Part shown: positions 1 through 64,000 of the stretch, piece after piece
Position numbering within the stretch: position 1 is the stretch's first letter
How the letters are laid out: every line of letters begins with the position of its first letter
From: Malacoraja senta
Taxonomy: Eukaryota
DNA length: 64,000 nt
Reading direction: 5' to 3'
Assembly (NCBI GenBank): GCA_038087875.1
Contig: CM075990.1
Span: forward strand, 6,202,001-6,266,000
The notes under the pieces: model-generated
Told to the model about the DNA's origin: nothing
The model's input: the letters and a program-made list of their open reading frames with translations, nothing else
The model's database searches: none
Translations under genes and position numbers: made by a program

Positions 1-1359
1 TCCACTGACCCATCTGAATTAGCTGTAGCTACATTTAAAATGAATTTAGTAAATTAAGCTTTGAAAATCATCAGCTATGAAATTACAGCACTTGATTAGT
101 AATTCTCAAAATAATAAAAAAATATCCTTTATTGTTTTGAAATGTATTAAAATTTCTGGAAGAGTGCAAGATGAATTAATACTGACCTATTAGTAAATTA
201 TTGGTTACAGCTCTGAGTTGTCACAATAACTTCATCCTTTCAGATGCCCATGCATCACAAGTCTTGATTACCCCTCAAACATTTCACTGCTCTGAGGATC
301 AACCCGTCCCTTTGTTGATGTGCCACCTACTAATCAAAACTGTTATCAAATTAACTCCCACATCAAATGAGATTTGGCACTTTTTTTGCATCGAGGATGG
401 ATTATTTATTAAGGACTATCTTAACAGGCAGCTCATCTACAACCGCTGCTTCATGCCATCTCCTGGAAGCTGCCATCCCCAAGCACATACCATCCTGACA
501 TGGAAATATATCACCTTTCTTCACCAACACGGGCTCAAAACCCTGGAGCACTCTCTCTAACAGCATTGTGATACATCCACACCTGCGAGACTGCAGCGCT
601 TCAAGGTGGCAACTCGCCACCACCTCCTCAAAGGCAATTCGGGATGGGCAATGAAATGCTGGCTCTGCCTTCAAAGCCCACATCTCTTCAATGATAAATT
701 AGCTATTATCAGCATCATATTCCTTCATGCAAACCGTACTATGCATGAAAATATTACATTTAATGGGGAAAACCCTGTGTACGCGCACATCGGATCAGCT
801 TGGCTGGAGGCACAGCACTGTAACTGGGGACATGGAGCCTTTACCTTTACTTTCTGTTGTTTGTTACACAGAGAAAGAGTGGCTTGTGTGATGGCAGGAG
901 TCTCAGAAGAGAGTTGAGATATACTACTCTGCGATATTCTAGAAAGTGGCCCTTATTTGCTCTCAAACAAAGAACAGTAAAGTTTAGTTGGTAACAGTTA
1001 AGTTTAGCGCCGAGCCTCAAACTCGTGAGCATACAACTGGTGGCAGGTTGCCTGCATAGATCCTGAGCTTAATTATTGCTTTTGGTTCATCTCGATTCAA
1101 TGACAAAAGAAAACAAAAGTTTGTTTCCAATCTGTGACTTTTTTTAATGTTTTAGATTCCAATATCAACTAATCCTAAACAAATTGACGAAGTTATACGC
1201 AATGCAGAATCTACCTTCCAGCAGGGGCATAAAATAGTGATCCTGAGACCAGTGAGAAATGAAACAACACGAAACAGAACAATCCACCTCTGTAATCTTT
1301 TGGGAATGGCTTGGATTATGTAGCTGTCCATGCAGAAAGATGTGCACTAAGATCTAGAG

Positions 1360-1524
1360 TTTAAGAAGGAACTGCAGATGCTGGAAAATTGAAGGTAGAC
1401 AAAAATGCTGGAGAAAGTCAGCGGGTGAGGCAGCATCTATGGAGCGAAGGAAATAGGTGACGTTTCGGGTCGAGATGCTCCATAGATGCTGCCTCACCCG
1501 CTGAGTTTCTCCGGCATTTTTTCC
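1360..1524. mobile_element. Palindromic Penelope-derived short element
   Basis: Inverted GATGCTGCCTCACCCGCTGA arms. 15-bp TSD CACTAAGATCTAGAG at 1345-1359 and 1525-1539. Confidence 0.75.
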
Positions 1525-2210
1525 CACTAAGATCTAGAGATCGCTGTGGGGTAAAGTTCCTTTTTTTCTAACATCAATTACGTTTTTTCACCTGATCACA
1601 TGCATCTACAGCAGTAATGTCTTCAGGAGGGCTCAGAAACCAATCACACTATAGACAAATTATCCCTGACCACAAGAGGTATTGCTCTAATGTTCAGCTA
1701 AGTTTGTTAAGTATTTGATAGAGAATTATGTTAATGCTGAGGCATTTGCTTGAATATAGCAGAAAGTGAAATATGAATGTTAAAAGCAAAATTTAATTAT
1801 TTTGAAAATTATTCACAAAGATTTAAACTTTACAAGTTAAATTGCTTTTTAAAAAGTGCTGGAGAGATATTTGACATGGATTATACTAAGCGATTAAAAA
1901 AGTTACAAGCAATTGAACAAGACTCAACTTTTAGCACTGTTTTTCTTAAGAGTGAAAATATTGCCCAAAAAGTCCACATTTTTATTATTTCCATGAATTG
2001 AATCAGATTTCAACCTACAGCGACTTAAAATCATCCTCTATTTGGGCAGGGTGACACACAAACAGCAACTTCTGAAATACAGCTATTAACAATGCAGCTA
2101 TTGCTGTCAATTTTGCAGTGGAACGTAGCAAATGCCGACAGTTTCATTGTCACTACAACTGCAAAATCTGGAGACCAGCTTGTAACCGCAGTGCCTTGAG
2201 TCTTTCCTAC

Positions 2211-2408
2211 CTTGACAACAGGCTCCCCTATACCGCCGTTCTGAAATATCCAGTGAACTGTGGGGATTACTCCATAGGCAGCGATGAAACAGAAGAGCAG
2301 AATGCGTAGCTTGTGGCAATGTTGAGAGGCGTACTGTGGATGGATTTGCGTGAGGAACATCACAACAATCATGGCCAGCACGGTTATCAGGTACACTTGT
2401 CTCCAGTA
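2211..2408 (-). CDS. PAQR3: PAQR3-like coding exon 4 (gene continues left of the window)
   Basis: YWRQVYLITVLAMIVVMFLTQIHPQYASQHCHKLRILLFCFIAAYGVIPTVHWIFQNGGIGEPVVK. gcag| acceptor, AAG|GTAGGA donor. 198 nt. The final exons were not found in 1-2210. Confidence 0.93.
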
Positions 2409-2481
2409 CTGCTTTGAGAAGGCAAGAAAACGCATATAATTACAGAGCCAGAGGGCGTCTCTCATTTTAAAAATTCTCTGT

Positions 2482-2700
2482 GGTAGATAAAAATGCTGGA
2501 GAAACTCAGCAGGTGAGGCAGCATCTATGGAGCAAAGGAATAGGCAACGTTTCGAGTCGAGACCCTTCTTCAGTCTGAAGAAAGGTCTCGACCCGAAACG
2601 TCGCCTATTCCTTCTCTTCACAGATGCTGCCTCACCTGCTGAGTTTCTCCAGCATTTTGTCTACCTTCGATTTTTCCAGCATCTGCAGTTCTTTCTTAAA
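2482..2700. mobile_element. Palindromic Penelope-derived short element with two back-to-back hammerhead cores
   Basis: GTTTCGAGTCGAGACCCTTCTTCAG-T-CTGAAGAAAGGTCTCGACCCGAAACGTC at the centre of a long inverted repeat. Confidence 0.75.
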
Positions 2701-3504
2701 ATACTCCATAGTCATTTATAAGTGACAATTTCTAAAATGTTCTTTACACACCACTAACCTCTCTACCTGGCACTAATAGCTCATGCTTAATAACACATTA
2801 ATATTACAGTAACTATACAATTACAAAGCAGAATCTGAGCAAAACCCCTTTTAGTTGTGACAGAAATGTTTTACAGATCCTGCACTCAAAATTACTTTGG
2901 TTGATTCCCTGTTTGATGGGTTTTAAGTACAATTACTTTTGCATTCTGAACATTATCTTCAGTTGATGTACATCTAGTAATTGGCCAACCCTGGATCAAT
3001 TATCTGTTCAGTACCAACCTTCTTTGGTCAAACAACATTCAGAAACATCTGCAAATTAAGTTTTAAAAGGGTTGATTTTAAATAGTTAATTGATTGTTAG
3101 CACCGGTTAATATTAATATTAATCTGCTCATTTCTGCACTGAGTATGTGCATTGGACATGTATTTATAATAATTTGAAATGCCGCATTTTATATCCCTTT
3201 TTTCCCTTTATTCCAGCTATTAATCTGATGTTAAAGTATTTTGTTCACTCTGTACAGGGTCATTGGAGTCAGTTTTGAGTTAACTTCACCAAACTAATTT
3301 AATCAAGCTCACCGCCCTTCACACTGAGGGGGAATATTTTGAGGAAGAATAATGACACCACCTTTCCATAAACTATAAGGTAGTTTCCATTTTGCTAATT
3401 ATCTACATATGATCATTTTTAGTGATCATATGCAGAGAACATTTACCTCATTGGTCTAAGATGAATTTGAATTAAGTTCCAAGTGGTGAGAAATCTATAT
3501 ACCA

Positions 3505-3817
3505 TTTAGTTTTTTAGTTTTAGAGATACAGCGCGGAAACAGGCCCTTCGGCCCAACGAGTCCGCACTGACCAGCGATTCCCACATATTAACACTAGCCT
3601 ACACATACTAGGGACGATTTTTCATTTATATCAAGCCAACTAACCTACAAACCTGTACTTTGGAATGTGGGAGGAAACTGAGCTTCTCGGAGAAAAAACC
3701 CTCACAGGTCAGGGTGAGAATGTACAAACTCCGTACAGACAAGCACCCGTAGTCAGGATCGAACCCGGGTCTCTGGCGCTGTAAGGCAGCAACTCTACCA
3801 CTACGCCACCGTGCCGC
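3505..3817 (-). mobile_element. tRNA-derived V-SINE (HE1-like)
   Basis: Minus-strand head with A box and B box (GGTTCGATCC), V-domain (GGAGTTTGTACATTCTC...TTCCTCCCACATTCCAAAG) and an (ACTAAA)n tail. Confidence 0.8.
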
Positions 3818-4002
3818 TCTTGTATAGAGACTTGCATATATTACATTATATACTGTATTCCATATTATATCATTGGACATCCAAAGGTCTAATTTCACTC
3901 TATTCACATATCCCACTTGTTGCTGGACATTTATTTATAGTATATACTTTTTTTAAACACCAACAATTACTTATGATTTACAAAGGACAACAAAAGACTT
4001 AC

Positions 4003-4158
4003 CTCAGCACAATAAAAGGCATAAAAGACTCCTGGGACATAGCATCCCAACATTCCTACTGAGACCCCAGCATAGTCAAGGGCAAGCCACTGCTGGCTGG
4101 TTTTCTCGGAGTGGTGGCAGCAGAAGAGGTGATACCCCGCGGAGCAGAGCATGCAGAA
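4003..4158 (-). CDS. PAQR3: PAQR3-like coding exon 3
   Basis: FCMLCSAGYHLFCCHHSEKTSQQWLALDYAGVSVGMLGCYVPGVFYAFYCAE, with the SxxYH and DYAG motifs. ccgcag| acceptor, GAG|GTAAGT donor. 156 nt. Confidence 0.94.
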
Positions 4159-4205
4159 CTGCGGATGGAAGCAAACTCCTTAGACTGATACACTGGTAAG
4201 TGTCA

Positions 4206-4545
4206 CACGAGGTCATAAATTATAGGAGCAGAATTAGGCCATTCGGCCCATCATGTCTACTCCGCCATTGAATCATGCCTGATCGATCTCTCCCTCCTAA
4301 CCCCATTCCCCTGCTTTCTCCCCTTAACCCGACACCCGCACTTATCAAGAATCTGTCTATCTCTGCCTTAAAAATATCCATTGACTTGGCCTCCACAGCC
4401 TTCTGTGGCAAAGAATTCCACAGATTCACCACCCTCTAACTAAAGAAATTCCTCCTCATCTCCTTCCCAAAGGAATGTCCTTTAATTCTGAGGCTAAGAC
4501 CTCTAGTCCTAGACTCTCCCACCAGTGGAAACATCCGCTCAACAT
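4206..4545 (-). mobile_element. CR1-type LINE 3' fragment
   Basis: VNLWNSLPQKAVEA...FKAEIDRFL and a GGCCGAATGGCCT-type 3' UTR. Confidence 0.8.
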
Positions 4546-4660
4546 TTCACTATTCACCGAGTGAAACAGCCTGGAAACTGGGACCCTTTGACCTACGAGT
4601 CTCTCAGTCATCAAGTACTATCTATACTACTCCTATTTTCCAGCACCTGGTCCATAGCTA

Positions 4661-6274
4661 CAGTGGCTTGCAAAAGTATTCATACCCCTTGAACTTTTCC
4701 ACATTTTGTCACGTTACAACCACAAACGTAAATGTATTTTATTGGGATTTTATGTGATAGACCAACACAAAGTGGCGCATAATTGTGAAGTGGAAGGAAA
4801 TTGATACATGTTTTCAAATTTTTTTACAAATAAAAAACTGAAGTGTCGCGTGCAAAAGTATTCAGCCCCCTTTACTCTGATACCCCTAAATAAAATCCAG
4901 TGCAACCAATTGCCTTCAGAAGTCACCTAATTAGTAAATAGAGTCCACTTGTGTGTAATCTAATCTCAGTATAAATACAGCTGTTCTGTGAAGGCCTCAG
5001 AGGTTTGTTAGAGAACATTAGTGAACAAACAGCATCATGAAGCCCAAGGAACACACCAGACAGGTCAGGGATAAAGTTGTGGAGAAGTTTAAAGCAGGGT
5101 TAGGTTATAAACAAATATCCCAAGCTTTGAACATCTCACGGAGCACTGTTCAATCCATCATCCGAAAATGGAAAGAGTATGGCACAACTGCAAACCTACC
5201 AAGACATGGCCGTCCACCTAAACCAAGGAGAGCATTGATCAGAGAAGCAGCCAAGAGGCCCATGGTAACTCTGGAGGAGCTGCAGAGATCCACAGTTCAG
5301 GTGGGAGAATCTGTCCACAGGACAACTATTAGTCATGCACTCCACAAATCGGGCCTTTATGGAAGAGTGGCAAGACGAAAGCCATTGTTGAAAAAAAGCC
5401 ATAAGAAGTCCCGTTTGCAGTTTGCCACAAGCCATGTGGGGGACACAGCAAACATGTGGAGGAAGGTGCTCTGGTCAGATGAGACGAAAATTGAAGTTTT
5501 TGGCCTAAATGCAAAACGCTATGTGTGGCGGAAACCTAACACTGCACATCACACTGAACACACCATCCCCACTGTGAAACATGGTGGTGGCAGCATCATG
5601 CTGTGGGGATTCTTTTCTTCAACAGGGACAGGGACAGGGACAGGGAAGCTGGTCAGAGTTGATGGGAAGATGGATGGAGCCAAATACAGGGCAATCTTGG
5701 AAGAAAACCTGTTAGAGTCTGCAAAAGACTTGAGACTGGGGCGGAGGTTCACCTTCCAGCAGGACGACGCCCCTAAACATACAGCCAGAGCTACAATGGA
5801 ATGGTTTAGATCAAAGCATGTTCATGTGTTAGAATGGCCCAGTCAAAGTCCAGACCTAAATCCAATTGAGAATCTCTGGCAAGACTTGAAAATTGCTGTT
5901 CACAGACCCTCTCCATCCAATCTGACTGAGCTTGAGCTATTTTGCAAAGAAGAATGGGGAAAAATTTCAGTCTCTAGATGTGCAAAGCTGGTAGAGACAT
6001 ACCCCAAAAGACTTGCAGCTGTAATTGCAGCGAAAGGTGGTTCTACAAAGTATTGACTCAGGGGGACTGAATACTTCTGCACGTGACACTTTTCAGTTTT
6101 TTATTTGTAAAAAAATTTGAAAACCATGTATCATTTTCCTTCCACTTCACAATTATGCACCACTTTGTGTTGGTCTATCATATAAAATCCCAATAAAATA
6201 CATTTACGTATGTGGTTGTAACGTGACAAAATGTGGAAAAGTTCAAGGGGTATGAAAACTTTTGCAAGCCACTG
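4661..6274 (+). mobile_element. Full-length Tc1 DNA transposon, Passport/Eagle-like, in PAQR3-like intron 2
   Basis: TA|CAGTGGCTTGCAAAAGT...ACTTTTGCAAGCCACTG|TA. About 210-bp IR/DR-type terminal inverted repeats (4661-4870 and 6061-6274). Carries a transposase ORF. Confidence 0.96.
5037..6056 (+). CDS. Tc1 transposase (DD34E), 339 aa uninterrupted ORF
   Basis: Paired-like HTH, GRPP AT-hook, WSDETK, FQQDDAPKH and SPDLNPIENLW. 34 residues between the second D and the E. Confidence 0.93.
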   Translation: MKPKEHTRQVRDKVVEKFKAGLGYKQISQALNISRSTVQSIIRKWKEYGTTANLPRHGRPPKPRRALIREAAKRPMVTLEELQRSTVQVGESVHRTTISHALHKSGLYGRVARRKPLLKKSHKKSRLQFATSHVGDTANMWRKVLWSDETKIEVFGLNAKRYVWRKPNTAHHTEHTIPTVKHGGGSIMLWGFFSSTGTGTGTGKLVRVDGKMDGAKYRAILEENLLESAKDLRLGRRFTFQQDDAPKHTARATMEWFRSKHVHVLEWPSQSPDLNPIENLWQDLKIAVHRPSPSNLTELELFCKEEWGKISVSRCAKLVETYPKRLAAVIAAKGGSTKY

Positions 6275-6940
6275 TATCTATGCCACGATGTTTCAGTGCT
6301 CATCTATATGCTTCTGAAGTGCAGTGAGAGGAGTCTCCTTCACCACCCCTCATGTTACACATTCCAGATTTCAATCACCCTCTGCATGGAAATGTCCCTT
6401 CTCCAGTACCCACTAAATTACTTACCCTGACTTTAAATCCAAGCCTTCTTGTCATGGACAACTCCGTCAAGGGTTTAAACATGATACTTGTGATTGGCAA
6501 AACATAAATTATTACAGCTTTATTCTGCTTCAAGGACCCATTTGTTAGTTAAGTAATCAAAGAATGGCGGAATGGCATGAAGGTGCTTGTCAACTATGTT
6601 CAGAGTCATTCCTGAGTTTGTTAGGAGGACACAAAATGCTGGAGTAACTCAGCGGGACAGGCAGCATCTCTGGATAAATCCTTCTTGTGTTTGTTACATT
6701 GTTTAATTCAATAAATTGAATCTCAATGCTACATAACATGTTTTATTGGACAAAGAATACAATTAAAAATAAATGTAAATAATTAGTTTAAAATGTTACT
6801 CTATGAATTTTGGGTCAGTCAGATGAAATCTTATCCACAACTACTACATTACTACTCCCAACTGATTTGAACAAAATGAGGGCTAACTAAATCATAGCAC
6901 AAATGGACTACCATCTTTTTTTTAACAAGTTGTAACTATT

Positions 6941-7477
6941 TACGGTGATGCGGTGGTGAAGCTGGTAGAGCTGCTGCCTCACGGCACCAGAGATCCAGTC
7001 TCGATCCTGACCTCGGGAGCTGTCTGTGAGGCGTTTGCACGTTCTCCTTGTGAGGCGTGGGTTTCCTCTGGCTGTTCTGGTTTCTTCCCACATCCCAAAG
7101 ACGTGCTGGTTTGCAGGTAGGAAGGAACTGCAGATGCTGGTTTACATCGAAGATAGTTACAAAATGTTGGAGTAACTCAGCAGGACAGGCGGCATCTCTG
7201 GACAGAAGTAATGGGTGACATTTCGGGTCCAGACCCTTCTTCTTCTTCTTAAGTCTGAAGGTCTCGACCCGAAGTGTCACTCATTCCTTCTACCCTGAGA
7301 TGCTGCCTGTCCCGCTGAGTTTTGTCCCGCTGTCCAGCATTTTGTGTCTATCTTCTGGTTTGTAGGTTGATTGGCTTCTATAATTTGCCCCTAGTGTGTA
7401 GGGAGTGGACAGTGGTATAACATGCAACTAGTTTGAATGGGAGAAAGGGCCTGTTTCCATGCTGTATCTCTAAACTA
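6941..7477 (+). mobile_element. V-SINE interrupted by a Penelope-derived element
   Basis: tRNA-like head, V-domain, tail ending TCTCTAAACTA. Confidence 0.7.
7119..7354. mobile_element. Palindromic Penelope-derived element nested in a V-SINE
   Basis: TSD CTGGTTTG(C/T)AGGT at 7106-7118 and 7355-7367 splits the host SINE. Confidence 0.72.
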
Positions 7478-8585
7478 TTGCTCGTACTAAAAAGCTTTAT
7501 TCTTCCACATCTTTCCTTTAAAAAATATATACTCATAGTTAATTTTTCCATCATATTTTCAGGCATTGCATTCCAGAAGTAGCAAATTATTCAAAAAAAA
7601 ACTGCAACTGGTTCTTTGGCCAATGATCACAAATCCGTCTCTTGGTTACTGAGAGTTTTCTCCCCCGTCCACTTTATCATGGTTTTGAATATCGCAACTA
7701 ATTCTCCTCTCAAGTTACTCACTGCATGTTGAACAATCCTGACCTCTCCACTGAACTCTGTTCCTGGTATCAGCTGAATATATCTCCTCTACGCCTACAC
7801 TTTTCCAAAGCCATGGTGGTTTCTGAATGGACATAAAGTCACAGTGTCTTACAGCGTGGAAACTGGCTCTAATGCCCAACTTGCCCAAACCGGCCAACAT
7901 TAGTCACACTAGTCACACCTGCCTGCGTTTGGCCCATATATGCCTCTAAACCTGTCCTAACCATGCACCTCTCCAAGTGTTTCTTAAACGTTACGATTGT
8001 ATCTGCCTCAACTACCTCCTCTGGCAGCTCATTCCATACACCTTCCACCCTTTATGTGAAAAGGACCTTCCATAAGCTAGGATACTTACTGTCCAACTCG
8101 CCTCCACCCCATTGTGGACATTGGGCCCTATCTATGCAAACTGATGTGCTACAATGCTGTGAACTTTATTCTGCACTCTGCACATTCCCCTTTGCTAAAC
8201 TTATTGTACTCAAGTTTAACTTGATTGTAGTTAAGTAGAGTAAATAAAACTTTTCACCGTAGCACGATACACATTACAATAATAAATCTGAACCTTTTTT
8301 CTCTGGTGTCCAGAAATTGACACAAGATACAGAATTGTAGATCTGCATCATATAAGAATTGATAGTAAATTAGTGCAATAATAACATTCAGGAAATGCCC
8401 ACTGTCAGTGCTAGGAAAGTGACCCATTTTCCGCATGCTGTCCGTATCCACTTAGCATGCTCAAGATCAGGGATACAGTGATGATATGGCACTGATGATT
8501 GGTGGAAAGATATAGCATGGAAACAGGCCCTTCAGCCCATCGAGTCCATGCTGACAATTGATCACCCGTTCACAATGGTTCTAGG

Positions 8586-8754
8586 AGTAGGAAGGAACTG
8601 CAGATGCCGGTTTACACCAAAGATAGACACAAAATAGAGAACCAAACTCCAGTCTGAAGCAGGGTGGTCGATCCGAATCATCACCTATTACTTTTCTCCA
8701 GAGATGCTGCCTGACCCGCTGAGTGACTCCAGCATTTTGTGTCCCTCTTCACAC
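8586..8754. mobile_element. Penelope-derived element nested in a V-SINE
   Basis: TSD TGGTTCTAGG at 8576-8585 and 8755-8764. Degenerate CTGAAG...CCGAA core. Confidence 0.7.
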
Positions 8755-9079
8755 TGGTTCTAGGTTCCCCCACTTTCGCATCCACTCCTGACACACTAGG
8801 GGTCCGTAAGCTACAAACTCGCACGCCTTTGGGATGTGGGAGGAAACCGGAGCACCTGGAGAAACACACATGGTCACAGGGAGAACATGCTAACTCCACA
8901 CAGACATCACCCAAGGTCAGGACCTAACCGGGGTCTATCGCACTATGAAAGAACAGCTCTACCAGCTGCACCACTGTGCCGGCTTCAAGTATAGATTTGA
9001 AATTCTTGTCACTTTTTTCCTTCTCCCATCCTGCCTCCTTTCAACTTTTCCCTTAAAAAAAAAAAAAAAAGTGACTCAC

Positions 9080-9242
9080 CTGGAAACAGAAGCCAAAAAT
9101 AATAAAAACAACATAGTCATCCCTGGTGCTGTTTGACGATGGCAACAGGAAGCAAGTATCATGTAGACCCATGAGGAAGAACAACAGGAACCCCAGCAAG
9201 TGGCTCCATATATTCACACTCTCGTTGGACAAAACAAAGAGG
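9080..9242 (-). CDS. PAQR3: PAQR3-like coding exon 2
   Basis: Not in the ORF track. Read by hand as (S)LFVLSNESVNIWSHLLGFLLFFLMGLHDTCFLLPSSNSTRDDYVVFIIFGFCFQ, containing the PAQR ExxNIWSH motif. AG acceptor, CAG|GTGAGT donor. 163 nt restores the frame. Confidence 0.93.
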
Positions 9243-9579
9243 CTATTTTCAAAAGGATCGAAAACACAATAATGTCAGTGAAATACACACTTGTAACATT
9301 CGAATGTTGCAAAAATTAGATTAGATGTATATTGTGGTCAGTAGAGATACTTTGTATTCAAACTTCCCACATTCTCAAATAAAGGACATTTAAGAGAACA
9401 AATAATTATTACAATTCCCTTCTAGTGATACGAAACAAAATGTTGAAAATTCCAGCAGGCTACTTTCACAGCTCAGGTTTGCATTCCTTCTTGTGGAAGG
9501 GAGCTGGTGGTGGTGTTGGGGGAGGGGGGGGGGGGAGTGTGGGGTGGGGAAGAACATACATGGTTGATCTAGCCATGAC

Positions 9580-10085
9580 TAGAGTCATTGAATGATACTG
9601 GACAACAATGTCCCACCTACCCTAGTCCCACTTGCCTGCGCTTGGTCCATAACCCTCCAAACCTGTCCTATCCATGTACCTGTCCAACTGTTTTGTAAAC
9701 GGTGGGATAATCCCAGCCTCAACTACCTCCTCTGGCAGCTTGTTCCATACACCCACAACCCTCTGTGTGAAAAAGTTACCCTTCGGATTCCTATTAATCT
9801 TTTCCCCTTCACCTTAAACCTATGTCCTCTGGTCCTCGATTCCCCTGTGCATCTACCCGATCTATTCCTCTCATGATTTTGTACACCTCTATAAGATCTC
9901 CCCTCATCCTCTGACGCTCCATGAAATAGAGACCCAGCCTACTCAACCTCTCCCTATAGCTCACACCCTCTAGTCCTGGCAACATCCTGGTAAATCTTTT
10001 CTGAACCCTTTCAAGCTTGACAATATCTTTCCTATAACATGGTGCCCAGAACGGAACACAATATTCTAAATGCGGTCCCACTAAC
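9580..10085 (-). mobile_element. CR1-type LINE 3' fragment
   Basis: PHLEYCVPFWAP...LERVQKRFTRMLPGL..SYRERL...RGDLIEVYKIMRG. Confidence 0.85.
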
Positions 10086-11198
10086 GACTATGATCGTGCT
10101 TCTTCGCCACAGTCAAGATTCACCACTGAGAGGCAGCAGATAAAACATAGCGTTATGTTGAAACAATGAAGATTTGTATCACGAGACACAAAGTACTGCA
10201 GACGCTGGAATCTGGAGCAAAACACAAAGAGCTGCGAGAAAATGGGTAAGGGGCTGCATCCGTTCCTTCTTTAGATTTTAATTACTACCTGCTCCTTCCC
10301 TGTTTAAGAGTTATCGTTGGAAAAACATTAACTGGTCTTTAAAAAGGTGGCAGCAAATTATAATAAAGAATGACAATGTTCTAAAAATCCACCAGCTGAA
10401 CACGAATCAGTTTTGTTTAGGATTTGCAAAGAATGTACCACCTACAAAATAACTCAAGCAGACTGGGAATCCATCCTCCCACTTCAAATATATTTCAACT
10501 AGCACAGTGTGTCATCTGCAAGATGCACTGCAGAGTCTTGCCGAGGGTATTCCAACAGTGGCTCCCACACCCATGATCTTGGAGGATCAGGGCAAGCCAC
10601 CAACTGCAGCTTCGGCTCCACGTTGACATTGTCTTAGACGCCACAAGCCCTTCATTATCACAGGGTCGAAATGCTAGAATATTTCTTTCAGATACAAAGT
10701 GCAAGCAGCACTTTAAGCTAGCATTGACCACCACCTTCTCGAAGACTATTAGACACGGTCAGTAAATCTTGATCTTGATAGCAATGCTCAAAAGATGAAG
10801 AAGTCACTGAAGACCTTTGAAAAATCTTTAAATCGGACTTTATCTTGCACTAAAATGGTACACGCTTTATCCTCATGTGTACACTGTGGACGGCTTGATT
10901 GTAATCATGTGTAGTCTTTTCCTTGACTGGACAGCACGCAACAGAAGCTTTTCACTGTACCTCGCTACACGTGACAATAATAAAATAAAGTACGTTAATA
11001 AAAATAATGTAGAACAAAGGCACCAAAGATGTTGGCGAATAGACAAAAGGCTACAAAGTGCTGGAAAAACTCAGCGTGTTAGGCAGCATCTCTGGAGAAC
11101 ATGGATAAATTAATTACGTTTCAGGTTACACCCCTTCTTCAGACCCAAAACATCTGCGATCCATGTTCACCAGAGATGCTGCCTGACCTGCCGACTTA

Positions 11199-11685
11199 AG
11201 GGCCTGTCCCATGAGCATGCGACTGCACGCGGCAAGCGCGACCTAACGTGGTCGCTTGAGCCGTACGGCCTCGCGGGGCCGGTCCCACTTCGATCACCGG
11301 AGCCGTATGGAGTTGTGTGGAGCTGGTCCCGACATCGCGTGGGGCTCCAAAAAACTAACTGTTCAAAAATTCCGCGCGGCAACGGCCTGCCGGCCCGCAG
11401 CCGCCTCAACGCCGTATGCACCGCCCTCGACGGGCGTGCGCAGCGTCTCGACGCCGTGCATAGCGTCTTGACGCCATACGTCACGCGCAAACTTCCCGCG
11501 GACTTCGCTCGAACTTCACGTCACTCACTCGACCTCCGCGCGGCCCCCACTGGTCGCACTCGCCGCATGCAGTCGCATGCTGGTGGGACAGGCCCTGTAC
11601 GGGGATCACTCGACCTCCGCGCGGCCCCCGCTTCCGGTTTGGAAGCGGGGGCCACGTGCAGTCGCATGCTCGTGGGACAGGACCT
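11199..11685. mobile_element. PIF/Harbinger (Tourist-like) MITE #1, inserted in a Penelope-derived unit
   Basis: TTA|AGGGCCTGTCCCATGAGCATGCGACTGCACG...CGTGCAGTCGCATGCTCGTGGGACAGGACCT|TTA. 3-bp TTA TSD. CpG-rich. Right end internally duplicated. Confidence 0.8.
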
Positions 11686-12879
11686 TTACTCCGACACTTT
11701 GCGGCTCTTTATTAAAATAATAATTGTTGTTCTGTTAAAGTGTTAAATTAGGAAAGTATCTGATCTGGTAGTTTAGGAGATCTAGTAGTTTCGGTAAGAG
11801 TTGAAAATAAATTTTAATAAAGACCACCAAGGACTAGAATTGGTCCTTTAACCCACCCTCAATAATTAATTTCATTGCTGAGTAAATGTCTTGGCCCATT
11901 ACTTTCTCTGGCTGCCAAACCAGCTGTAATTTCCACCAATTTGCTTTTGTTTCAGATTCCATCAATCTGCAGTACTTTACGTCAGGAAAAGCGTTCCTTC
12001 CCGGCATGCTCTGGATATGTTAGATGCCCGCTAACCAAATGCATTAATTAGTCAACGGTGCTCGGTCACTGCCAAGGTTCTGTAGCTCCATCATCCCGAC
12101 CTCTCGCCACCACATGCTGGTACTGCAGTGCTCCAGTTTGTCAAATGATGATGACTAGACATTTACTGTATTCATTTCATTTATTAATCTGGTCTTACGG
12201 CATGCAATAGTGCATAAACCCGTCAGCCACTGTGCCAGCCTTCTCCCACGCATTCTCATTAGACATATTTTATTCCTCCCACATTACCAACAACTTCCCC
12301 AGATTGCACTATTCACCTACACACCAGACGCTATTCACAAATTGCCAAATAATCTGCCAACCCCCACAACTTTGGGATGCAGAAGTCAAAGCACTCAGGG
12401 AACACCCATGTGGTCACAGGGAGACTGCCCACAGACAGCACCCGAGGTCAGGATTGAACCTTGGTCGCTGGAGCTGTGAGGCAGCAGCACTACTCGCTGT
12501 GCAACTCTTCTTGTGCTTCCGACATCAATATTAAACTGCTAAACTGATGAAAATCCTGCAGTGCCCCTCTGTCTGGAAGCTGATGAAATGGGGGGCCTTG
12601 CTTTAGCAACAAAGATAAAATTCATCCATTAGCGTCGCAATATCTACTGATGGGATGTGGCTGGGTGTGTGAGGAAATGTCACAGATTGAAGAACTTGAT
12701 CTCAGACTAGCACAGTGGAAGGTCAGAACCGTTGGACAAAGACAGCTAGAGGAAGAATATAAAGGTGTAGGCATGCACAACTAACAGTGGTGGGCCTAGT
12801 GCATTAAAGAGACAGTTACATGATTTGATCTGTAAATTCTTGTCAACTTCAACTGTGAATGCTCACACACTCAGTTTTT

Positions 12880-13180
12880 TGTTTTATGTTTTTAGTTTTA
12901 GAGATGCAGCGCAGAAACGGGCCCTTCGGCCCACCAAGTCAACGCCAACTATTGATCCCCGGACACGAACACTGTCCTACAACACTGGGGACAATTCGCA
13001 ATTTTACCAAGCCAATTAACCGACAAACCTGTACATCTCTGGAGCATGGGAGGAAACCTGGCAAAATCCGCACAGGTCACAGGGAGAATGTACAAACTCC
13101 GTACAGACAGCACCCGTAGTCAGGATCGAACCAGGGTCACTGGTGCTGTAAGGCAGCAACTCTACCGCTGCGGCACCATG
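12880..13180 (-). mobile_element. V-SINE
   Basis: Same family as 3505-3817. Confidence 0.78.
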
Positions 13181-13264
13181 CAGGGTGGCACCCCTAGGTG
13201 CTACTCAGGATAAATCTGCAGATTCATATCAATATTTTGGAAAGTTGTGGCAACGCAAACATAC

Positions 13265-13449
13265 CTTCTGATGCATAAACTTGATGGCAAGTAAGCTCTA
13301 TACCCATCGGTAATGTAAGGATTGCCTTTTAGAAAGGTTGGGATTTCTTCATAGTTGTAAAGACGAATTCCAATTTGCGAAAAGAGTGGCCAGTAGTTGT
13401 ATCCACCAAGTTCTACTCGATGTAAACTCTTCAGGATATTATGAGTCAT
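13265..13449 (-). CDS. PAQR3: PAQR3-like (progestin and adipoQ receptor family member 3-like), coding exon 1
   Basis: ATG at 13449. Encodes MTHNILKSLHRVELGGYNYWPLFSQIGIRLYNYEEIPTFLKGNPYITDGYRAYLPSSLCIR, matching the PAQR3 N-terminus (NPYITDGYRAYLP). Donor AG|GTATGT. 185 nt coding, phase 2. An acceptor-like tract (ctttcctttag) just upstream implies an untranslated exon further 5'. Confidence 0.93.
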
Positions 13450-14236
13450 CTTGTGTTGACAACCTAAATCTAAAGGAAAGAGGGCAGGTTAATTTTTGGT
13501 TGAAGTAATATCAAATCCAAACAGAGTAATCTCCAAAGTCAAACTGGAGAAAGAAAATATTGTCCTGGGTCAGGCGGCATCTGTGGAGAGAGAAATAGAT
13601 TTTAACCTCAGGTTTATGACCATGTGGGAACTGAAAGCGAGGAAACAAGCATGTTTTATGTTCAAAGTAGAAACAAAGAACGGCAAATTCTGGTTTACAA
13701 AAAAGTGTTAAGAGTAACTTATCATGGAAAATGAAAATATTGTCCTGGGTCACGTGGCATCTGAGGAGGGAGAAATAGATCAGGAGACCCTCGGACTATC
13801 CTTGAGCAGACTTTGCTGGCTTTACCTTGCACTAAACGTTATTTCCTTATCACGTATCAAATCACTGGAAATGGCTCGACTGTAATCATGTATTGTCTTT
13901 CCGCTGACTGGATAGCACGCAACAAAAAGCTTTTTACTGTACCTTGGTACACGTGACAATAATAAACTAAATTAAAGTAGATTTTAACTTCACAGATTTG
14001 TGACTGTGAGAACTGAAAGTGAGGAAAGCATGTTTTATCTTAAAAGTAAAAACAAGGAACTGCAAATTCTGGTTTACATATAAAGACAGCACTGGTGTAA
14101 CTCATCAGATCAGGCAGTATCTCTGGAAAACATGGATAGGTGACAGTTTGAGACAGGACCCTTCTATAGACTGACAGCATTAGGTCACCTAGGCAGGAGT
14201 GGAGAGGTGAAAGGTGTAACTGCTGACTCAAACACA

Positions 14237-14415
14237 TGTAAAGATACAACATATTTTTATTAAGCACTTACATCACAGGATCTGCAGAACGTTACATTTC
14301 CCACTGCTACATCTACTACTTGACGTAGGCGAGTTCTGATATTATATAGCATGTATAAGGCGGGGTTTCTACTAACAAGCACTATGATTGGTAAACATGC
14401 AATAGCCGATCTACA
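14237..14415 (-). repeat. 3' LTR of the Gypsy element (179 bp)
   Basis: On the minus strand it starts TGTAG right after the PPT, ends TTTACA, and has AATAAA near its 3' end. Confidence 0.7.
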
Positions 14416-17400
14416 TCTCTTCTTGTAGGAAGTGAAGAAACTACGGTGCCTGAAATATGCATATGATGGGGTAATATTAAGATTACGCTGGCATGATTAC
14501 ACAAAGTCGCCATATCTGTCAGGTGGCCTACAAACCCATCCAGCCCTCGTGCGGTAGGAGACCACCTCACCTCTTTTCGCGAGGGAACTGAGAGGGGAAG
14601 GGAGAGGGGACGCGACCGGCGACCCAGCAGGGCTGGTAGGAGACGCCGCGGGCGAGGCAGGCGCTGACCGACACGGGGAACCTGTGGCAGGAGGCACGGC
14701 TGGTGGTGGGGTCACTGGAATGGCTGCGGGATGGAACGCAAGAGGTGGTGCATCTGGACCAGGAGTTGCAGGACGTGGTTCCTTCACTGGAAGGATATGT
14801 TGACGGTTGCGTCTGTAGATGACTCCGTCCACTTCGACCAGGTATGAACGGGGCTCTTTGGACGGGCCGTAAATGTGTCCTAGCCGTGTATGGCCTTTGT
14901 CAGTTTGCAGGCGAACCACGTCCTCTTACCAGTGGTTTGAGCGGCTTGCTGGATTTATCGAAGAAACGCTTTTGCGTGTCTCATTTGAACTGTAGCTGCT
15001 TCTGCACCGCAGGTGGGGGGCGAACACGTGGCTTCAGTAGCTGCTGAGAGACAGGCAAAGGTGCACGCGAGGTTGGCGGGACATCAGTCGCTGGGCAGGA
15101 GAACCCAGGATGGGGTCCCATGCAATGTTTCGTAGATTGAGTAAGTCCAGGTACCCATGAGTTGTTTTGCCCTGCGTTCAGCGAGTCCATTTGACTGCGG
15201 GAACTCGGGGCTGCTGGTGATGTGTTGAAAGTCCCAACTTCTAGCAAAGTTCTTAAATGCTTGGCTGGTGAATTGCCTGCCATTGTCAGTTTGAATGCGT
15301 GCAGGGGATCCGTGCACGGAGAGGTGCCGTTGTACCTTCGCGATCACAGCCTCTGAGGAAATGGTTTATGGTAGGTCTATTTCGAACCATCCAGAGTAAG
15401 AGTCCACAAGAACCAGATAGTGTTTACCATGCCATTCAAACATGTCGGTAGCCAGCGAGGACCACGGGAGAGGAGGGACTGGTTAAGGCAGAAGAGGCTG
15501 CTTCTGCTGACGTGGTGTTAAACTGTTGCAAATAGCGCACGCTTCGGTTCTTTCACGTATGTATTTGGTCATTCCGGGCCAGTAAAACATGCATTGCTAC
15601 CATAGGAGAGTGGCCTCCGCGCCGGGGTGGGTCCTGTGGCAGTCGTTGTAATATTCGTCTCGTAGTGCGGTTGGGACCATCACCTTGTGGCCCTTGACTA
15701 TAATCCCGTCCTGTAGCATTAGTTCATCACGAACTAGGAAGTAGGGGCGTACCTCGAGCGGGGTATTTGACAGTTTGTGGGACCAGCCGTCCCGTATGAC
15801 TGTGGACAGCAATTGTAACGTCTCATCAGCAGCCGTGTGTTCGGTGAGGCGGCGGAGACAATCGGTCGGCACAAACGAGACCTTCATGATTGAGTACTGG
15901 TCCTGTTCGGCGAGGTGCTGTTCACTGGTACTATGCGGGGCTCTGGATAGCGTGTCTGCGATGTGCATGTCTTTACCTTTCTTGTGGACGATGCGAAAAT
16001 CAAAACGCTGCAGCTGCATCATCATCCGTTGCAGTCGTGCTGGGGCAGCGTGGATTGGCTTGTTCAAAATGGTAACCAAAGGTTGGTGGTCCGTCTCGAT
16101 GGTAATGGTCTTATCAAAAATAAAGTCCTTGAACATGAGAAGACCACAGCTTGTAGTTCCTTTTCAATTTGGGCAGATCGCTGTTCGGTATCAGTCAAAG
16201 TACGGGATGCATATGATACGGGCTTGATGATGCCGTCGGTAGTGGTTTGTAGGCAGGCTGCGTCTAGTCCGTAATGGGATGCATCGCAGGTCATCGTGAC
16301 CGGCAGCTTCAGATCAAACTATGATAGGGTTGGCGCACCGGCCAACTGCAACTTGAGGTTGTCAAAAGCACTTTGGTGCTGTGGGTACCAGGACCATGCT
16401 GCGTCTTTGTGTGCCAGTTTGTGTAGAGGAGCCGGCAGGTCGCTGAATTTGGGAATGAATTTACCCAGGTAGTTGACCATGCCGAGGAATCGCTGTAGAC
16501 TCGTGACATCAGTTGGAACTGGCAGTTCGTTAATGGCTGCAGTTTTCAGTGGATCAGGCCTGAGGCTGCTGCTGGTGAAGACAGATCAGACGTAAGTGAC
16601 CTCGGGAACTCGAAATCTGCACTTTAGTGGGTTCAGTTTGAGATTAATGTCTTTGGCACGGTTGAGCACTCTTTTCAGGTTGGCATCATGTTCAGCCAGG
16701 TCGCGACCATAGACGAGAATATCATCAACAATGATGGCGCACGGGAACTCTGTGAACAATTGTTCCATGTTGCGTTGGAAAACTTCGCTGGCAGAGTTGA
16801 TGCCGAAGGGCATCCTTAGGAATTTGAAACGGCCAAAGGGGGTGGCAAAAGTAGTGAGGATGGGATGGATGAGTCCTGGTCTAACGGAATCTGCCAGAAG
16901 GAGCTTTTGGCATCCAGAACAGAAAACACTGCTGCGTTGCCAATCTGTGCAACGACATCTTCTATGGTTCTCATTGGATAGTGGGGGCGCTTGATTGCAG
17001 TATTCAGGTCTTTGGGATTGATACAGATGCGTATCTCCCCTTTGTTTTTCTTGGTTGCAACGACCATGGTGGAGACCCAGTCAGATGGGTCGGTCACTTC
17101 AGCAATTACTCCCATTGAGACCATGGGCCCAAGTTCATTTTGTATCCTGTCGCGCATGGCATGCGGGATGCGATGAAGTGCTCGGACTACTGGTGTGACA
17201 GTAGGATCAACAGTGATTCGATATTTGATAGCCAGCTTGCCTAGTCCATCATCAAACAAGTCTTTCTACTGGGAAAGAAGCCGTTGTACTGGCTTATCAG
17301 TTAGACATAATTTGTGGACTGCACGTCCAAAATACACCAGGCCGAGATCATGGCATGCAGTGACACCGAGTAAAGTCTCTGAGTCTGACTTGACAATGTA

Positions 17401-17775
17401 AAACAGCAGGTTGCGAGTTTGCTGGTTGACTGTACAGTGGGTGTAAAATCTCTCCCCCGTAGGTCCGAAGGGTTGTGGAGTCCTTGAGCAGTCGTTCAGC
17501 ATGTCGAATTTTTTTAAACTCCATTATCGACATGACTTTGACCTTTGCACCCATGTCGACCTTGGCCAGTATGGGCCTGTTATTCACGAAGATAGTTACT
17601 TCAGGGTCCAGGGGCTCATTAGTGGAAGGGAGGAGGGAGTGAATAGCGGAATTGTTATCAACAGTGTCTGAACTCTGCTCGTGAGATGGCGTTTCAAGCT
17701 CTTGAGAATCGTTATCTGAGAGCTCTTGTTGAATCAATTTGTCCTTGATATCTGATAAAGGTTGGACCAACAATG
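14237..17775 (-). mobile_element. Decayed, 5'-truncated Gypsy/Ty3 LTR retrotransposon (protease-RT-RNaseH-integrase, 3' LTR)
   Basis: Frameshifted pol pieces in Gypsy order: AKVDMGA (protease), MPFGINSASEVFQ and IVDDIL (RT), CDASHYG and ETDHQPL (RNase H), HRTHPG and TDNGRQF (integrase). PPT CAAGAAGAGA at 14425-14416. No gag or 5' LTR seen. Confidence 0.92.
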
Positions 17776-19947
17776 TCCAGATGACAAACTACTGTTGGTG
17801 TCTCTAAGGGAGGGTGTGGAATGCTCACTAATCATCGCTATTCTCTCTGGAGGATTGCAAGAGGAAAATCAGTGAGCAGGAAGGAAATGAAATAAAAGCT
17901 GCAACTGTCAGCTGTAGAACACAGAAAACTGAAAAAACAAGGAAATGCCCAACGATGGAAATACTCAATATCATCAGGTGGCAACTGCGGCGAGTGAAAA
18001 TACGAAGTTAAATGTTACGGGTAGATGTCCTTGTATCAACACTGGCCAACTGGAAAGGCTATCTTAAATGCCTTTTTCGTTGACTATTTCCTTCGCTCCA
18101 TAGATGCTGCCTCTCCCGCTGAGTTTTTCCAGCATCTGCAGTTCCTTCTTAAACAGCCTATCTTAAATGTTTGAAGTTAAAAATAGAGTCCCAAGGGCTG
18201 TAATGTGCTCAGGTGGATGATGACATCGTGAAGATGGATGTTGTTGCAATATTTTCAATTACGGATCTCATCTTCCATCCAGCCACATTGCAGCCCTAGG
18301 GGCTCAGTACAGAATTCAACAATTGCAGATCTCCACCCTTCCATGCTCATGTTCAAACTGCCTCGTTCTGATGACAGGTCAGAACATTAACATTACAGGT
18401 ACAGACCCTGTAACATTAATTCGATTTCTCTCTCCCTAGATGCTACACTAACCTCTGAGCACTTCCTGAGATCAAACAGCTGCTGCCATCTGCATCTCAC
18501 ATTTCCAGCATTTTCTTCCTCCCCATGGACCCAATTCACATCCCTCTATTTCCACCCCTCAGAGCAACCATGATAAACAAACCTTTAGCACCCTCTATGA
18601 TAAGGCAACAATAGTATTTGTGTTACCTGGGCAATCCTGAATACTACCCCTATCATTGACTTCCCCTGTTCTTTGTTCACCTCTCCCCCATCTCTCCAAT
18701 TTAAACATACTTGGTCTTTCACTTTTTCCAGTTCTGATAAAAAAACTATTGCTCAGGACACTGCATCTCCCTCCACGGATGCTGCTTTTCCTGCTGTGTA
18801 TCGCCAGTATTTACTGTTTTTCTTTCCATTTCATTTTTTGCTTTTTGAATATTGTTATTCTGTTCAATTAACATAACGATGCATAATAAAACATAGAACA
18901 GTACAGCAAAGAGCAGGCCCTTTAGCACACATCTGTGCCAAACATGTTGCAAAGACCCTCACTATTCTACCGGCACATAACCCATATCCCTCCATTCAAA
19001 AATTATGAAAAGATACTAAGCTGTATAATATGAATCTTCCATAATATTCTCTATTAAAACATTTGAATGTTCTGCAATTCCTGGAATGAGTATATGGCTT
19101 GTGATTAATAGTGTTCCTTGGTGTTCATATACAATTAATTATGCTCTGGACAAACAATGCTCAGCTTTTACAGAGAACAAAGAACAGTACTGCTCTAGAA
19201 CAGGCTCTTTGGCCCACAATGTCTGAGCCAACTATGCTGCCAAATAAAACTAATCCCATCTGTCTGCACATCATCCATTTCTCTCCATTCCCCATGTTTA
19301 TGTGCCTGTGAAACCTCTGCTTAAACTTGCCTCAAAATACAAAAAAAAAACAGCCACATTAAGTTATGTTAACCATTAAAATTCTAGTAGTGGAGACATA
19401 AGAAACTGCAGATGCTGGTTTACAAAAGAAACAAAGCTCAGGAGTAACTTAGCGAGTCAGGCAGCATCTCTGGAGAACACAAATAGGTGGGGGTTCAGGT
19501 TGGGACAACTTCTTCAGACAATTTTCTAGTGGTACTAGCCTCGTCCACAACCGTTAGAAAGATTTTCACAATGTATTGTACGATCTCTTAAGGCACAAAA
19601 TTTGTCTGCAATATATCATAAAATTAATATTGATACACAATGCACACTATTGAGCTTCCATTTCCTCACCAGAACATCTACAATCTATTGATTATACAGA
19701 CCTGATTTCAAGTCAAGTATTTATTGTGATGTGCACCAGTATAGTGAGGCACAGGAGCAATGAAATATCGTGTTTGGAGCATCATCACAGGCACATAGAC
19801 TCAGATGACACTCAAGAACATAAGTTACACATTAATATGCAAACAGCAAAAATAAAAAGGTTGTGCAAAACTAACTAAATATCAGTGCACGAGGTGGTCC
19901 ATTGTGCCCATTGCTAATGTAGGATTAGGTTTGTGCAGGTTAGTTCA

Positions 19948-20280
19948 AGAACCTTTACTCTCTTGCCCAGAGTAGGGGAAATCGAGGACCAGAAGACAAA
20001 AGTTCAAGGGGAAATGATTTAATAGGAATCTGAGGGATAACCTTTTCCACACAAAGGAATGGAACTTTGGAACGAGGGACTTACTGCGTGGAACAAGCTG
20101 GCAGAGGAGGTAGTTGAGGCAGGGACTGTCGCAACGTTTAAGAAACATTTAGACAGGTATATAGATAAAACAGGTTTAGAGGGATATGGGACAAACGCAG
20201 GCAGGTGGGAGTAATGTAGCTGGGACATGTTGGTCGGTGTGGGCAAGTTGGGCCAAAGGGCCTGTTTCCACGCTATAACC
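19948..20280 (+). mobile_element. CR1-type LINE 3' fragment
   Basis: TGGAACAAGCTG...GAGGTAGTTGAGGCAGG...GGGCCAAAGGGCCTGTTTCC tail. Similar pieces at about 7845-8062 (-) and 25003-25262 (+). Confidence 0.75.
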
Positions 20281-23200
20281 TGATGGTTGTTGGAAAGTAG
20301 ATATTCCTGTATCTGGTGGCATGCGACTTCAGGTTTCTGTACCTCCTGCCCTATTGTAGCAGTGAGAAGTGGGAGTGTCCCAGGTGGTCAGGAACTTTGA
20401 TGATAGATGCCAAATGCCACCTTCAAGGCGGCATCACAAGTATATGCTTTTGATGCTGGGGAGGGTAGTTTGTGTGATGGAATGAGTCGAGTCTACCACT
20501 CTCTGCAGCCTCTTGCAATGATGCGTGTCAGAATTGCGATTGAATTTCAAGGTCTCTGTACATTTATCCCAGATAGAAAGAAAGAGGGATCCCATGAGAA
20601 AGATGGACTATCTGAAGTTATCACAGGAGATAGGGAAAAATATTAAATTAAAAATGAGAGCCTACTATGTTGAAATGGCTAGTGGTAGACCAGCGATCTG
20701 GGAATTTTACCAGCAGCACAAGACAAACAATTAACAAGGAGGGAGAAAATTGATGGCGGAATCCTGGCACATAATATATAAACAAATAGAAAGGGCGTCT
20801 CTGTATATACAAAAAGGAAGAAGGTAGCAAATATATGTATGGGACACCTGAAGTTCAAAGCATGGAAACTGAAATGTCAGATAATGTAAACCAAGTTTGC
20901 ATTAGTCTTAACAGTGCAAGACATTATAAATATTTCAAAGATATCTAAAATACACGGAACTGCAGATGTTGGTCTAATACAAAAAATACGTAAAATGCTG
21001 GAGTAGTTCAATGGGTCAAGCAGCATCCCTGGAGAACATGGGGAGGTGATGTTTCGGGTTGGGCATCATCAGACACTTCTTCAGCCCTAGTGAAGGGCCC
21101 CCACTCAAAACGTCACTTATCCATGATCTCCAGGGATGCTGCCTGACCCGCTGAGCATTTTGTGCCTTTCCTTAGTAAATGAGCATCTGCAGTTCCATGT
21201 TTCTTCAAATAGTATGATATAAGTTTAACAATCCCTACCACAAGTGTTTGTAAAAAATAGAACTGAAGACAAATGTCACCAGATCATAATGCCCTGTTTG
21301 GTGGGTTTTAAAGGAAGTGGTGACAGAAATAAAGGAGCCGTTGGTTGAAATTTTTCAAAACTTCCCAAAGAAGCGAGGGTTTTTACATTAGTTGACTTCT
21401 GTAAATTGCTTCAAGCACTGCAGGGGAATGGACGAGAAAGGGATAACATTAAACTAGTGTGAAAGTGCTATTGATGGTCAGCGTGGATTCAATGGGCCGA
21501 GGGGCCTGCTACATCTCTGAACTAAACTCCTTTATCTGATCAAAATATATAACGGAAAGCTTCACATTACAGGAAGCCAACTGTAAACTAATCTGATAAA
21601 GCCTTAAGTATTCTACACTGCTGTATAATGATGCAACATCATTTTTGGAACAAGTTATTGGACTAATTGTAATTATTTAAAAGGTAAGGCTCCACATAAT
21701 GTGAATATTGATATCATTCTGCAGGGAGACTTAACATGAATCAAAAATGTTATTTCAATGTAAAAAAGATCCTGCAATCACAAAAAGATGATGCGCATTA
21801 AGATGCATTTAGGTTGCAGCTTTAGTGCGATGAAAAAATAGATTATATTTTGCGGTCGTTAAAAATCCACACATTTTGCAAAGCTTACAGACTATATTGG
21901 TCAACAGGTCTTTACTGGTGTGTACAAAAGCTTCTTCTCATTTAATCCCATCAAAATATCCCTCAGTTCCTTCCAGATTTATCTATCTGCACCTTGCAAG
22001 AATTTATGCTGTTCACCTCAAAAATTCCCATGATTTCCTTTTTCACTCCAGTCAATCCCTCATCTCCCCTCACCTGTCGGGAAGGACAAAACCTTGAAAG
22101 TGTGCACAACCAGATTCAGGAACAGCATCTTCCCCTCTTACCAGACTATTGAATGGTCCATCCAGAAGCTAGGGCATAGTTCCAATCTTCCAACCTACCT
22201 CAATGCAGTCATTGGACTTTTTCCTCTGGAAATGTAACACTCCAATGCTGTAAAACTATATTCTACACTCTGGTGTGATTCTCTTTGCAATGTTGCACTT
22301 GCGTGTGGCTCGATTCTACTCATATTCAGTGTGATCTGATTTAACTGGATAGCAAGCAATTGGAAAAGCTTTGCACCTACATCATTGCCTCAGTACCCTT
22401 TTTAATAATAGTGAAAATAGTCTAGAGTTGCTCATTAAATTCCTGACGTTCTTCCTAAAGTGATTCCTAATTCAAGACTGAAACAAGCAAAATAACCCAC
22501 CTTTGATGCGAGTTTGAGTCTTCACCAGATGGTCTTATACTTCCCAAGGTTAACATTACAAGACCCATAATTACATTAAGATAACATAACAGGTTTACAA
22601 AAAATTAGATCCACTCGACCTCAGGCTTAAATAGTAATGAGATTCCCGACTGTGCTCCTGAAATATTTATATATTAATTTCACCGGGAAACTCGTGTGAG
22701 CAGAACCATGGAAGTGCAGAGCACTCCTTCTCAGTGTAAAAGGGTTGCTGGTGCAGAAATGGCAGATATTGTTCCAACAGTATTAGCAAAATTCAAATTT
22801 AACTTTGAAAATATTCACCATCCATTCCTTATTATAGTCCAGCCATTGTTATCAGGGAAACCATCATCTCATACCCTTCCTGTTCAACACATACACACTG
22901 CTGGAATTCTCTCACATATATAAAAAGCTCTATCAAATAAATAATTTTGCAATAATATTTTCCTTTTGTTGCTCTTTTGACACTGTATTCATGATGATCA
23001 CTCACAAGTTTTGAGGTCCAGCTCACTGTGGAATAACAATACTCCATTGTTCAATCTCTGCTTCAAGTACAGAAGTACAAAGTGTTGACTTTTGTCTGAT
23101 TATGTTCTGCTGAAGTGCCACGGACGATTTTCTATGTTAAAAGAAATTACATGAATGCACACTGTTCTCAATGTCACAATCGGAGAATTTTAAGATCTGC

Positions 23201-25530
23201 TTTCTGAATCTCAGGGGTCACAATCTTTGCAAACTGTGGTCTCTGTAGTATAGGATGTTGATCAACTCTGCCCAAGTGCATGATGGCTGGGACTGCTACC
23301 CAGTCTCTTATGAAATATTTAATTGGATTATGGTCGTCACAAGATGAGGATTAGCGCAAATCAGAAAACAGTAACTTCTTTCAGATCATAAAATGTGATT
23401 ATAACAGTGAAACTTAAAATGAAGCTGGAAACATCGACATTCAGTGATTGCTTCAACATCGAAACTGGGATAGTGTTTGTAAAATAAGAGAAAGCAGCCA
23501 CTCACCAGCATGGAAACAAATAATGTCCTTACCTGCAGACTAGTTTAACAATTAAGACACTTTTTTTATTGCTTTAATTTATGTGAAAAAATTAAATTAT
23601 ATCCAGGCTTGGCTTTAATGTTCTGCTTTGAATTACTAAGCTATACTGATTTCCAGTGCCTCCATTTCCCGAGCACCTCAGAAACAGTGATGGTAATGGC
23701 TCAGAATTGCCATTTTCTTGTAGCTTTTGTTTCACAATGTTTCTCCTCAGCTTACTTTGAGAGCCTGGTGGAATGGGAGCAGGGGGCTGAAAGAGTTCAA
23801 GAACAGAGCAGTAGAGTGGGTGAGAGGGTTACAGTAATTCCAGAGAGAGCCCTCAATTCCAGAACCTGGAAGCAATGAAAAAAAGGGAGATAAAAGGTGA
23901 TGATAGGACAGTAAAATCCTGGACAGCTCGAACACAAAAACAGGCCAACCATCAACCACCCATTTTTACACTAATTCTAAGCCAACGCATTTTTTTTCAT
24001 CACATTCCCATCAACGTATTACCTAAACTATGGATAATTCACAGTGAGCAACTAACCGACCAATGTGCGCATTTTGGGGACAAGGAAGGAAAATGGAGCA
24101 CCCGGAGGAAACAGGCGTGATCATAGGGAGAACATTCAGACTTCACTCAGATAGAAGGCAATGAGCTAACTGGTTTGTATAATTGGTTAACACCAGCCCA
24201 TGGCCTCCTATGGACCGTTTCCTTGATCAACGTCACTGTTTTGCACATCTTTCTTTCCCCTGACTCTCAGTCTGAAGAAGGGTCTTGACCTGAAACGTCA
24301 CCTATTTCTTTTCTCCAGAGATGCTGCCTGACCCACTGAGTTACTCCAGCTTTTCGTGTCTATCTTTTGTAGCTAGTGACTGTTTGATTCTGCTTGGCTG
24401 GATCAGGGGCAAACGTTTATTTATTGGTAGGTTTGGGTTACATTCTAACAGCTAGAGGCATGGCAAAGTACCTCTGCTTTGATGAATGCACATCCAGTTG
24501 ATAAATCCAGGATCAAGACAACCACACGTCACGGTACAGGTCCTTCAACTGGAAGAAGGAAGTCTAAGATCTGGCACTTGAGCAACAGATCTTGTATCGC
24601 TTCCTGCATCAGTGAAGCATGTAGATAGCACATTTCAAGAGGCACACGCCCAATTGTTTAACACCATTGAAGCAGAGAAGGATTGTGCAAGAACAAGCCC
24701 GATCATATTTCCTCAAGTGGGTTATTTTGTCCTCTACACGATACTCAGTTCCGAATTCTGGCTAGCTTTTTGGTTTTTCAAACAACAATTGAAGAAATCC
24801 TGAAGGCTGGATAGCCATTCATCTTTCCTCCACTGATTGCAATAGTTACTATTTATTCTGATAGAGGAAATTACTACTTAAAAACATTCCTGCTGTCAAG
24901 TGTTCTGAAATTATGATACTTTATTCTACGAGGTCTGAATTTTTAAAGTGCGATAATTAATACATGGCGAACATTACTCCATAAAAAATAATTTTATTTT
25001 ATGGTTTAAGGTGAAGGGGGAAAGATTTAATAGGAACCTGAAGGTCAACATTTGTTTTTACACAAAGGTTGGTAGGTATATGGAACGAGCTGTTGATGGA
25101 AGTAGCTGAGAAAGGTACTATCACAATGTTTGGACAGAAACATGGATAGGAAAGGTTTAGAGGGAAATGGGCCAAATGCCCATAGGTGGGACTAGAGTAG
25201 ATGAGGCATGTTCGTCAGCATGGGCAAGTTGGGCCGAAGGGCCTGTTTCCACACTATGCAACTTTATGTAAAGAAATTTTAATACCCTGAATAGCATTTC
25301 AAAATATAATAGATATTTAAAACATTTGAACTTCAAATTGCTGGAAGAACTCAGCAGGCTAGGCAGCATTTGTGGTGGGAAATGGTCAGACGATATTTCA
25401 GGTTGGGGCCCTTCTTCAGACTGAGACATACTTCTGTCTGTCACAGTTGCCTCCACAGATGCTACATGATCCACTCCTCCTTCAATCTCTACTTCACTCA
25501 AATTTATGTATCCAATTTTGTATTTAATAA

Positions 25531-25822
25531 GCAGCACAGTGGCAGAGCAGTAGAGTGGCTGCCTCACAGCGCCAGAGACCTGGGTTCGATCCTGACTACG
25601 GGTGTTGTCTGTACGGAGTTTGTACATGTGACATGTGTGGGTTTTCTCCGGGATCTGCGGTTTCCTTCTACACTCCAAATACGTACAGGTTTTAGGTTAA
25701 TTGGCTTGGTATAATGGTAAATTGTTCTCAGTGGGCGTGTAGGATAGTGTTAGTGTATGGAGTTCGCTGGTCGATGCGGTGGGCGAAAGGGTCCGTTTCT
25801 GTGCTGTTTCTCTAAACTAAAC
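25531..25822 (+). mobile_element. V-SINE
   Basis: GCACAGTGGCAGAGCAGTAGAG head, GGTTCGATCC B box, V-domain, CTAAACTAAA tail. Confidence 0.8.
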
Positions 25823-26421
25823 TTTGTAAACACCAAAAAAACATTTTCCTCTCTAACTATTTCCGAGGTCAAGGGAAGAACTGCTGCTTTGTAACTGACT
25901 CCAGGCTCTGGGACAATAAGCTAGGAAAGAATTAGGAAACAATCATTCAAATGCACTCCTACTGGCTTATATCCAGTATGGGCATTTCACATTTCAAGTT
26001 AAATACAAAGACAGATCACAACTGAACACAATATGTTAAACAAAACAAATCCAAGAGAAAGAAATCCAATCTTCCTTCTCTAACCTGAGATAACCTGACC
26101 AAACTGCTAAAAAGGCAGAGAGGGGTCAGATAACGCCAATGCATATAAAGTTACAACATTTGACCTATTTTCTTATTTTCCAAGCGCGACCCAGCGAGTT
26201 ATCAAGGGAAAAATATGTGTTAGTAGTTAAATAAATCCAATAGTGATTGAGACCAAAATCTATTAAACAGTACCTCTCATCATCAATTTGTGGCACTTAC
26301 AAAGAGGTCTATAAAGTAAACAATGAAACAGTGCTAGCCGTTTTATGCTACCAATTTGATTTTTTACAGCAGGTTCCTCTGACCTCAACTCAGAATTTCT
26401 TCCTGCACAGCTGAACAAGTA

Positions 26422-26849
26422 CAGTGCCCTCCATAATGTTTGGGATAAAGACCTATCATTTATTTATTTGCCTCTGTACTCCACAATTTGAGATTTGTAA
26501 AAGAAAAAAAGCACGTGTGGTTAAAGTGCACATTGCCAGATTTCAATAAAGGCCATTTTTATACATTTTGGTTTCACCATGTAGAAATTACAGCAGTGTT
26601 AGGAGGAAAGAGGAAGACTGGAGGAAAGATTAGGTGCTGAGAGCTCTCTTATACCTGCATTAAGGAGGCATTTAAACACAGCTGAGCAATTACAAACACC
26701 TGTGAAGCCATGTTTCCCAAACATTATGGTGCCCTGAAATGGGGAGGCTATGTATACACAGCTGTAATTTCTACATGGTGATACCGAAATGTATAAAAAT
26801 ACCCTTTTATAAAATCTGACAATGTGCACTTTAACCACATGTGATTTTT
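26422..26849 (-). mobile_element. Internally deleted and truncated Tc1 derivative, same family as 31568-33192
   Basis: TA|CAGTGCCCTCCATAATGTTTGGGA TIR joined directly to sequence matching about 32868-33111 of the full copy. Right end missing. Confidence 0.85.
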
Positions 26850-28539
26850 GAATGAAAGATCAAGTTTCTACATGTGGTAAATAAAAATCACTTGCATCAT
26901 ATTTACATGATGTTGTATATAAACCTCTTCAACAATTGCAATAAATAATCAAAGACTGTCCACTTCTATTTCATATTTCACTGTACAAATTAGAGGTCGG
27001 ATATACAGAGGTCAGATATAACAGGCCCTTTGGCTCGTCTAGTCCACAAGCTAAAAAGGCAGCCAGCATCATCAAGGACCCACACCACCCTGGCCACACA
27101 CTCATTTCACTCCTGCCATCAAGAAGGTATAGGAGTCGGAAAACTGTAATGTTCAGGTTCAAGAACAAATGCATCACAACAACCAGAAGGTTATTGAACA
27201 CCATGAACTCCTTCTAAGCTTCGAACTACAGACTACTTTGCGGCACTAGGGACTTCTGACTTGTTTTTGCACTGTATTGTTCTTTGATTTATTCAACATT
27301 TTTGTTTATTATATTATCTATTGAGTACTGCCTTTACAAACATGTTGTGCTGCTTGCTGCTAGTAAGTCATGACACTAACCCCATTCACATAACTTCCCC
27401 AGATTCTACACTCTAGCGATCATATAATGTGTCCAATTAACAACTAAATGAGCAAAAGAATCTTGAGCAAAACTGCAAACTGTCAAGCAGCATCTGTGGC
27501 AGAAACATGGTCTGTCCATTTCTCCTCACAGATCCTAGTTGATGTGCTGAGTTCTCCCAGGGCTTTGTTTTTTGTTTGTTCACTTAACATGTCTGTTAGA
27601 TGTGGGAGAAAATGCTGGCAGTCTCAGGGAAAACATGGAAAACACAAAAGACTGAAAATGCTGGGACCTGGAGGAAAGAAAAACTGCTGAAAGAACTCAA
27701 CGGGTCAGGCAGCATCTGTGAAGGGAAATTGACAGAAGACATTTTGAGTCAGGCAACATGTGTTGCGGGAAACTGAAGAAGGATCTCCACCCAAAACATC
27801 ACCTATTCCTTTTTTCCCCAGACGCTGCCTGACCCACTGAGTTACTCCAACTTTTTATGTCTATCTTCGGTTTAAACCAGCATCTGCAGTTCCTTCCCAC
27901 ACAGAAGACATTTCGGGACAGGAAGCACCTGTTGGGGTAAATGGACTGTTGACGTTTCAGGTCTGGATCCATCTTCAGAGAAGGAGAATGTAACAGGAAT
28001 CAGGATTGTACTCTCGAGTATCTGTAATTGTTCCCAGACTTTGCAAAGACAATTAGATTGTCCATGAAACATGATTTTAAATTGCAAATTCACTTTATCT
28101 ACCTGATACACTGAAGATTGACAACGCAAAAAAAACCTCATTTCGTTTTCAATTGCGAGAAACAGGATAATGTACTGTTATAAAAGATTACACAGTGAGA
28201 GGCTGGATAGAGACAGTTACAATAGTTAATTGTGCATCTGTTATATATATGTTGTGCAATAACTGGTCACTTACATTTCATTATTATTATTATAAAGCAC
28301 ATGACACTTTAAATGCCTTGTAACTGTATCTTTTGACTCGTGGCTGACCATTTCCCTCCGGGATAAAGGAAGTTGTATCCTGTCGTATCGTATATTCACT
28401 ACTTACTAAATAAATGAAAGATGCACGCATCCCATGTTAAAACATCCGGTTATAATCACTGTTTAAAAGGTGCAGTTGGAGAGGCAGTGGTATTCCATTC
28501 CCATCTTGGGGCTGCTGACTTTGTAAAGAAGCATCAAGT

Positions 28540-29530
28540 AGCAGCGACGGTCTGCTCGCCGCGGCGGCGCTGAATGAATGACCGCAAGACGAGCGCTGCC
28601 GCCGAGCGCGGCCGGCTCCGTCAACGCGCCTGCGCATTGCCGACACTGCCGGCATCTCCCACATGCGCGCTGTAGCCAACCCGTCGCCGCGCCTGCGCAT
28701 TGCCGGCATGTCGCGTGTGCAACAAAGCACGTTCCGTCCACGCGCATGCGCCATCCGACCGGGCGGCCGGCCGGCCGGCTTCCCCCGTGTGCGCGCGTGC
28801 GCAGTGCAGCCCGCCGGTGCACATCAACTCAGCATCATTGCAATCTCAACGCCACCTCCTTTCGCTTTTTTTTTTCTTTTTCCGTTTGCTCAATAAAGAT
28901 TGCAACGGAATCAAGCCAAGGGTGTATCAATAAGATGAATTTACCCGGTGCATTTTGCATTGTTCCATTACCGTGCCATCCTGCAAAGCCGCGCTCGCGC
29001 CGTCCTGAGGGGCAGGAGTCAAACATACCCGGGGGCCTCGCGGCTCTCACAGTCGCCCCCACCCTGCCTGAGTACTTTACTTCACATCTTTGTCTTCCCA
29101 AAAACACAATGTTTTCCTCAGATTTATCATCTGTGACGGGTGGTTGGGAAGGGGTCGGGTTGGTGTGTGCGGTGTATGGGTGTGGGGTCAGGCGCGGCGC
29201 GGCGGCGGGGTCCTGACTGGCGGCGGCGATGGCGGCGGTGGCGGGCGGTTGGCGGCTGCTGCTCCGGCGATGGCGATGGCGGAGGCAGTCGCACAGCAGG
29301 TGCCGAGCCGTCTCCTGGCCCGCAGCGGGCCCAGCACATTCCCACCGCGTCCCACGGGCAGTCTGGTCGCGTCCCGGCGGCCTCACCTTCACGTCTCGGT
29401 GTTGGGCCCCAGCCCCGCTCAGTCTCACCCTCACCCTCTCTGTAACTATACCCCGGGGTTGGCAGCTGAAACCTCCCTTTGTACCTGTCCTCTCCAAGTC
29501 TCGGTGTTGGGCCCCCAGCCCCGCACTCCC
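28540..29530. promoter_or_regulatory. CpG island / probable bidirectional promoter (NFU1-like on +, PAQR3-like on -) with NRF1-type motifs
   Basis: Abrupt GC/CpG-rich stretch in an AT-rich background. GCGCCTGCGCA at 28626 and 28689, GCGCATGCGC at 28742. Contains the NFU1 start codon. Confidence 0.75.
29229..29299 (+). CDS. NFU1: NFU1-like coding exon 1 (mitochondrial targeting peptide)
   Basis: Kozak GCGGCG-ATG-G. MAAVAGGWRLLLRRWRWRRQSHS is Arg-rich with no acidic residues. Donor CAG|GTGCCG is weak, but phase 2 fits exon 2. Confidence 0.72.
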
Positions 29531-29565
29531 CTTCTTTGTAGCCTTGTCCCCTTGTCAGCTCGACG

Positions 29566-29850
29566 TAGATTACAAAACCTACACCAAACCTAAACCAATT
29601 AGGAGCAGACGAGGGCATTCGATCCAATTTGAGATACCAGCTACCAAGACAGATGTGTACAGCAATTCGTTCTTCCCCCGCACAATTAAAGCATGGGATA
29701 ATCTTCACCCTACCATAGTTACCCAACCAGATGCAACTAAATTTAAGGTCGCTCTTTCTTCCCAAAAACACGTTCTGGCTTAAGTCCTCCCTCCACCACC
29801 TCCAGTTTAAATTCCATTTGGAATATTTTGGAGGACCAAGAAACCAAGAA
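29566..29850 (+). mobile_element. LINE 3' end (CR1/Daphne-like) at the edge of the CpG island
   Basis: RSRRGHS...YSNSFFPRTIKAWDNL...FK, stop at 29783, then an (ACCAAGAA)2 tail. Confidence 0.65.
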
Positions 29851-31177
29851 CCCAGGGCTGACAGTTCATGTCTGGTAGCTGAAACCTGAAAAATATTTCC
29901 CCTATGCCTGCTCCAGCCTCTGTCAATGGAGTGAGGCTGGTCAGCCTGTGGAAACCATCGTCTGCCCTCTAGTTTGCTCCCTGGTAGGCAGCTGGTCCTA
30001 GATGCATCAGCCCCTACAGAGTGCTCAGTTGTGGGGTTTGTTTTTAAACCTCTGTGCACTCACTATTTTGATAATGTAGCACATGTGATGGGGCTGTCTA
30101 TTCTGGAGGACAAAACAAACAGCTGGGAACTCAGTGAAACACCAAGTGATGGAGTAACTCAGTGGGTCAGACAGTATCTGTGGAGGGAATAGGACATTCC
30201 GGGTTTCGGCTCGGGACCTTCAAACTCTTCAGAGAACTCAGCCGGTCAAATGTGTCCTGACCCAATATATCCACCATTCCAATCACCTCACAGATGTTTC
30301 TTGACTTGCTGAATTCCTCCAGCAGTTTGTTTTGTACTTTTTGTTGATTAATAAAAAGTGTATCCGATCTTGCCAACATTGTCTGGAATTCAAACAACCA
30401 CGACAACTCCTGTCCTAATGATTCAGTCCCTTTCTTCAGAAGATTCAGATCTGTAACATTTCCACAGATGCTGTCTTGAGTTCTCCCAGCGTTTTCTATT
30501 TTTCTCTACTAATGATCAACACCCAATTATTGTCTCCAACCTTCAGTTGTATAAAGCCATTATTATGGTGTGCGTTTGCCACATTGTTGATAGAAATTGA
30601 GTTCATTTGCTTTGGATAATTGCTTTCCTTATGCTGGCTAATTGTGCACAGACTTGGATATGAAAGAAGTAATAGACCAAATGTATACGTAGCTGTTACT
30701 ATAACTAGAAAAATTAAATAACCCAAAAGTTGCTGGAGGCTGGGTTTTTTCATGTATGCCTCCTTGTTGAGATAAACTGATTGTCCAAAGCTTGCTGCAT
30801 TTTAATGCAGATATGACTACATTTGCTGTTGATTATTAGAGCTGGCTTTGAGTCACACAAGCATCCTGAGCTTGAGTATTTTAGATTTATGTATTAGGGA
30901 ATTTTATTTTAATGTCGTCTTCTACTTTTTTTTAACCTATCCCTTATTTTTTTTTTCTCATTTGTGACAATGAAGATACAAGTTTGCAAAAAAAAAATCG
31001 TATTCACCAATGTCTTCTAGGAAAGGAAACCCATCATTCTTGCCTGGTCTTTAAGTGACTTGAGACCCTCTGGAATGGCCCACCAAGCCACTCGTTGTAT
31101 AATAATTGGAGATTCATTACTAATGTTGTTCCCAGTCATGCCCATCCCATTGAACAAATCTAAATGGCCTTTGTTTA

Positions 31178-31520
31178 CAATACGATAGAATTTTATTTAT
31201 CCCAGGAGGGAAATTGATCTTGTCACAGTCATAAAAACACAAAAACACAAAAACACAAAATACATGAAACATGAAATTAAAGTGACGAGTGGAAAGGATT
31301 GGGGATTTGCAAAGATTGGGGAGGGGTGGGGGAGTCAGTCTCGGTCTCAGTCTACCCCACGACAGAAGGGGAGGAGTTGTACAGTTTGATAGCCACAGGG
31401 AAGAAGGATCTCCTGTGGTGTTCTGTCCTGCATCTTGGTGGAACCAGTCTGTTGCTGAAGGTACTCCTCAGGTTGACCAGTGTGTCATGGAGGGGGTGAG
31501 CTGTATTGTCCAGGATGCTT
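31178..31520 (-). mobile_element. Rex1/Babar-type LINE 3' end
   Basis: SILDNTAHPLH...RLVPPRCRTEHHRRSFFPVAIKLYNS and a GGGATAAATAAA tail. Related fragments at about 13785-13975, 27050-27200, 57380-57640 and 61680-61915. Confidence 0.75.
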
Positions 31521-31567
31521 TTGGGAGATGAGAGTGTTGCTGATAAAAGCGACAGTTTATGCACATA

Positions 31568-33192
31568 CAGTGCCCTCCATAATGTTTGGGACAAAGACCC
31601 ATCAATTATTATTTGCCTCTTTACTCCACAATTTGAGATTTGTAATAGAAACAAATCACGTGTGGTTAAAGTGCACATTGTCAGATTTCAATAAAGGCCA
31701 TTTTTATACATTTTGGTATCAGCATGTAGAAATTACAGCAGTGTTAATACATAGTCCCCCCATTTCAGGGCACCATAATGTTTGGGGCACAGCAATATCA
31801 ATTAATCATGTTTAGTATTTTGTTGCATATCCTTTGCATGCAATGACTGCTTGAAGTCTGCGATTCAAGGTCAGCACCAGTTGCTGGGTGTCTTCTCTGG
31901 CGATGCTCTGCCAGGCCTGTATTGCAGCCATCTTTAGCTTATGCTTGTTTTGGGGGCTAGTCCCATTCAGTTTTCTCTTCAGCATATAAAAGGCAATCTC
32001 AACTGGGTTCAGATCGGGTAATTGACTTAGCCACTCAAGAATTTACCATTTTTTTGGCTTTGAAAAAACCCTTTGTTGCTTTAGCAGTATGTTTGGGATC
32101 ATTGTCTTGCTGCAGAATGAACTGCCGGCCAATGAGTTTTGAGGCATTTGTTTGAACTTGACCAGACAGGATGTGTCTATACACTTCGCAATTCATTATG
32201 CTACTACCATCATCAATGAAGATAAGTGAGCCAGTACCTCAGCAGCCATACATGCCCATGCCATAACAGACCACCACAGTGTTTCACAGATGAGGTGGTA
32301 TGCTTTGGATCTTGGGCAGTTCCTTCTCTCCTCCATACTTTGCTCTTGCCATCACTCTGATATAAGTTAATCTTCGTCTCATCTGTCCACAAGACCTTTT
32401 TCCAGAACTGTGGTTGCTCTTTTAAGTACTTCTTGGCAAACTGTAACCTGGCCATCCTATTTTTGTGGCTAACCAGTGGGATGCATCTTGCAGTGTAGCC
32501 TCTGTATTTCTGTTCATGAAGTCTTCTGCGGACAGTGGTCATTGACCAATCCACACCTGACTCCTGAAGAGTGTTTCTGATCTGTCGGACAGGTTTGGGG
32601 ATTTTATTATAGAGGGAATTCTTCTGACATCAGCTGTGCAGGTCTTCCTTGGCTTGCCAGTCCCTTTGCAATTAGAAAGCTCACCAGTGCACTCTTTCTT
32701 CTTAATGATGTTCCAAATATTTGATTTTGGTGAGCCCATGGTTTGGCTGATGTCTCTAACAGCTTTATTCTTGTTTCTCAGTCTCATAATGGCATCTTTG
32801 ACTCTCATTGGCACAACTTTGGTTCTCATGTTGATAAACAGCAATAAAAGTTTCTAAAAGTGATAGAAAGACTGGAGGAAAGACTAGGTGCTGAGAGCTC
32901 TCTTATACCTGCATGAAGGAGGCAATTAAACACACCTGAGCAATTACAAACACCTGTGAAGCCATGTGTGCCAAACATTATGGCGCCCTGAAATGGGGGG
33001 GGGGGGGACTATGTATAAACACTGCTTTAATTTCTACATGGTGAAACTAAAATGTATAAAAATACCCATTAATAAAATCTGACAATGTACACTTTAACCA
33101 CGTGATATTTTTCTATCACAAATCTCAAATAAGAGTACAGAGGCAAATAAATAAATGATGGGTCTTTGTCCCAAACATTATGCAGGGCACTG
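31568..33192 (-). mobile_element. Full-length but decayed Tc1 transposon (second family) in NFU1 intron 1
   Basis: TA|CAGTGCCCTCCATAATG...CATTATGCAGGGCACTG|TA, with long TIRs. Frameshifted transposase pieces at 32844-32539 and 32554-32213 (KVLWTDETKINL). SPDLNP-like sequence near 32020. Confidence 0.93.
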
Positions 33193-33571
33193 TACAATGC
33201 AATGCATCTTGTATCTTTGTTTTTAGAAAGCCGTGCACATTCTCACAGCAGGTCTTTTAATTATGTCCTTACTATTATTTGCTTTAATTTCTAGCCTATC
33301 TAACTGGGAAAAACCATAACCTGATAAATGTTCTTTGCTAAATAACGTCACAAGCTTCTTATAATTCTTCCCTTTTACTGCCCTTTGCTCCCCACTCCCT
33401 CCTTCCCCACTGATTCCCTCTCATCTCCACAATATATTTTAACACCTGCGCTCGTGTAAAAGTCTGCCAAAGCTGCTTGGAGGCATAGTATTTTGACATA
33501 ATAGTTCTAACATGAAAGTTCAATTCATAAAGTGACATAAACAAATTCATTTTATTTGTTTTAAATCTTAG

Positions 33572-33681
33572 CCTAACCATCAGAAGTAATCCAAGACATG
33601 TTCATTCTGCTGTGAGTTCAACTTCAAGAATGCTAGAGGGACCGATGTTTCTCATTCCAACAGGACCTAAGTTTGTCAGTG
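33572..33681 (+). CDS. NFU1: NFU1-like coding exon 2
   Basis: ttttaaatcttag| acceptor and G|GTATGT donor. Open 110 nt, phase 2 to 1: (S)LTIRSNPRHVHSAVSSTSRMLEGPMFLIPTGPKFVS(A). Joins exons 1 and 3 in frame. Poorly conserved region, so less certain. Confidence 0.7.
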
Positions 33682-34675
33682 GTATGTTTGTTGTACAATC
33701 TTTGAATTACTCTTTGACACGGGCAAGAAAGGAGATCATGGTTTATTCTTGATATAATGCTGCAAATCTTGATTGAACTGTGCCTGAATCTATTTTATCT
33801 GCAAAGGTATATTGATATATATTATATTGCTTTAAATTTCAACCTTAGACAGTTCTTTTAGTTTCTGAGAATTGCTAATGGATGCACAAACAAAATGCCG
33901 ACATCTTTTGGCTTCTCTCAATTCCTTTTCTGGTGAACTTTTTGAATCTTTCCTATCAATGCTTACATTTTAATTTCAGGCATTTCCATTAAAGTTCTCA
34001 GCTTGTTCTTATTTGTGTTTTTATAAATTAAGAAGACTTCCCCTTGTGTTAAATCAGATTGGTTAAAATAGAAACCAAAATCTTATAACAAACTGAAAAT
34101 ACGGAAGCATTCATAAAAATGCAGGCCATGTTCTTATCAAGGGCCATCAGGATTACATGCCTTAAAAGTGGAAGGAAGTACGCTGTGTGCTTGAAATCTT
34201 TTGCATTTTATTGAAGGGAGTGGTCTCCTGACCTCGGCTGCTTTCAGTATGGAGTTTGCATGTTCTCCCTGTGACTGCATGAGGTTCGTCCATTTTTTCC
34301 CACATCTCAAAGATGTGGGGGTTTGTAGGTCAATTAGTCTCCGTAAATTGCCCCTTGTGCGTAGGGATGCGAAAGTGGGATAACAAGAAGTATGTGAACG
34401 GATAATTGATGCTCGGCATGGTCTCGGTGGGTTCCATGCTGTAACAGTCAATTAATCAAACTGTTTAAGCCGCGGCATGTATTTCATAGCTATTTCAGAG
34501 TGTTGAAACCTTAGGTAGTTAGTTTGTCCTGCATGTTGCAAATAGGACATATGTGGGTAATCTTCCACATTGTTGGGAAGCTGCCAATCCCTTGACTGTG
34601 CTGGAGCAGCTTATATAGAGCCACAAACAATTTTGGAGAGCAGATCTTCAGAAGTACAGCCAGGAATTGCACTAA

Positions 34676-34924
34676 AGGGCATGTCCCACTTTCACGACCT
34701 AATTCACGACCTCTGCCGAGTTTGCCCTTGACTCATACTCGCAGCATGGTCGTCATGAGGTCATAGGAGGTCGTAGGTAGGTCGTAGATAGGTCGTAGGT
34801 AGTTCGTGATGCTAGTCGTAGGTACTCGTGGCACCAAGTAGGTCGAGGCATTTTTTCAACATGATGAAAAATGTCCACGAGTAAAAAAGGTCGTGAATTA
34901 GGTCGTGAAAGTGGGACAGGCCCT
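34676..34924. mobile_element. PIF/Harbinger MITE #2
   Basis: TAA|AGGGCATGTCCCACTTTCACGACCTAATTCACGACC...GGTCGTGAATTAGGTCGTGAAAGTGGGACAGGCCCT|TAA. Internal GGTCGTAG repeats. Confidence 0.85.
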
Positions 34925-36439
34925 TAAGGTAGCTTACGTTGGATATCATGGCCTTTAGGAGAAGTTGAAGAGGAAATTTACTGGCACAACACCAGTGATG
35001 CCTATGTAGAGAGGCTAGAAAAGCTGGGATGGAACGACTGAAGTTTCATGGAGGTGGTATCAGTTGAGTAAGGAGAGATGACATCTGGGACAGTGGAGAC
35101 ATTGAGATACAGAGTTAAAGAACTAGATGTGAAAATGTATTTATGAAGTGAGTTGCCACACTCTGGAATGCACTTCATAAGACCATGGAGGAAACATTCC
35201 CAGTATTAAGTTTTTGCAATATGGAAATGGGTAACTTCCAGAGCAAGAACATTTTCTAGGGCCATTGGGAAAAGACAGAGGAGCAAGAGCAACTGAATAA
35301 CTTTCAGAGAGTCGGCAAAGACATAAAGGGTTCAATGGTCTCCTATTTTTCTAATCATTCTATAAAGAGCAGGTTTTCTTGGAGATCAGGTGTAAATCAT
35401 TGCAGCACTGTAAGAGTGGAGAGCCAGTTGAGCAGTGCATTAGGAAGTATGATGTAAATAACATGAAATATCAATGATATGCCAGAAATATGCACCATTC
35501 CAAGGTAATGTTGCTTGCTCTGCAATACGTTGATGTGAATTTCTTGACTGAAAAGAAGGGGGGGCAAAAGAGGTTTTCTACTGCTGTAATTGGGTTCAAA
35601 ATGGTCCTATTTGAGATTGCCAGTTATCACTAAACCTGAAGTTGATAAATAATTATGGCTGAATGTGGTTAAGAGGGATGCATGTATCTAATCAAGATAA
35701 AAGGCCAGAGGCTTAAGTTGTTTCTGATGTATTTACAGAACTGATATTAGCATTGATAGAACAGCGCTGTATATCAGTGATCTATGTTACCATTGAGAGA
35801 GGGACAGTTATATTCTATTGTGAGAATTTGATATTATCGTCAGAAAGTACAATTTTCATAACTATTTGCAAATTTAGTTCAATCCCATTTAAGAAAATGG
35901 AAGAATTATGAAGGCATTAGTTGAGAGATTAAAACACTGGAGCTACATATATTGCTGTATCTGTTAAAATAGGGAGAACGTATTACTCTAAATCATGTAC
36001 TGTTTGCAATAAACATTCCAATGCAGCACCACCAATCCTATGTAGGCAATTTGTAAAAATACAAAAACGTGAAATGTCAAAGTTGTGATTTTATCAGTAT
36101 ATTGTTTCCAGTGCATATCTCCTCCCAGAAAATGCACCTTGCGTCTGCACATTTAGTTCTCAAGAATGAAAGCATGGCTGATTGATTGTTTTAAGAAATG
36201 ATGAAAAGAACAAACTGAAAACAGGAGATTTTTTTTTGTTTCAATGAGTTGTGCTTTCTTGTGTTTTCCATGTGTGAATTATTTGATAAATAAATTGGCC
36301 TGCATACAGCAGCCTAAAACTATGATATTCTCCTTCATTGCCAATTTTCTAGTCAATCTTTCTTATCCCTTGGCCATAGTTCCCTTCAGAAATCATGAAC
36401 GAGTCTCTCTGGCTTTTGGGAATTGTTTGCTTTAAATTC

Positions 36440-36745
36440 AAACTACCTTCTCTGGCAGCTCATTCAATATTCCAACCATCCTCTGTGTGTAAAGGTTTCC
36501 CCTCAAGTTCCTATTAAATCTTTCCCCTCCCATCCTAAACCTATTTCCTCTGGTCTTTGATTCCCTTACTCTGGGTAAAAGGCTCTGAGCATTTACAATT
36601 TCTGTTCTCCTGATTTTATACATATCGATAGGATAACTCCTCATCCTCCTGCGCTCCAAGTTCTCGCCTGCCCACCCTCTCCCTTTGCTCAGGCCATCAA
36701 GTCCTGGCAATATCCTCGTACATCTTCTCTGGACTCTTTCCAGCA
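36440..36745 (-). mobile_element. CR1-type LINE fragment
   Basis: LERVQRRCTRILPGL...TRGNRF...TQRMVGILNELP. Confidence 0.8.
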
Positions 36746-39719
36746 TACTGTGGAGCCCATGGGTCCTGCAGTCCCTTTATCTCACAGTGGCCCCGAACCA
36801 GGAATATTTTATCACAAAGTGGACATGGGTTATCGTGCTCACTTTAAAAGCACCAGGACCTGAAGATTTTACAAACCATGCGAACACATTGGATCCCTAT
36901 GAGAGCAATCATTCCAGAGATCTGTTTGCGACCTAAAATTTTGTTAAATCCGAAATGACTGACAATAGTGTGGGATAGGATCACAAACACAGCTGTGATG
37001 GGAGGGGGGGGGCAGGCAGGGGAAGCATGCCTGCCGGCGGCTTCACTGTTTCAGTACGCCAGTGAGACTGCTCAGCGTGGCCTCACTCAGCCCCAACTAT
37101 TGTGGCTCGTTCATATGTATGGGTGTCATTAAGTCTGGCATTCTTAACCCGTGAAGAGTTAATCATCTAAGGATTTTCCAGTATCATTGTCACTTTAACT
37201 TGTACATATAAGTATATCTTTGATCTTTACAGAATGTCCAGGATTGGGTTTATTGTGTTTTTTTTAAATTATTTAATCTATTTAGACATTTATACTTCCC
37301 TCACTGAGGGTTGATGACGGTTAGTGCTAGTCAAGAAGTGGACAGAGAGAACCGTATCAGAGGGTGAGGGTGGACAGAGTGCTGGGAAGGATATTTGAGT
37401 AGATGGAGGGACGTTCTGGCAGTGAGACTCCAACCAAATGTTTTCATTTTACTGTTGAACATGATCCTTTTGTGCTGCGGTTACCATTTGCTACCTTGTA
37501 CCATTAGATCATACATCTTGCCAAGCGCTTTCTGAATCGATTACATGCTTAGCTGTGCATATTTCCTGTCACCTGTCCTTCCTGAAGCCTCTACTCTGAG
37601 TGCCTTCAGCTATACAGCCACATTGGCTAGAGGGTTGATCGATCATCTGCTTCACTTGGCCAGTTTTGTTCATGTATTAAAAAAAAGATCCTTAATTACA
37701 AATTGCTAACAATCATCTTAATATTGCTCTGTATTTGTAAAATAATGCAGAGATTATTTTTTTGTTGCTCTGCTATTTTTAAAATAACACTTGCAAATTT
37801 CCTAAAAATCTACAGATCTGTCTTTAATATTTTGTGTTCCTGAGTGTTACTTTTGGTTCTTTTTTTTAAACATTTTCTAACATGATGTATGACTGCAGCA
37901 CAAGCTATGAGCCATTTAGGTATAGATATGATGAAGTAAATAATTGAATACGTTAAATCCTACATAATATCCACGGTTAAAATGTAGCCTGAAATAAAAT
38001 TTTCGATTGAGGTGTATATTAAGTGGACTCCGATATTATGGGTACTTAAAACAAGCAACTTTTGTTGAAAACCTCATTTATCTTTGTAAAGATCAATCCT
38101 TAATGAAAACTTCCAAAGAGAGTTAAAATACTGGTGAGGTTTATTGACGGTCTGTCATGGGATCTGACATCCACGTTAGTAACACACAGCCTTTTCTATT
38201 GAGCTGTCATATGCATGTTACCATATTGGTCCAAGTGGCAGCAAAATGCCAGCAGATATTTAAAAGAACATTATTTTTCATTTATATGTTCATTAGTTGG
38301 CATTTATCCTTTGAAAGCATGAATGATGCCCTTGGTTAAGATTCAATGAAAGCCTCAGTATAACACTCAAGTGTGTTAAATTTAATTGATTTTGACTGAT
38401 TTTATTGTTCCACTGTACCGTGGCAATCCTGTGTCTGTACGAGATGATATCCTGACTAATCATCAACATGCTCTCTTCGTATTACTTTTTCAGCGGTGTG
38501 TGTTATTTCTGTCAATGTGTTAAGGGACTTGTCTCTCCTAAAGCAACTTATCATACATCACAGAAGTGTTCATTGATGAAGTAAATCTCTTTTCAGTACA
38601 AGGCTGTCAATTTGCATCAGAGAGGCTGCAGATCTTAAATACAACTTAATTCTTTTACCAATTTGATAGTTATGCACTTGAAAGTACCATATTTAGAGTT
38701 AGTTTAACTAAATAATTCAGGCAATATTGCAAAATAGAATGTTTTGTTGTACATAATCTATAATTTAAATTGATGTTTAATAATTGGAACTGCAGATTTT
38801 TCATTTAATTTTTACAGCTTTAGTTTTTTTAAATATATTTATATATGTATATTTATATATATATATATATCTTGTGAATGTTGTGCAATATTTGTTCCCC
38901 AAGCAGTTCAATTCAATTCCTGTTTTGTGCCTATTAATCTGCAGGTATAGTTCCAACCACTTGGTGGCAATGTTCATCTAGAGGCAATGGGAGGCAATGT
39001 TCATCTAGTCAATGCATTACATTTCTATGCAATGCTGACTACTCTCACCTGTACTTATAATGCCTTAATAGTGTTTCAGTAGGTTTGTCTTACTAATGGG
39101 ATATTGTAATGAATGTATTTTCAAAACTTATTGCATATTGAATAGTTTAAGAAAGAACTGCAGTTGCTGGAAAAACGAAGGTAAACAAAAATGCTGGAGA
39201 AACTCAGCATCAATGGAGAGAAGGAATAGACGACGTTTTGGGTCGAGACCCTTCTTCAGACAGATAGGGTAGTCTTTACCTTTTTAAGTACATCTTCATG
39301 AATATTCCAGACACCAGAGGCCATATATGCTGGATTGTTTGTAGTTTTTGTTCATTATGGATGGTCCAGTGGCGGTTCGGCAGCGATTGCGGCGCCGGAG
39401 ACCCGGGATCGATCCTGGCTGCGGATGAGGCGCAGGTTTGTGTATATGCCGCAGCACGGCTGCCGAGAGTTTTTATCGCTTGTGACCTTTGACAAAACCC
39501 ATGATTCCTTGCGTGTTTCGGAATACCGAACTCGCTTATTCCTGGCCATTATTGATTGGCACAGTACTTTGGTGTCTGGAAATTTGTGTTAAAAAGCAGC
39601 AATGAAATCTTTGGCCACTGCCTGAACGTGTTGAAATAGGCATTGGAATAGTAATGTGTTTGGGACCACAGCATGCTTGGAGATAATCCTGATTTTGGCT
39701 GTTCAAACTGCACTAGCAT

Positions 39720-40432
39720 TCTGGAATGAAATTTTTGGAATTTTTACAAAACTATTTAATATAAAACTGAATCCCAACACAGAACTGATTATCTTCGGAA
39801 CAATGGAAGACGGATGTAAGCTAACTATGTTTCAAAAATCTCTCTTTAATTATGGCTTAATAATGGCAAAAAACCATATACTTAAATTTTGGAAAAATGC
39901 ATCTACACCAACGCTTAAAATGTGGATTTCAAATATGTCGGAAATGTTACTTCTTGAAGAAATGAGATTCCTCCTAGCAGGTAAAGCAGACCAATTCTTA
40001 ATGATTTGGTCTCCCTTTATCGACTTTTTACAAGCATGTGGTGCAACACAACCGTAGAAATTAAATGTTTCAGAACCGGGGTGGGTAAAGTTATTAAATA
40101 GGTATATCTCTCTTAATCTCTCTCTTTTTATTTCCTTCCTTTTTTTTCTCTACTTCTTTTTTCTTCTTTCTTTTTTTTTTTCTCTTTACCATTTTCTACC
40201 TTTTTGTTTACCTGTTTCTTTCTTCGGGCTTTCTTTACTATTTCACGAACTAACACTTTCACCACTTTTTACGATACTCTCTTTTCCTCTATCTTTCCTA
40301 TCTTCATTTTCTGTTTTATTGTTAAATTAAAAATAAGAAGATGTACATGAACTGTAATATCTCAGTGTGTATTAGGTACTTATGTACTACAATATTGTAC
40401 TTCTAATAAAAATAAATTAAAAAAAAACAAAA
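39720..40432 (+). mobile_element. 5'-truncated L1-clade LINE (ORF2 C-terminus, pyrimidine-rich 3' UTR, poly(A))
   Basis: FW...ILKFWK...W...F..IWSPF is typical of the fish-type L1 ORF2 end. AATAAA and an A-tail. 15-bp TSD AAACTGCACTAGCAT at 39705-39719 and 40433-40447. Confidence 0.88.
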
Positions 40433-41483
40433 AAACTGCACTAGCATGATTGAACCGCATTTCTTCTTCAGCAGTCCCTTGGGATTGAGGATGACTTACT
40501 TCCACATTGGTCTGTAGGTGGCTGATAAGAGCGATGTGGGAACTAGATTCTTTCACAATTGAGTCAGGAAGTGCCTGATGGGATGGGTGGATAGATGGTT
40601 TGTTATGCCATGTATTCCATCTGCCATTTACTCAGTAATTCATCTTTCAATAGCATCCTGAATCTTCCATCATCACTTAAATCGGTCAAGGGGCAAACAA
40701 TTGTCAGGAGTCAGTGGAGATGCTGCATTTCTTCAAGAAAGCTTTAAACACATCCTTGAATATTTTCCTCTGGTTTTCTGGTAATCTCTTCTCATGACAG
40801 AGCTTGGAATGGAATTGTCTATTTCAGGAGTCTGGTGGCGTCCACACAAATTGTAGCCGATTAAGTATAAGTAGAGCCTCCATAGTAGGGATTTAACCTG
40901 AGAGTGGACACAGACCTCAGTTGGCCTGTATTTACAGTGAATTTGGACGATTTTGCAGAGACAACGTGGTGGTATCTGCCCAGTGCTGAGAGCAGCACAA
41001 TTACCATTTCCTTCACAATATACATACAGAGTCAAATCTTTGCTCTCTTTCTGTTGCACCTTAAAGTATGATTTTATTGCACTGAAAAGCAGACAATTAA
41101 GTGGGTAAGTTAAAGTGATTCATCGTGAATGATCATGGATGTGAATGCACATTTATTTATGGATACACACGGAACTGCAAGGTGTTGCAGCTAGCTTGAG
41201 CAAAACACAAAATGTTGAAGTAATTCAGCAGACCAGGCAGCATCTGTAGAGGAAATGGATTGGCAATGTTTTGGGTAAGGACACTTCTTCAGAGTCTCAA
41301 GAAGGGTCCCTGCACAGATGCTGACTGACCAGCTGAGTTATTCCAGCACTTTTCTATTTTGCATATTTATTTTTATTGGGTGATTATTGTTCATTAGTAA
41401 ACTGCTGGGTACTACAATTAATATGAGCCATAATTTGAAACCCAGTAGTAGGAAATACTGATATATAATATTTTCTTTTATAG

Positions 41484-41619
41484 CTCGATTCCTGGCAATA
41501 CAGACCCTGGACACGCCAAATCCAAACAGCTTAAAGTTTCTTGCTGGTCGTCAAATAGTCGATTCGGGAACCATTGATTTTCCAAGTGTGAATTCAGCTC
41601 ACTGCTCACCTCTAGCCAT
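41484..41619 (+). CDS. NFU1: NFU1-like coding exon 3 (Nfu N-terminal domain)
   Basis: [44 protein letters not shown], with the TPNPNSLKF motif. tag| acceptor, |GTAAGT donor. 136 nt. Confidence 0.93.
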
Positions 41620-42143
41620 GTAAGTGTAACAAGTTTCCATGTAAACAAACACATTAGGAGGAGGAAGAGGAGGAGTAACTACTCGGCCTTTGGTGCTTCC
41701 ATCACATAATAAGATCATGGCTGATTTGATGGTAACCTCAACAATGAATTCTCACATTTCCCTGATAAAATTTTATCCCATGGTTGAGTAAGAATCTACA
41801 TAATTCTGCCTCAAAAATATTCTGTTTCCAGATCACTTTGAGAAAGAAAATTCTAAAGATTCTCATTCCTGAGGAAAAAATGCCTCTTCATTGTCCAGTG
41901 AAAACCCCCCTTCTTTTATTTCTTAATTCTAGATTCTAACACAAGAAGAAATCTTTTCTCACATCCACCCAATCAAAGTCCCTGAGTGTTACACATTTCA
42001 ATTAAGTTCTCCCTCAGTTTTTCAAACTCCAGCGGAAATATATAGGAGGTCCAACCTTTTCTCATGACATCCCACCTGCCATAGCAGGTATTTAGTTTAA
42101 CTTATGGGGTTTGCAATACGTTGGTCTTGAGGGGCTATCGTAA

Positions 42144-42705
42144 AGGGTCTGTCCCACTGCGGCGACCTAATTGGCGAGTTTAGAATAGTTTAGGAGAGTT
42201 TGAAAAAGTGTCATGTTGAAGATCTCCTTCGAATATGTAGAAGACCTCCTTCGACTATGTTGAAGACTGGCTTCGACTAGCTTCGGGAAAATTGGACACT
42301 GAATAGTGGAGAGTGAAGACGACCTCCTTCGATCTCCTTCGACCTCCCTTCGACTATGTTGAAGACTATCTACGACTACCTTCGACTACCTTCGATTACC
42401 TTCGACTACCCTCGATTACCTACGAATAACATGCCGACCTACTACGACCAACTTCGACTAAACCTACGAGTAAAAATAATATCGTTTTTTTGCATGCCTA
42501 CCTTTTTTTACTTGCGGGCATTTTTCAGCATGTTGAAAAATACGCCGCGACCTAGCTGAGGCCTCGAGTACACAGGGACTACTCTCGAGCATGAAGGAGA
42601 GTTACAAAGACCTCCTAGGACCTCGTGTCGACCATGCTGCGAGTATGAGTCGAGGGCAAACTCTTCTAAGCTCGCCAATTAGGTCGCCGCAGTGGGATAG
42701 CCCCT
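42144..42705. mobile_element. PIF/Harbinger MITE #3
   Basis: TAA|AGGGTCTGTCCCACTGCGGCGACCTAATTGGCGAG...CTCGCCAATTAGGTCGCCGCAGTGGGATAGCCCCT|TAA. Internal 10-11 bp CTTCGACTAC repeats. Confidence 0.85.
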
Positions 42706-43372
42706 TAAGATGTAAGACTAGCATTGCTCAATTGCCTCTTATGCCACCTCATAATGTTACAAAGATCTTTACGGCTAATTAAATCACTGCTCCTGTTTAG
42801 AACAACAATTGTAGGTCATTGGGTTGGAAAGTATTTGAACATAGATGTTTTTTCTATATGCTAGTACTTACTCCGTATGTGGTAAAGATTATGTAACAAT
42901 GTTCACACAATTCAGGTGCCACTAAAGAAATGTAGGTTTTTGGTAATGCTTTCTCATAATCCTTCTATGTACAATTTCCTTGTGGGAAGTCCAAAACGTA
43001 GCTAAAAATGGAAACAGTTTGAAATGCATCTTTACTGTTGACATCTACACATTACGTTGCTACTTTCTATTAGTCTTGATGACCTTTGCTGCAGCCATTA
43101 TTACATTCAACCAATGACACTGACTCACAGTTACAATAGGCAGCGTTATGAACCTTTTCCGTTCTTTCAATTGCCTGTCAGCATTTCAGACGCAATGTGG
43201 GATACCAACATTGTGTTTGATAAACGGTCAGAGCTGCACCTTGTAACTGAAGAGTCAAAGTTATAATAATGTAAATGTAACAAGCAGAATTTGCAATCTT
43301 ACAAAAACGGTTTAATATTGGTAAGGAAGGGAAGCTCTTAGAGACCAGCACTCATTTGGCTCTCTTTTTCAG

Positions 43373-43439
43373 GCAGCTGTTCCAAATAGAAGGCGTTAAA
43401 AGTGTGTTTTATGGACCTGATTTCATTACAATAACCAGG
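43373..43439 (+). CDS. NFU1: NFU1-like coding exon 4
   Basis: [22 protein letters not shown]. tttttcag| acceptor, AGG|GTAAGT donor. 67 nt. Confidence 0.94.
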
Positions 43440-43529
43440 GTAAGTTTGACCTTTAACATACAGTATTTGTATTTTGCTTTGTGTAAAATATGAACATAGT
43501 GCTGGAAATTAAGTATTAAATATTTGCAG

Positions 43530-43638
43530 GAAAGCCATGTGGAGTGGAACATTCTTAAGCCTCAGGTTTCTGCAGTCCTTGATGATTTCTTTGCTAGCGG
43601 CCTGCCTTTAATGACAGGCGCACCACAACCAGATTCTG
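43530..43638 (+). CDS. NFU1: NFU1-like coding exon 5
   Basis: ESHVEWNILKPQVSAVLDDFFASGLPLMTGAPQPDS. tttgcag| acceptor, G|GTAAGG donor. Follows a 90-nt intron. Confidence 0.92.
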
Positions 43639-43756
43639 GTAAGGATTTCCCTTTGCACTTCGCGGTTGGCATTGAAATGAAACTGAATGACACATAAGCA
43701 ATTGAGATCTGTAGCAAAGCTGCTCAGATTAGTCCAGTGTTGCACTTACTCTTTTT

Positions 43757-44032
43757 TTTAGGTTAGAGATACAGCACGGAAACAGGCCCGCCGACCAGCA
43801 ATCCCCGTATATTAACACTATCCTACACATTAGGGACAATTTTACATTAATACCAAGCCAATTACCCTACAAACCTGTATGTCTATGGAGTATGGGTGGA
43901 AACCGGGGAAAACCCACACAGGTCACGAAGGGAACGTATCAACTCCGTACAGACAAGCACCCATAGTCGGGATCGAATCCGTGTCTCTGGCACTGTAGGG
44001 CAGCAACTCTGCTGCTGCGCCACCCTGCCGCC
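43757..44032 (-). mobile_element. V-SINE
   Basis: Same family as 3505-3817. Confidence 0.75.
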
Positions 44033-44857
44033 CTCTTGTCCCAAACTCTTTATTAATTCTTATATACTGTATCAGAACCAACTAAATACTATGCTGAGAT
44101 TAGAGTTCCTTTTTAAGCATGTCAGAATTTACCATGCAAGGAAAATTGTATAATTTGGCAATTTCCTGTGGGCATTCATAAAACGGCTAGTATTACATAT
44201 GGTTATTTTATCGTTTTATTCATTTCTATTTCTTTCTCTTAACTATTTTGTTCATCTCCCTAACTCATCACATGGCTCCAAATATGAGTGCTGAGTTGTA
44301 GAACTTGTTCCTCCTAATTATCATTAGCATTTCATTGGTTGAAATGAAAACACCCCTGCTGCTGGTAAGTCCTGCCACATCATCATTACAGCGGGAGGAT
44401 CCAGCAGATCACACTGCAAACTTGGCATCATCTCCAGAGTCCTTGTGGAGGCAGTAAAGATGCCAAGCTGTACAGGTGTTCAGCAGGTGGAGCCCAGTGG
44501 CAGTCCATTGATTGAGACGAGAGGAGTCCGTCCAGTCTGGAATGATTTCCACCTTATGTTCCAAGCACAGATATCAAGGCAGAGTTCTTCTCTGACTGCT
44601 GGCAGATTGTCATCCACAGGAAGAGCAGAAGGCCGGTTTGGGGCACAGAAGCTGAATATCAAACAGGTCACTGCAAAAAAACATTGAGGAACTTAAAAAT
44701 GCATTATACATATTGGAGAGCCATGAAATGTTTCCTTCACATCCCACTGCGCTGATGCGAAGCAATTCATCTGAATATCAAGAGGTACTTCATCCTCTAA
44801 GGTGTTTAGAATGTGAGGGTGAGTCAGAGGGATTTGCTCCTGATGCTGGTGAATGTG

Positions 44858-45290
44858 AAAAAACATCCTTTCCACGTCCACTCTAGCTAGGTCTTTCATT
44901 ATTTGATAGGTTTCAATGAGGACACCCCTCATCATTCTAACTCCCGCGAGTACAGCCATGAAACGCTCCTCATACTTTAACCCAATCATCCCCGGGATCA
45001 TTTTCGTAAACCACCTCTGGACCCTCTGCAATGCCAGCACATCCGTCCTCGGATATGAGGCCTAAAGCTGCTCACCACATTCCACATATGGCCTCACCAG
45101 CACTTTATAAAGCATCGGCATTATAGTTTCGCTTTTACAGTATATTGTTGTCCCCATAAAATGGACGCGAACATTGCATTTACCTCACTTACCACTGAAT
45201 TAACCTGCAAATTGACCTTTAGGGAATACTGCACCAGCAGTCCCAAGTCCCTTTGCACCTCCAAGTTCTGAATCCTCTCCCCACTTAGAA
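44858..45290 (-). mobile_element. CR1-type LINE fragment
   Basis: LQRVQRWFTKMIPGM..LKYEER...LIETYQIMK. Confidence 0.75.
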
Positions 45291-46427
45291 AGTAGCAAGT
45301 TTTAAGTTATAGAGTAGTGGGAGGGAGCGAGGGTGGGAGAAAATAAGATAGGTAAGAGACCAAGACAAACTGACACACAAGGAAGTGGTGGCAACTGAGA
45401 GAGGGTGGTGAAAGCTTTTGCATCAGAGTTGATCTCTCTGATCAAGATGTAATTAGATTACAGAGAAGTAACGAATAAATACGGAGGTTGCAGTTGCTTG
45501 AAAGACCAGCAGATCAAGGAAAGTCTGTGGAGATTTAAAAAGTCAAATTTCATTAGAACTAACCGGGCGGGATTTCTGAAATTGTTGAATTCGTTGTGAC
45601 TTAAGGGCGGTAACATGCCTGCTAGCAATATGAAATGGTGTTTATAGAGCTTGCGTTAAGCTTCATTGGAATGATGAAATTGGCCACAGGAAAGGAAATC
45701 AAGAGAAGGGTGGCGAATTGGAGTGACAGGCAACAGGTGGGTTTTGAAATTAAACAGAAGTGTTGTTTGGTGTAGGAACTGCAGATGCTGGTTAAAACAC
45801 AAAAGTGCTGGAGTAACTCAGCATGTCAGGCAGCATCTCTGAAGAACATGGATAGTTGACGTTTCGGGCCGGGACCCTTCTTCAGTCTTCACCTGTCCAT
45901 GTTCTCCAGAGATGCGGCCTGACCCGCTGAGTTATTGCAGCACAGTGTTCAAATGGGTCATCTGATATGTGTTTGGTTTCTCCAATGTAGAGGAGAATCT
46001 TTGGTGCATCATTTATTCTCTATAGTGTAGTGACGTCTCATTCAGATACTAATGGCTTTCCATTGAAAATTGTCTTTATTCTAGTTTGTAGTTTCACTTT
46101 TAAAAATCAAAGTTGCATTTATTGTCATGCACAAGTATGGTGAGGTACAGGTACAATGGAAACCTTGCTTGCAGCAGCATCACAGACACATAGACACAGA
46201 CAACCAAAACCATACATTATACATTCACCTTCATTTCAGCAAGATGGTAAAAAGAAGGAAAAAAATGTGGAAAAAAACAGGACTGCTATATTAAAAATAT
46301 GCACCATGTGATTGTTAGTTGTTACTGGAGATCATTTTATGGTTATTCTGAAATTCTTAATATGTGTGGTTGGAAGGTGGTTGTGGAATTGCACTATTTC
46401 ATGTCGTTCTCTCTTTCTCTCATCTAG

Positions 46428-46497
46428 ACCTCTCAGAGAGTGAGGAGGATGACGAAGTGGTTGCAATGATCAAGGAACTGCTGGATACAAGAATAAG
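46428..46497 (+). CDS. NFU1: NFU1-like coding exon 6
   Basis: (D)LSESEEDDEVVAMIKELLDTRI(R). Polypyrimidine tract plus ctag| acceptor, AG|GTATTT donor. Confidence 0.93.
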
Positions 46498-47378
46498 GTA
46501 TTTTGCTTACTAATCTGGTTTTAATTGAAATGTTCACCAAATATAGCTCCCACCAGATCCCTGAGAGGGATATGGTGGAACTTCTTAGCTGACTCATAAC
46601 AGATTTAGTTATATATGGAATTCTGGATATTGATCCAAAAGAATCCAAATGGATTTTTCTTCCACTTTGTCAGAAAGAGCCCATTGCATCAATGTCCAAT
46701 ATAGTCTTTAACAGAATCCTCCTTATTAATGACACTGGTGTTCAAAAATACCACAGACAAAAATACCAATACTAAGATAGACACAGAATGCTGGAGTATC
46801 TCAGCGGGACAAGCTCCATCTCTGGATAGAAGGAAAGGGTGACGTTTCGGGTTGAAACGCTTCTTCAAACTGAGAGTCAGGGGAGTGATAGACACAGAGA
46901 TAAGGAAGGGTAAACTGTGTGAAAACAAATCATTGTTAGCCAGGAGAAGGTGACAACAAAGCATACAGAGATAAAATGTAATTGGTATTGTACAACATTA
47001 AAATATGTTTGTAAAACAGTTTCCCACCCAGGAGTTCCTAAAGAAAACATTTGAGAAAAAGGGAGAAAAAATAATATTAATATTCAAGGGAGAGGGTAAG
47101 AGGCCAGGCAGAAAAAAGAAAAGAAAAAGTAGACATTACAGCATGCAGCATAGTCCTGAATATTTTTCCATTAAAAACCAAACCACTGACAGATTATAGC
47201 TCCTGTGGGTTTGATTTAATTAAGATCAAAATGTAGTCAGTAATCAACAATTGAGTGTCAGAACCTTGGGTTGTAGTTCTCTTTGATTTAGTTTTCCTGC
47301 TGTACACTCTTCAAATAATTCAATAATTGTCGCATCACATAAAACATTAAGATGCTGTATTTTGTTTCACATTTATAG

Positions 47379-47553
47379 ACCTACTGTGCAAGAAGACGGA
47401 GGAGATATCATCTTTAAAGGTTTTGAAAATGGTGTTGTGAAGCTAAAACTGTTGGGCTCTTGCACTGGCTGCCCAAGCTCAGTTATTACTTTAAAAAGTG
47501 GAATTCAAAATATGTTACAGTTTTACATCCCTGAAGTTGACGAAGTAGAACAG
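47379..47553 (+). CDS. NFU1: NFU1-like coding exon 7 (NifU C-terminal domain, CxxC)
   Basis: [58 protein letters not shown], with the Fe-S binding CTGC. tag| acceptor, CAG|GTAAAA donor. 175 nt. Confidence 0.96.
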
Positions 47554-48139
47554 GTAAAACGTGAAATAACACAGTAAGAATAGTTATATTCAAGTTGTTC
47601 TGAGTCTAAAGCATGGCTGGTACAGATAAATGTGCCAACATTGACCATATATTTTCACTTCCAGTACATTATTCAGCTTAGCCTCTAACATAACTCATCA
47701 GGTGAAGCCCTCACTCGTGCCTATTTTGCATCTAGACATGATTATTCCAATGCACTCCAACGTGTCGGTCTTTGCAAACATCAGGTCCTCCAAAATTCAC
47801 ACACATTACTCCCCTTGCTTGCAAAGTTTCCATCTTGCACTATGCATTCTCTGCATCAATCCAGCTCATGCATTCCATTCACATTTCAGTATTATTTGAT
47901 GTTTTTTTATTTAGTTTTAAAATTGGATTGGGTCAAATCTGTTCCTTTAACCTTGCTTTATGCAGCTGTATCAATATTCTTACTTTTCTATTTTTTTTAT
48001 TTTTAGCAGGTGCGCTGAGCAGCTTTGCATCTTAATTTTCTTTAATGATGATTCTCATGATTTATATTTTGCTTTAGTTATCTATTTTTCTTGTGTATGA
48101 TCCATAAGAAACCTGAAATGAACTGGTGGTTTAAGGGGG

Positions 48140-48988
48140 TACACAAAAATGCTGGAGAAACTCAGCGGGTGCAGCAGCATCTATGGAGCGAAGGAAATAG
48201 GTAACGTTTCGGGCCGAAACCCTTCTTCAGACTGATAGGGGGTGGGGAGAAGAAAGGAAAAAAGGAAAAAGGCGGAGGAGGAGCCCGAGGGCTGGGGGAG
48301 GGGAGGAGACAACCAGATGGCTGATGAAGGGGAGGGGACAGCAAGGGCTAGCAGAATTGGGAGAATTCAATGTTCAGGCCACCAGGATGTAGACTGCCCA
48401 AGCGGAATATGAGGTGCATTTCCTACAATTTACGGTGTTGCTCGCTGTGGCCATGGAGGAGACCCAGGACAGAGAGGTCAGATACGGAATGGGAGGGGGA
48501 GTTGAAGTGCTGAGCCACCGGGAGTTCAGGTTGGTTATTGCGGACCGACCGGAGGTGTTCGGCGAAACGATCGCCAAGCCTCCGCTTGGTCTCACCGATG
48601 TAGATCAGCTGGCATCTAGAGCAGCGAATGCAATAGATGAGTTTGGAGGAGATGCAGGTGAACCTCTGTCGCACCTGGAACGACTGCTTGGGTCCTTGAA
48701 TGGAGTGGAGGGGGGAGGTGAAGGGACAAGTGTTGCATCTCTTGCAGTTGCAAGGGAAAGTACCAGGGGAGGGGGTGGTATGGGAGGGAAGGGAAGAATT
48801 GACAAGGGAGTTAAGGAGGGAGCGGTCTTTGCGGAAGGCAGACATGGGGGGAGATGGGAAGATGTGGCGAGTGGTGGGGTCACGTTGGAGGTGGCGAAAC
48901 TGACGGAGGATCACTTGTTGTATGTGACGGCTGGTGGGGTGAAAGGTGAGGACTAGGGGGACTCTGCCTTTGTTGTGAGTGGGGGGAT
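48140..48988 (-). mobile_element. Penelope-like element 3' fragment: GIY-YIG endonuclease plus hammerhead-containing terminal repeat
   Basis: ORF 48914-48423 has CxxC and IYCIRCSRCQLIYIGETKRRLGDRFAEH (GIY-YIG). Hammerhead core at 48230-48203. Flanking GTTTAAGGGGG duplication at 48129 and 48989. Confidence 0.9.
48203..48230 (-). ncRNA. Minimal hammerhead ribozyme core (Penelope-type)
   Basis: CUGAAGA-A-GGGU(UUCG)GCCC-GAAAC-GUU: conserved CUGANGA and GAAA boxes around a 4-bp stem II, with a palindromic AACGUU stem III. Activity not demonstrated. Confidence 0.6.
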
Positions 48989-49433
48989 GTTTAAGGGGGG
49001 TTTAAGGGGGCCCAGTTATGGAAAATACTGAAAAATATATTCTGCTCAATCATGTTAACAATCTCTAGTTGCTTTTATGTCTCATACCTTGTATTATTTC
49101 TATTAGTATAGTTTTGTCAGAGGGATATTGTAAAGATATTGCCAGGTTTCTAGTATTGTTTCTTGCATGATATACCGCTTCAAGTCCTCTCTTCCCAACT
49201 TGCAAATTTCATGCTATTCAAAGCCTAGTTTATTTTACAGAAAGTTAATTTTGAATCATATTCAGATTTTGGGACAGTTGCTAAAAATAATTTGATGATT
49301 GAAGGGTTATGCAACATATTTTATTAAATTTTGCATTTATGAACATGGTGTACATTAGGTAGGTGTTTATTTGGAATGGTTTAAGAAATCCATGGATTAT
49401 TTTGAGTTCTCATTTGATTATTTTTCATTGCAG

Positions 49434-49505
49434 GTCCAAGATGAAGTCGATGACGTAAACATTAAAGCCTTTGAAGAATTAGAGAAGAAATTAAAAGATT
49501 CGTAA
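49434..49505 (+). CDS. NFU1: NFU1-like terminal coding exon 8
   Basis: tttttcattgcag| acceptor. VQDEVDDVNIKAFEELEKKLKDS then TAA. Total CDS 810 nt, 269 aa. Candidate AATAAA near 50355 and 53294. Confidence 0.85.
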   Translation, partial: VQDEVDDVNIKAFEELEKKLKDS

Positions 49506-50949
49506 ATTATTTACCTGAAATTTGTTGAGAGATCTGTTTATTTCTCCCAGTTCTTCTATTGTGATACAAAGTCATATTGATCCCATATTACCTGTCTCAT
49601 TATTTGTTTTGTTACATTACTGGAAATACTGACTGGTATGAATTGTTGCTTTTTCTTTGTCATCTGAATTTCCCTTTAAAAGTCCCAATTGGAAATTATA
49701 GCCTTTTCCCTCTCTTATACCAGTCTGTGTGAAAGAAATATTATTACCTGGATTAACATTGATCATCGTTGAGAGAATAATGTATTTGATATTTTACACA
49801 GTTCTCATTGAAATGGGGCAGGATTAGTCTTTTGTTTTGGATCATTCATTTGTACCACATCTCAACTTAATTTATATCTTAAATTTGGTATGATGCCTGT
49901 GCACTGTCTAAAAATGGAAAGTTGTTTCCTTTTTCCTAGTTAGCCATTAACTTCACACAACGTATAATGGAGAAGAGCTTAATATATTTTGCTCATCTGC
50001 CAAAGTGGCCCACAAAGTGGGGTTATTCTAACACTGTATTCCATGAACGTCATATAAAACACCGTTGAAGCAGGATACTTATAAAGTACAGCTTTAAAAG
50101 AACCTATGCACATGTCAAAGGAAAGTACTTTTTATATGTGAGCTACATGGGCAAGGAGAGTATATTTGAAGAATCTTGGAAGAAATATAGTTATTGTTTA
50201 GTGAAAGATCTTAGACGCCACAGCATTAATACTTGGCTAATGTGCTCCTTCTGTAATATACTAAAATATAGAAGTGAAAAGTAAAAGTAAAGAAACTAAA
50301 ATTATCTGTTACACTTTCACCAGTTAGTTATTTTATGACACTACTTCTGGTGTCAAATAAAGCAACAGTATGTCCTCATGCTGCTGCTGTTGGGAACTCT
50401 TAAAGATGAGTGCGTCTTCTGAGTCTTTACATGCCTCGTGCGCGAGGTCAATATCCAGCTACACATTGCCAATGGTCTGGGGTCTGTAGGAATGGTCATG
50501 ATTATAGGTAGTCTAAGTAGGGTGTAGGGATCATCTTAATCCAATCTGGCCAATTTTATTGGTAGGTTTTTGATCTTGATTAAGGGTTGCCACCAGGATC
50601 ATCAGTTACGTATAAAAATTAATCCCCTTAATTACGTTGTTTATTTGTTCTTACTAAAAGGGTCATGCCCATATTTGTGAGTACGGTTTGATTTTTCATA
50701 TTATTGTTTACCTTTCATGAGGTTTAGTTGCTGACCCAACTGACATTTGATGTTGGTGTGTCTTTGCTGGCCGTAACAGCATTCGTATTCAGAAGGCTGC
50801 TGCACATACTTCTCAGGGGTCATTGATATCCCGGTATGCCCTTCCATGGTTGCAGCATCCTTAGTTGGGTGGCCTCTGCAAGCATGTCTGAAGGGGTCAT
50901 TGTTTATGGAATACCCTTCCGGAGACCAAATAGGTGTGGTGTTCGGTCT

Positions 50950-52975
50950 TATTTTCCTTAATCTGTACAAAATTTGGATATGTTCAGTGGGAGCATGTTC
51001 TGTACATGTATTGAGAATATCTGTGTAGGAAAGAACTTCAGATGCTGGTTTGAATCGAAGATAGACACAAAATGATGGAGTAACTCAGCAGGACAGGCAG
51101 CATCTCTGGAGAGAAGGAATGGGTGACGTTTCGGGTCGAGGTGGGTCTGAAGAAGGTTCTCGACCCGAATCGACACCCATTCCTTCCCTTCAGAGATGCT
51201 GCCAGTTCCACTGAGTTACTCCAGCATTTTATGTCTACTAAGAATATCTATTGTCAGCCGAGTTGTAAAGCTGGAGACATATTTGGCAAATGTCTTGTAT
51301 CTGCTGATCTTAAGATACTTCATATGATATTCATCCACTTTCCTCTGGCCCCTATAACAAAGCCAAAGTAATCGAATTCTTGTCCTTTTGACTTTTCTCT
51401 GACCTGTTCTGTTAGATGGTTATATTTTTCACTTCTTTCTTCCTATGCCTTGGTGAGACACTGGTCGCTATTCTTGAACCAGATTGTCACGTCTACCACA
51501 GCTGCCACCATTTCCTTTGCAAATATTAGATCTGCCTTCAAATCTTAGTGCACCATCATCAAATCTTAAATGAGGTTTCACAACAGTCGACCAACCATAT
51601 TTGCCTGCCTTTTCTTTCAGGCACTCCATGATCATTTTGCGTCTTTTGATTTTTGCATTCTTGATGCTTAGGCACCAACCGGAGATATGTTCTATCTAGG
51701 GTCTCATTGGATACTTCACATCTTCTGTACATTTTGATATGTTGTGTCCTTCCATAACTGGTTGTGCATCTTGTTAAAGATTGCACTTGAGCAAAAGTCT
51801 GGTGCGATTTCCAGCCGTTATTGTACACCATCCATGAGTTTTATGAACTTTTATCCTCACGCTTTTTATCCTATATCTTTGGCAAATTAGACGCGTCAAT
51901 TTTTGGTACTCTGGACCTCTCCAGTTACAATAGATGTTGGATGGGTTCTGTCTTCCTTTGTCTGAGGTTGGATCTGCTATGGGGCCTCTTTGTCATGCCT
52001 TCGTGGTATACTTTTCTTCTGGAATTCTTCAATTTCTTTAAGAACATCCAGTGATTTCAATTACTCCACCTGGGTAATATTTTTCTTTCTTGTCATTTGG
52101 ATCACGCTTCAATAACGTTATCATCAGAATGTTCCAAGGATAATCTTTCCCTGATGACAACTGATGGTATTTGAACCTCTAGTTTGGGCAGGCACAGTCC
52201 CTTGAATAGAGGATCCCATCCTTCGTCTCACTTGGCAGGTGGAGGATCTGTTACCGTTTTCTTTATGAGAGTAAGGTGGAAATACACTCTTGGGACCTCG
52301 TGGGCTCTATTGATCTAAACTTTCTGTTATGGTTTCAACTCTGTGTTCTTGAGGCTGTCAAACCATTTATCGAGCTTTGAGTGGCAGTTTTCTTTGGTTA
52401 CTCCTGGTTGATCATGCGCCAAGATATTTCTCGATCTCCCCTGGTTTGATATATATGATTGAGCCCTTGTTAATAATCCAGTTCTTCAACGCAATGTTGA
52501 CAAATGGCTTTCTCCTGCTCGCTCACCATATGGAAGCCATTGGTCTTTTTCACATTTACCTCCAGGCTGGTGCCCAGGAAAAAAGTCTGCAGGATTTTCA
52601 TGTTTTCTGTCATTCCAGTGTCAGATTCCCTCAGGATTGCAATGTCATTGCGAAGGCATGAGCTGCACAGCTGTTATATGCTGTTCTCCTCTCATCCACA
52701 CTCATTTTTTCCTTTTCCTAGAGCGTACAAATTAGAGGGTCCATCGCTATGTTAAAGACATTGGATTCCCTTGTTTGATGCCTCTTATAATAAGTATGGG
52801 CTCTGTTCCCTCCTTGCTAACCAACCACCATGATTGTATCAGTGCATAGATCTTCAATGAGATTATGAACCTTTCGAGTGAATTAAACAGCAATCTGACA
52901 AAATCAAATGCTTTAGCCATGTCTACAAAGACAACTACTTATTTGAGTCTCTTTGTGTATCTTGCAACTGCTACC
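50950..52975 (-). mobile_element. Decayed R2-clade non-LTR retrotransposon (RT, CCHC knuckle, restriction-like endonuclease)
   Basis: Manual minus-strand translation gives VVFVDMAKAFD (52938-52903), GIKQGNPMS and FNIAMDPL, AFA-DIAIL, EKYLG, LKP*QK, YRRC..ETL..HISGWC, KADLIF..VVDVTI, KY and FVIGARGKW. Many stops and frameshifts. Boundaries approximate. Confidence 0.85.
51023..51240. mobile_element. Palindromic Penelope-derived element nested in the R2 fossil
   Basis: TSD AGAATATCT at 51014-51022 and 51241-51249. Inverted arms. Confidence 0.75.
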
Positions 52976-53677
52976 TATTGATCTAAAGGTTATTAAAATT
53001 TAGAGCACCAAATATCATTTTTCCAGTTTGCATATTTATTAGTGAATCCTTTCCAGTATATAACAATTTATAAAGTCTTAAATTTGCTTGACATTTGAAT
53101 GGAACTGCTTTAACGGGGTCACATTGAACCTAGATGGTTGAGCTGAAGCAAACCTCCGTTGTTATAGGACTGTTGAAGGTTTAAATTGTTCACTGTACAA
53201 ATGATGTATTTTGTACATTGTGTATATCAGAATATCTCTTTGATAGATATTGTATGAAATGGCAAAGTTTGAACACGGGAATTGTATAATGAAAATAAAT
53301 GTGTTAAAGCCATAATGAAATTGAAATGTTTTGAAAGGAAATTCTTAATTTCTACTTTGCATTTGAAATGAACTTCATGGAGGGATTTTGAAATCCTGAA
53401 ATAGCATAGTTGATTTCTGGATTTAAATTACACATTTTGATTAAAGCAGAAGTGTTTTGATACGACTGTCAATGCAGTGCAATTCGGAAGAACCAGATCT
53501 ACAATGGAATGTGGCCATAATCAAACTTCTTATTCAACTTTATTGGTATTTTGTTGATCTCTCTCCATTACTAAAAGCAATTGTAAGGTGCAAGAGAATA
53601 TCTTCATATTTAAAAAAGCTGTTGAGGTTGTATCATGACACTAACAGATTGCATTTGGAGTAAACTTACCATGTTTA

Positions 53678-53792
53678 ATAGTCAATAAATGCTGACCATA
53701 TGGGAATTGTGCTGTGCTGAAAAATGCTGACCATATAGTCAATAAATAAATAAATGCTGACCATATAGTCAATAAATGATTTGACCATATGG
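53678..53792. repeat. Imperfect tandem repeat (ATAGTCAATAAATGCTGACCAT units)
   Basis: TGACCATAT four times and ATAGTCAATAAAT three times within about 115 bp. Confidence 0.7.
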
Positions 53793-53999
53793 GAAGTTGT
53801 GCTGTACTGAAAGCACTTCCTGACTTAACAGGAAGATCCTATTGCAAACCATCAACTTGTACAGACACACGGCACAGAAGCAGGCCCTTTAGCTCATGTA
53901 ATACACACAGACCGTCAACTACCCATGCTCGCAATTCCATGGAACCGACCCTACACATTGACGGGGAGAAGGTTTCTGATGCAATGTGGGTGCAGATTA

Positions 54000-54160
54000 G
54001 GGAAGGCTTCACGCCGTCTGGCCACGCCGCCGGCAGATGCGTGTGAGTGGGTGGGGCGGCGCCTTGACGTGAGGGCTTCGGCACGTACAATGTTGTGACA
54101 GAAAGTTGCCAGGTCGGCAGCAACAACGGCCGCACAAAGGAGCCAGCGTTGGGAAACACA
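54000..54160 (+). promoter_or_regulatory. GFPT1-like proximal promoter / small CpG island with GC box and UPRE
   Basis: CpG-rich patch. GGGCGG near 54054. TGACGTGA at 54065-54072, about 90 nt upstream of the ATG. Confidence 0.65.
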
Positions 54161-54167
54161 ATGTGCG
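54161..54167 (+). CDS. GFPT1: GFPT1-like coding exon 1 (Met-Cys-G, catalytic N-terminal Cys)
   Basis: ATGTGCG|GTAAGT. A 7-nt coding first exon, as in vertebrate GFPT genes. Splices in frame to exon 2 to give MCGIFAY. Confidence 0.88.
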
Positions 54168-55748
54168 GTAAGTCAGCTGCGGGAGATGCCCCCCTCCTGC
54201 CCTATACGTGGGCTCTAGGCTCATCCCTTGCCCTGCCGTGGACACGGCTTTTCCATGGGCTTGCGCTTTGGTAAAACATCTCTCACTGTGTTTTCACATC
54301 GGGAGGCTATCTTCACCGTTTTCTGTTCTATGTTCCAACTTATTGTGAAATTGCTTTTAACTAAAACCCGATGTTTTTGGGGCCTGTTTTAATTCCCTTA
54401 TATGGTAGTGCATATGTTTTCCTTACGTGTCACTACAGAATGTGTAAGCCGTGGGGGAGAAGGCTCGATGGAAACAAATACTCTTATCAAAATGCGTTTG
54501 GAAAATAGTATCTTGGACTGCCCAGACTTTCCATAAGATTACTCCAAACTGGACAGAAGCGAAGTGGGTTATTCTCAGTGATAGCAGAGTTGGATTAAGG
54601 CCGAGTTAGGGGGTCTGACATAGAGGGTCTCAAACTGACATTCAGAGACAACACGTACTAGTGTACAGTGACTGTATAGTCTTGGAATTTTGGGTGTGAT
54701 CATATTATTCAAAAGTTCCCCTTTTTTAACGAGACCCGAACATGAAGCCACTGGTAAAACCCACACTTCTTCCCAGGTTATATAATGACCATTTTCCTCC
54801 AATCTGTATTTTTTTAAGCAAATCATATTCTACAACAGAAAACAGACGCTTGATGTGATGCTTTTATGTTGTTTTGCATTTATCTCAACTCGTAGTTTTA
54901 TATTTTTAACTTTTAAATGCATTTTTTTAAGCGATAAAAGTTTTTTTTTAAACTTTGATCTTGCTCCATGTAATATACTTGTATAGTCGACAGTAAAACT
55001 TTCCAGCATCTGCAGTTCCTTCTTAAACAGGATGCAAACTTTATTGTGCTCACTTAATGAGGTAATATGGAAAATCAACTAAATCCTAAATCAATACATC
55101 AATTTCCTGTGGTCCCTTACCTAAGCAAAATGATGATGGACAATAGGTGCAGGAGTAGGCCATTCGGCCTTTCGAGCCAGCACTGCCATTCAATGTGATC
55201 ATGACTGATCATCCCCAATCAGTACCCCGTTCCTGCCTTCTCCCCATATCCCCTGACGTATGATGTACGTGGAAACTCAGTGCTACCACTCATCAGGGCT
55301 ATTTGACATTACCAACTTGGTGGTAAATCAGAGCTTTTTTCTGTTAATGTATTTTAAGAGGGAGTTCAATTACAGACTAGATTTTCGTACATAATCTCTG
55401 ATATAAAATGATAGTCACTGGGAAAGAGAGGGCGCCTTTACTAATACTCATCACTGCTACTGGAAAAAATTGTCACACCTCTTCTGAAGCACTCACTGGA
55501 GTTACAGTTGTTAGAAATCCAATGGACGGTATTTTTACGAGGGTATCTCAGACTAGCTTCCTTCACACGGTGGAACCTCCTGTGTTGTGGAATTTAATGT
55601 CCTGGATTATTGTTGGTCACAATCCAGCATTGAATGAGGATAAACCTGAAAACAAGTTACCAAAGGTGCACTGCAGTGCTCGGACACGCCTACAGCGGGC
55701 ATGCAGAGTTGGGGGTGAGCCATGACTGTGAAATGGAGCACACTGCAT

Positions 55749-55842
55749 CTGAAGAAGGGTCTCGACCCGAAACATTGCCTATTTCCTTCACTCCATAGAT
55801 GCTGCCTCACCCACTGAGTTTCTCCAGCATTTTTGTCTACCT
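55749..55842 (+). mobile_element. Penelope-derived unit with hammerhead-like core
   Basis: CTGAAGAAGGGTCTCGACCCGAAAC followed by the family tail GATGCTGCCTCACCCACTGAGTTTCTCCAGCATTTTTGTC. Confidence 0.7.
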
Positions 55843-57014
55843 GCATTCCCTCATGTCTCTTTGGTAAAGCATTTGATAGGTTCAGTTGGATCTGGGTCAA
55901 ATGCAAGCTGGTGGGATTAATGTTGTTGGGGCATGTTGGTCGGCATGGGCAGGTTGGGCCAAGGGGCTAGTTTCCAGGCTATGACTAAGCTTGATATTGT
56001 CCAGAACCAAGCATCCACCCTGACTGGTGTCCCGTACACCACACTAAACGTTGACTTATTCCAATGCTGGTGCGTATTAGCTGGAGTGTAGACCGTGTAA
56101 AATGCATTGTAGTTAATCAACAAGGCTACTTCAAGAGGCTACTTCAAGAGGATCTTGCAAATTCATGACTACCAGCAAAAAGGGCAAGGACAGCGTGGTG
56201 AATGAGAACACCACCATCTGCAGGTTCCCTCCAAGTCATATGGAAGTATGTTGCCACTCATTTGTTATCACTGAATCTAAACTCTGGAACACCTCCTCCA
56301 ACAGCACTGTGGGAGCATCTTCACCAGAAGTTCTGCTGCAGTTCAAGAAGGTGGCTCACCTTCGCTTTCTCAAAGATTGATAATTATCGCTGCCATTGGT
56401 AGTGATGGCCAGTTCCCAAAAGTGAATAAGTGTAACATTCTTACACACCAGCTGGAAGCATTAGTTGGTTAGCTGTGGTGCTGCCCTCAATGAGATGTTG
56501 GCTTTTAAACAAATGAATTGGAAACCGAGTCGGGAGCAGCTTTGCTGTATCTGATGGACCAGCCTGCAATGTCGATTTGAAGGTTGAAACGGCAAAACCG
56601 AAGAGCAACTGTTGCTGTAATAGTGAGTAAAGTTGATCAAATACTCAAATACAACTGCAATATAACATACCCGCCATGAATGATGCAGCCCAGCGTGCAG
56701 AAACTTTATTCAACACCCTTTCTACCTGTGATGCTACTTTAAAGGCTTGACTGATGTAGGAACTGGGTGGGAAAGTGGAGGGATCTGGATGTAGCCAAGA
56801 TTTTGTCGAGCAGTGGGGCAGGCTCAAGGACGTGGTTCTATTTATGAGCCGTCTTTACTGTTTTAGAGCTATTATCAATGGTATGTGTGTCTGCATTGTT
56901 TCATGAAGTAAATGATAAGTAGGAAGTGGATGCAATTTGATATTTTATGAGATTTTTATTTTAATTAAACTATTACCGAAATTTAACAGCTGAATCACTT
57001 ATTTTGTTTTCAAG

Positions 57015-57122
57015 GAATTTTTGCCTACCTGAACCACCTTGTTCCACGGACAAGAAGAGAAATCATTGAAATCTTATTCAAAGGGCTTCAAAGACTTGAA
57101 TACCGAGGTTATGATTCAGCAG
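57015..57122 (+). CDS. GFPT1: GFPT1-like (glutamine--fructose-6-phosphate transaminase) coding exon 2; gene continues right of the window
   Basis: (G)[35 protein letters not shown](G), with the GATase-2 [10 protein letters not shown] motif. ttttcaag| acceptor, G|GTAACT donor. 108 nt. YLN and RRE resemble GFPT1 more than GFPT2. Confidence 0.92.
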
Positions 57123-57806
57123 GTAACTTGACTTTGTTTTTTTGCTTGAGAAACTGAACTTGCATTTATAGTCAAGAGTGTTTGATTGTCATTTGTACTG
57201 AACAATGAATTCTTGCTTGCTGCAGCTTAACAGCAATAACACACCGATAGAGTTAACAGCTGGTAACCATAGTAGTTAAAGTGATGTCTGTAATGCAACC
57301 AAAGACAGTCCATATAGTTGCGGAAGTAGTGGTTAGTCTTCGAGAGGCAGTCTTCGAGAGGCAGACGACTGTTGCGAAGAAGCAGTTCTGAAACCTGGTG
57401 GTCACGGTTTTTTGGCTCATCTGTCATCTTCTCTATGGTAGGAGAGAAATGGGAGCATGGCCAGGGTGATGTGGGTCTTTGATATTGGCTGCCTTTGTGA
57501 GGTACTGCTTCCCATAGATCCCCTTGATGGTGGGGAAGACAATACCTGTGATGTACTGGGCAATGTCTACCACTCTCTGTAGCCTCCTGAGCATTCGAGT
57601 TGCCGAACCAGGCCTTGATGCAACGAGTGCTCTTTGTACACATGTAAAAGTTCAATTGAGTATATTAGTTTAAATTCCGCATCTCCTCATTCTTTTAAGT
57701 GATTGGAGGTATTGAAGAGTTTTCTTTTTGCTTTCAATGTGTTGGGCCCAAGACAGATATTCAGAGATGTGCAGGCTCAAGCACTTGGAAGTTGTGGCTC
57801 TTTCTA

Positions 57807-57851
57807 CCACTGTAGAGGCCCACTGTAGAGGCCCACTGTAGAGGCCCACTG
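57807..57851. repeat. 13-bp tandem repeat CCACTGTAGAGGC x3
   Basis: Directly visible. Confidence 0.85.
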
Positions 57852-59157
57852 AACCTGGACACATTTGTTTCGCTTCCTGAAGTGCTTTTGAATTGCTTTT
57901 GGCAAGGTAGTGGTGAATTGCACCTTGAATTGTAGCAGTCCTTTTTGGTGAAGGTCTTCTTGGGTAAGGACTACCAGCATTTAGACCCATGAAGGATCAA
58001 GGATCTGTGATAGATTTCCATGTCAGACAACGGTAAGAAATTTGGAGGAGAGCGTCCAGATAATGGGTACTCATGAGCATAAAGCCTTTTTCCTTCTTGG
58101 TGGTAATGGTCACAGGCTTCTGAGTTGCTGTTGGAGTGGTGTGGATGGGTGGCTGTTTAGGATCGTTGATGGGGTGCCAGTGCCACAGGCTCACTTGAAT
58201 TCGATGTTGTTGAGTTTCTTGAGAGTTGTTGGACTCCACTTGTCCAAGCAAGTAGCAAGTCCAAGAGAGAGTTGGATGTGGCTCTTAGGGCTAATGGAAT
58301 CAAGGGATATGGGAAGAAAGCAGGAACGGGGTAAGTAAGGCAGCAATCTGATGGTGTCAAATTCTTCTTTTGTGCACTGGAGTATCAGCCCAGGTCTTGA
58401 GGTGAAACACCAGAGCAGGACAAATCCTCAATCAGTCACAAACCTGGGTTGCAACAGATGACGACCAGGGCAATGAGATATTTGAAGTTTAGTTAAATAT
58501 TGTCAAGTGTACTGAAGTACAGTGAAAAGCTTATGTTTGAGTGCTATCCAGTCAAAGAAAAGACTATACATAAATCCAGTCTGAAGAAGGGTCTTGACTC
58601 AAAGCGTCACCACTTCCTTATCTCCAGAGATGATTCCTAACCCGCTGAGTTACTCCAGCATTTTGTGTCTATCTTCATACAGGATTGCGATCTAGCCATC
58701 CACAATTCACAGATGAAAGATAAAGGGTACAGCAGTTAGTGCATGATAAAGTCAGACTAAAGATAGTTAAGGTCTCCAAGAAGGTAGATGGGAGGTCAGG
58801 ACTGCATTCTAGCTGATGAGAGGAGTGTATAGTTGCCTGATTACAGCTTTGCTTCCTGAAGTTGCTCGCAATCTCCTCTGTATGGCTGACATTGGGGGAG
58901 AGGTTAAAGCACAGTGTTCGGGCATGCGTTCAACAGAGTTTCAGGTTGAATCCTGATGCTGGGTTAGTCATTCCTTTCCGTCCACAGGTGCTGCCTGACC
59001 CACTGAGATCATCCAGTTGTTTGTTGGTCCAAAGTCACATCCTCCATTATTTTGCTAAGACACACCCAAAGTTCCGAGAGCACTAGGATCTTTGGACACA
59101 CCCATGCCTGTTGAACAGGTTTACTCAGGTGCAACTGGTTTTTGAGTCTGCTGCAAG

Positions 59158-59850
59158 CAGGGGCGGAATACCCGGGGGGGGGGCAGAGGGGACACGTCCC
59201 CCCCATGTTTTGAGTGGTGGAGGACATCCCCCCCCCCCCCCCCCAAGTTTTTGTGATCCATATTTTAAAATCTCAGCTTTCCACGAGACAGTGGGGGTGG
59301 GACTGATGATAGAGGGCGCGATGATTGGAGGAGGGAGGAGTGGGGGGGGGGGGTGGGACTGAGGATAGAGTGCGGCGATTGGAGGAGGGAGACGTGGCAC
59401 AGATCTGCGCCTCATCCGCAGGCAGGATCGATCCCGGCCAGGTCTCCGGTGCTGTCCCGAGTGCCCCCCCCTCCCCCACGGGTGGCTAGAGAGGTTGGGA
59501 GTCAGACGCGAGCTATGCCCCCAGGCCCACAGCCAGCGCAGAGAAGCAGCGCTAAACCCAGCTCAACTCAGCCTGTCCCGCCAGGTGAACCTGCCTGGGC
59601 TTGCGGGAAATATGGCTAGCGCGGAGAAGCAGTGCTGGTATCCCGTCAGTCCAGCCAGGGGCTGTAGTTAACCCGGTGAGACAGGCAGAGTTGAGCTGCA
59701 TTTAGCGCTGGATTGAGCCTCCGAAGCCTTGCGCGCGTGTGTGTGAGTGTGCGCATGCGCGCGTGTGTGTGAGTGTGCGCATGCGCGCGCGGCCGCCAAA
59801 AAATTGTGTCCCCCGTCCCCTCCATGTTTTGATAGCGAGTTCCGCTCTTG
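59158..59850. mobile_element. Putative non-autonomous DNA transposon (hAT-like ends) in GFPT1 intron 2
   Basis: CAGGGGCGGAA...TTCCGCTCTTG imperfect TIR, subterminal GTCCCC motifs and an internal inverted repeat. No clear TSD. Confidence 0.5.
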
Positions 59851-60588
59851 GGCCTGAAAGCATTGCTCTCGAGACATTTTTGGTGCTCCTTTTAGAGTGG
59901 CTAAAATGGTGCAGAAGGACTGCTTTGTCAAGGTGGTCCTTATTTAAGCATCTACCTTGGATGCATCTGAACCACTGGGTGTAATTGTGATGCCTGGTCC
60001 TTCCTTTACAAGACTGAGCTCAGGGCATGGATGAGAATCTAGCAGTCTCTTTGACATGGTGAGGGAAGGGGAGGGGATGATGCAACAGATGGTAGCATTG
60101 CCTTGGAACAAAAGGTCCAGAGAGAGTCCAGGTAGGTCAGGAACACTGAAGTCTGGAGAAAGGGTTCAGTCTTTGGTGCCAAGTAAGTGGCAGTGAGGCA
60201 AAGGTGACTGAAGAAGAACACAGTGCACTGGGCTTGGAATTCATGAAGATGAGGAAGTAAGAGAAGGAAGTTAAGGGCTGGTTATCCACGATTGAAGAGG
60301 GCCAGATCAGAAGGAAGCGGCAAAGAGTATAGCACGAGTGTATTGGGTTCAGAAGAAAGGACAAGGACAAAGGACAAAGGACATTTATTATCATATACAC
60401 CAATTGGTGCAGTGAAATTCGACTTGCCAATGCAGCACACGAATAAAGATAATACACAACATTAAAGAATTTAACAGTAAACATAAAAACATCCCCCCAC
60501 AATGGTTCCCATTGTGGGGGAAAGCAGCAAAAGTCGAGTCCCAAAAGGTCATTGTATATTAATGATTTGGCTTAATTTTATGGCCTAA

Positions 60589-60969
60589 AGGGCCTGCCCC
60601 ACTTAGGAGACCTAAACAGCAACCTCTGGTGACCTTGTCCGCCACCCAAAAAAAAGGCAAGGTCGAGGTGACCTGTAACCTCCTACCACCTCCTTACGCA
60701 GATGTTGAAAACCTTCCTCGACTATGAAGAAAACCGGCTTCGACTAGACCTGCGACTAAAAAATTATCGATTTAAAAAACGGCAACCTATTTTTAGTCGA
60801 GGCCGGTTTTAAACATGATGAAAAAATAGCGGCAACCTAGATGAAGCCTCGACCACGTGGAAACCACTTTCGACCATTAGGGAGAGTGACCAAAACCGCA
60901 TGGAAACCTTGGGTGGCGGGTAAGGTCACCAGAGGTTGCTGTTTAGGTCTCCTAAGTGGGACAGGCCCT
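60589..60969. mobile_element. PIF/Harbinger MITE #4
   Basis: TAA|AGGGCCTGCCCCACTTAGGAGACCTAAACAGCAACCTCTGGTGACCTT...AAGGTCACCAGAGGTTGCTGTTTAGGTCTCCTAAGTGGGACAGGCCCT|TAA. Confidence 0.85.
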
Positions 60970-61168
60970 TAATTCTACAACTATCATTTATGACTTTAGT
61001 ATTTGTATTTAGTGGTTATTGAAGCTTATGTAGTCTGCCTGAATAGAAGAAGGGAAAAGTCAAATAGGAACCTCGTGGGGGTGGGGGGGGCACCTTTTCA
61101 CACAGATGGTGGAGGTTAAATGGAACAAGCTGCCAGAGGAGGTGGTTGAGGCAGGTACTATAACAACA

Positions 61169-61461
61169 TTTTAGTTTAGAGATACAGCACGGAAACAGGC
61201 CCTTCAGCCCACCGGGTCACCGCACATTAACACCATCCTACACCCACTAGGGACAATTTTTTTCATTTACCAAGCCAATTAACCTACAAACCTGTACATC
61301 TTTGGAATGTGGGAGGAAAACGAAGATCTCGGAGAAAACCCACGCAGGTCATGGGGAGAACATACAAACTCCGCACAGACAGCACCCTTAATCGGGATCG
61401 AGCCCGGGTCTCCGGGGCTGCATTCGCTGTAAGGCAGCAACTCCACCGCTGCGCCACCGTG
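61169..61461 (-). mobile_element. V-SINE inserted in a CR1 fragment
   Basis: Same family. The CR1 3' sequence on the left (61050-61168) resumes at about 61463. Confidence 0.75.
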
Positions 61462-62999
61462 ACTTAAAAGACATTTGGACTAATACATGGATTTCCTTTA
61501 CCCTAGATTACTATGGTGTGGTCAGTCTGATCATGGCTATTGGATGGTAACAGGGCTCCTATGGGACTACTGAAGGGTTTCCTTCCTTCTCTGACTTTGT
61601 AGAGAAAGGACATGGTTTTCATCTAACATCCCTTCTCTCCCTTGTTCAAAGATGAACAGCATAATTGGCAACTGAATCCTCCTACCACAACCAGAGAGCA
61701 GTGCTGAACTACTATCTACATCATTGATGTCCCTTGGACTATCCTTGATCGGACCTTGCTGGCTTTACCTTGCACTAAACATTATTCCCTTATCATGTAC
61801 CTATACACTGTAAATGGACCGAATGTAATCATGTATTGTTTTTCTGCTGACTGGATAGCACGCAACAAAAGGCTTTTCACCGTACCTCGGTACACGTGAC
61901 AATAAACTAAACTAAACAGGGTTCAGGCTGGTGAACGTTCTTGTACCACACCTGTCTTGTTTCTCATCGCAGCTGAAATGTGATCAAATGCATTGTGAAA
62001 GAAGATATTGTTTGAAAATATTTTTATTTTCTCTTCCCAACCCCAAAAGGAAACGTCTTAAATAACACAATGTCAGCCTTGTCTGATGTTCTCTGCGTTC
62101 CAGGATATATGTAAACTTCAATCTCACTGACTAATCAGTGCTGTGCTAACTCACTCTTCCTCTTTGTTGTCTTGTAGCATTTATATTCTTTATGTTTTTA
62201 TGTGTTATCTGAGTCTATATGCATCCGATGCTGCTGCAAGCAAGATTTTCATTGTACTTTTACATATGACAATAAACTTGACTTGTAGAAACAAAGAACT
62301 CCTTTATACCAAAGATAGATACAAAGTGCTACAGTAACGCAGCGGGTCAGGCAGCATCTCTGGAGAACATGGATATGTGACGTTTAAGTCTGAAGAAGGG
62401 CACCGACCCAAAATATCACCTATCCTTTTTCTCCAGAGATGCTGTCTGACCCGCTGAGTTACTTCAGCAATTTGTGTCTATCTTTCGTCTTGACTTGCAG
62501 TTCTCTGCCTGTAAGTGACCAATGGACGGTGTGATTGATTGAGTGAGGGTGATTCATTTGAGGTGCCAGCATGTCCTACGCCAAGATTCCCTACGCCACA
62601 CCTTTTCTCCTCGAACAACATGACATTTGTGGTTTCTCACTTTGTGTGTGTTGACTGCCATATATATCCCAGTACAGGCTCTACATGCGTTATCAGCATT
62701 TTGTGTATGGACAGCCTGTACCAATGAGCAGGTGTGTGGGAGATCAGTGGGGTGGATTTGCCAGCTGCTGCCAGCATCTTCTGCCATGTGGGAACAAGGC
62801 ACTCCCGTCTGCCTTTTTTCTCCTTCCCACTGGTGCCTGCCCACAGCCCAAGCTGCTACACTTGGAGGCTGTGTGGAGTAAAGCAGAGTTGGGCAGACTC
62901 ACTCCCTCACTCGCCAAGTCAGTGAGTCCAGCTGGCGACCACTCGGCCCGCGCCTGCTTGCTCTCCCGTCACAGCTGTTTCGGTTGCAAACAATTCTCT

Positions 63000-63378
63000 G
63001 ATGAGAGGGGATCTTATTGAAACAGATAAGATTATTAAGGGTTTGGACACGCTAGAGGCAGGAAACATGTTCCCCGATGTTGGGGGAGTCCAGAACCAGG
63101 GGCCACAGTTTAAGAATAAGGAGTAAGCCATTCAGAACGGAGACGAGGAAACACTTTTTCTCACAGAGAGTGGTGAGTCTGTGGAATTCTCTGCCTCAGA
63201 GGGCGGTGGAGGCCGGTTCTCTGAATACTTTCAAGAGAGAGCTGGATAGGGCTCTTAAAGATAGCCGAGTCAGGGATATGGGGAGAAGGCAGGAACGGGG
63301 TACTGATTGGGGATTATCAGCCATGATCACATTGAATGGCTCGAAGGGCCGAATGGCCTACTCCTGCACCTATTGTCT
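63000..63378 (+). mobile_element. CR1-type LINE 3' end
   Basis: GESRTRGHSLRIR..FRTETRKHFFSQRVVSLWNSLPQRAVEA and a GGCCGAATGGCCTACTCCTGCACCTATTGTCTA tail. Confidence 0.85.
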
Positions 63379-64000
63379 AGAACAGAACTCTGCTGTAACC
63401 TGGGGACTTCTTTTAGTAAATACCCTTGAAAGTACGTGGTTCTCTGTAAAGCATTCCATAGTCATCCTGATGTCAGGAAATTAGGCATTAATATCAATTT
63501 GCCTGATCTTCAAAAAGCAATGTGGCACAATTTAGGCTGCTACATCCCCCAGAAGTAAGGTGGATGGATGCATCTTATTAAACTATTCATTGGGGCTATG
63601 CAGCTGAATTTCTGTGCACATCTGATGTTGTGGAGGAAGATTTGCCCAATTCCCTCATTGATCTTGTCAGTGCATGACCCTGTGTGAAGCCCAAGCACCT
63701 GGTCTCAGCGGGTCTTGCGTTTGCCATCCCACCTGTGTTGATCCAGTGCAAGAGATTTCACAGTGGTTGTCCGAGCTAGGTGAAAGGAGGCTCATTCCAG
63801 GATACTGGAATATGGGTGTGTTTGGGCATGAAATGAAGAAGGAATAGAGATGGTGAGGCTGGGAGAGAGACCCCCGAATGCACTCCCTATCCATTGATCT
63901 TGGTCGTATTCAGTATATGTGCTCCCTTCTAAATACCCCTTCTTGCATTGCCTCGTTCATCCGCCTCGTAATCTTAATGTTTGGACACTGTCACTTTCCC

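Follow-up and report, generated by a model that had tools for sequence, protein, structure and literature searches.

Hammerhead-bearing end pieces of a Penelope-like element in a 64-kb stretch of the Malacoraja senta genome

The 64,000-nucleotide stretch of Malacoraja senta DNA analysed here (the window) holds a PAQR3-like gene and NFU1, both identified by Pfam hits, and, from 54161, a putative third gene, GFPT1-like, suggested by synteny, a CpG island and a first-exon motif of 7 nt. Scattered through it is a short repeat that a tail-extended model search finds as 44 arms at 31 loci, totalling 4016 bp (6.3% of the window), while a core model finds 40 arms (best E-value in the reversed window, 0.86). 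The first-pass annotation had placed such units in introns of all three genes, but the third is putative, and the copy near 51 kb probably lies between genes.

Judged by sequence, the repeat comes from a Penelope-like element (PLE) of Neptune/Nematis type and represents its pLTR end; for the window copy, the label is based on motifs and alignment rather than RT phylogeny. As had been claimed, the unit forms the 3′ end of a GIY-YIG fragment, which lies at 48140-48989 (minus strand; assigned by PF01541, alignment and motifs). This 5′-truncated copy runs from the end of the RT region through a C-x4-C-x2-C linker, the GIY-YIG endonuclease (PF01541, E 1.5e-4; premature stop near 48423) and a pyrimidine-rich UTR of about 150 nt into the unit (short end), is bordered by a 15-nt TSD (48125/48996) and sits antisense in the last NFU1 intron. 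Its linker, upstream of the endonuclease (C84-x4-C89-x2-C92), has the CX2-5CxxC form given as a defining trait in PMC8557442, the two cysteines between GIY and YIG (C127/C130, with Y123/Y134) are conserved in the alignment of relatives, and the relatives aligning to it carry PF00078, those from sharks and rays being 54-65% identical; the start codon of the window PLE's ORF was not located. EN+ PLEs of the Neptune/Nematis type, as described in Craig et al. (2021, PMC8557442), likewise have a C-terminal GIY-YIG with CxxC inside the motif, the CX2-5CxxC linker, a pLTR with hammerhead, 5′ truncation and an inverted 5′ copy with a 30-40 bp tail at a single end. Unlike them, most window copies consist of only the last 90-130 bp and have a common 5′ edge just before the ribozyme.

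The ORF-bearing copy has a minimal type I hammerhead core (48203-48230, minus strand) made of CUGAAGA, a bulged A, a 4-bp stem II, GAAA, a palindromic ACGU, a GUU triplet and a 2-bp helix I, with an initiator-like TCAGT beside it (48235-48231). The proposed homology to hammerheads with palindromic helix III is borne out by distant PLE relatives, in which the motif recurs (28/79, versus 0/79 and 2/1580 in controls) and covaries, stem II being 96.9% paired with double changes at three of four pairs in 16 hand-picked sequences. The covariance-model check that had been suggested came out negative, with no hammerhead family among seven Rfam matches at E ≤ 1. Metazoan PLE minimal hammerheads (Cervera and de la Pena, 2014, PMC4209133) share CUGANGA, a bulged base before stem II, a G-C first pair, GAAA and palindromic helix III, and likewise occur as numerous scattered single motifs and as neighbouring pairs on opposite strands; the text available from that source does not mention sharks or rays. 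Their helix I has 4-5 bp, whereas window copies have 2 bp, as is reported for a D. virilis variant: 24 of 25 core-spanning arms can pair no more than 2 bp in this helix, against 3-6 bp in most relatives. Although the claim of more than 20 ribozyme-bearing units is matched by the number of arms, only 9/25 core-spanning arms keep the core and at least 3 bp of stem II (helix III palindrome ACGU in six of the nine, AUAU in one, broken in two). Among six copies put forward as examples, those at 24272, 48230 and 55749 are intact, but the first stem II pair is broken at 2575 and GAAA at 58580 and 62390. In a folding calculation (no assay), single arms fold away from the active hammerhead shape, and the predicted active dimer lies 18-19 kcal/mol above the dimer minimum for two intact copies with 2-bp helix I. 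The ribozyme would have been inherited from source elements, and most genomic copies are probably inactive as ribozymes.

Single arms with an intact core lie at 24255-24366 (plus, short, preceded by about 15 nt of upstream UTR from a different subfamily), 25334-25423 (minus, older, stem II of 3 bp) and 55748-55842 (plus, short, helix III palindrome lost via CpG decay). The core has decayed in the long arms at 14052-14173 (minus, starting at CAGT) and 19399-19519 (minus, 10-nt flanking repeat, p 0.07), and GAAA has decayed at 39148-39270 (minus, long, with a few bases of upstream UTR) and 58577-58677 (plus, short, starting at CAGT). A short arm at 46768-46890 (minus) has upstream UTR in common with the 24255 copy, the tailed arm at 18071-18154 (plus) starts near the cleavage site and has an internal deletion, and pieces without core lie at 6623-6685 (minus, truncated, 11-nt flanking repeat 6613/6686) and 58970-59025 (plus, old).

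In the 12 inverted pairs of the window the two arms meet at their 5′ (ribozyme) ends and their tails point away from the junction, a head-to-head arrangement rather than the tail-to-tail one first described, and the tail is at a single end in 8/12 (at one end only in 10/11 readable pairs of distant relatives). Such pairs recur at five of the sites proposed as palindromes: 2480-2700, near-perfect, centred on CAG-T-CTG at 2571-2577, tailed on the right arm only and with no TSD found; 7119-7354, with CTT slippage at the centre, and 51023-51238, both tailed on the left arm; 62289-62488, with a partial tail on that arm (TSD 62277/62489, 12 nt); and 20952-21201, where both arms are tailed and a TSD was looked for and not found. 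The sixth, at 27650-27900, is only 64% alike, with partners ranking 22 and 25 of 27, and therefore probably represents, from its sequence, two separate insertions; it falls in a four-arm cluster (27485-27979) whose ages differ, probably reflecting several insertions. Elsewhere, a long tailed minus arm without CUGA is paired with a short plus arm (1362-1524), an inverted tail-only left arm with a complete short right arm (8586-8747), and a tailed left arm with intact core with a right arm starting near the cleavage site (45772-45948); the pair at 41159-41359 is tailed on the left arm (TSD 41146/41360, 13 nt), that at 11023-11198 is joined by microhomology and its right arm runs up to the start of an unrelated inverted-repeat element (11199), and an old pair (61% alike) lies with one fragment at 30131-30519. 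The five TSDs quoted earlier all hold with small shifts and at most one mismatch each (1345/1525, 17 nt; 7106/7355, 13 nt; 8569/8748, 17 nt; 18056/18155, 15 nt; 51012/51239, 11 nt). Flanking repeats of at least 13 nt occur at 6/31 loci versus 2/400 random sites (Fisher p 2e-6), and comparing flanks at the 31 loci detected no TSD at many single arms. Inverted 5′-truncated copies with TSDs of variable length (11-17 nt) are as in EN+ PLEs; PLE insertions that combine an inverted 5′ copy, a single tailed end and TSDs of 8-17 bp have already been published (PMC8557442, PMC3846280, PMC11167929).

Element type and inverted, tailed structure being known, the finding itself is modest; the unusual point is the near-constant 5′ start of most pieces. 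Of 44 arms, 23 start upstream of or at the core, and 19 of these 23 core-reaching arms do so within 8 nt upstream of CUGA (C3), at the initiator-like TCAGT. In public contigs from two organisms, the top upstream loose ends among the matches listed fall at 48232-48236 (62-448 contigs per row, low agreement, six rows listed per run, with 3396 further rows beyond them). Model 3′ ends are bimodal, with 18 arms at positions 89-105, 21 at 121-131 and five elsewhere (two long calls are model overruns). We consider it fairly probable that the units are inserted end pieces of an elasmobranch Neptune/Nematis-type PLE, now in neutral decay.

These ends bear on the label retrozyme-like, which does not survive. 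In a non-LTR retrozyme the hammerhead would excise the units, which would then become circular and reinsert, and retrozymes (PMC7229834; bioRxiv 10.64898/2026.07.22.740005) are, like these units, described as short, non-coding, hammerhead-bearing and PLE-related with long TSDs. The core here has a dimer-type helix III, and the preprint, whose counts include monomers and whose sampling includes one chondrichthyan, proposes a PLE origin of animal retrozymes. Retrozymes, however, are head-to-tail tandem repeats processed into circles, whereas window units are dispersed single or inverted pieces: neither the arm catalogue nor any of 21 TRF rows for the window contains a tandem array of the unit, and the arms typically begin some 30 nt ahead of the cut site, with only 2-3/44 starting near it, and therefore the units are not retrozymes. 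The ribozyme being of minimal type, with a 2-bp helix I and the costly active dimer predicted above, this origin is highly improbable.

The insertion mechanism that we propose would begin with the GIY-YIG endonuclease cutting both target strands, 11-17 nt apart judging from TSDs; both-strand cutting has been demonstrated in vitro for an anole PLE (PMC11167929). Each free end could then prime reverse transcription at either of two internal pLTR RNA sites, some 90 nt past CUGA for the short end and some 125 nt past it for the tailed end, a step based on the two 3′ ends observed in the window and on two RT start sites demonstrated in vitro for the anole PLE. Most cDNAs would end 1-6 nt upstream of the core, in this proposal most likely because the transcript would start at TCAGT, so that priming on its 5′ pLTR copy would run off the end; we put run-off as the cause of the fixed 5′ end at somewhat under an even chance. 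With both target ends extended, the two cDNAs would be joined head-to-head by microhomology, sometimes via TCAG-T-CTGA, a mini-palindrome of the element itself, and the product would be a palindrome tailed at one end. The hammerhead would have left the template RNA uncleaved. TCAGT is, besides, a mini-palindrome and might act as a splice acceptor, and invertebrate relatives do not conserve it; of their inverted arms, 0/19 begin 8 nt or less from C3 and 6/19 at -78 to -90, arms not like for like with ours because their loci were picked by ORF.

Poseidon PAc of Anolis carolinensis (Frangieh et al., 2024, PMC11167929) agrees with our proposal in having two RT start sites, about 110-150 nt past the hammerhead, by which the tail is defined, in cutting and extending both strands, and in using uncut RNA as template, but it belongs to the Poseidon clade and its ORF starts in stem II. 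Penelope of Adineta vaga (Arkhipova et al., 2013, PMC3846280) has head-to-head inverted pLTRs, junction palindromes, one tailed arm, an Inr-like motif in the pLTR, solo pLTRs and comparable TSDs (8-10 bp), but a low copy number; its authors favour self-priming on an antisense template. In the window there might be no special start but ordinary 5′ truncation, concentrated at TCAG-T-CTGA by an RT stall at the pyrimidine tract or by cDNA fold-back and self-priming on the mini-palindrome. The 2480-2700 palindrome is centred exactly on that motif, inverted-junction palindromes are read as self-priming in PMC3846280, and young partner arms rank in the top three for similarity in several pairs, although arm-to-arm similarity does not distinguish one template from two. 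Such truncation is nevertheless unlikely: single, non-inverted arms begin at the same place, in most pairs one arm alone reaches TCAG-T-CTGA, and fold-back alone leaves the second arm's other fixed 3′ end unexplained.

ORF sequence is kept at one of 31 loci. A distinct family of short non-autonomous elements, as the first-pass annotation had it under its retrozyme label, would account for this as well. Short masters of about 130 nt plus downstream sequence, with their own transcription start, would be mobilised in trans by the PLE protein, much like a SINE. Defined 5′ and 3′ ends, the lack of coding sequence at 30/31 loci and the several subfamilies among window arms agree with this, and pLTR sequences suffice for trans-mobilisation in rotifers (PMC3846280). 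On the other side, subfamilies occur also with upstream UTR or ORF attached (the youngest includes the ORF-linked copy, a second is found, both in the window and among contig loose ends, with upstream UTR of its own), and in the anole PLE a template must include a stretch beyond the RT start sites (PMC11167929) that is absent from the inserted units. With 44 arms to judge from, we find short masters rather doubtful. CpG columns are the least conserved of the arm alignment (188/266), and core columns are kept better than other non-CpG columns (251/268 versus 2260/2761), as would be expected from subfamily differences, to which selection on copies may add.

The first-pass annotation further held that palindromic copies would form long dsRNA and silence their own ribozymes. 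The former is supported if units are transcribed, the predicted fold of 2475-2705 reaching -164.9 kcal/mol (z -20.8). Silencing by the antisense arm is physically right but appears to explain little, because single arms already misfold in prediction, most cores have decayed and core-bearing arms in host genes are 11 sense to 11 antisense, with no strand bias. Selection by the host for ribozymes or hairpins in introns, as regulators of the PAQR3-like, NFU1 and GFPT1-like transcripts, could draw on the strong predicted hairpins, one of them (2480-2700) about 70 nt from the PAQR3-like acceptor, and on NFU1, where core-bearing arms are 6/6 antisense; overall orientation, core decay and a density resembling ordinary repeat load nonetheless make it very hard to credit.

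How PLEs make inverted, tailed insertions is described as unresolved in PMC8557442 and PMC3846280, and the value of these units is as test material: the family is vertebrate and very abundant, its TSDs are clean, and its copies stop at two fixed 3′ positions and begin at one fixed 5′ position, so that twin priming, fold-back and run-off can be weighed against one another from copy counts in an assembly. A tentative reading is that a shark/ray PLE filled the genome with 'strong-stop-like' products, both nicked target strands priming internally on the 5′ pLTR of uncut transcripts, running off the capped TCAGT end and annealing via the ribozyme mini-palindrome. If that were true, (i) the very numerous copies would preserve, as fossils, the site where transcription starts, the two RT start sites, the stagger of the cuts and the use of dimers as template, (ii) twin priming versus self-priming would be settled for PLEs and (iii) intronic dsRNA would have a genome-wide source.

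For annotation, the palindromes call for caution since they resemble MITEs or retrozymes. A MITE identity was rejected on asymmetric ends and TSDs of 11-17 nt rather than fixed length. The palindromes also match plant miRNA models of Rfam, with scores below gathering.

The short repeats reported in the first-pass annotation as more than 20 units of Penelope origin are indeed abundant. A profile built from window copies finds 40 arms (each a short repeat from the pLTR end of a Penelope-like element, or PLE, an end that includes a minimal hammerhead core) and, once extended by the tail, 44 arms, which occupy 4016 bp at 31 loci, the best match in the reversed window having an E-value of 0.86. Their PLE origin is established, since the unit forms the terminal 90 bp of a fragment with a GIY-YIG endonuclease, at 48140-48989 (minus strand), whose closest named relatives are shark and ray proteins (54-65% identity), for which reason the host is regarded as an elasmobranch. 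Eight PLE proteins used as queries match no further ORF piece in the window, and 30 of the 31 loci are therefore non-coding. Target-site duplications are equally established: direct repeats of at least 13 nt flank 6/31 loci vs 2/400 random sites, the five pairs quoted earlier (1345/1525, 7106/7355, 8576/8755, 18059/18158 and 51014/51241) all hold, and 41146/41360, 48125/48996 and 62277/62489 can be added, while many single arms have none. Clusters of arms differing in age, at 27485-27979 and 30131-30519, suggest insertion into or next to older copies. In organism F, one depth value is common to the contigs on both flanks of 48137-49019 (one such contig is 315 nt) and no contig row displayed joins the two, which is a hint only of an empty site. 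In the window's own organism the unit has ~4-8x the summed contig depth of the ORF, but this measure cannot rank parts and is for that reason left out of the argument. Exact patterns scanned in metagenome and viral contigs gave 0 matches, and a protein scan of viral contigs confirmed 0/71 candidates.

The 3' ends of the arms fall into two established types, which differ by a tail of ~35 nt and are bimodal in model coordinates (18 arms end at 89-105, 21 at 121-131 and 5 elsewhere). Among the 12 inverted pairs, the tail is found on one arm in 8, on both in 2 and on neither in 1, the last pair being interrupted by another insertion. The 5' ends meet and the tails face outwards, and the joints are therefore head-to-head, not tail-to-tail as originally described. 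Partner arms usually come from a single subfamily (in 7/11 pairs, at least one arm ranks the other among its top 3), which is compatible with one or two templates. Invertebrate PLE relatives show the same two 3' end types, with opposite types in 10/11 readable inverted pairs (one, at locus L055, is a short palindrome). This arrangement matches published PLE insertion patterns, in which an inverted 5'-truncated copy has a tail at one end (PMC8557442) and head-to-head junctions come with palindromes and 8-10 bp duplications (PMC3846280), and it fits a PLE with two reverse transcription start sites in which both strands are cut and extended (PMC11167929). Minimal hammerheads lying close together on opposite strands had already been described in 2014 (PMC4209133). 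Overall, the arms are probably PLE insertion products, formed by a proposed series of steps: (i) both target nicks would prime at internal sites, (ii) cDNAs copied from the 5' pLTR of the transcript would run off its start and (iii) these cDNAs would be inserted singly or joined by microhomology.

The unusual feature of this family is its 5' end, for which one preferred position upstream of the ribozyme is established. The core is reached by 23/44 arms, 19 of which stop at most 8 nt upstream of C3 (the C of CUGA at the core start), the other four running on into UTR or ORF (three judged by eye). Public contigs, whose type was DNA, probable DNA or unknown, were aligned to 47900-49100 (134944, 69493, 97146 and 9181 from four runs and two organisms). 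Among the loose-end rows listed (six per run, a further 3396 not being shown), all those upstream of the core lie at 48232-48236 (62-448 contigs each, agreement 0.32-0.44), those at 48235 being partly UTR of another subfamily, and none lies at the cleavage site, 48202. Cleavage immediately upstream of the core was rejected as the source of this edge, since, from the sequence, helices I and III cannot form there. The TCAGT at the edge fits the initiator consensus. Run-off from autonomous transcripts has, in our estimate, a little under an even chance of explaining the edge; short non-autonomous masters seem unlikely, and stalling or fold-back rather improbable. Drosophila Penelope is reported to have internal promoters that contain an initiator (PMC2377424), and rotifer pLTRs an Inr-like motif (PMC3846280). 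A spliced template could also be considered, as a pyrimidine tract and CAG precede the core, as in D. virilis, but neither the displayed loose ends nor the window show a common upstream exon. Among relatives, whose loci were chosen by ORF, 0/19 inverted arms begin within 8 nt of C3, which hints that the start preferred here is family-specific; 6/19 begin at -78 to -90 (L020, L037, L050, L058, L068 and L094), perhaps the invertebrate relatives' own preferred 5' end.

An Rfam search, one of the checks proposed in the first-pass annotation, matched no hammerhead family. What did identify the motif was homology. Distant PLE relatives, about 30-53% identical in protein, supplied 97 loci, 79 of them with enough downstream DNA; a strict minimal hammerhead is present in 28/79, 27 of the 28 lying 154-292 nt beyond the endonuclease match (the window's is at 195), vs 0/79 in antisense, 1/64 in upstream and 2/1580 in shuffled controls. 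Across 16 sequences picked by hand, pairing holds in 88.8% of cells vs 20-36% in slid controls, with double changes in 8/10 pairs, a kind of count that kinship inflates. Together, these comparisons argue that the motif is, as judged from sequence, a real, old PLE ribozyme. In the window's family it is predicted to be weak, by core decay (core and stem II kept in 9/25 arms only), by a helix I of at most 2 bp in 24/25 arms and by folding of the 48230 and 24272 copies, in which stem II is populated 0-4% and the active dimer lies 18-19 kcal/mol above the dimer minimum. PLE ribozymes are usually low or protein-dependent in activity (PMC4209133; PMC11167929). R1, a model that scores ribozyme matches, gave 20 and 86 of them, which are partly circular because sequences of the window and of the relatives went into the model. 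It finds downstream matches at L082-L090 and L095 that the strict CUGA pattern missed, and an upstream copy at L086 reads CCGAUGA, a core variant. The relatives L081-L097 sit in contigs filed as bacterial genomes (13/17 loci in one MAG), which are most likely animal host DNA within bins. An ORF start within the unit was discarded: two frames are partly open, each with a stop in some subfamily, and full-length relatives give no clear match.

The retrozyme-like label could not be sustained. In the window, 0/21 TRF rows are a tandem array of the unit, the ribozyme is of minimal type and the unit ends are not set by cleavage, and by published definitions (PMC7229834; bioRxiv 10.64898/2026.07.22.740005) these are therefore not retrozymes. 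The latter preprint, which sampled one chondrichthyan and counted monomers of tandem families, may describe families that overlap with this unit. The literature searched, mostly titles and the opening of abstracts, offers no account of the shark/ray family or its fixed 5' end; the family may well be catalogued already, for example in Dfam or Repbase.

As for the host genes, the window is intron-bearing animal DNA whose minus strand carries a PAQR3-like gene, with exons at 9056-9274, 3970-4179 and about 2110-2408 (Pfam HlyIII) and a first coding exon near 13300; 13.5-28.4 kb is tentatively assigned to PAQR3 intron 1, and NFU1 lies on the plus strand. The Pfam scan covered 533/579 ORFs of at least 48 aa plus four chosen ones. 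A CpG island at 28400-29300, between the PAQR3-like gene and NFU1, is possibly a bidirectional promoter; a minus-strand splice donor lies near 28403. At 54161, a putative first exon of a GFPT1-like gene is suggested by a 7-nt motif, a CpG island and expected synteny. Nothing points to host selection on the arms: core-bearing copies in host genes are 11 sense and 11 antisense, and decay is fastest in CpG columns. An antisense bias, seen in NFU1 alone (6/6), was rejected on the 11:11 count over all genes. The hairpin at 2475-2705 is very stable on folding and would bury both cores; this 220-bp structure ends ~70 nt (2408-2480) upstream of a PAQR3-like 3' splice site, near the expected branch point. 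Palindromes at 2501-2648, 7210-7284, 51069-51231, 1398-1519 and 27694-27843 match miRNA/sRNA Rfam models below gathering thresholds, and are a source of false annotation.

Other elements surround these arms. A 343-aa Tc1/mariner transposase frame, uninterrupted by stops (5025-6056, plus strand; Pfam HTH, DDE_3), in a PAQR3-like intron is probably a young insertion, and broken, CpG-rich LTR-retrotransposon pol fragments occupy 14400-17800 (minus strand; RVT_1, RT_RNaseH). There are also a Tc1-like piece (32216-32853, minus), an RT-like piece (39635-40057, plus), an unassigned LINE-like frame (52750-52938, minus) and more long inverted pairs (26506-26849 and 60588-60970). The MITE-like inverted-repeat elements at 11199-11596 and 34672-34928 are related, with similar termini, and the former adjoins a Penelope palindrome at the end where the palindrome is cut.
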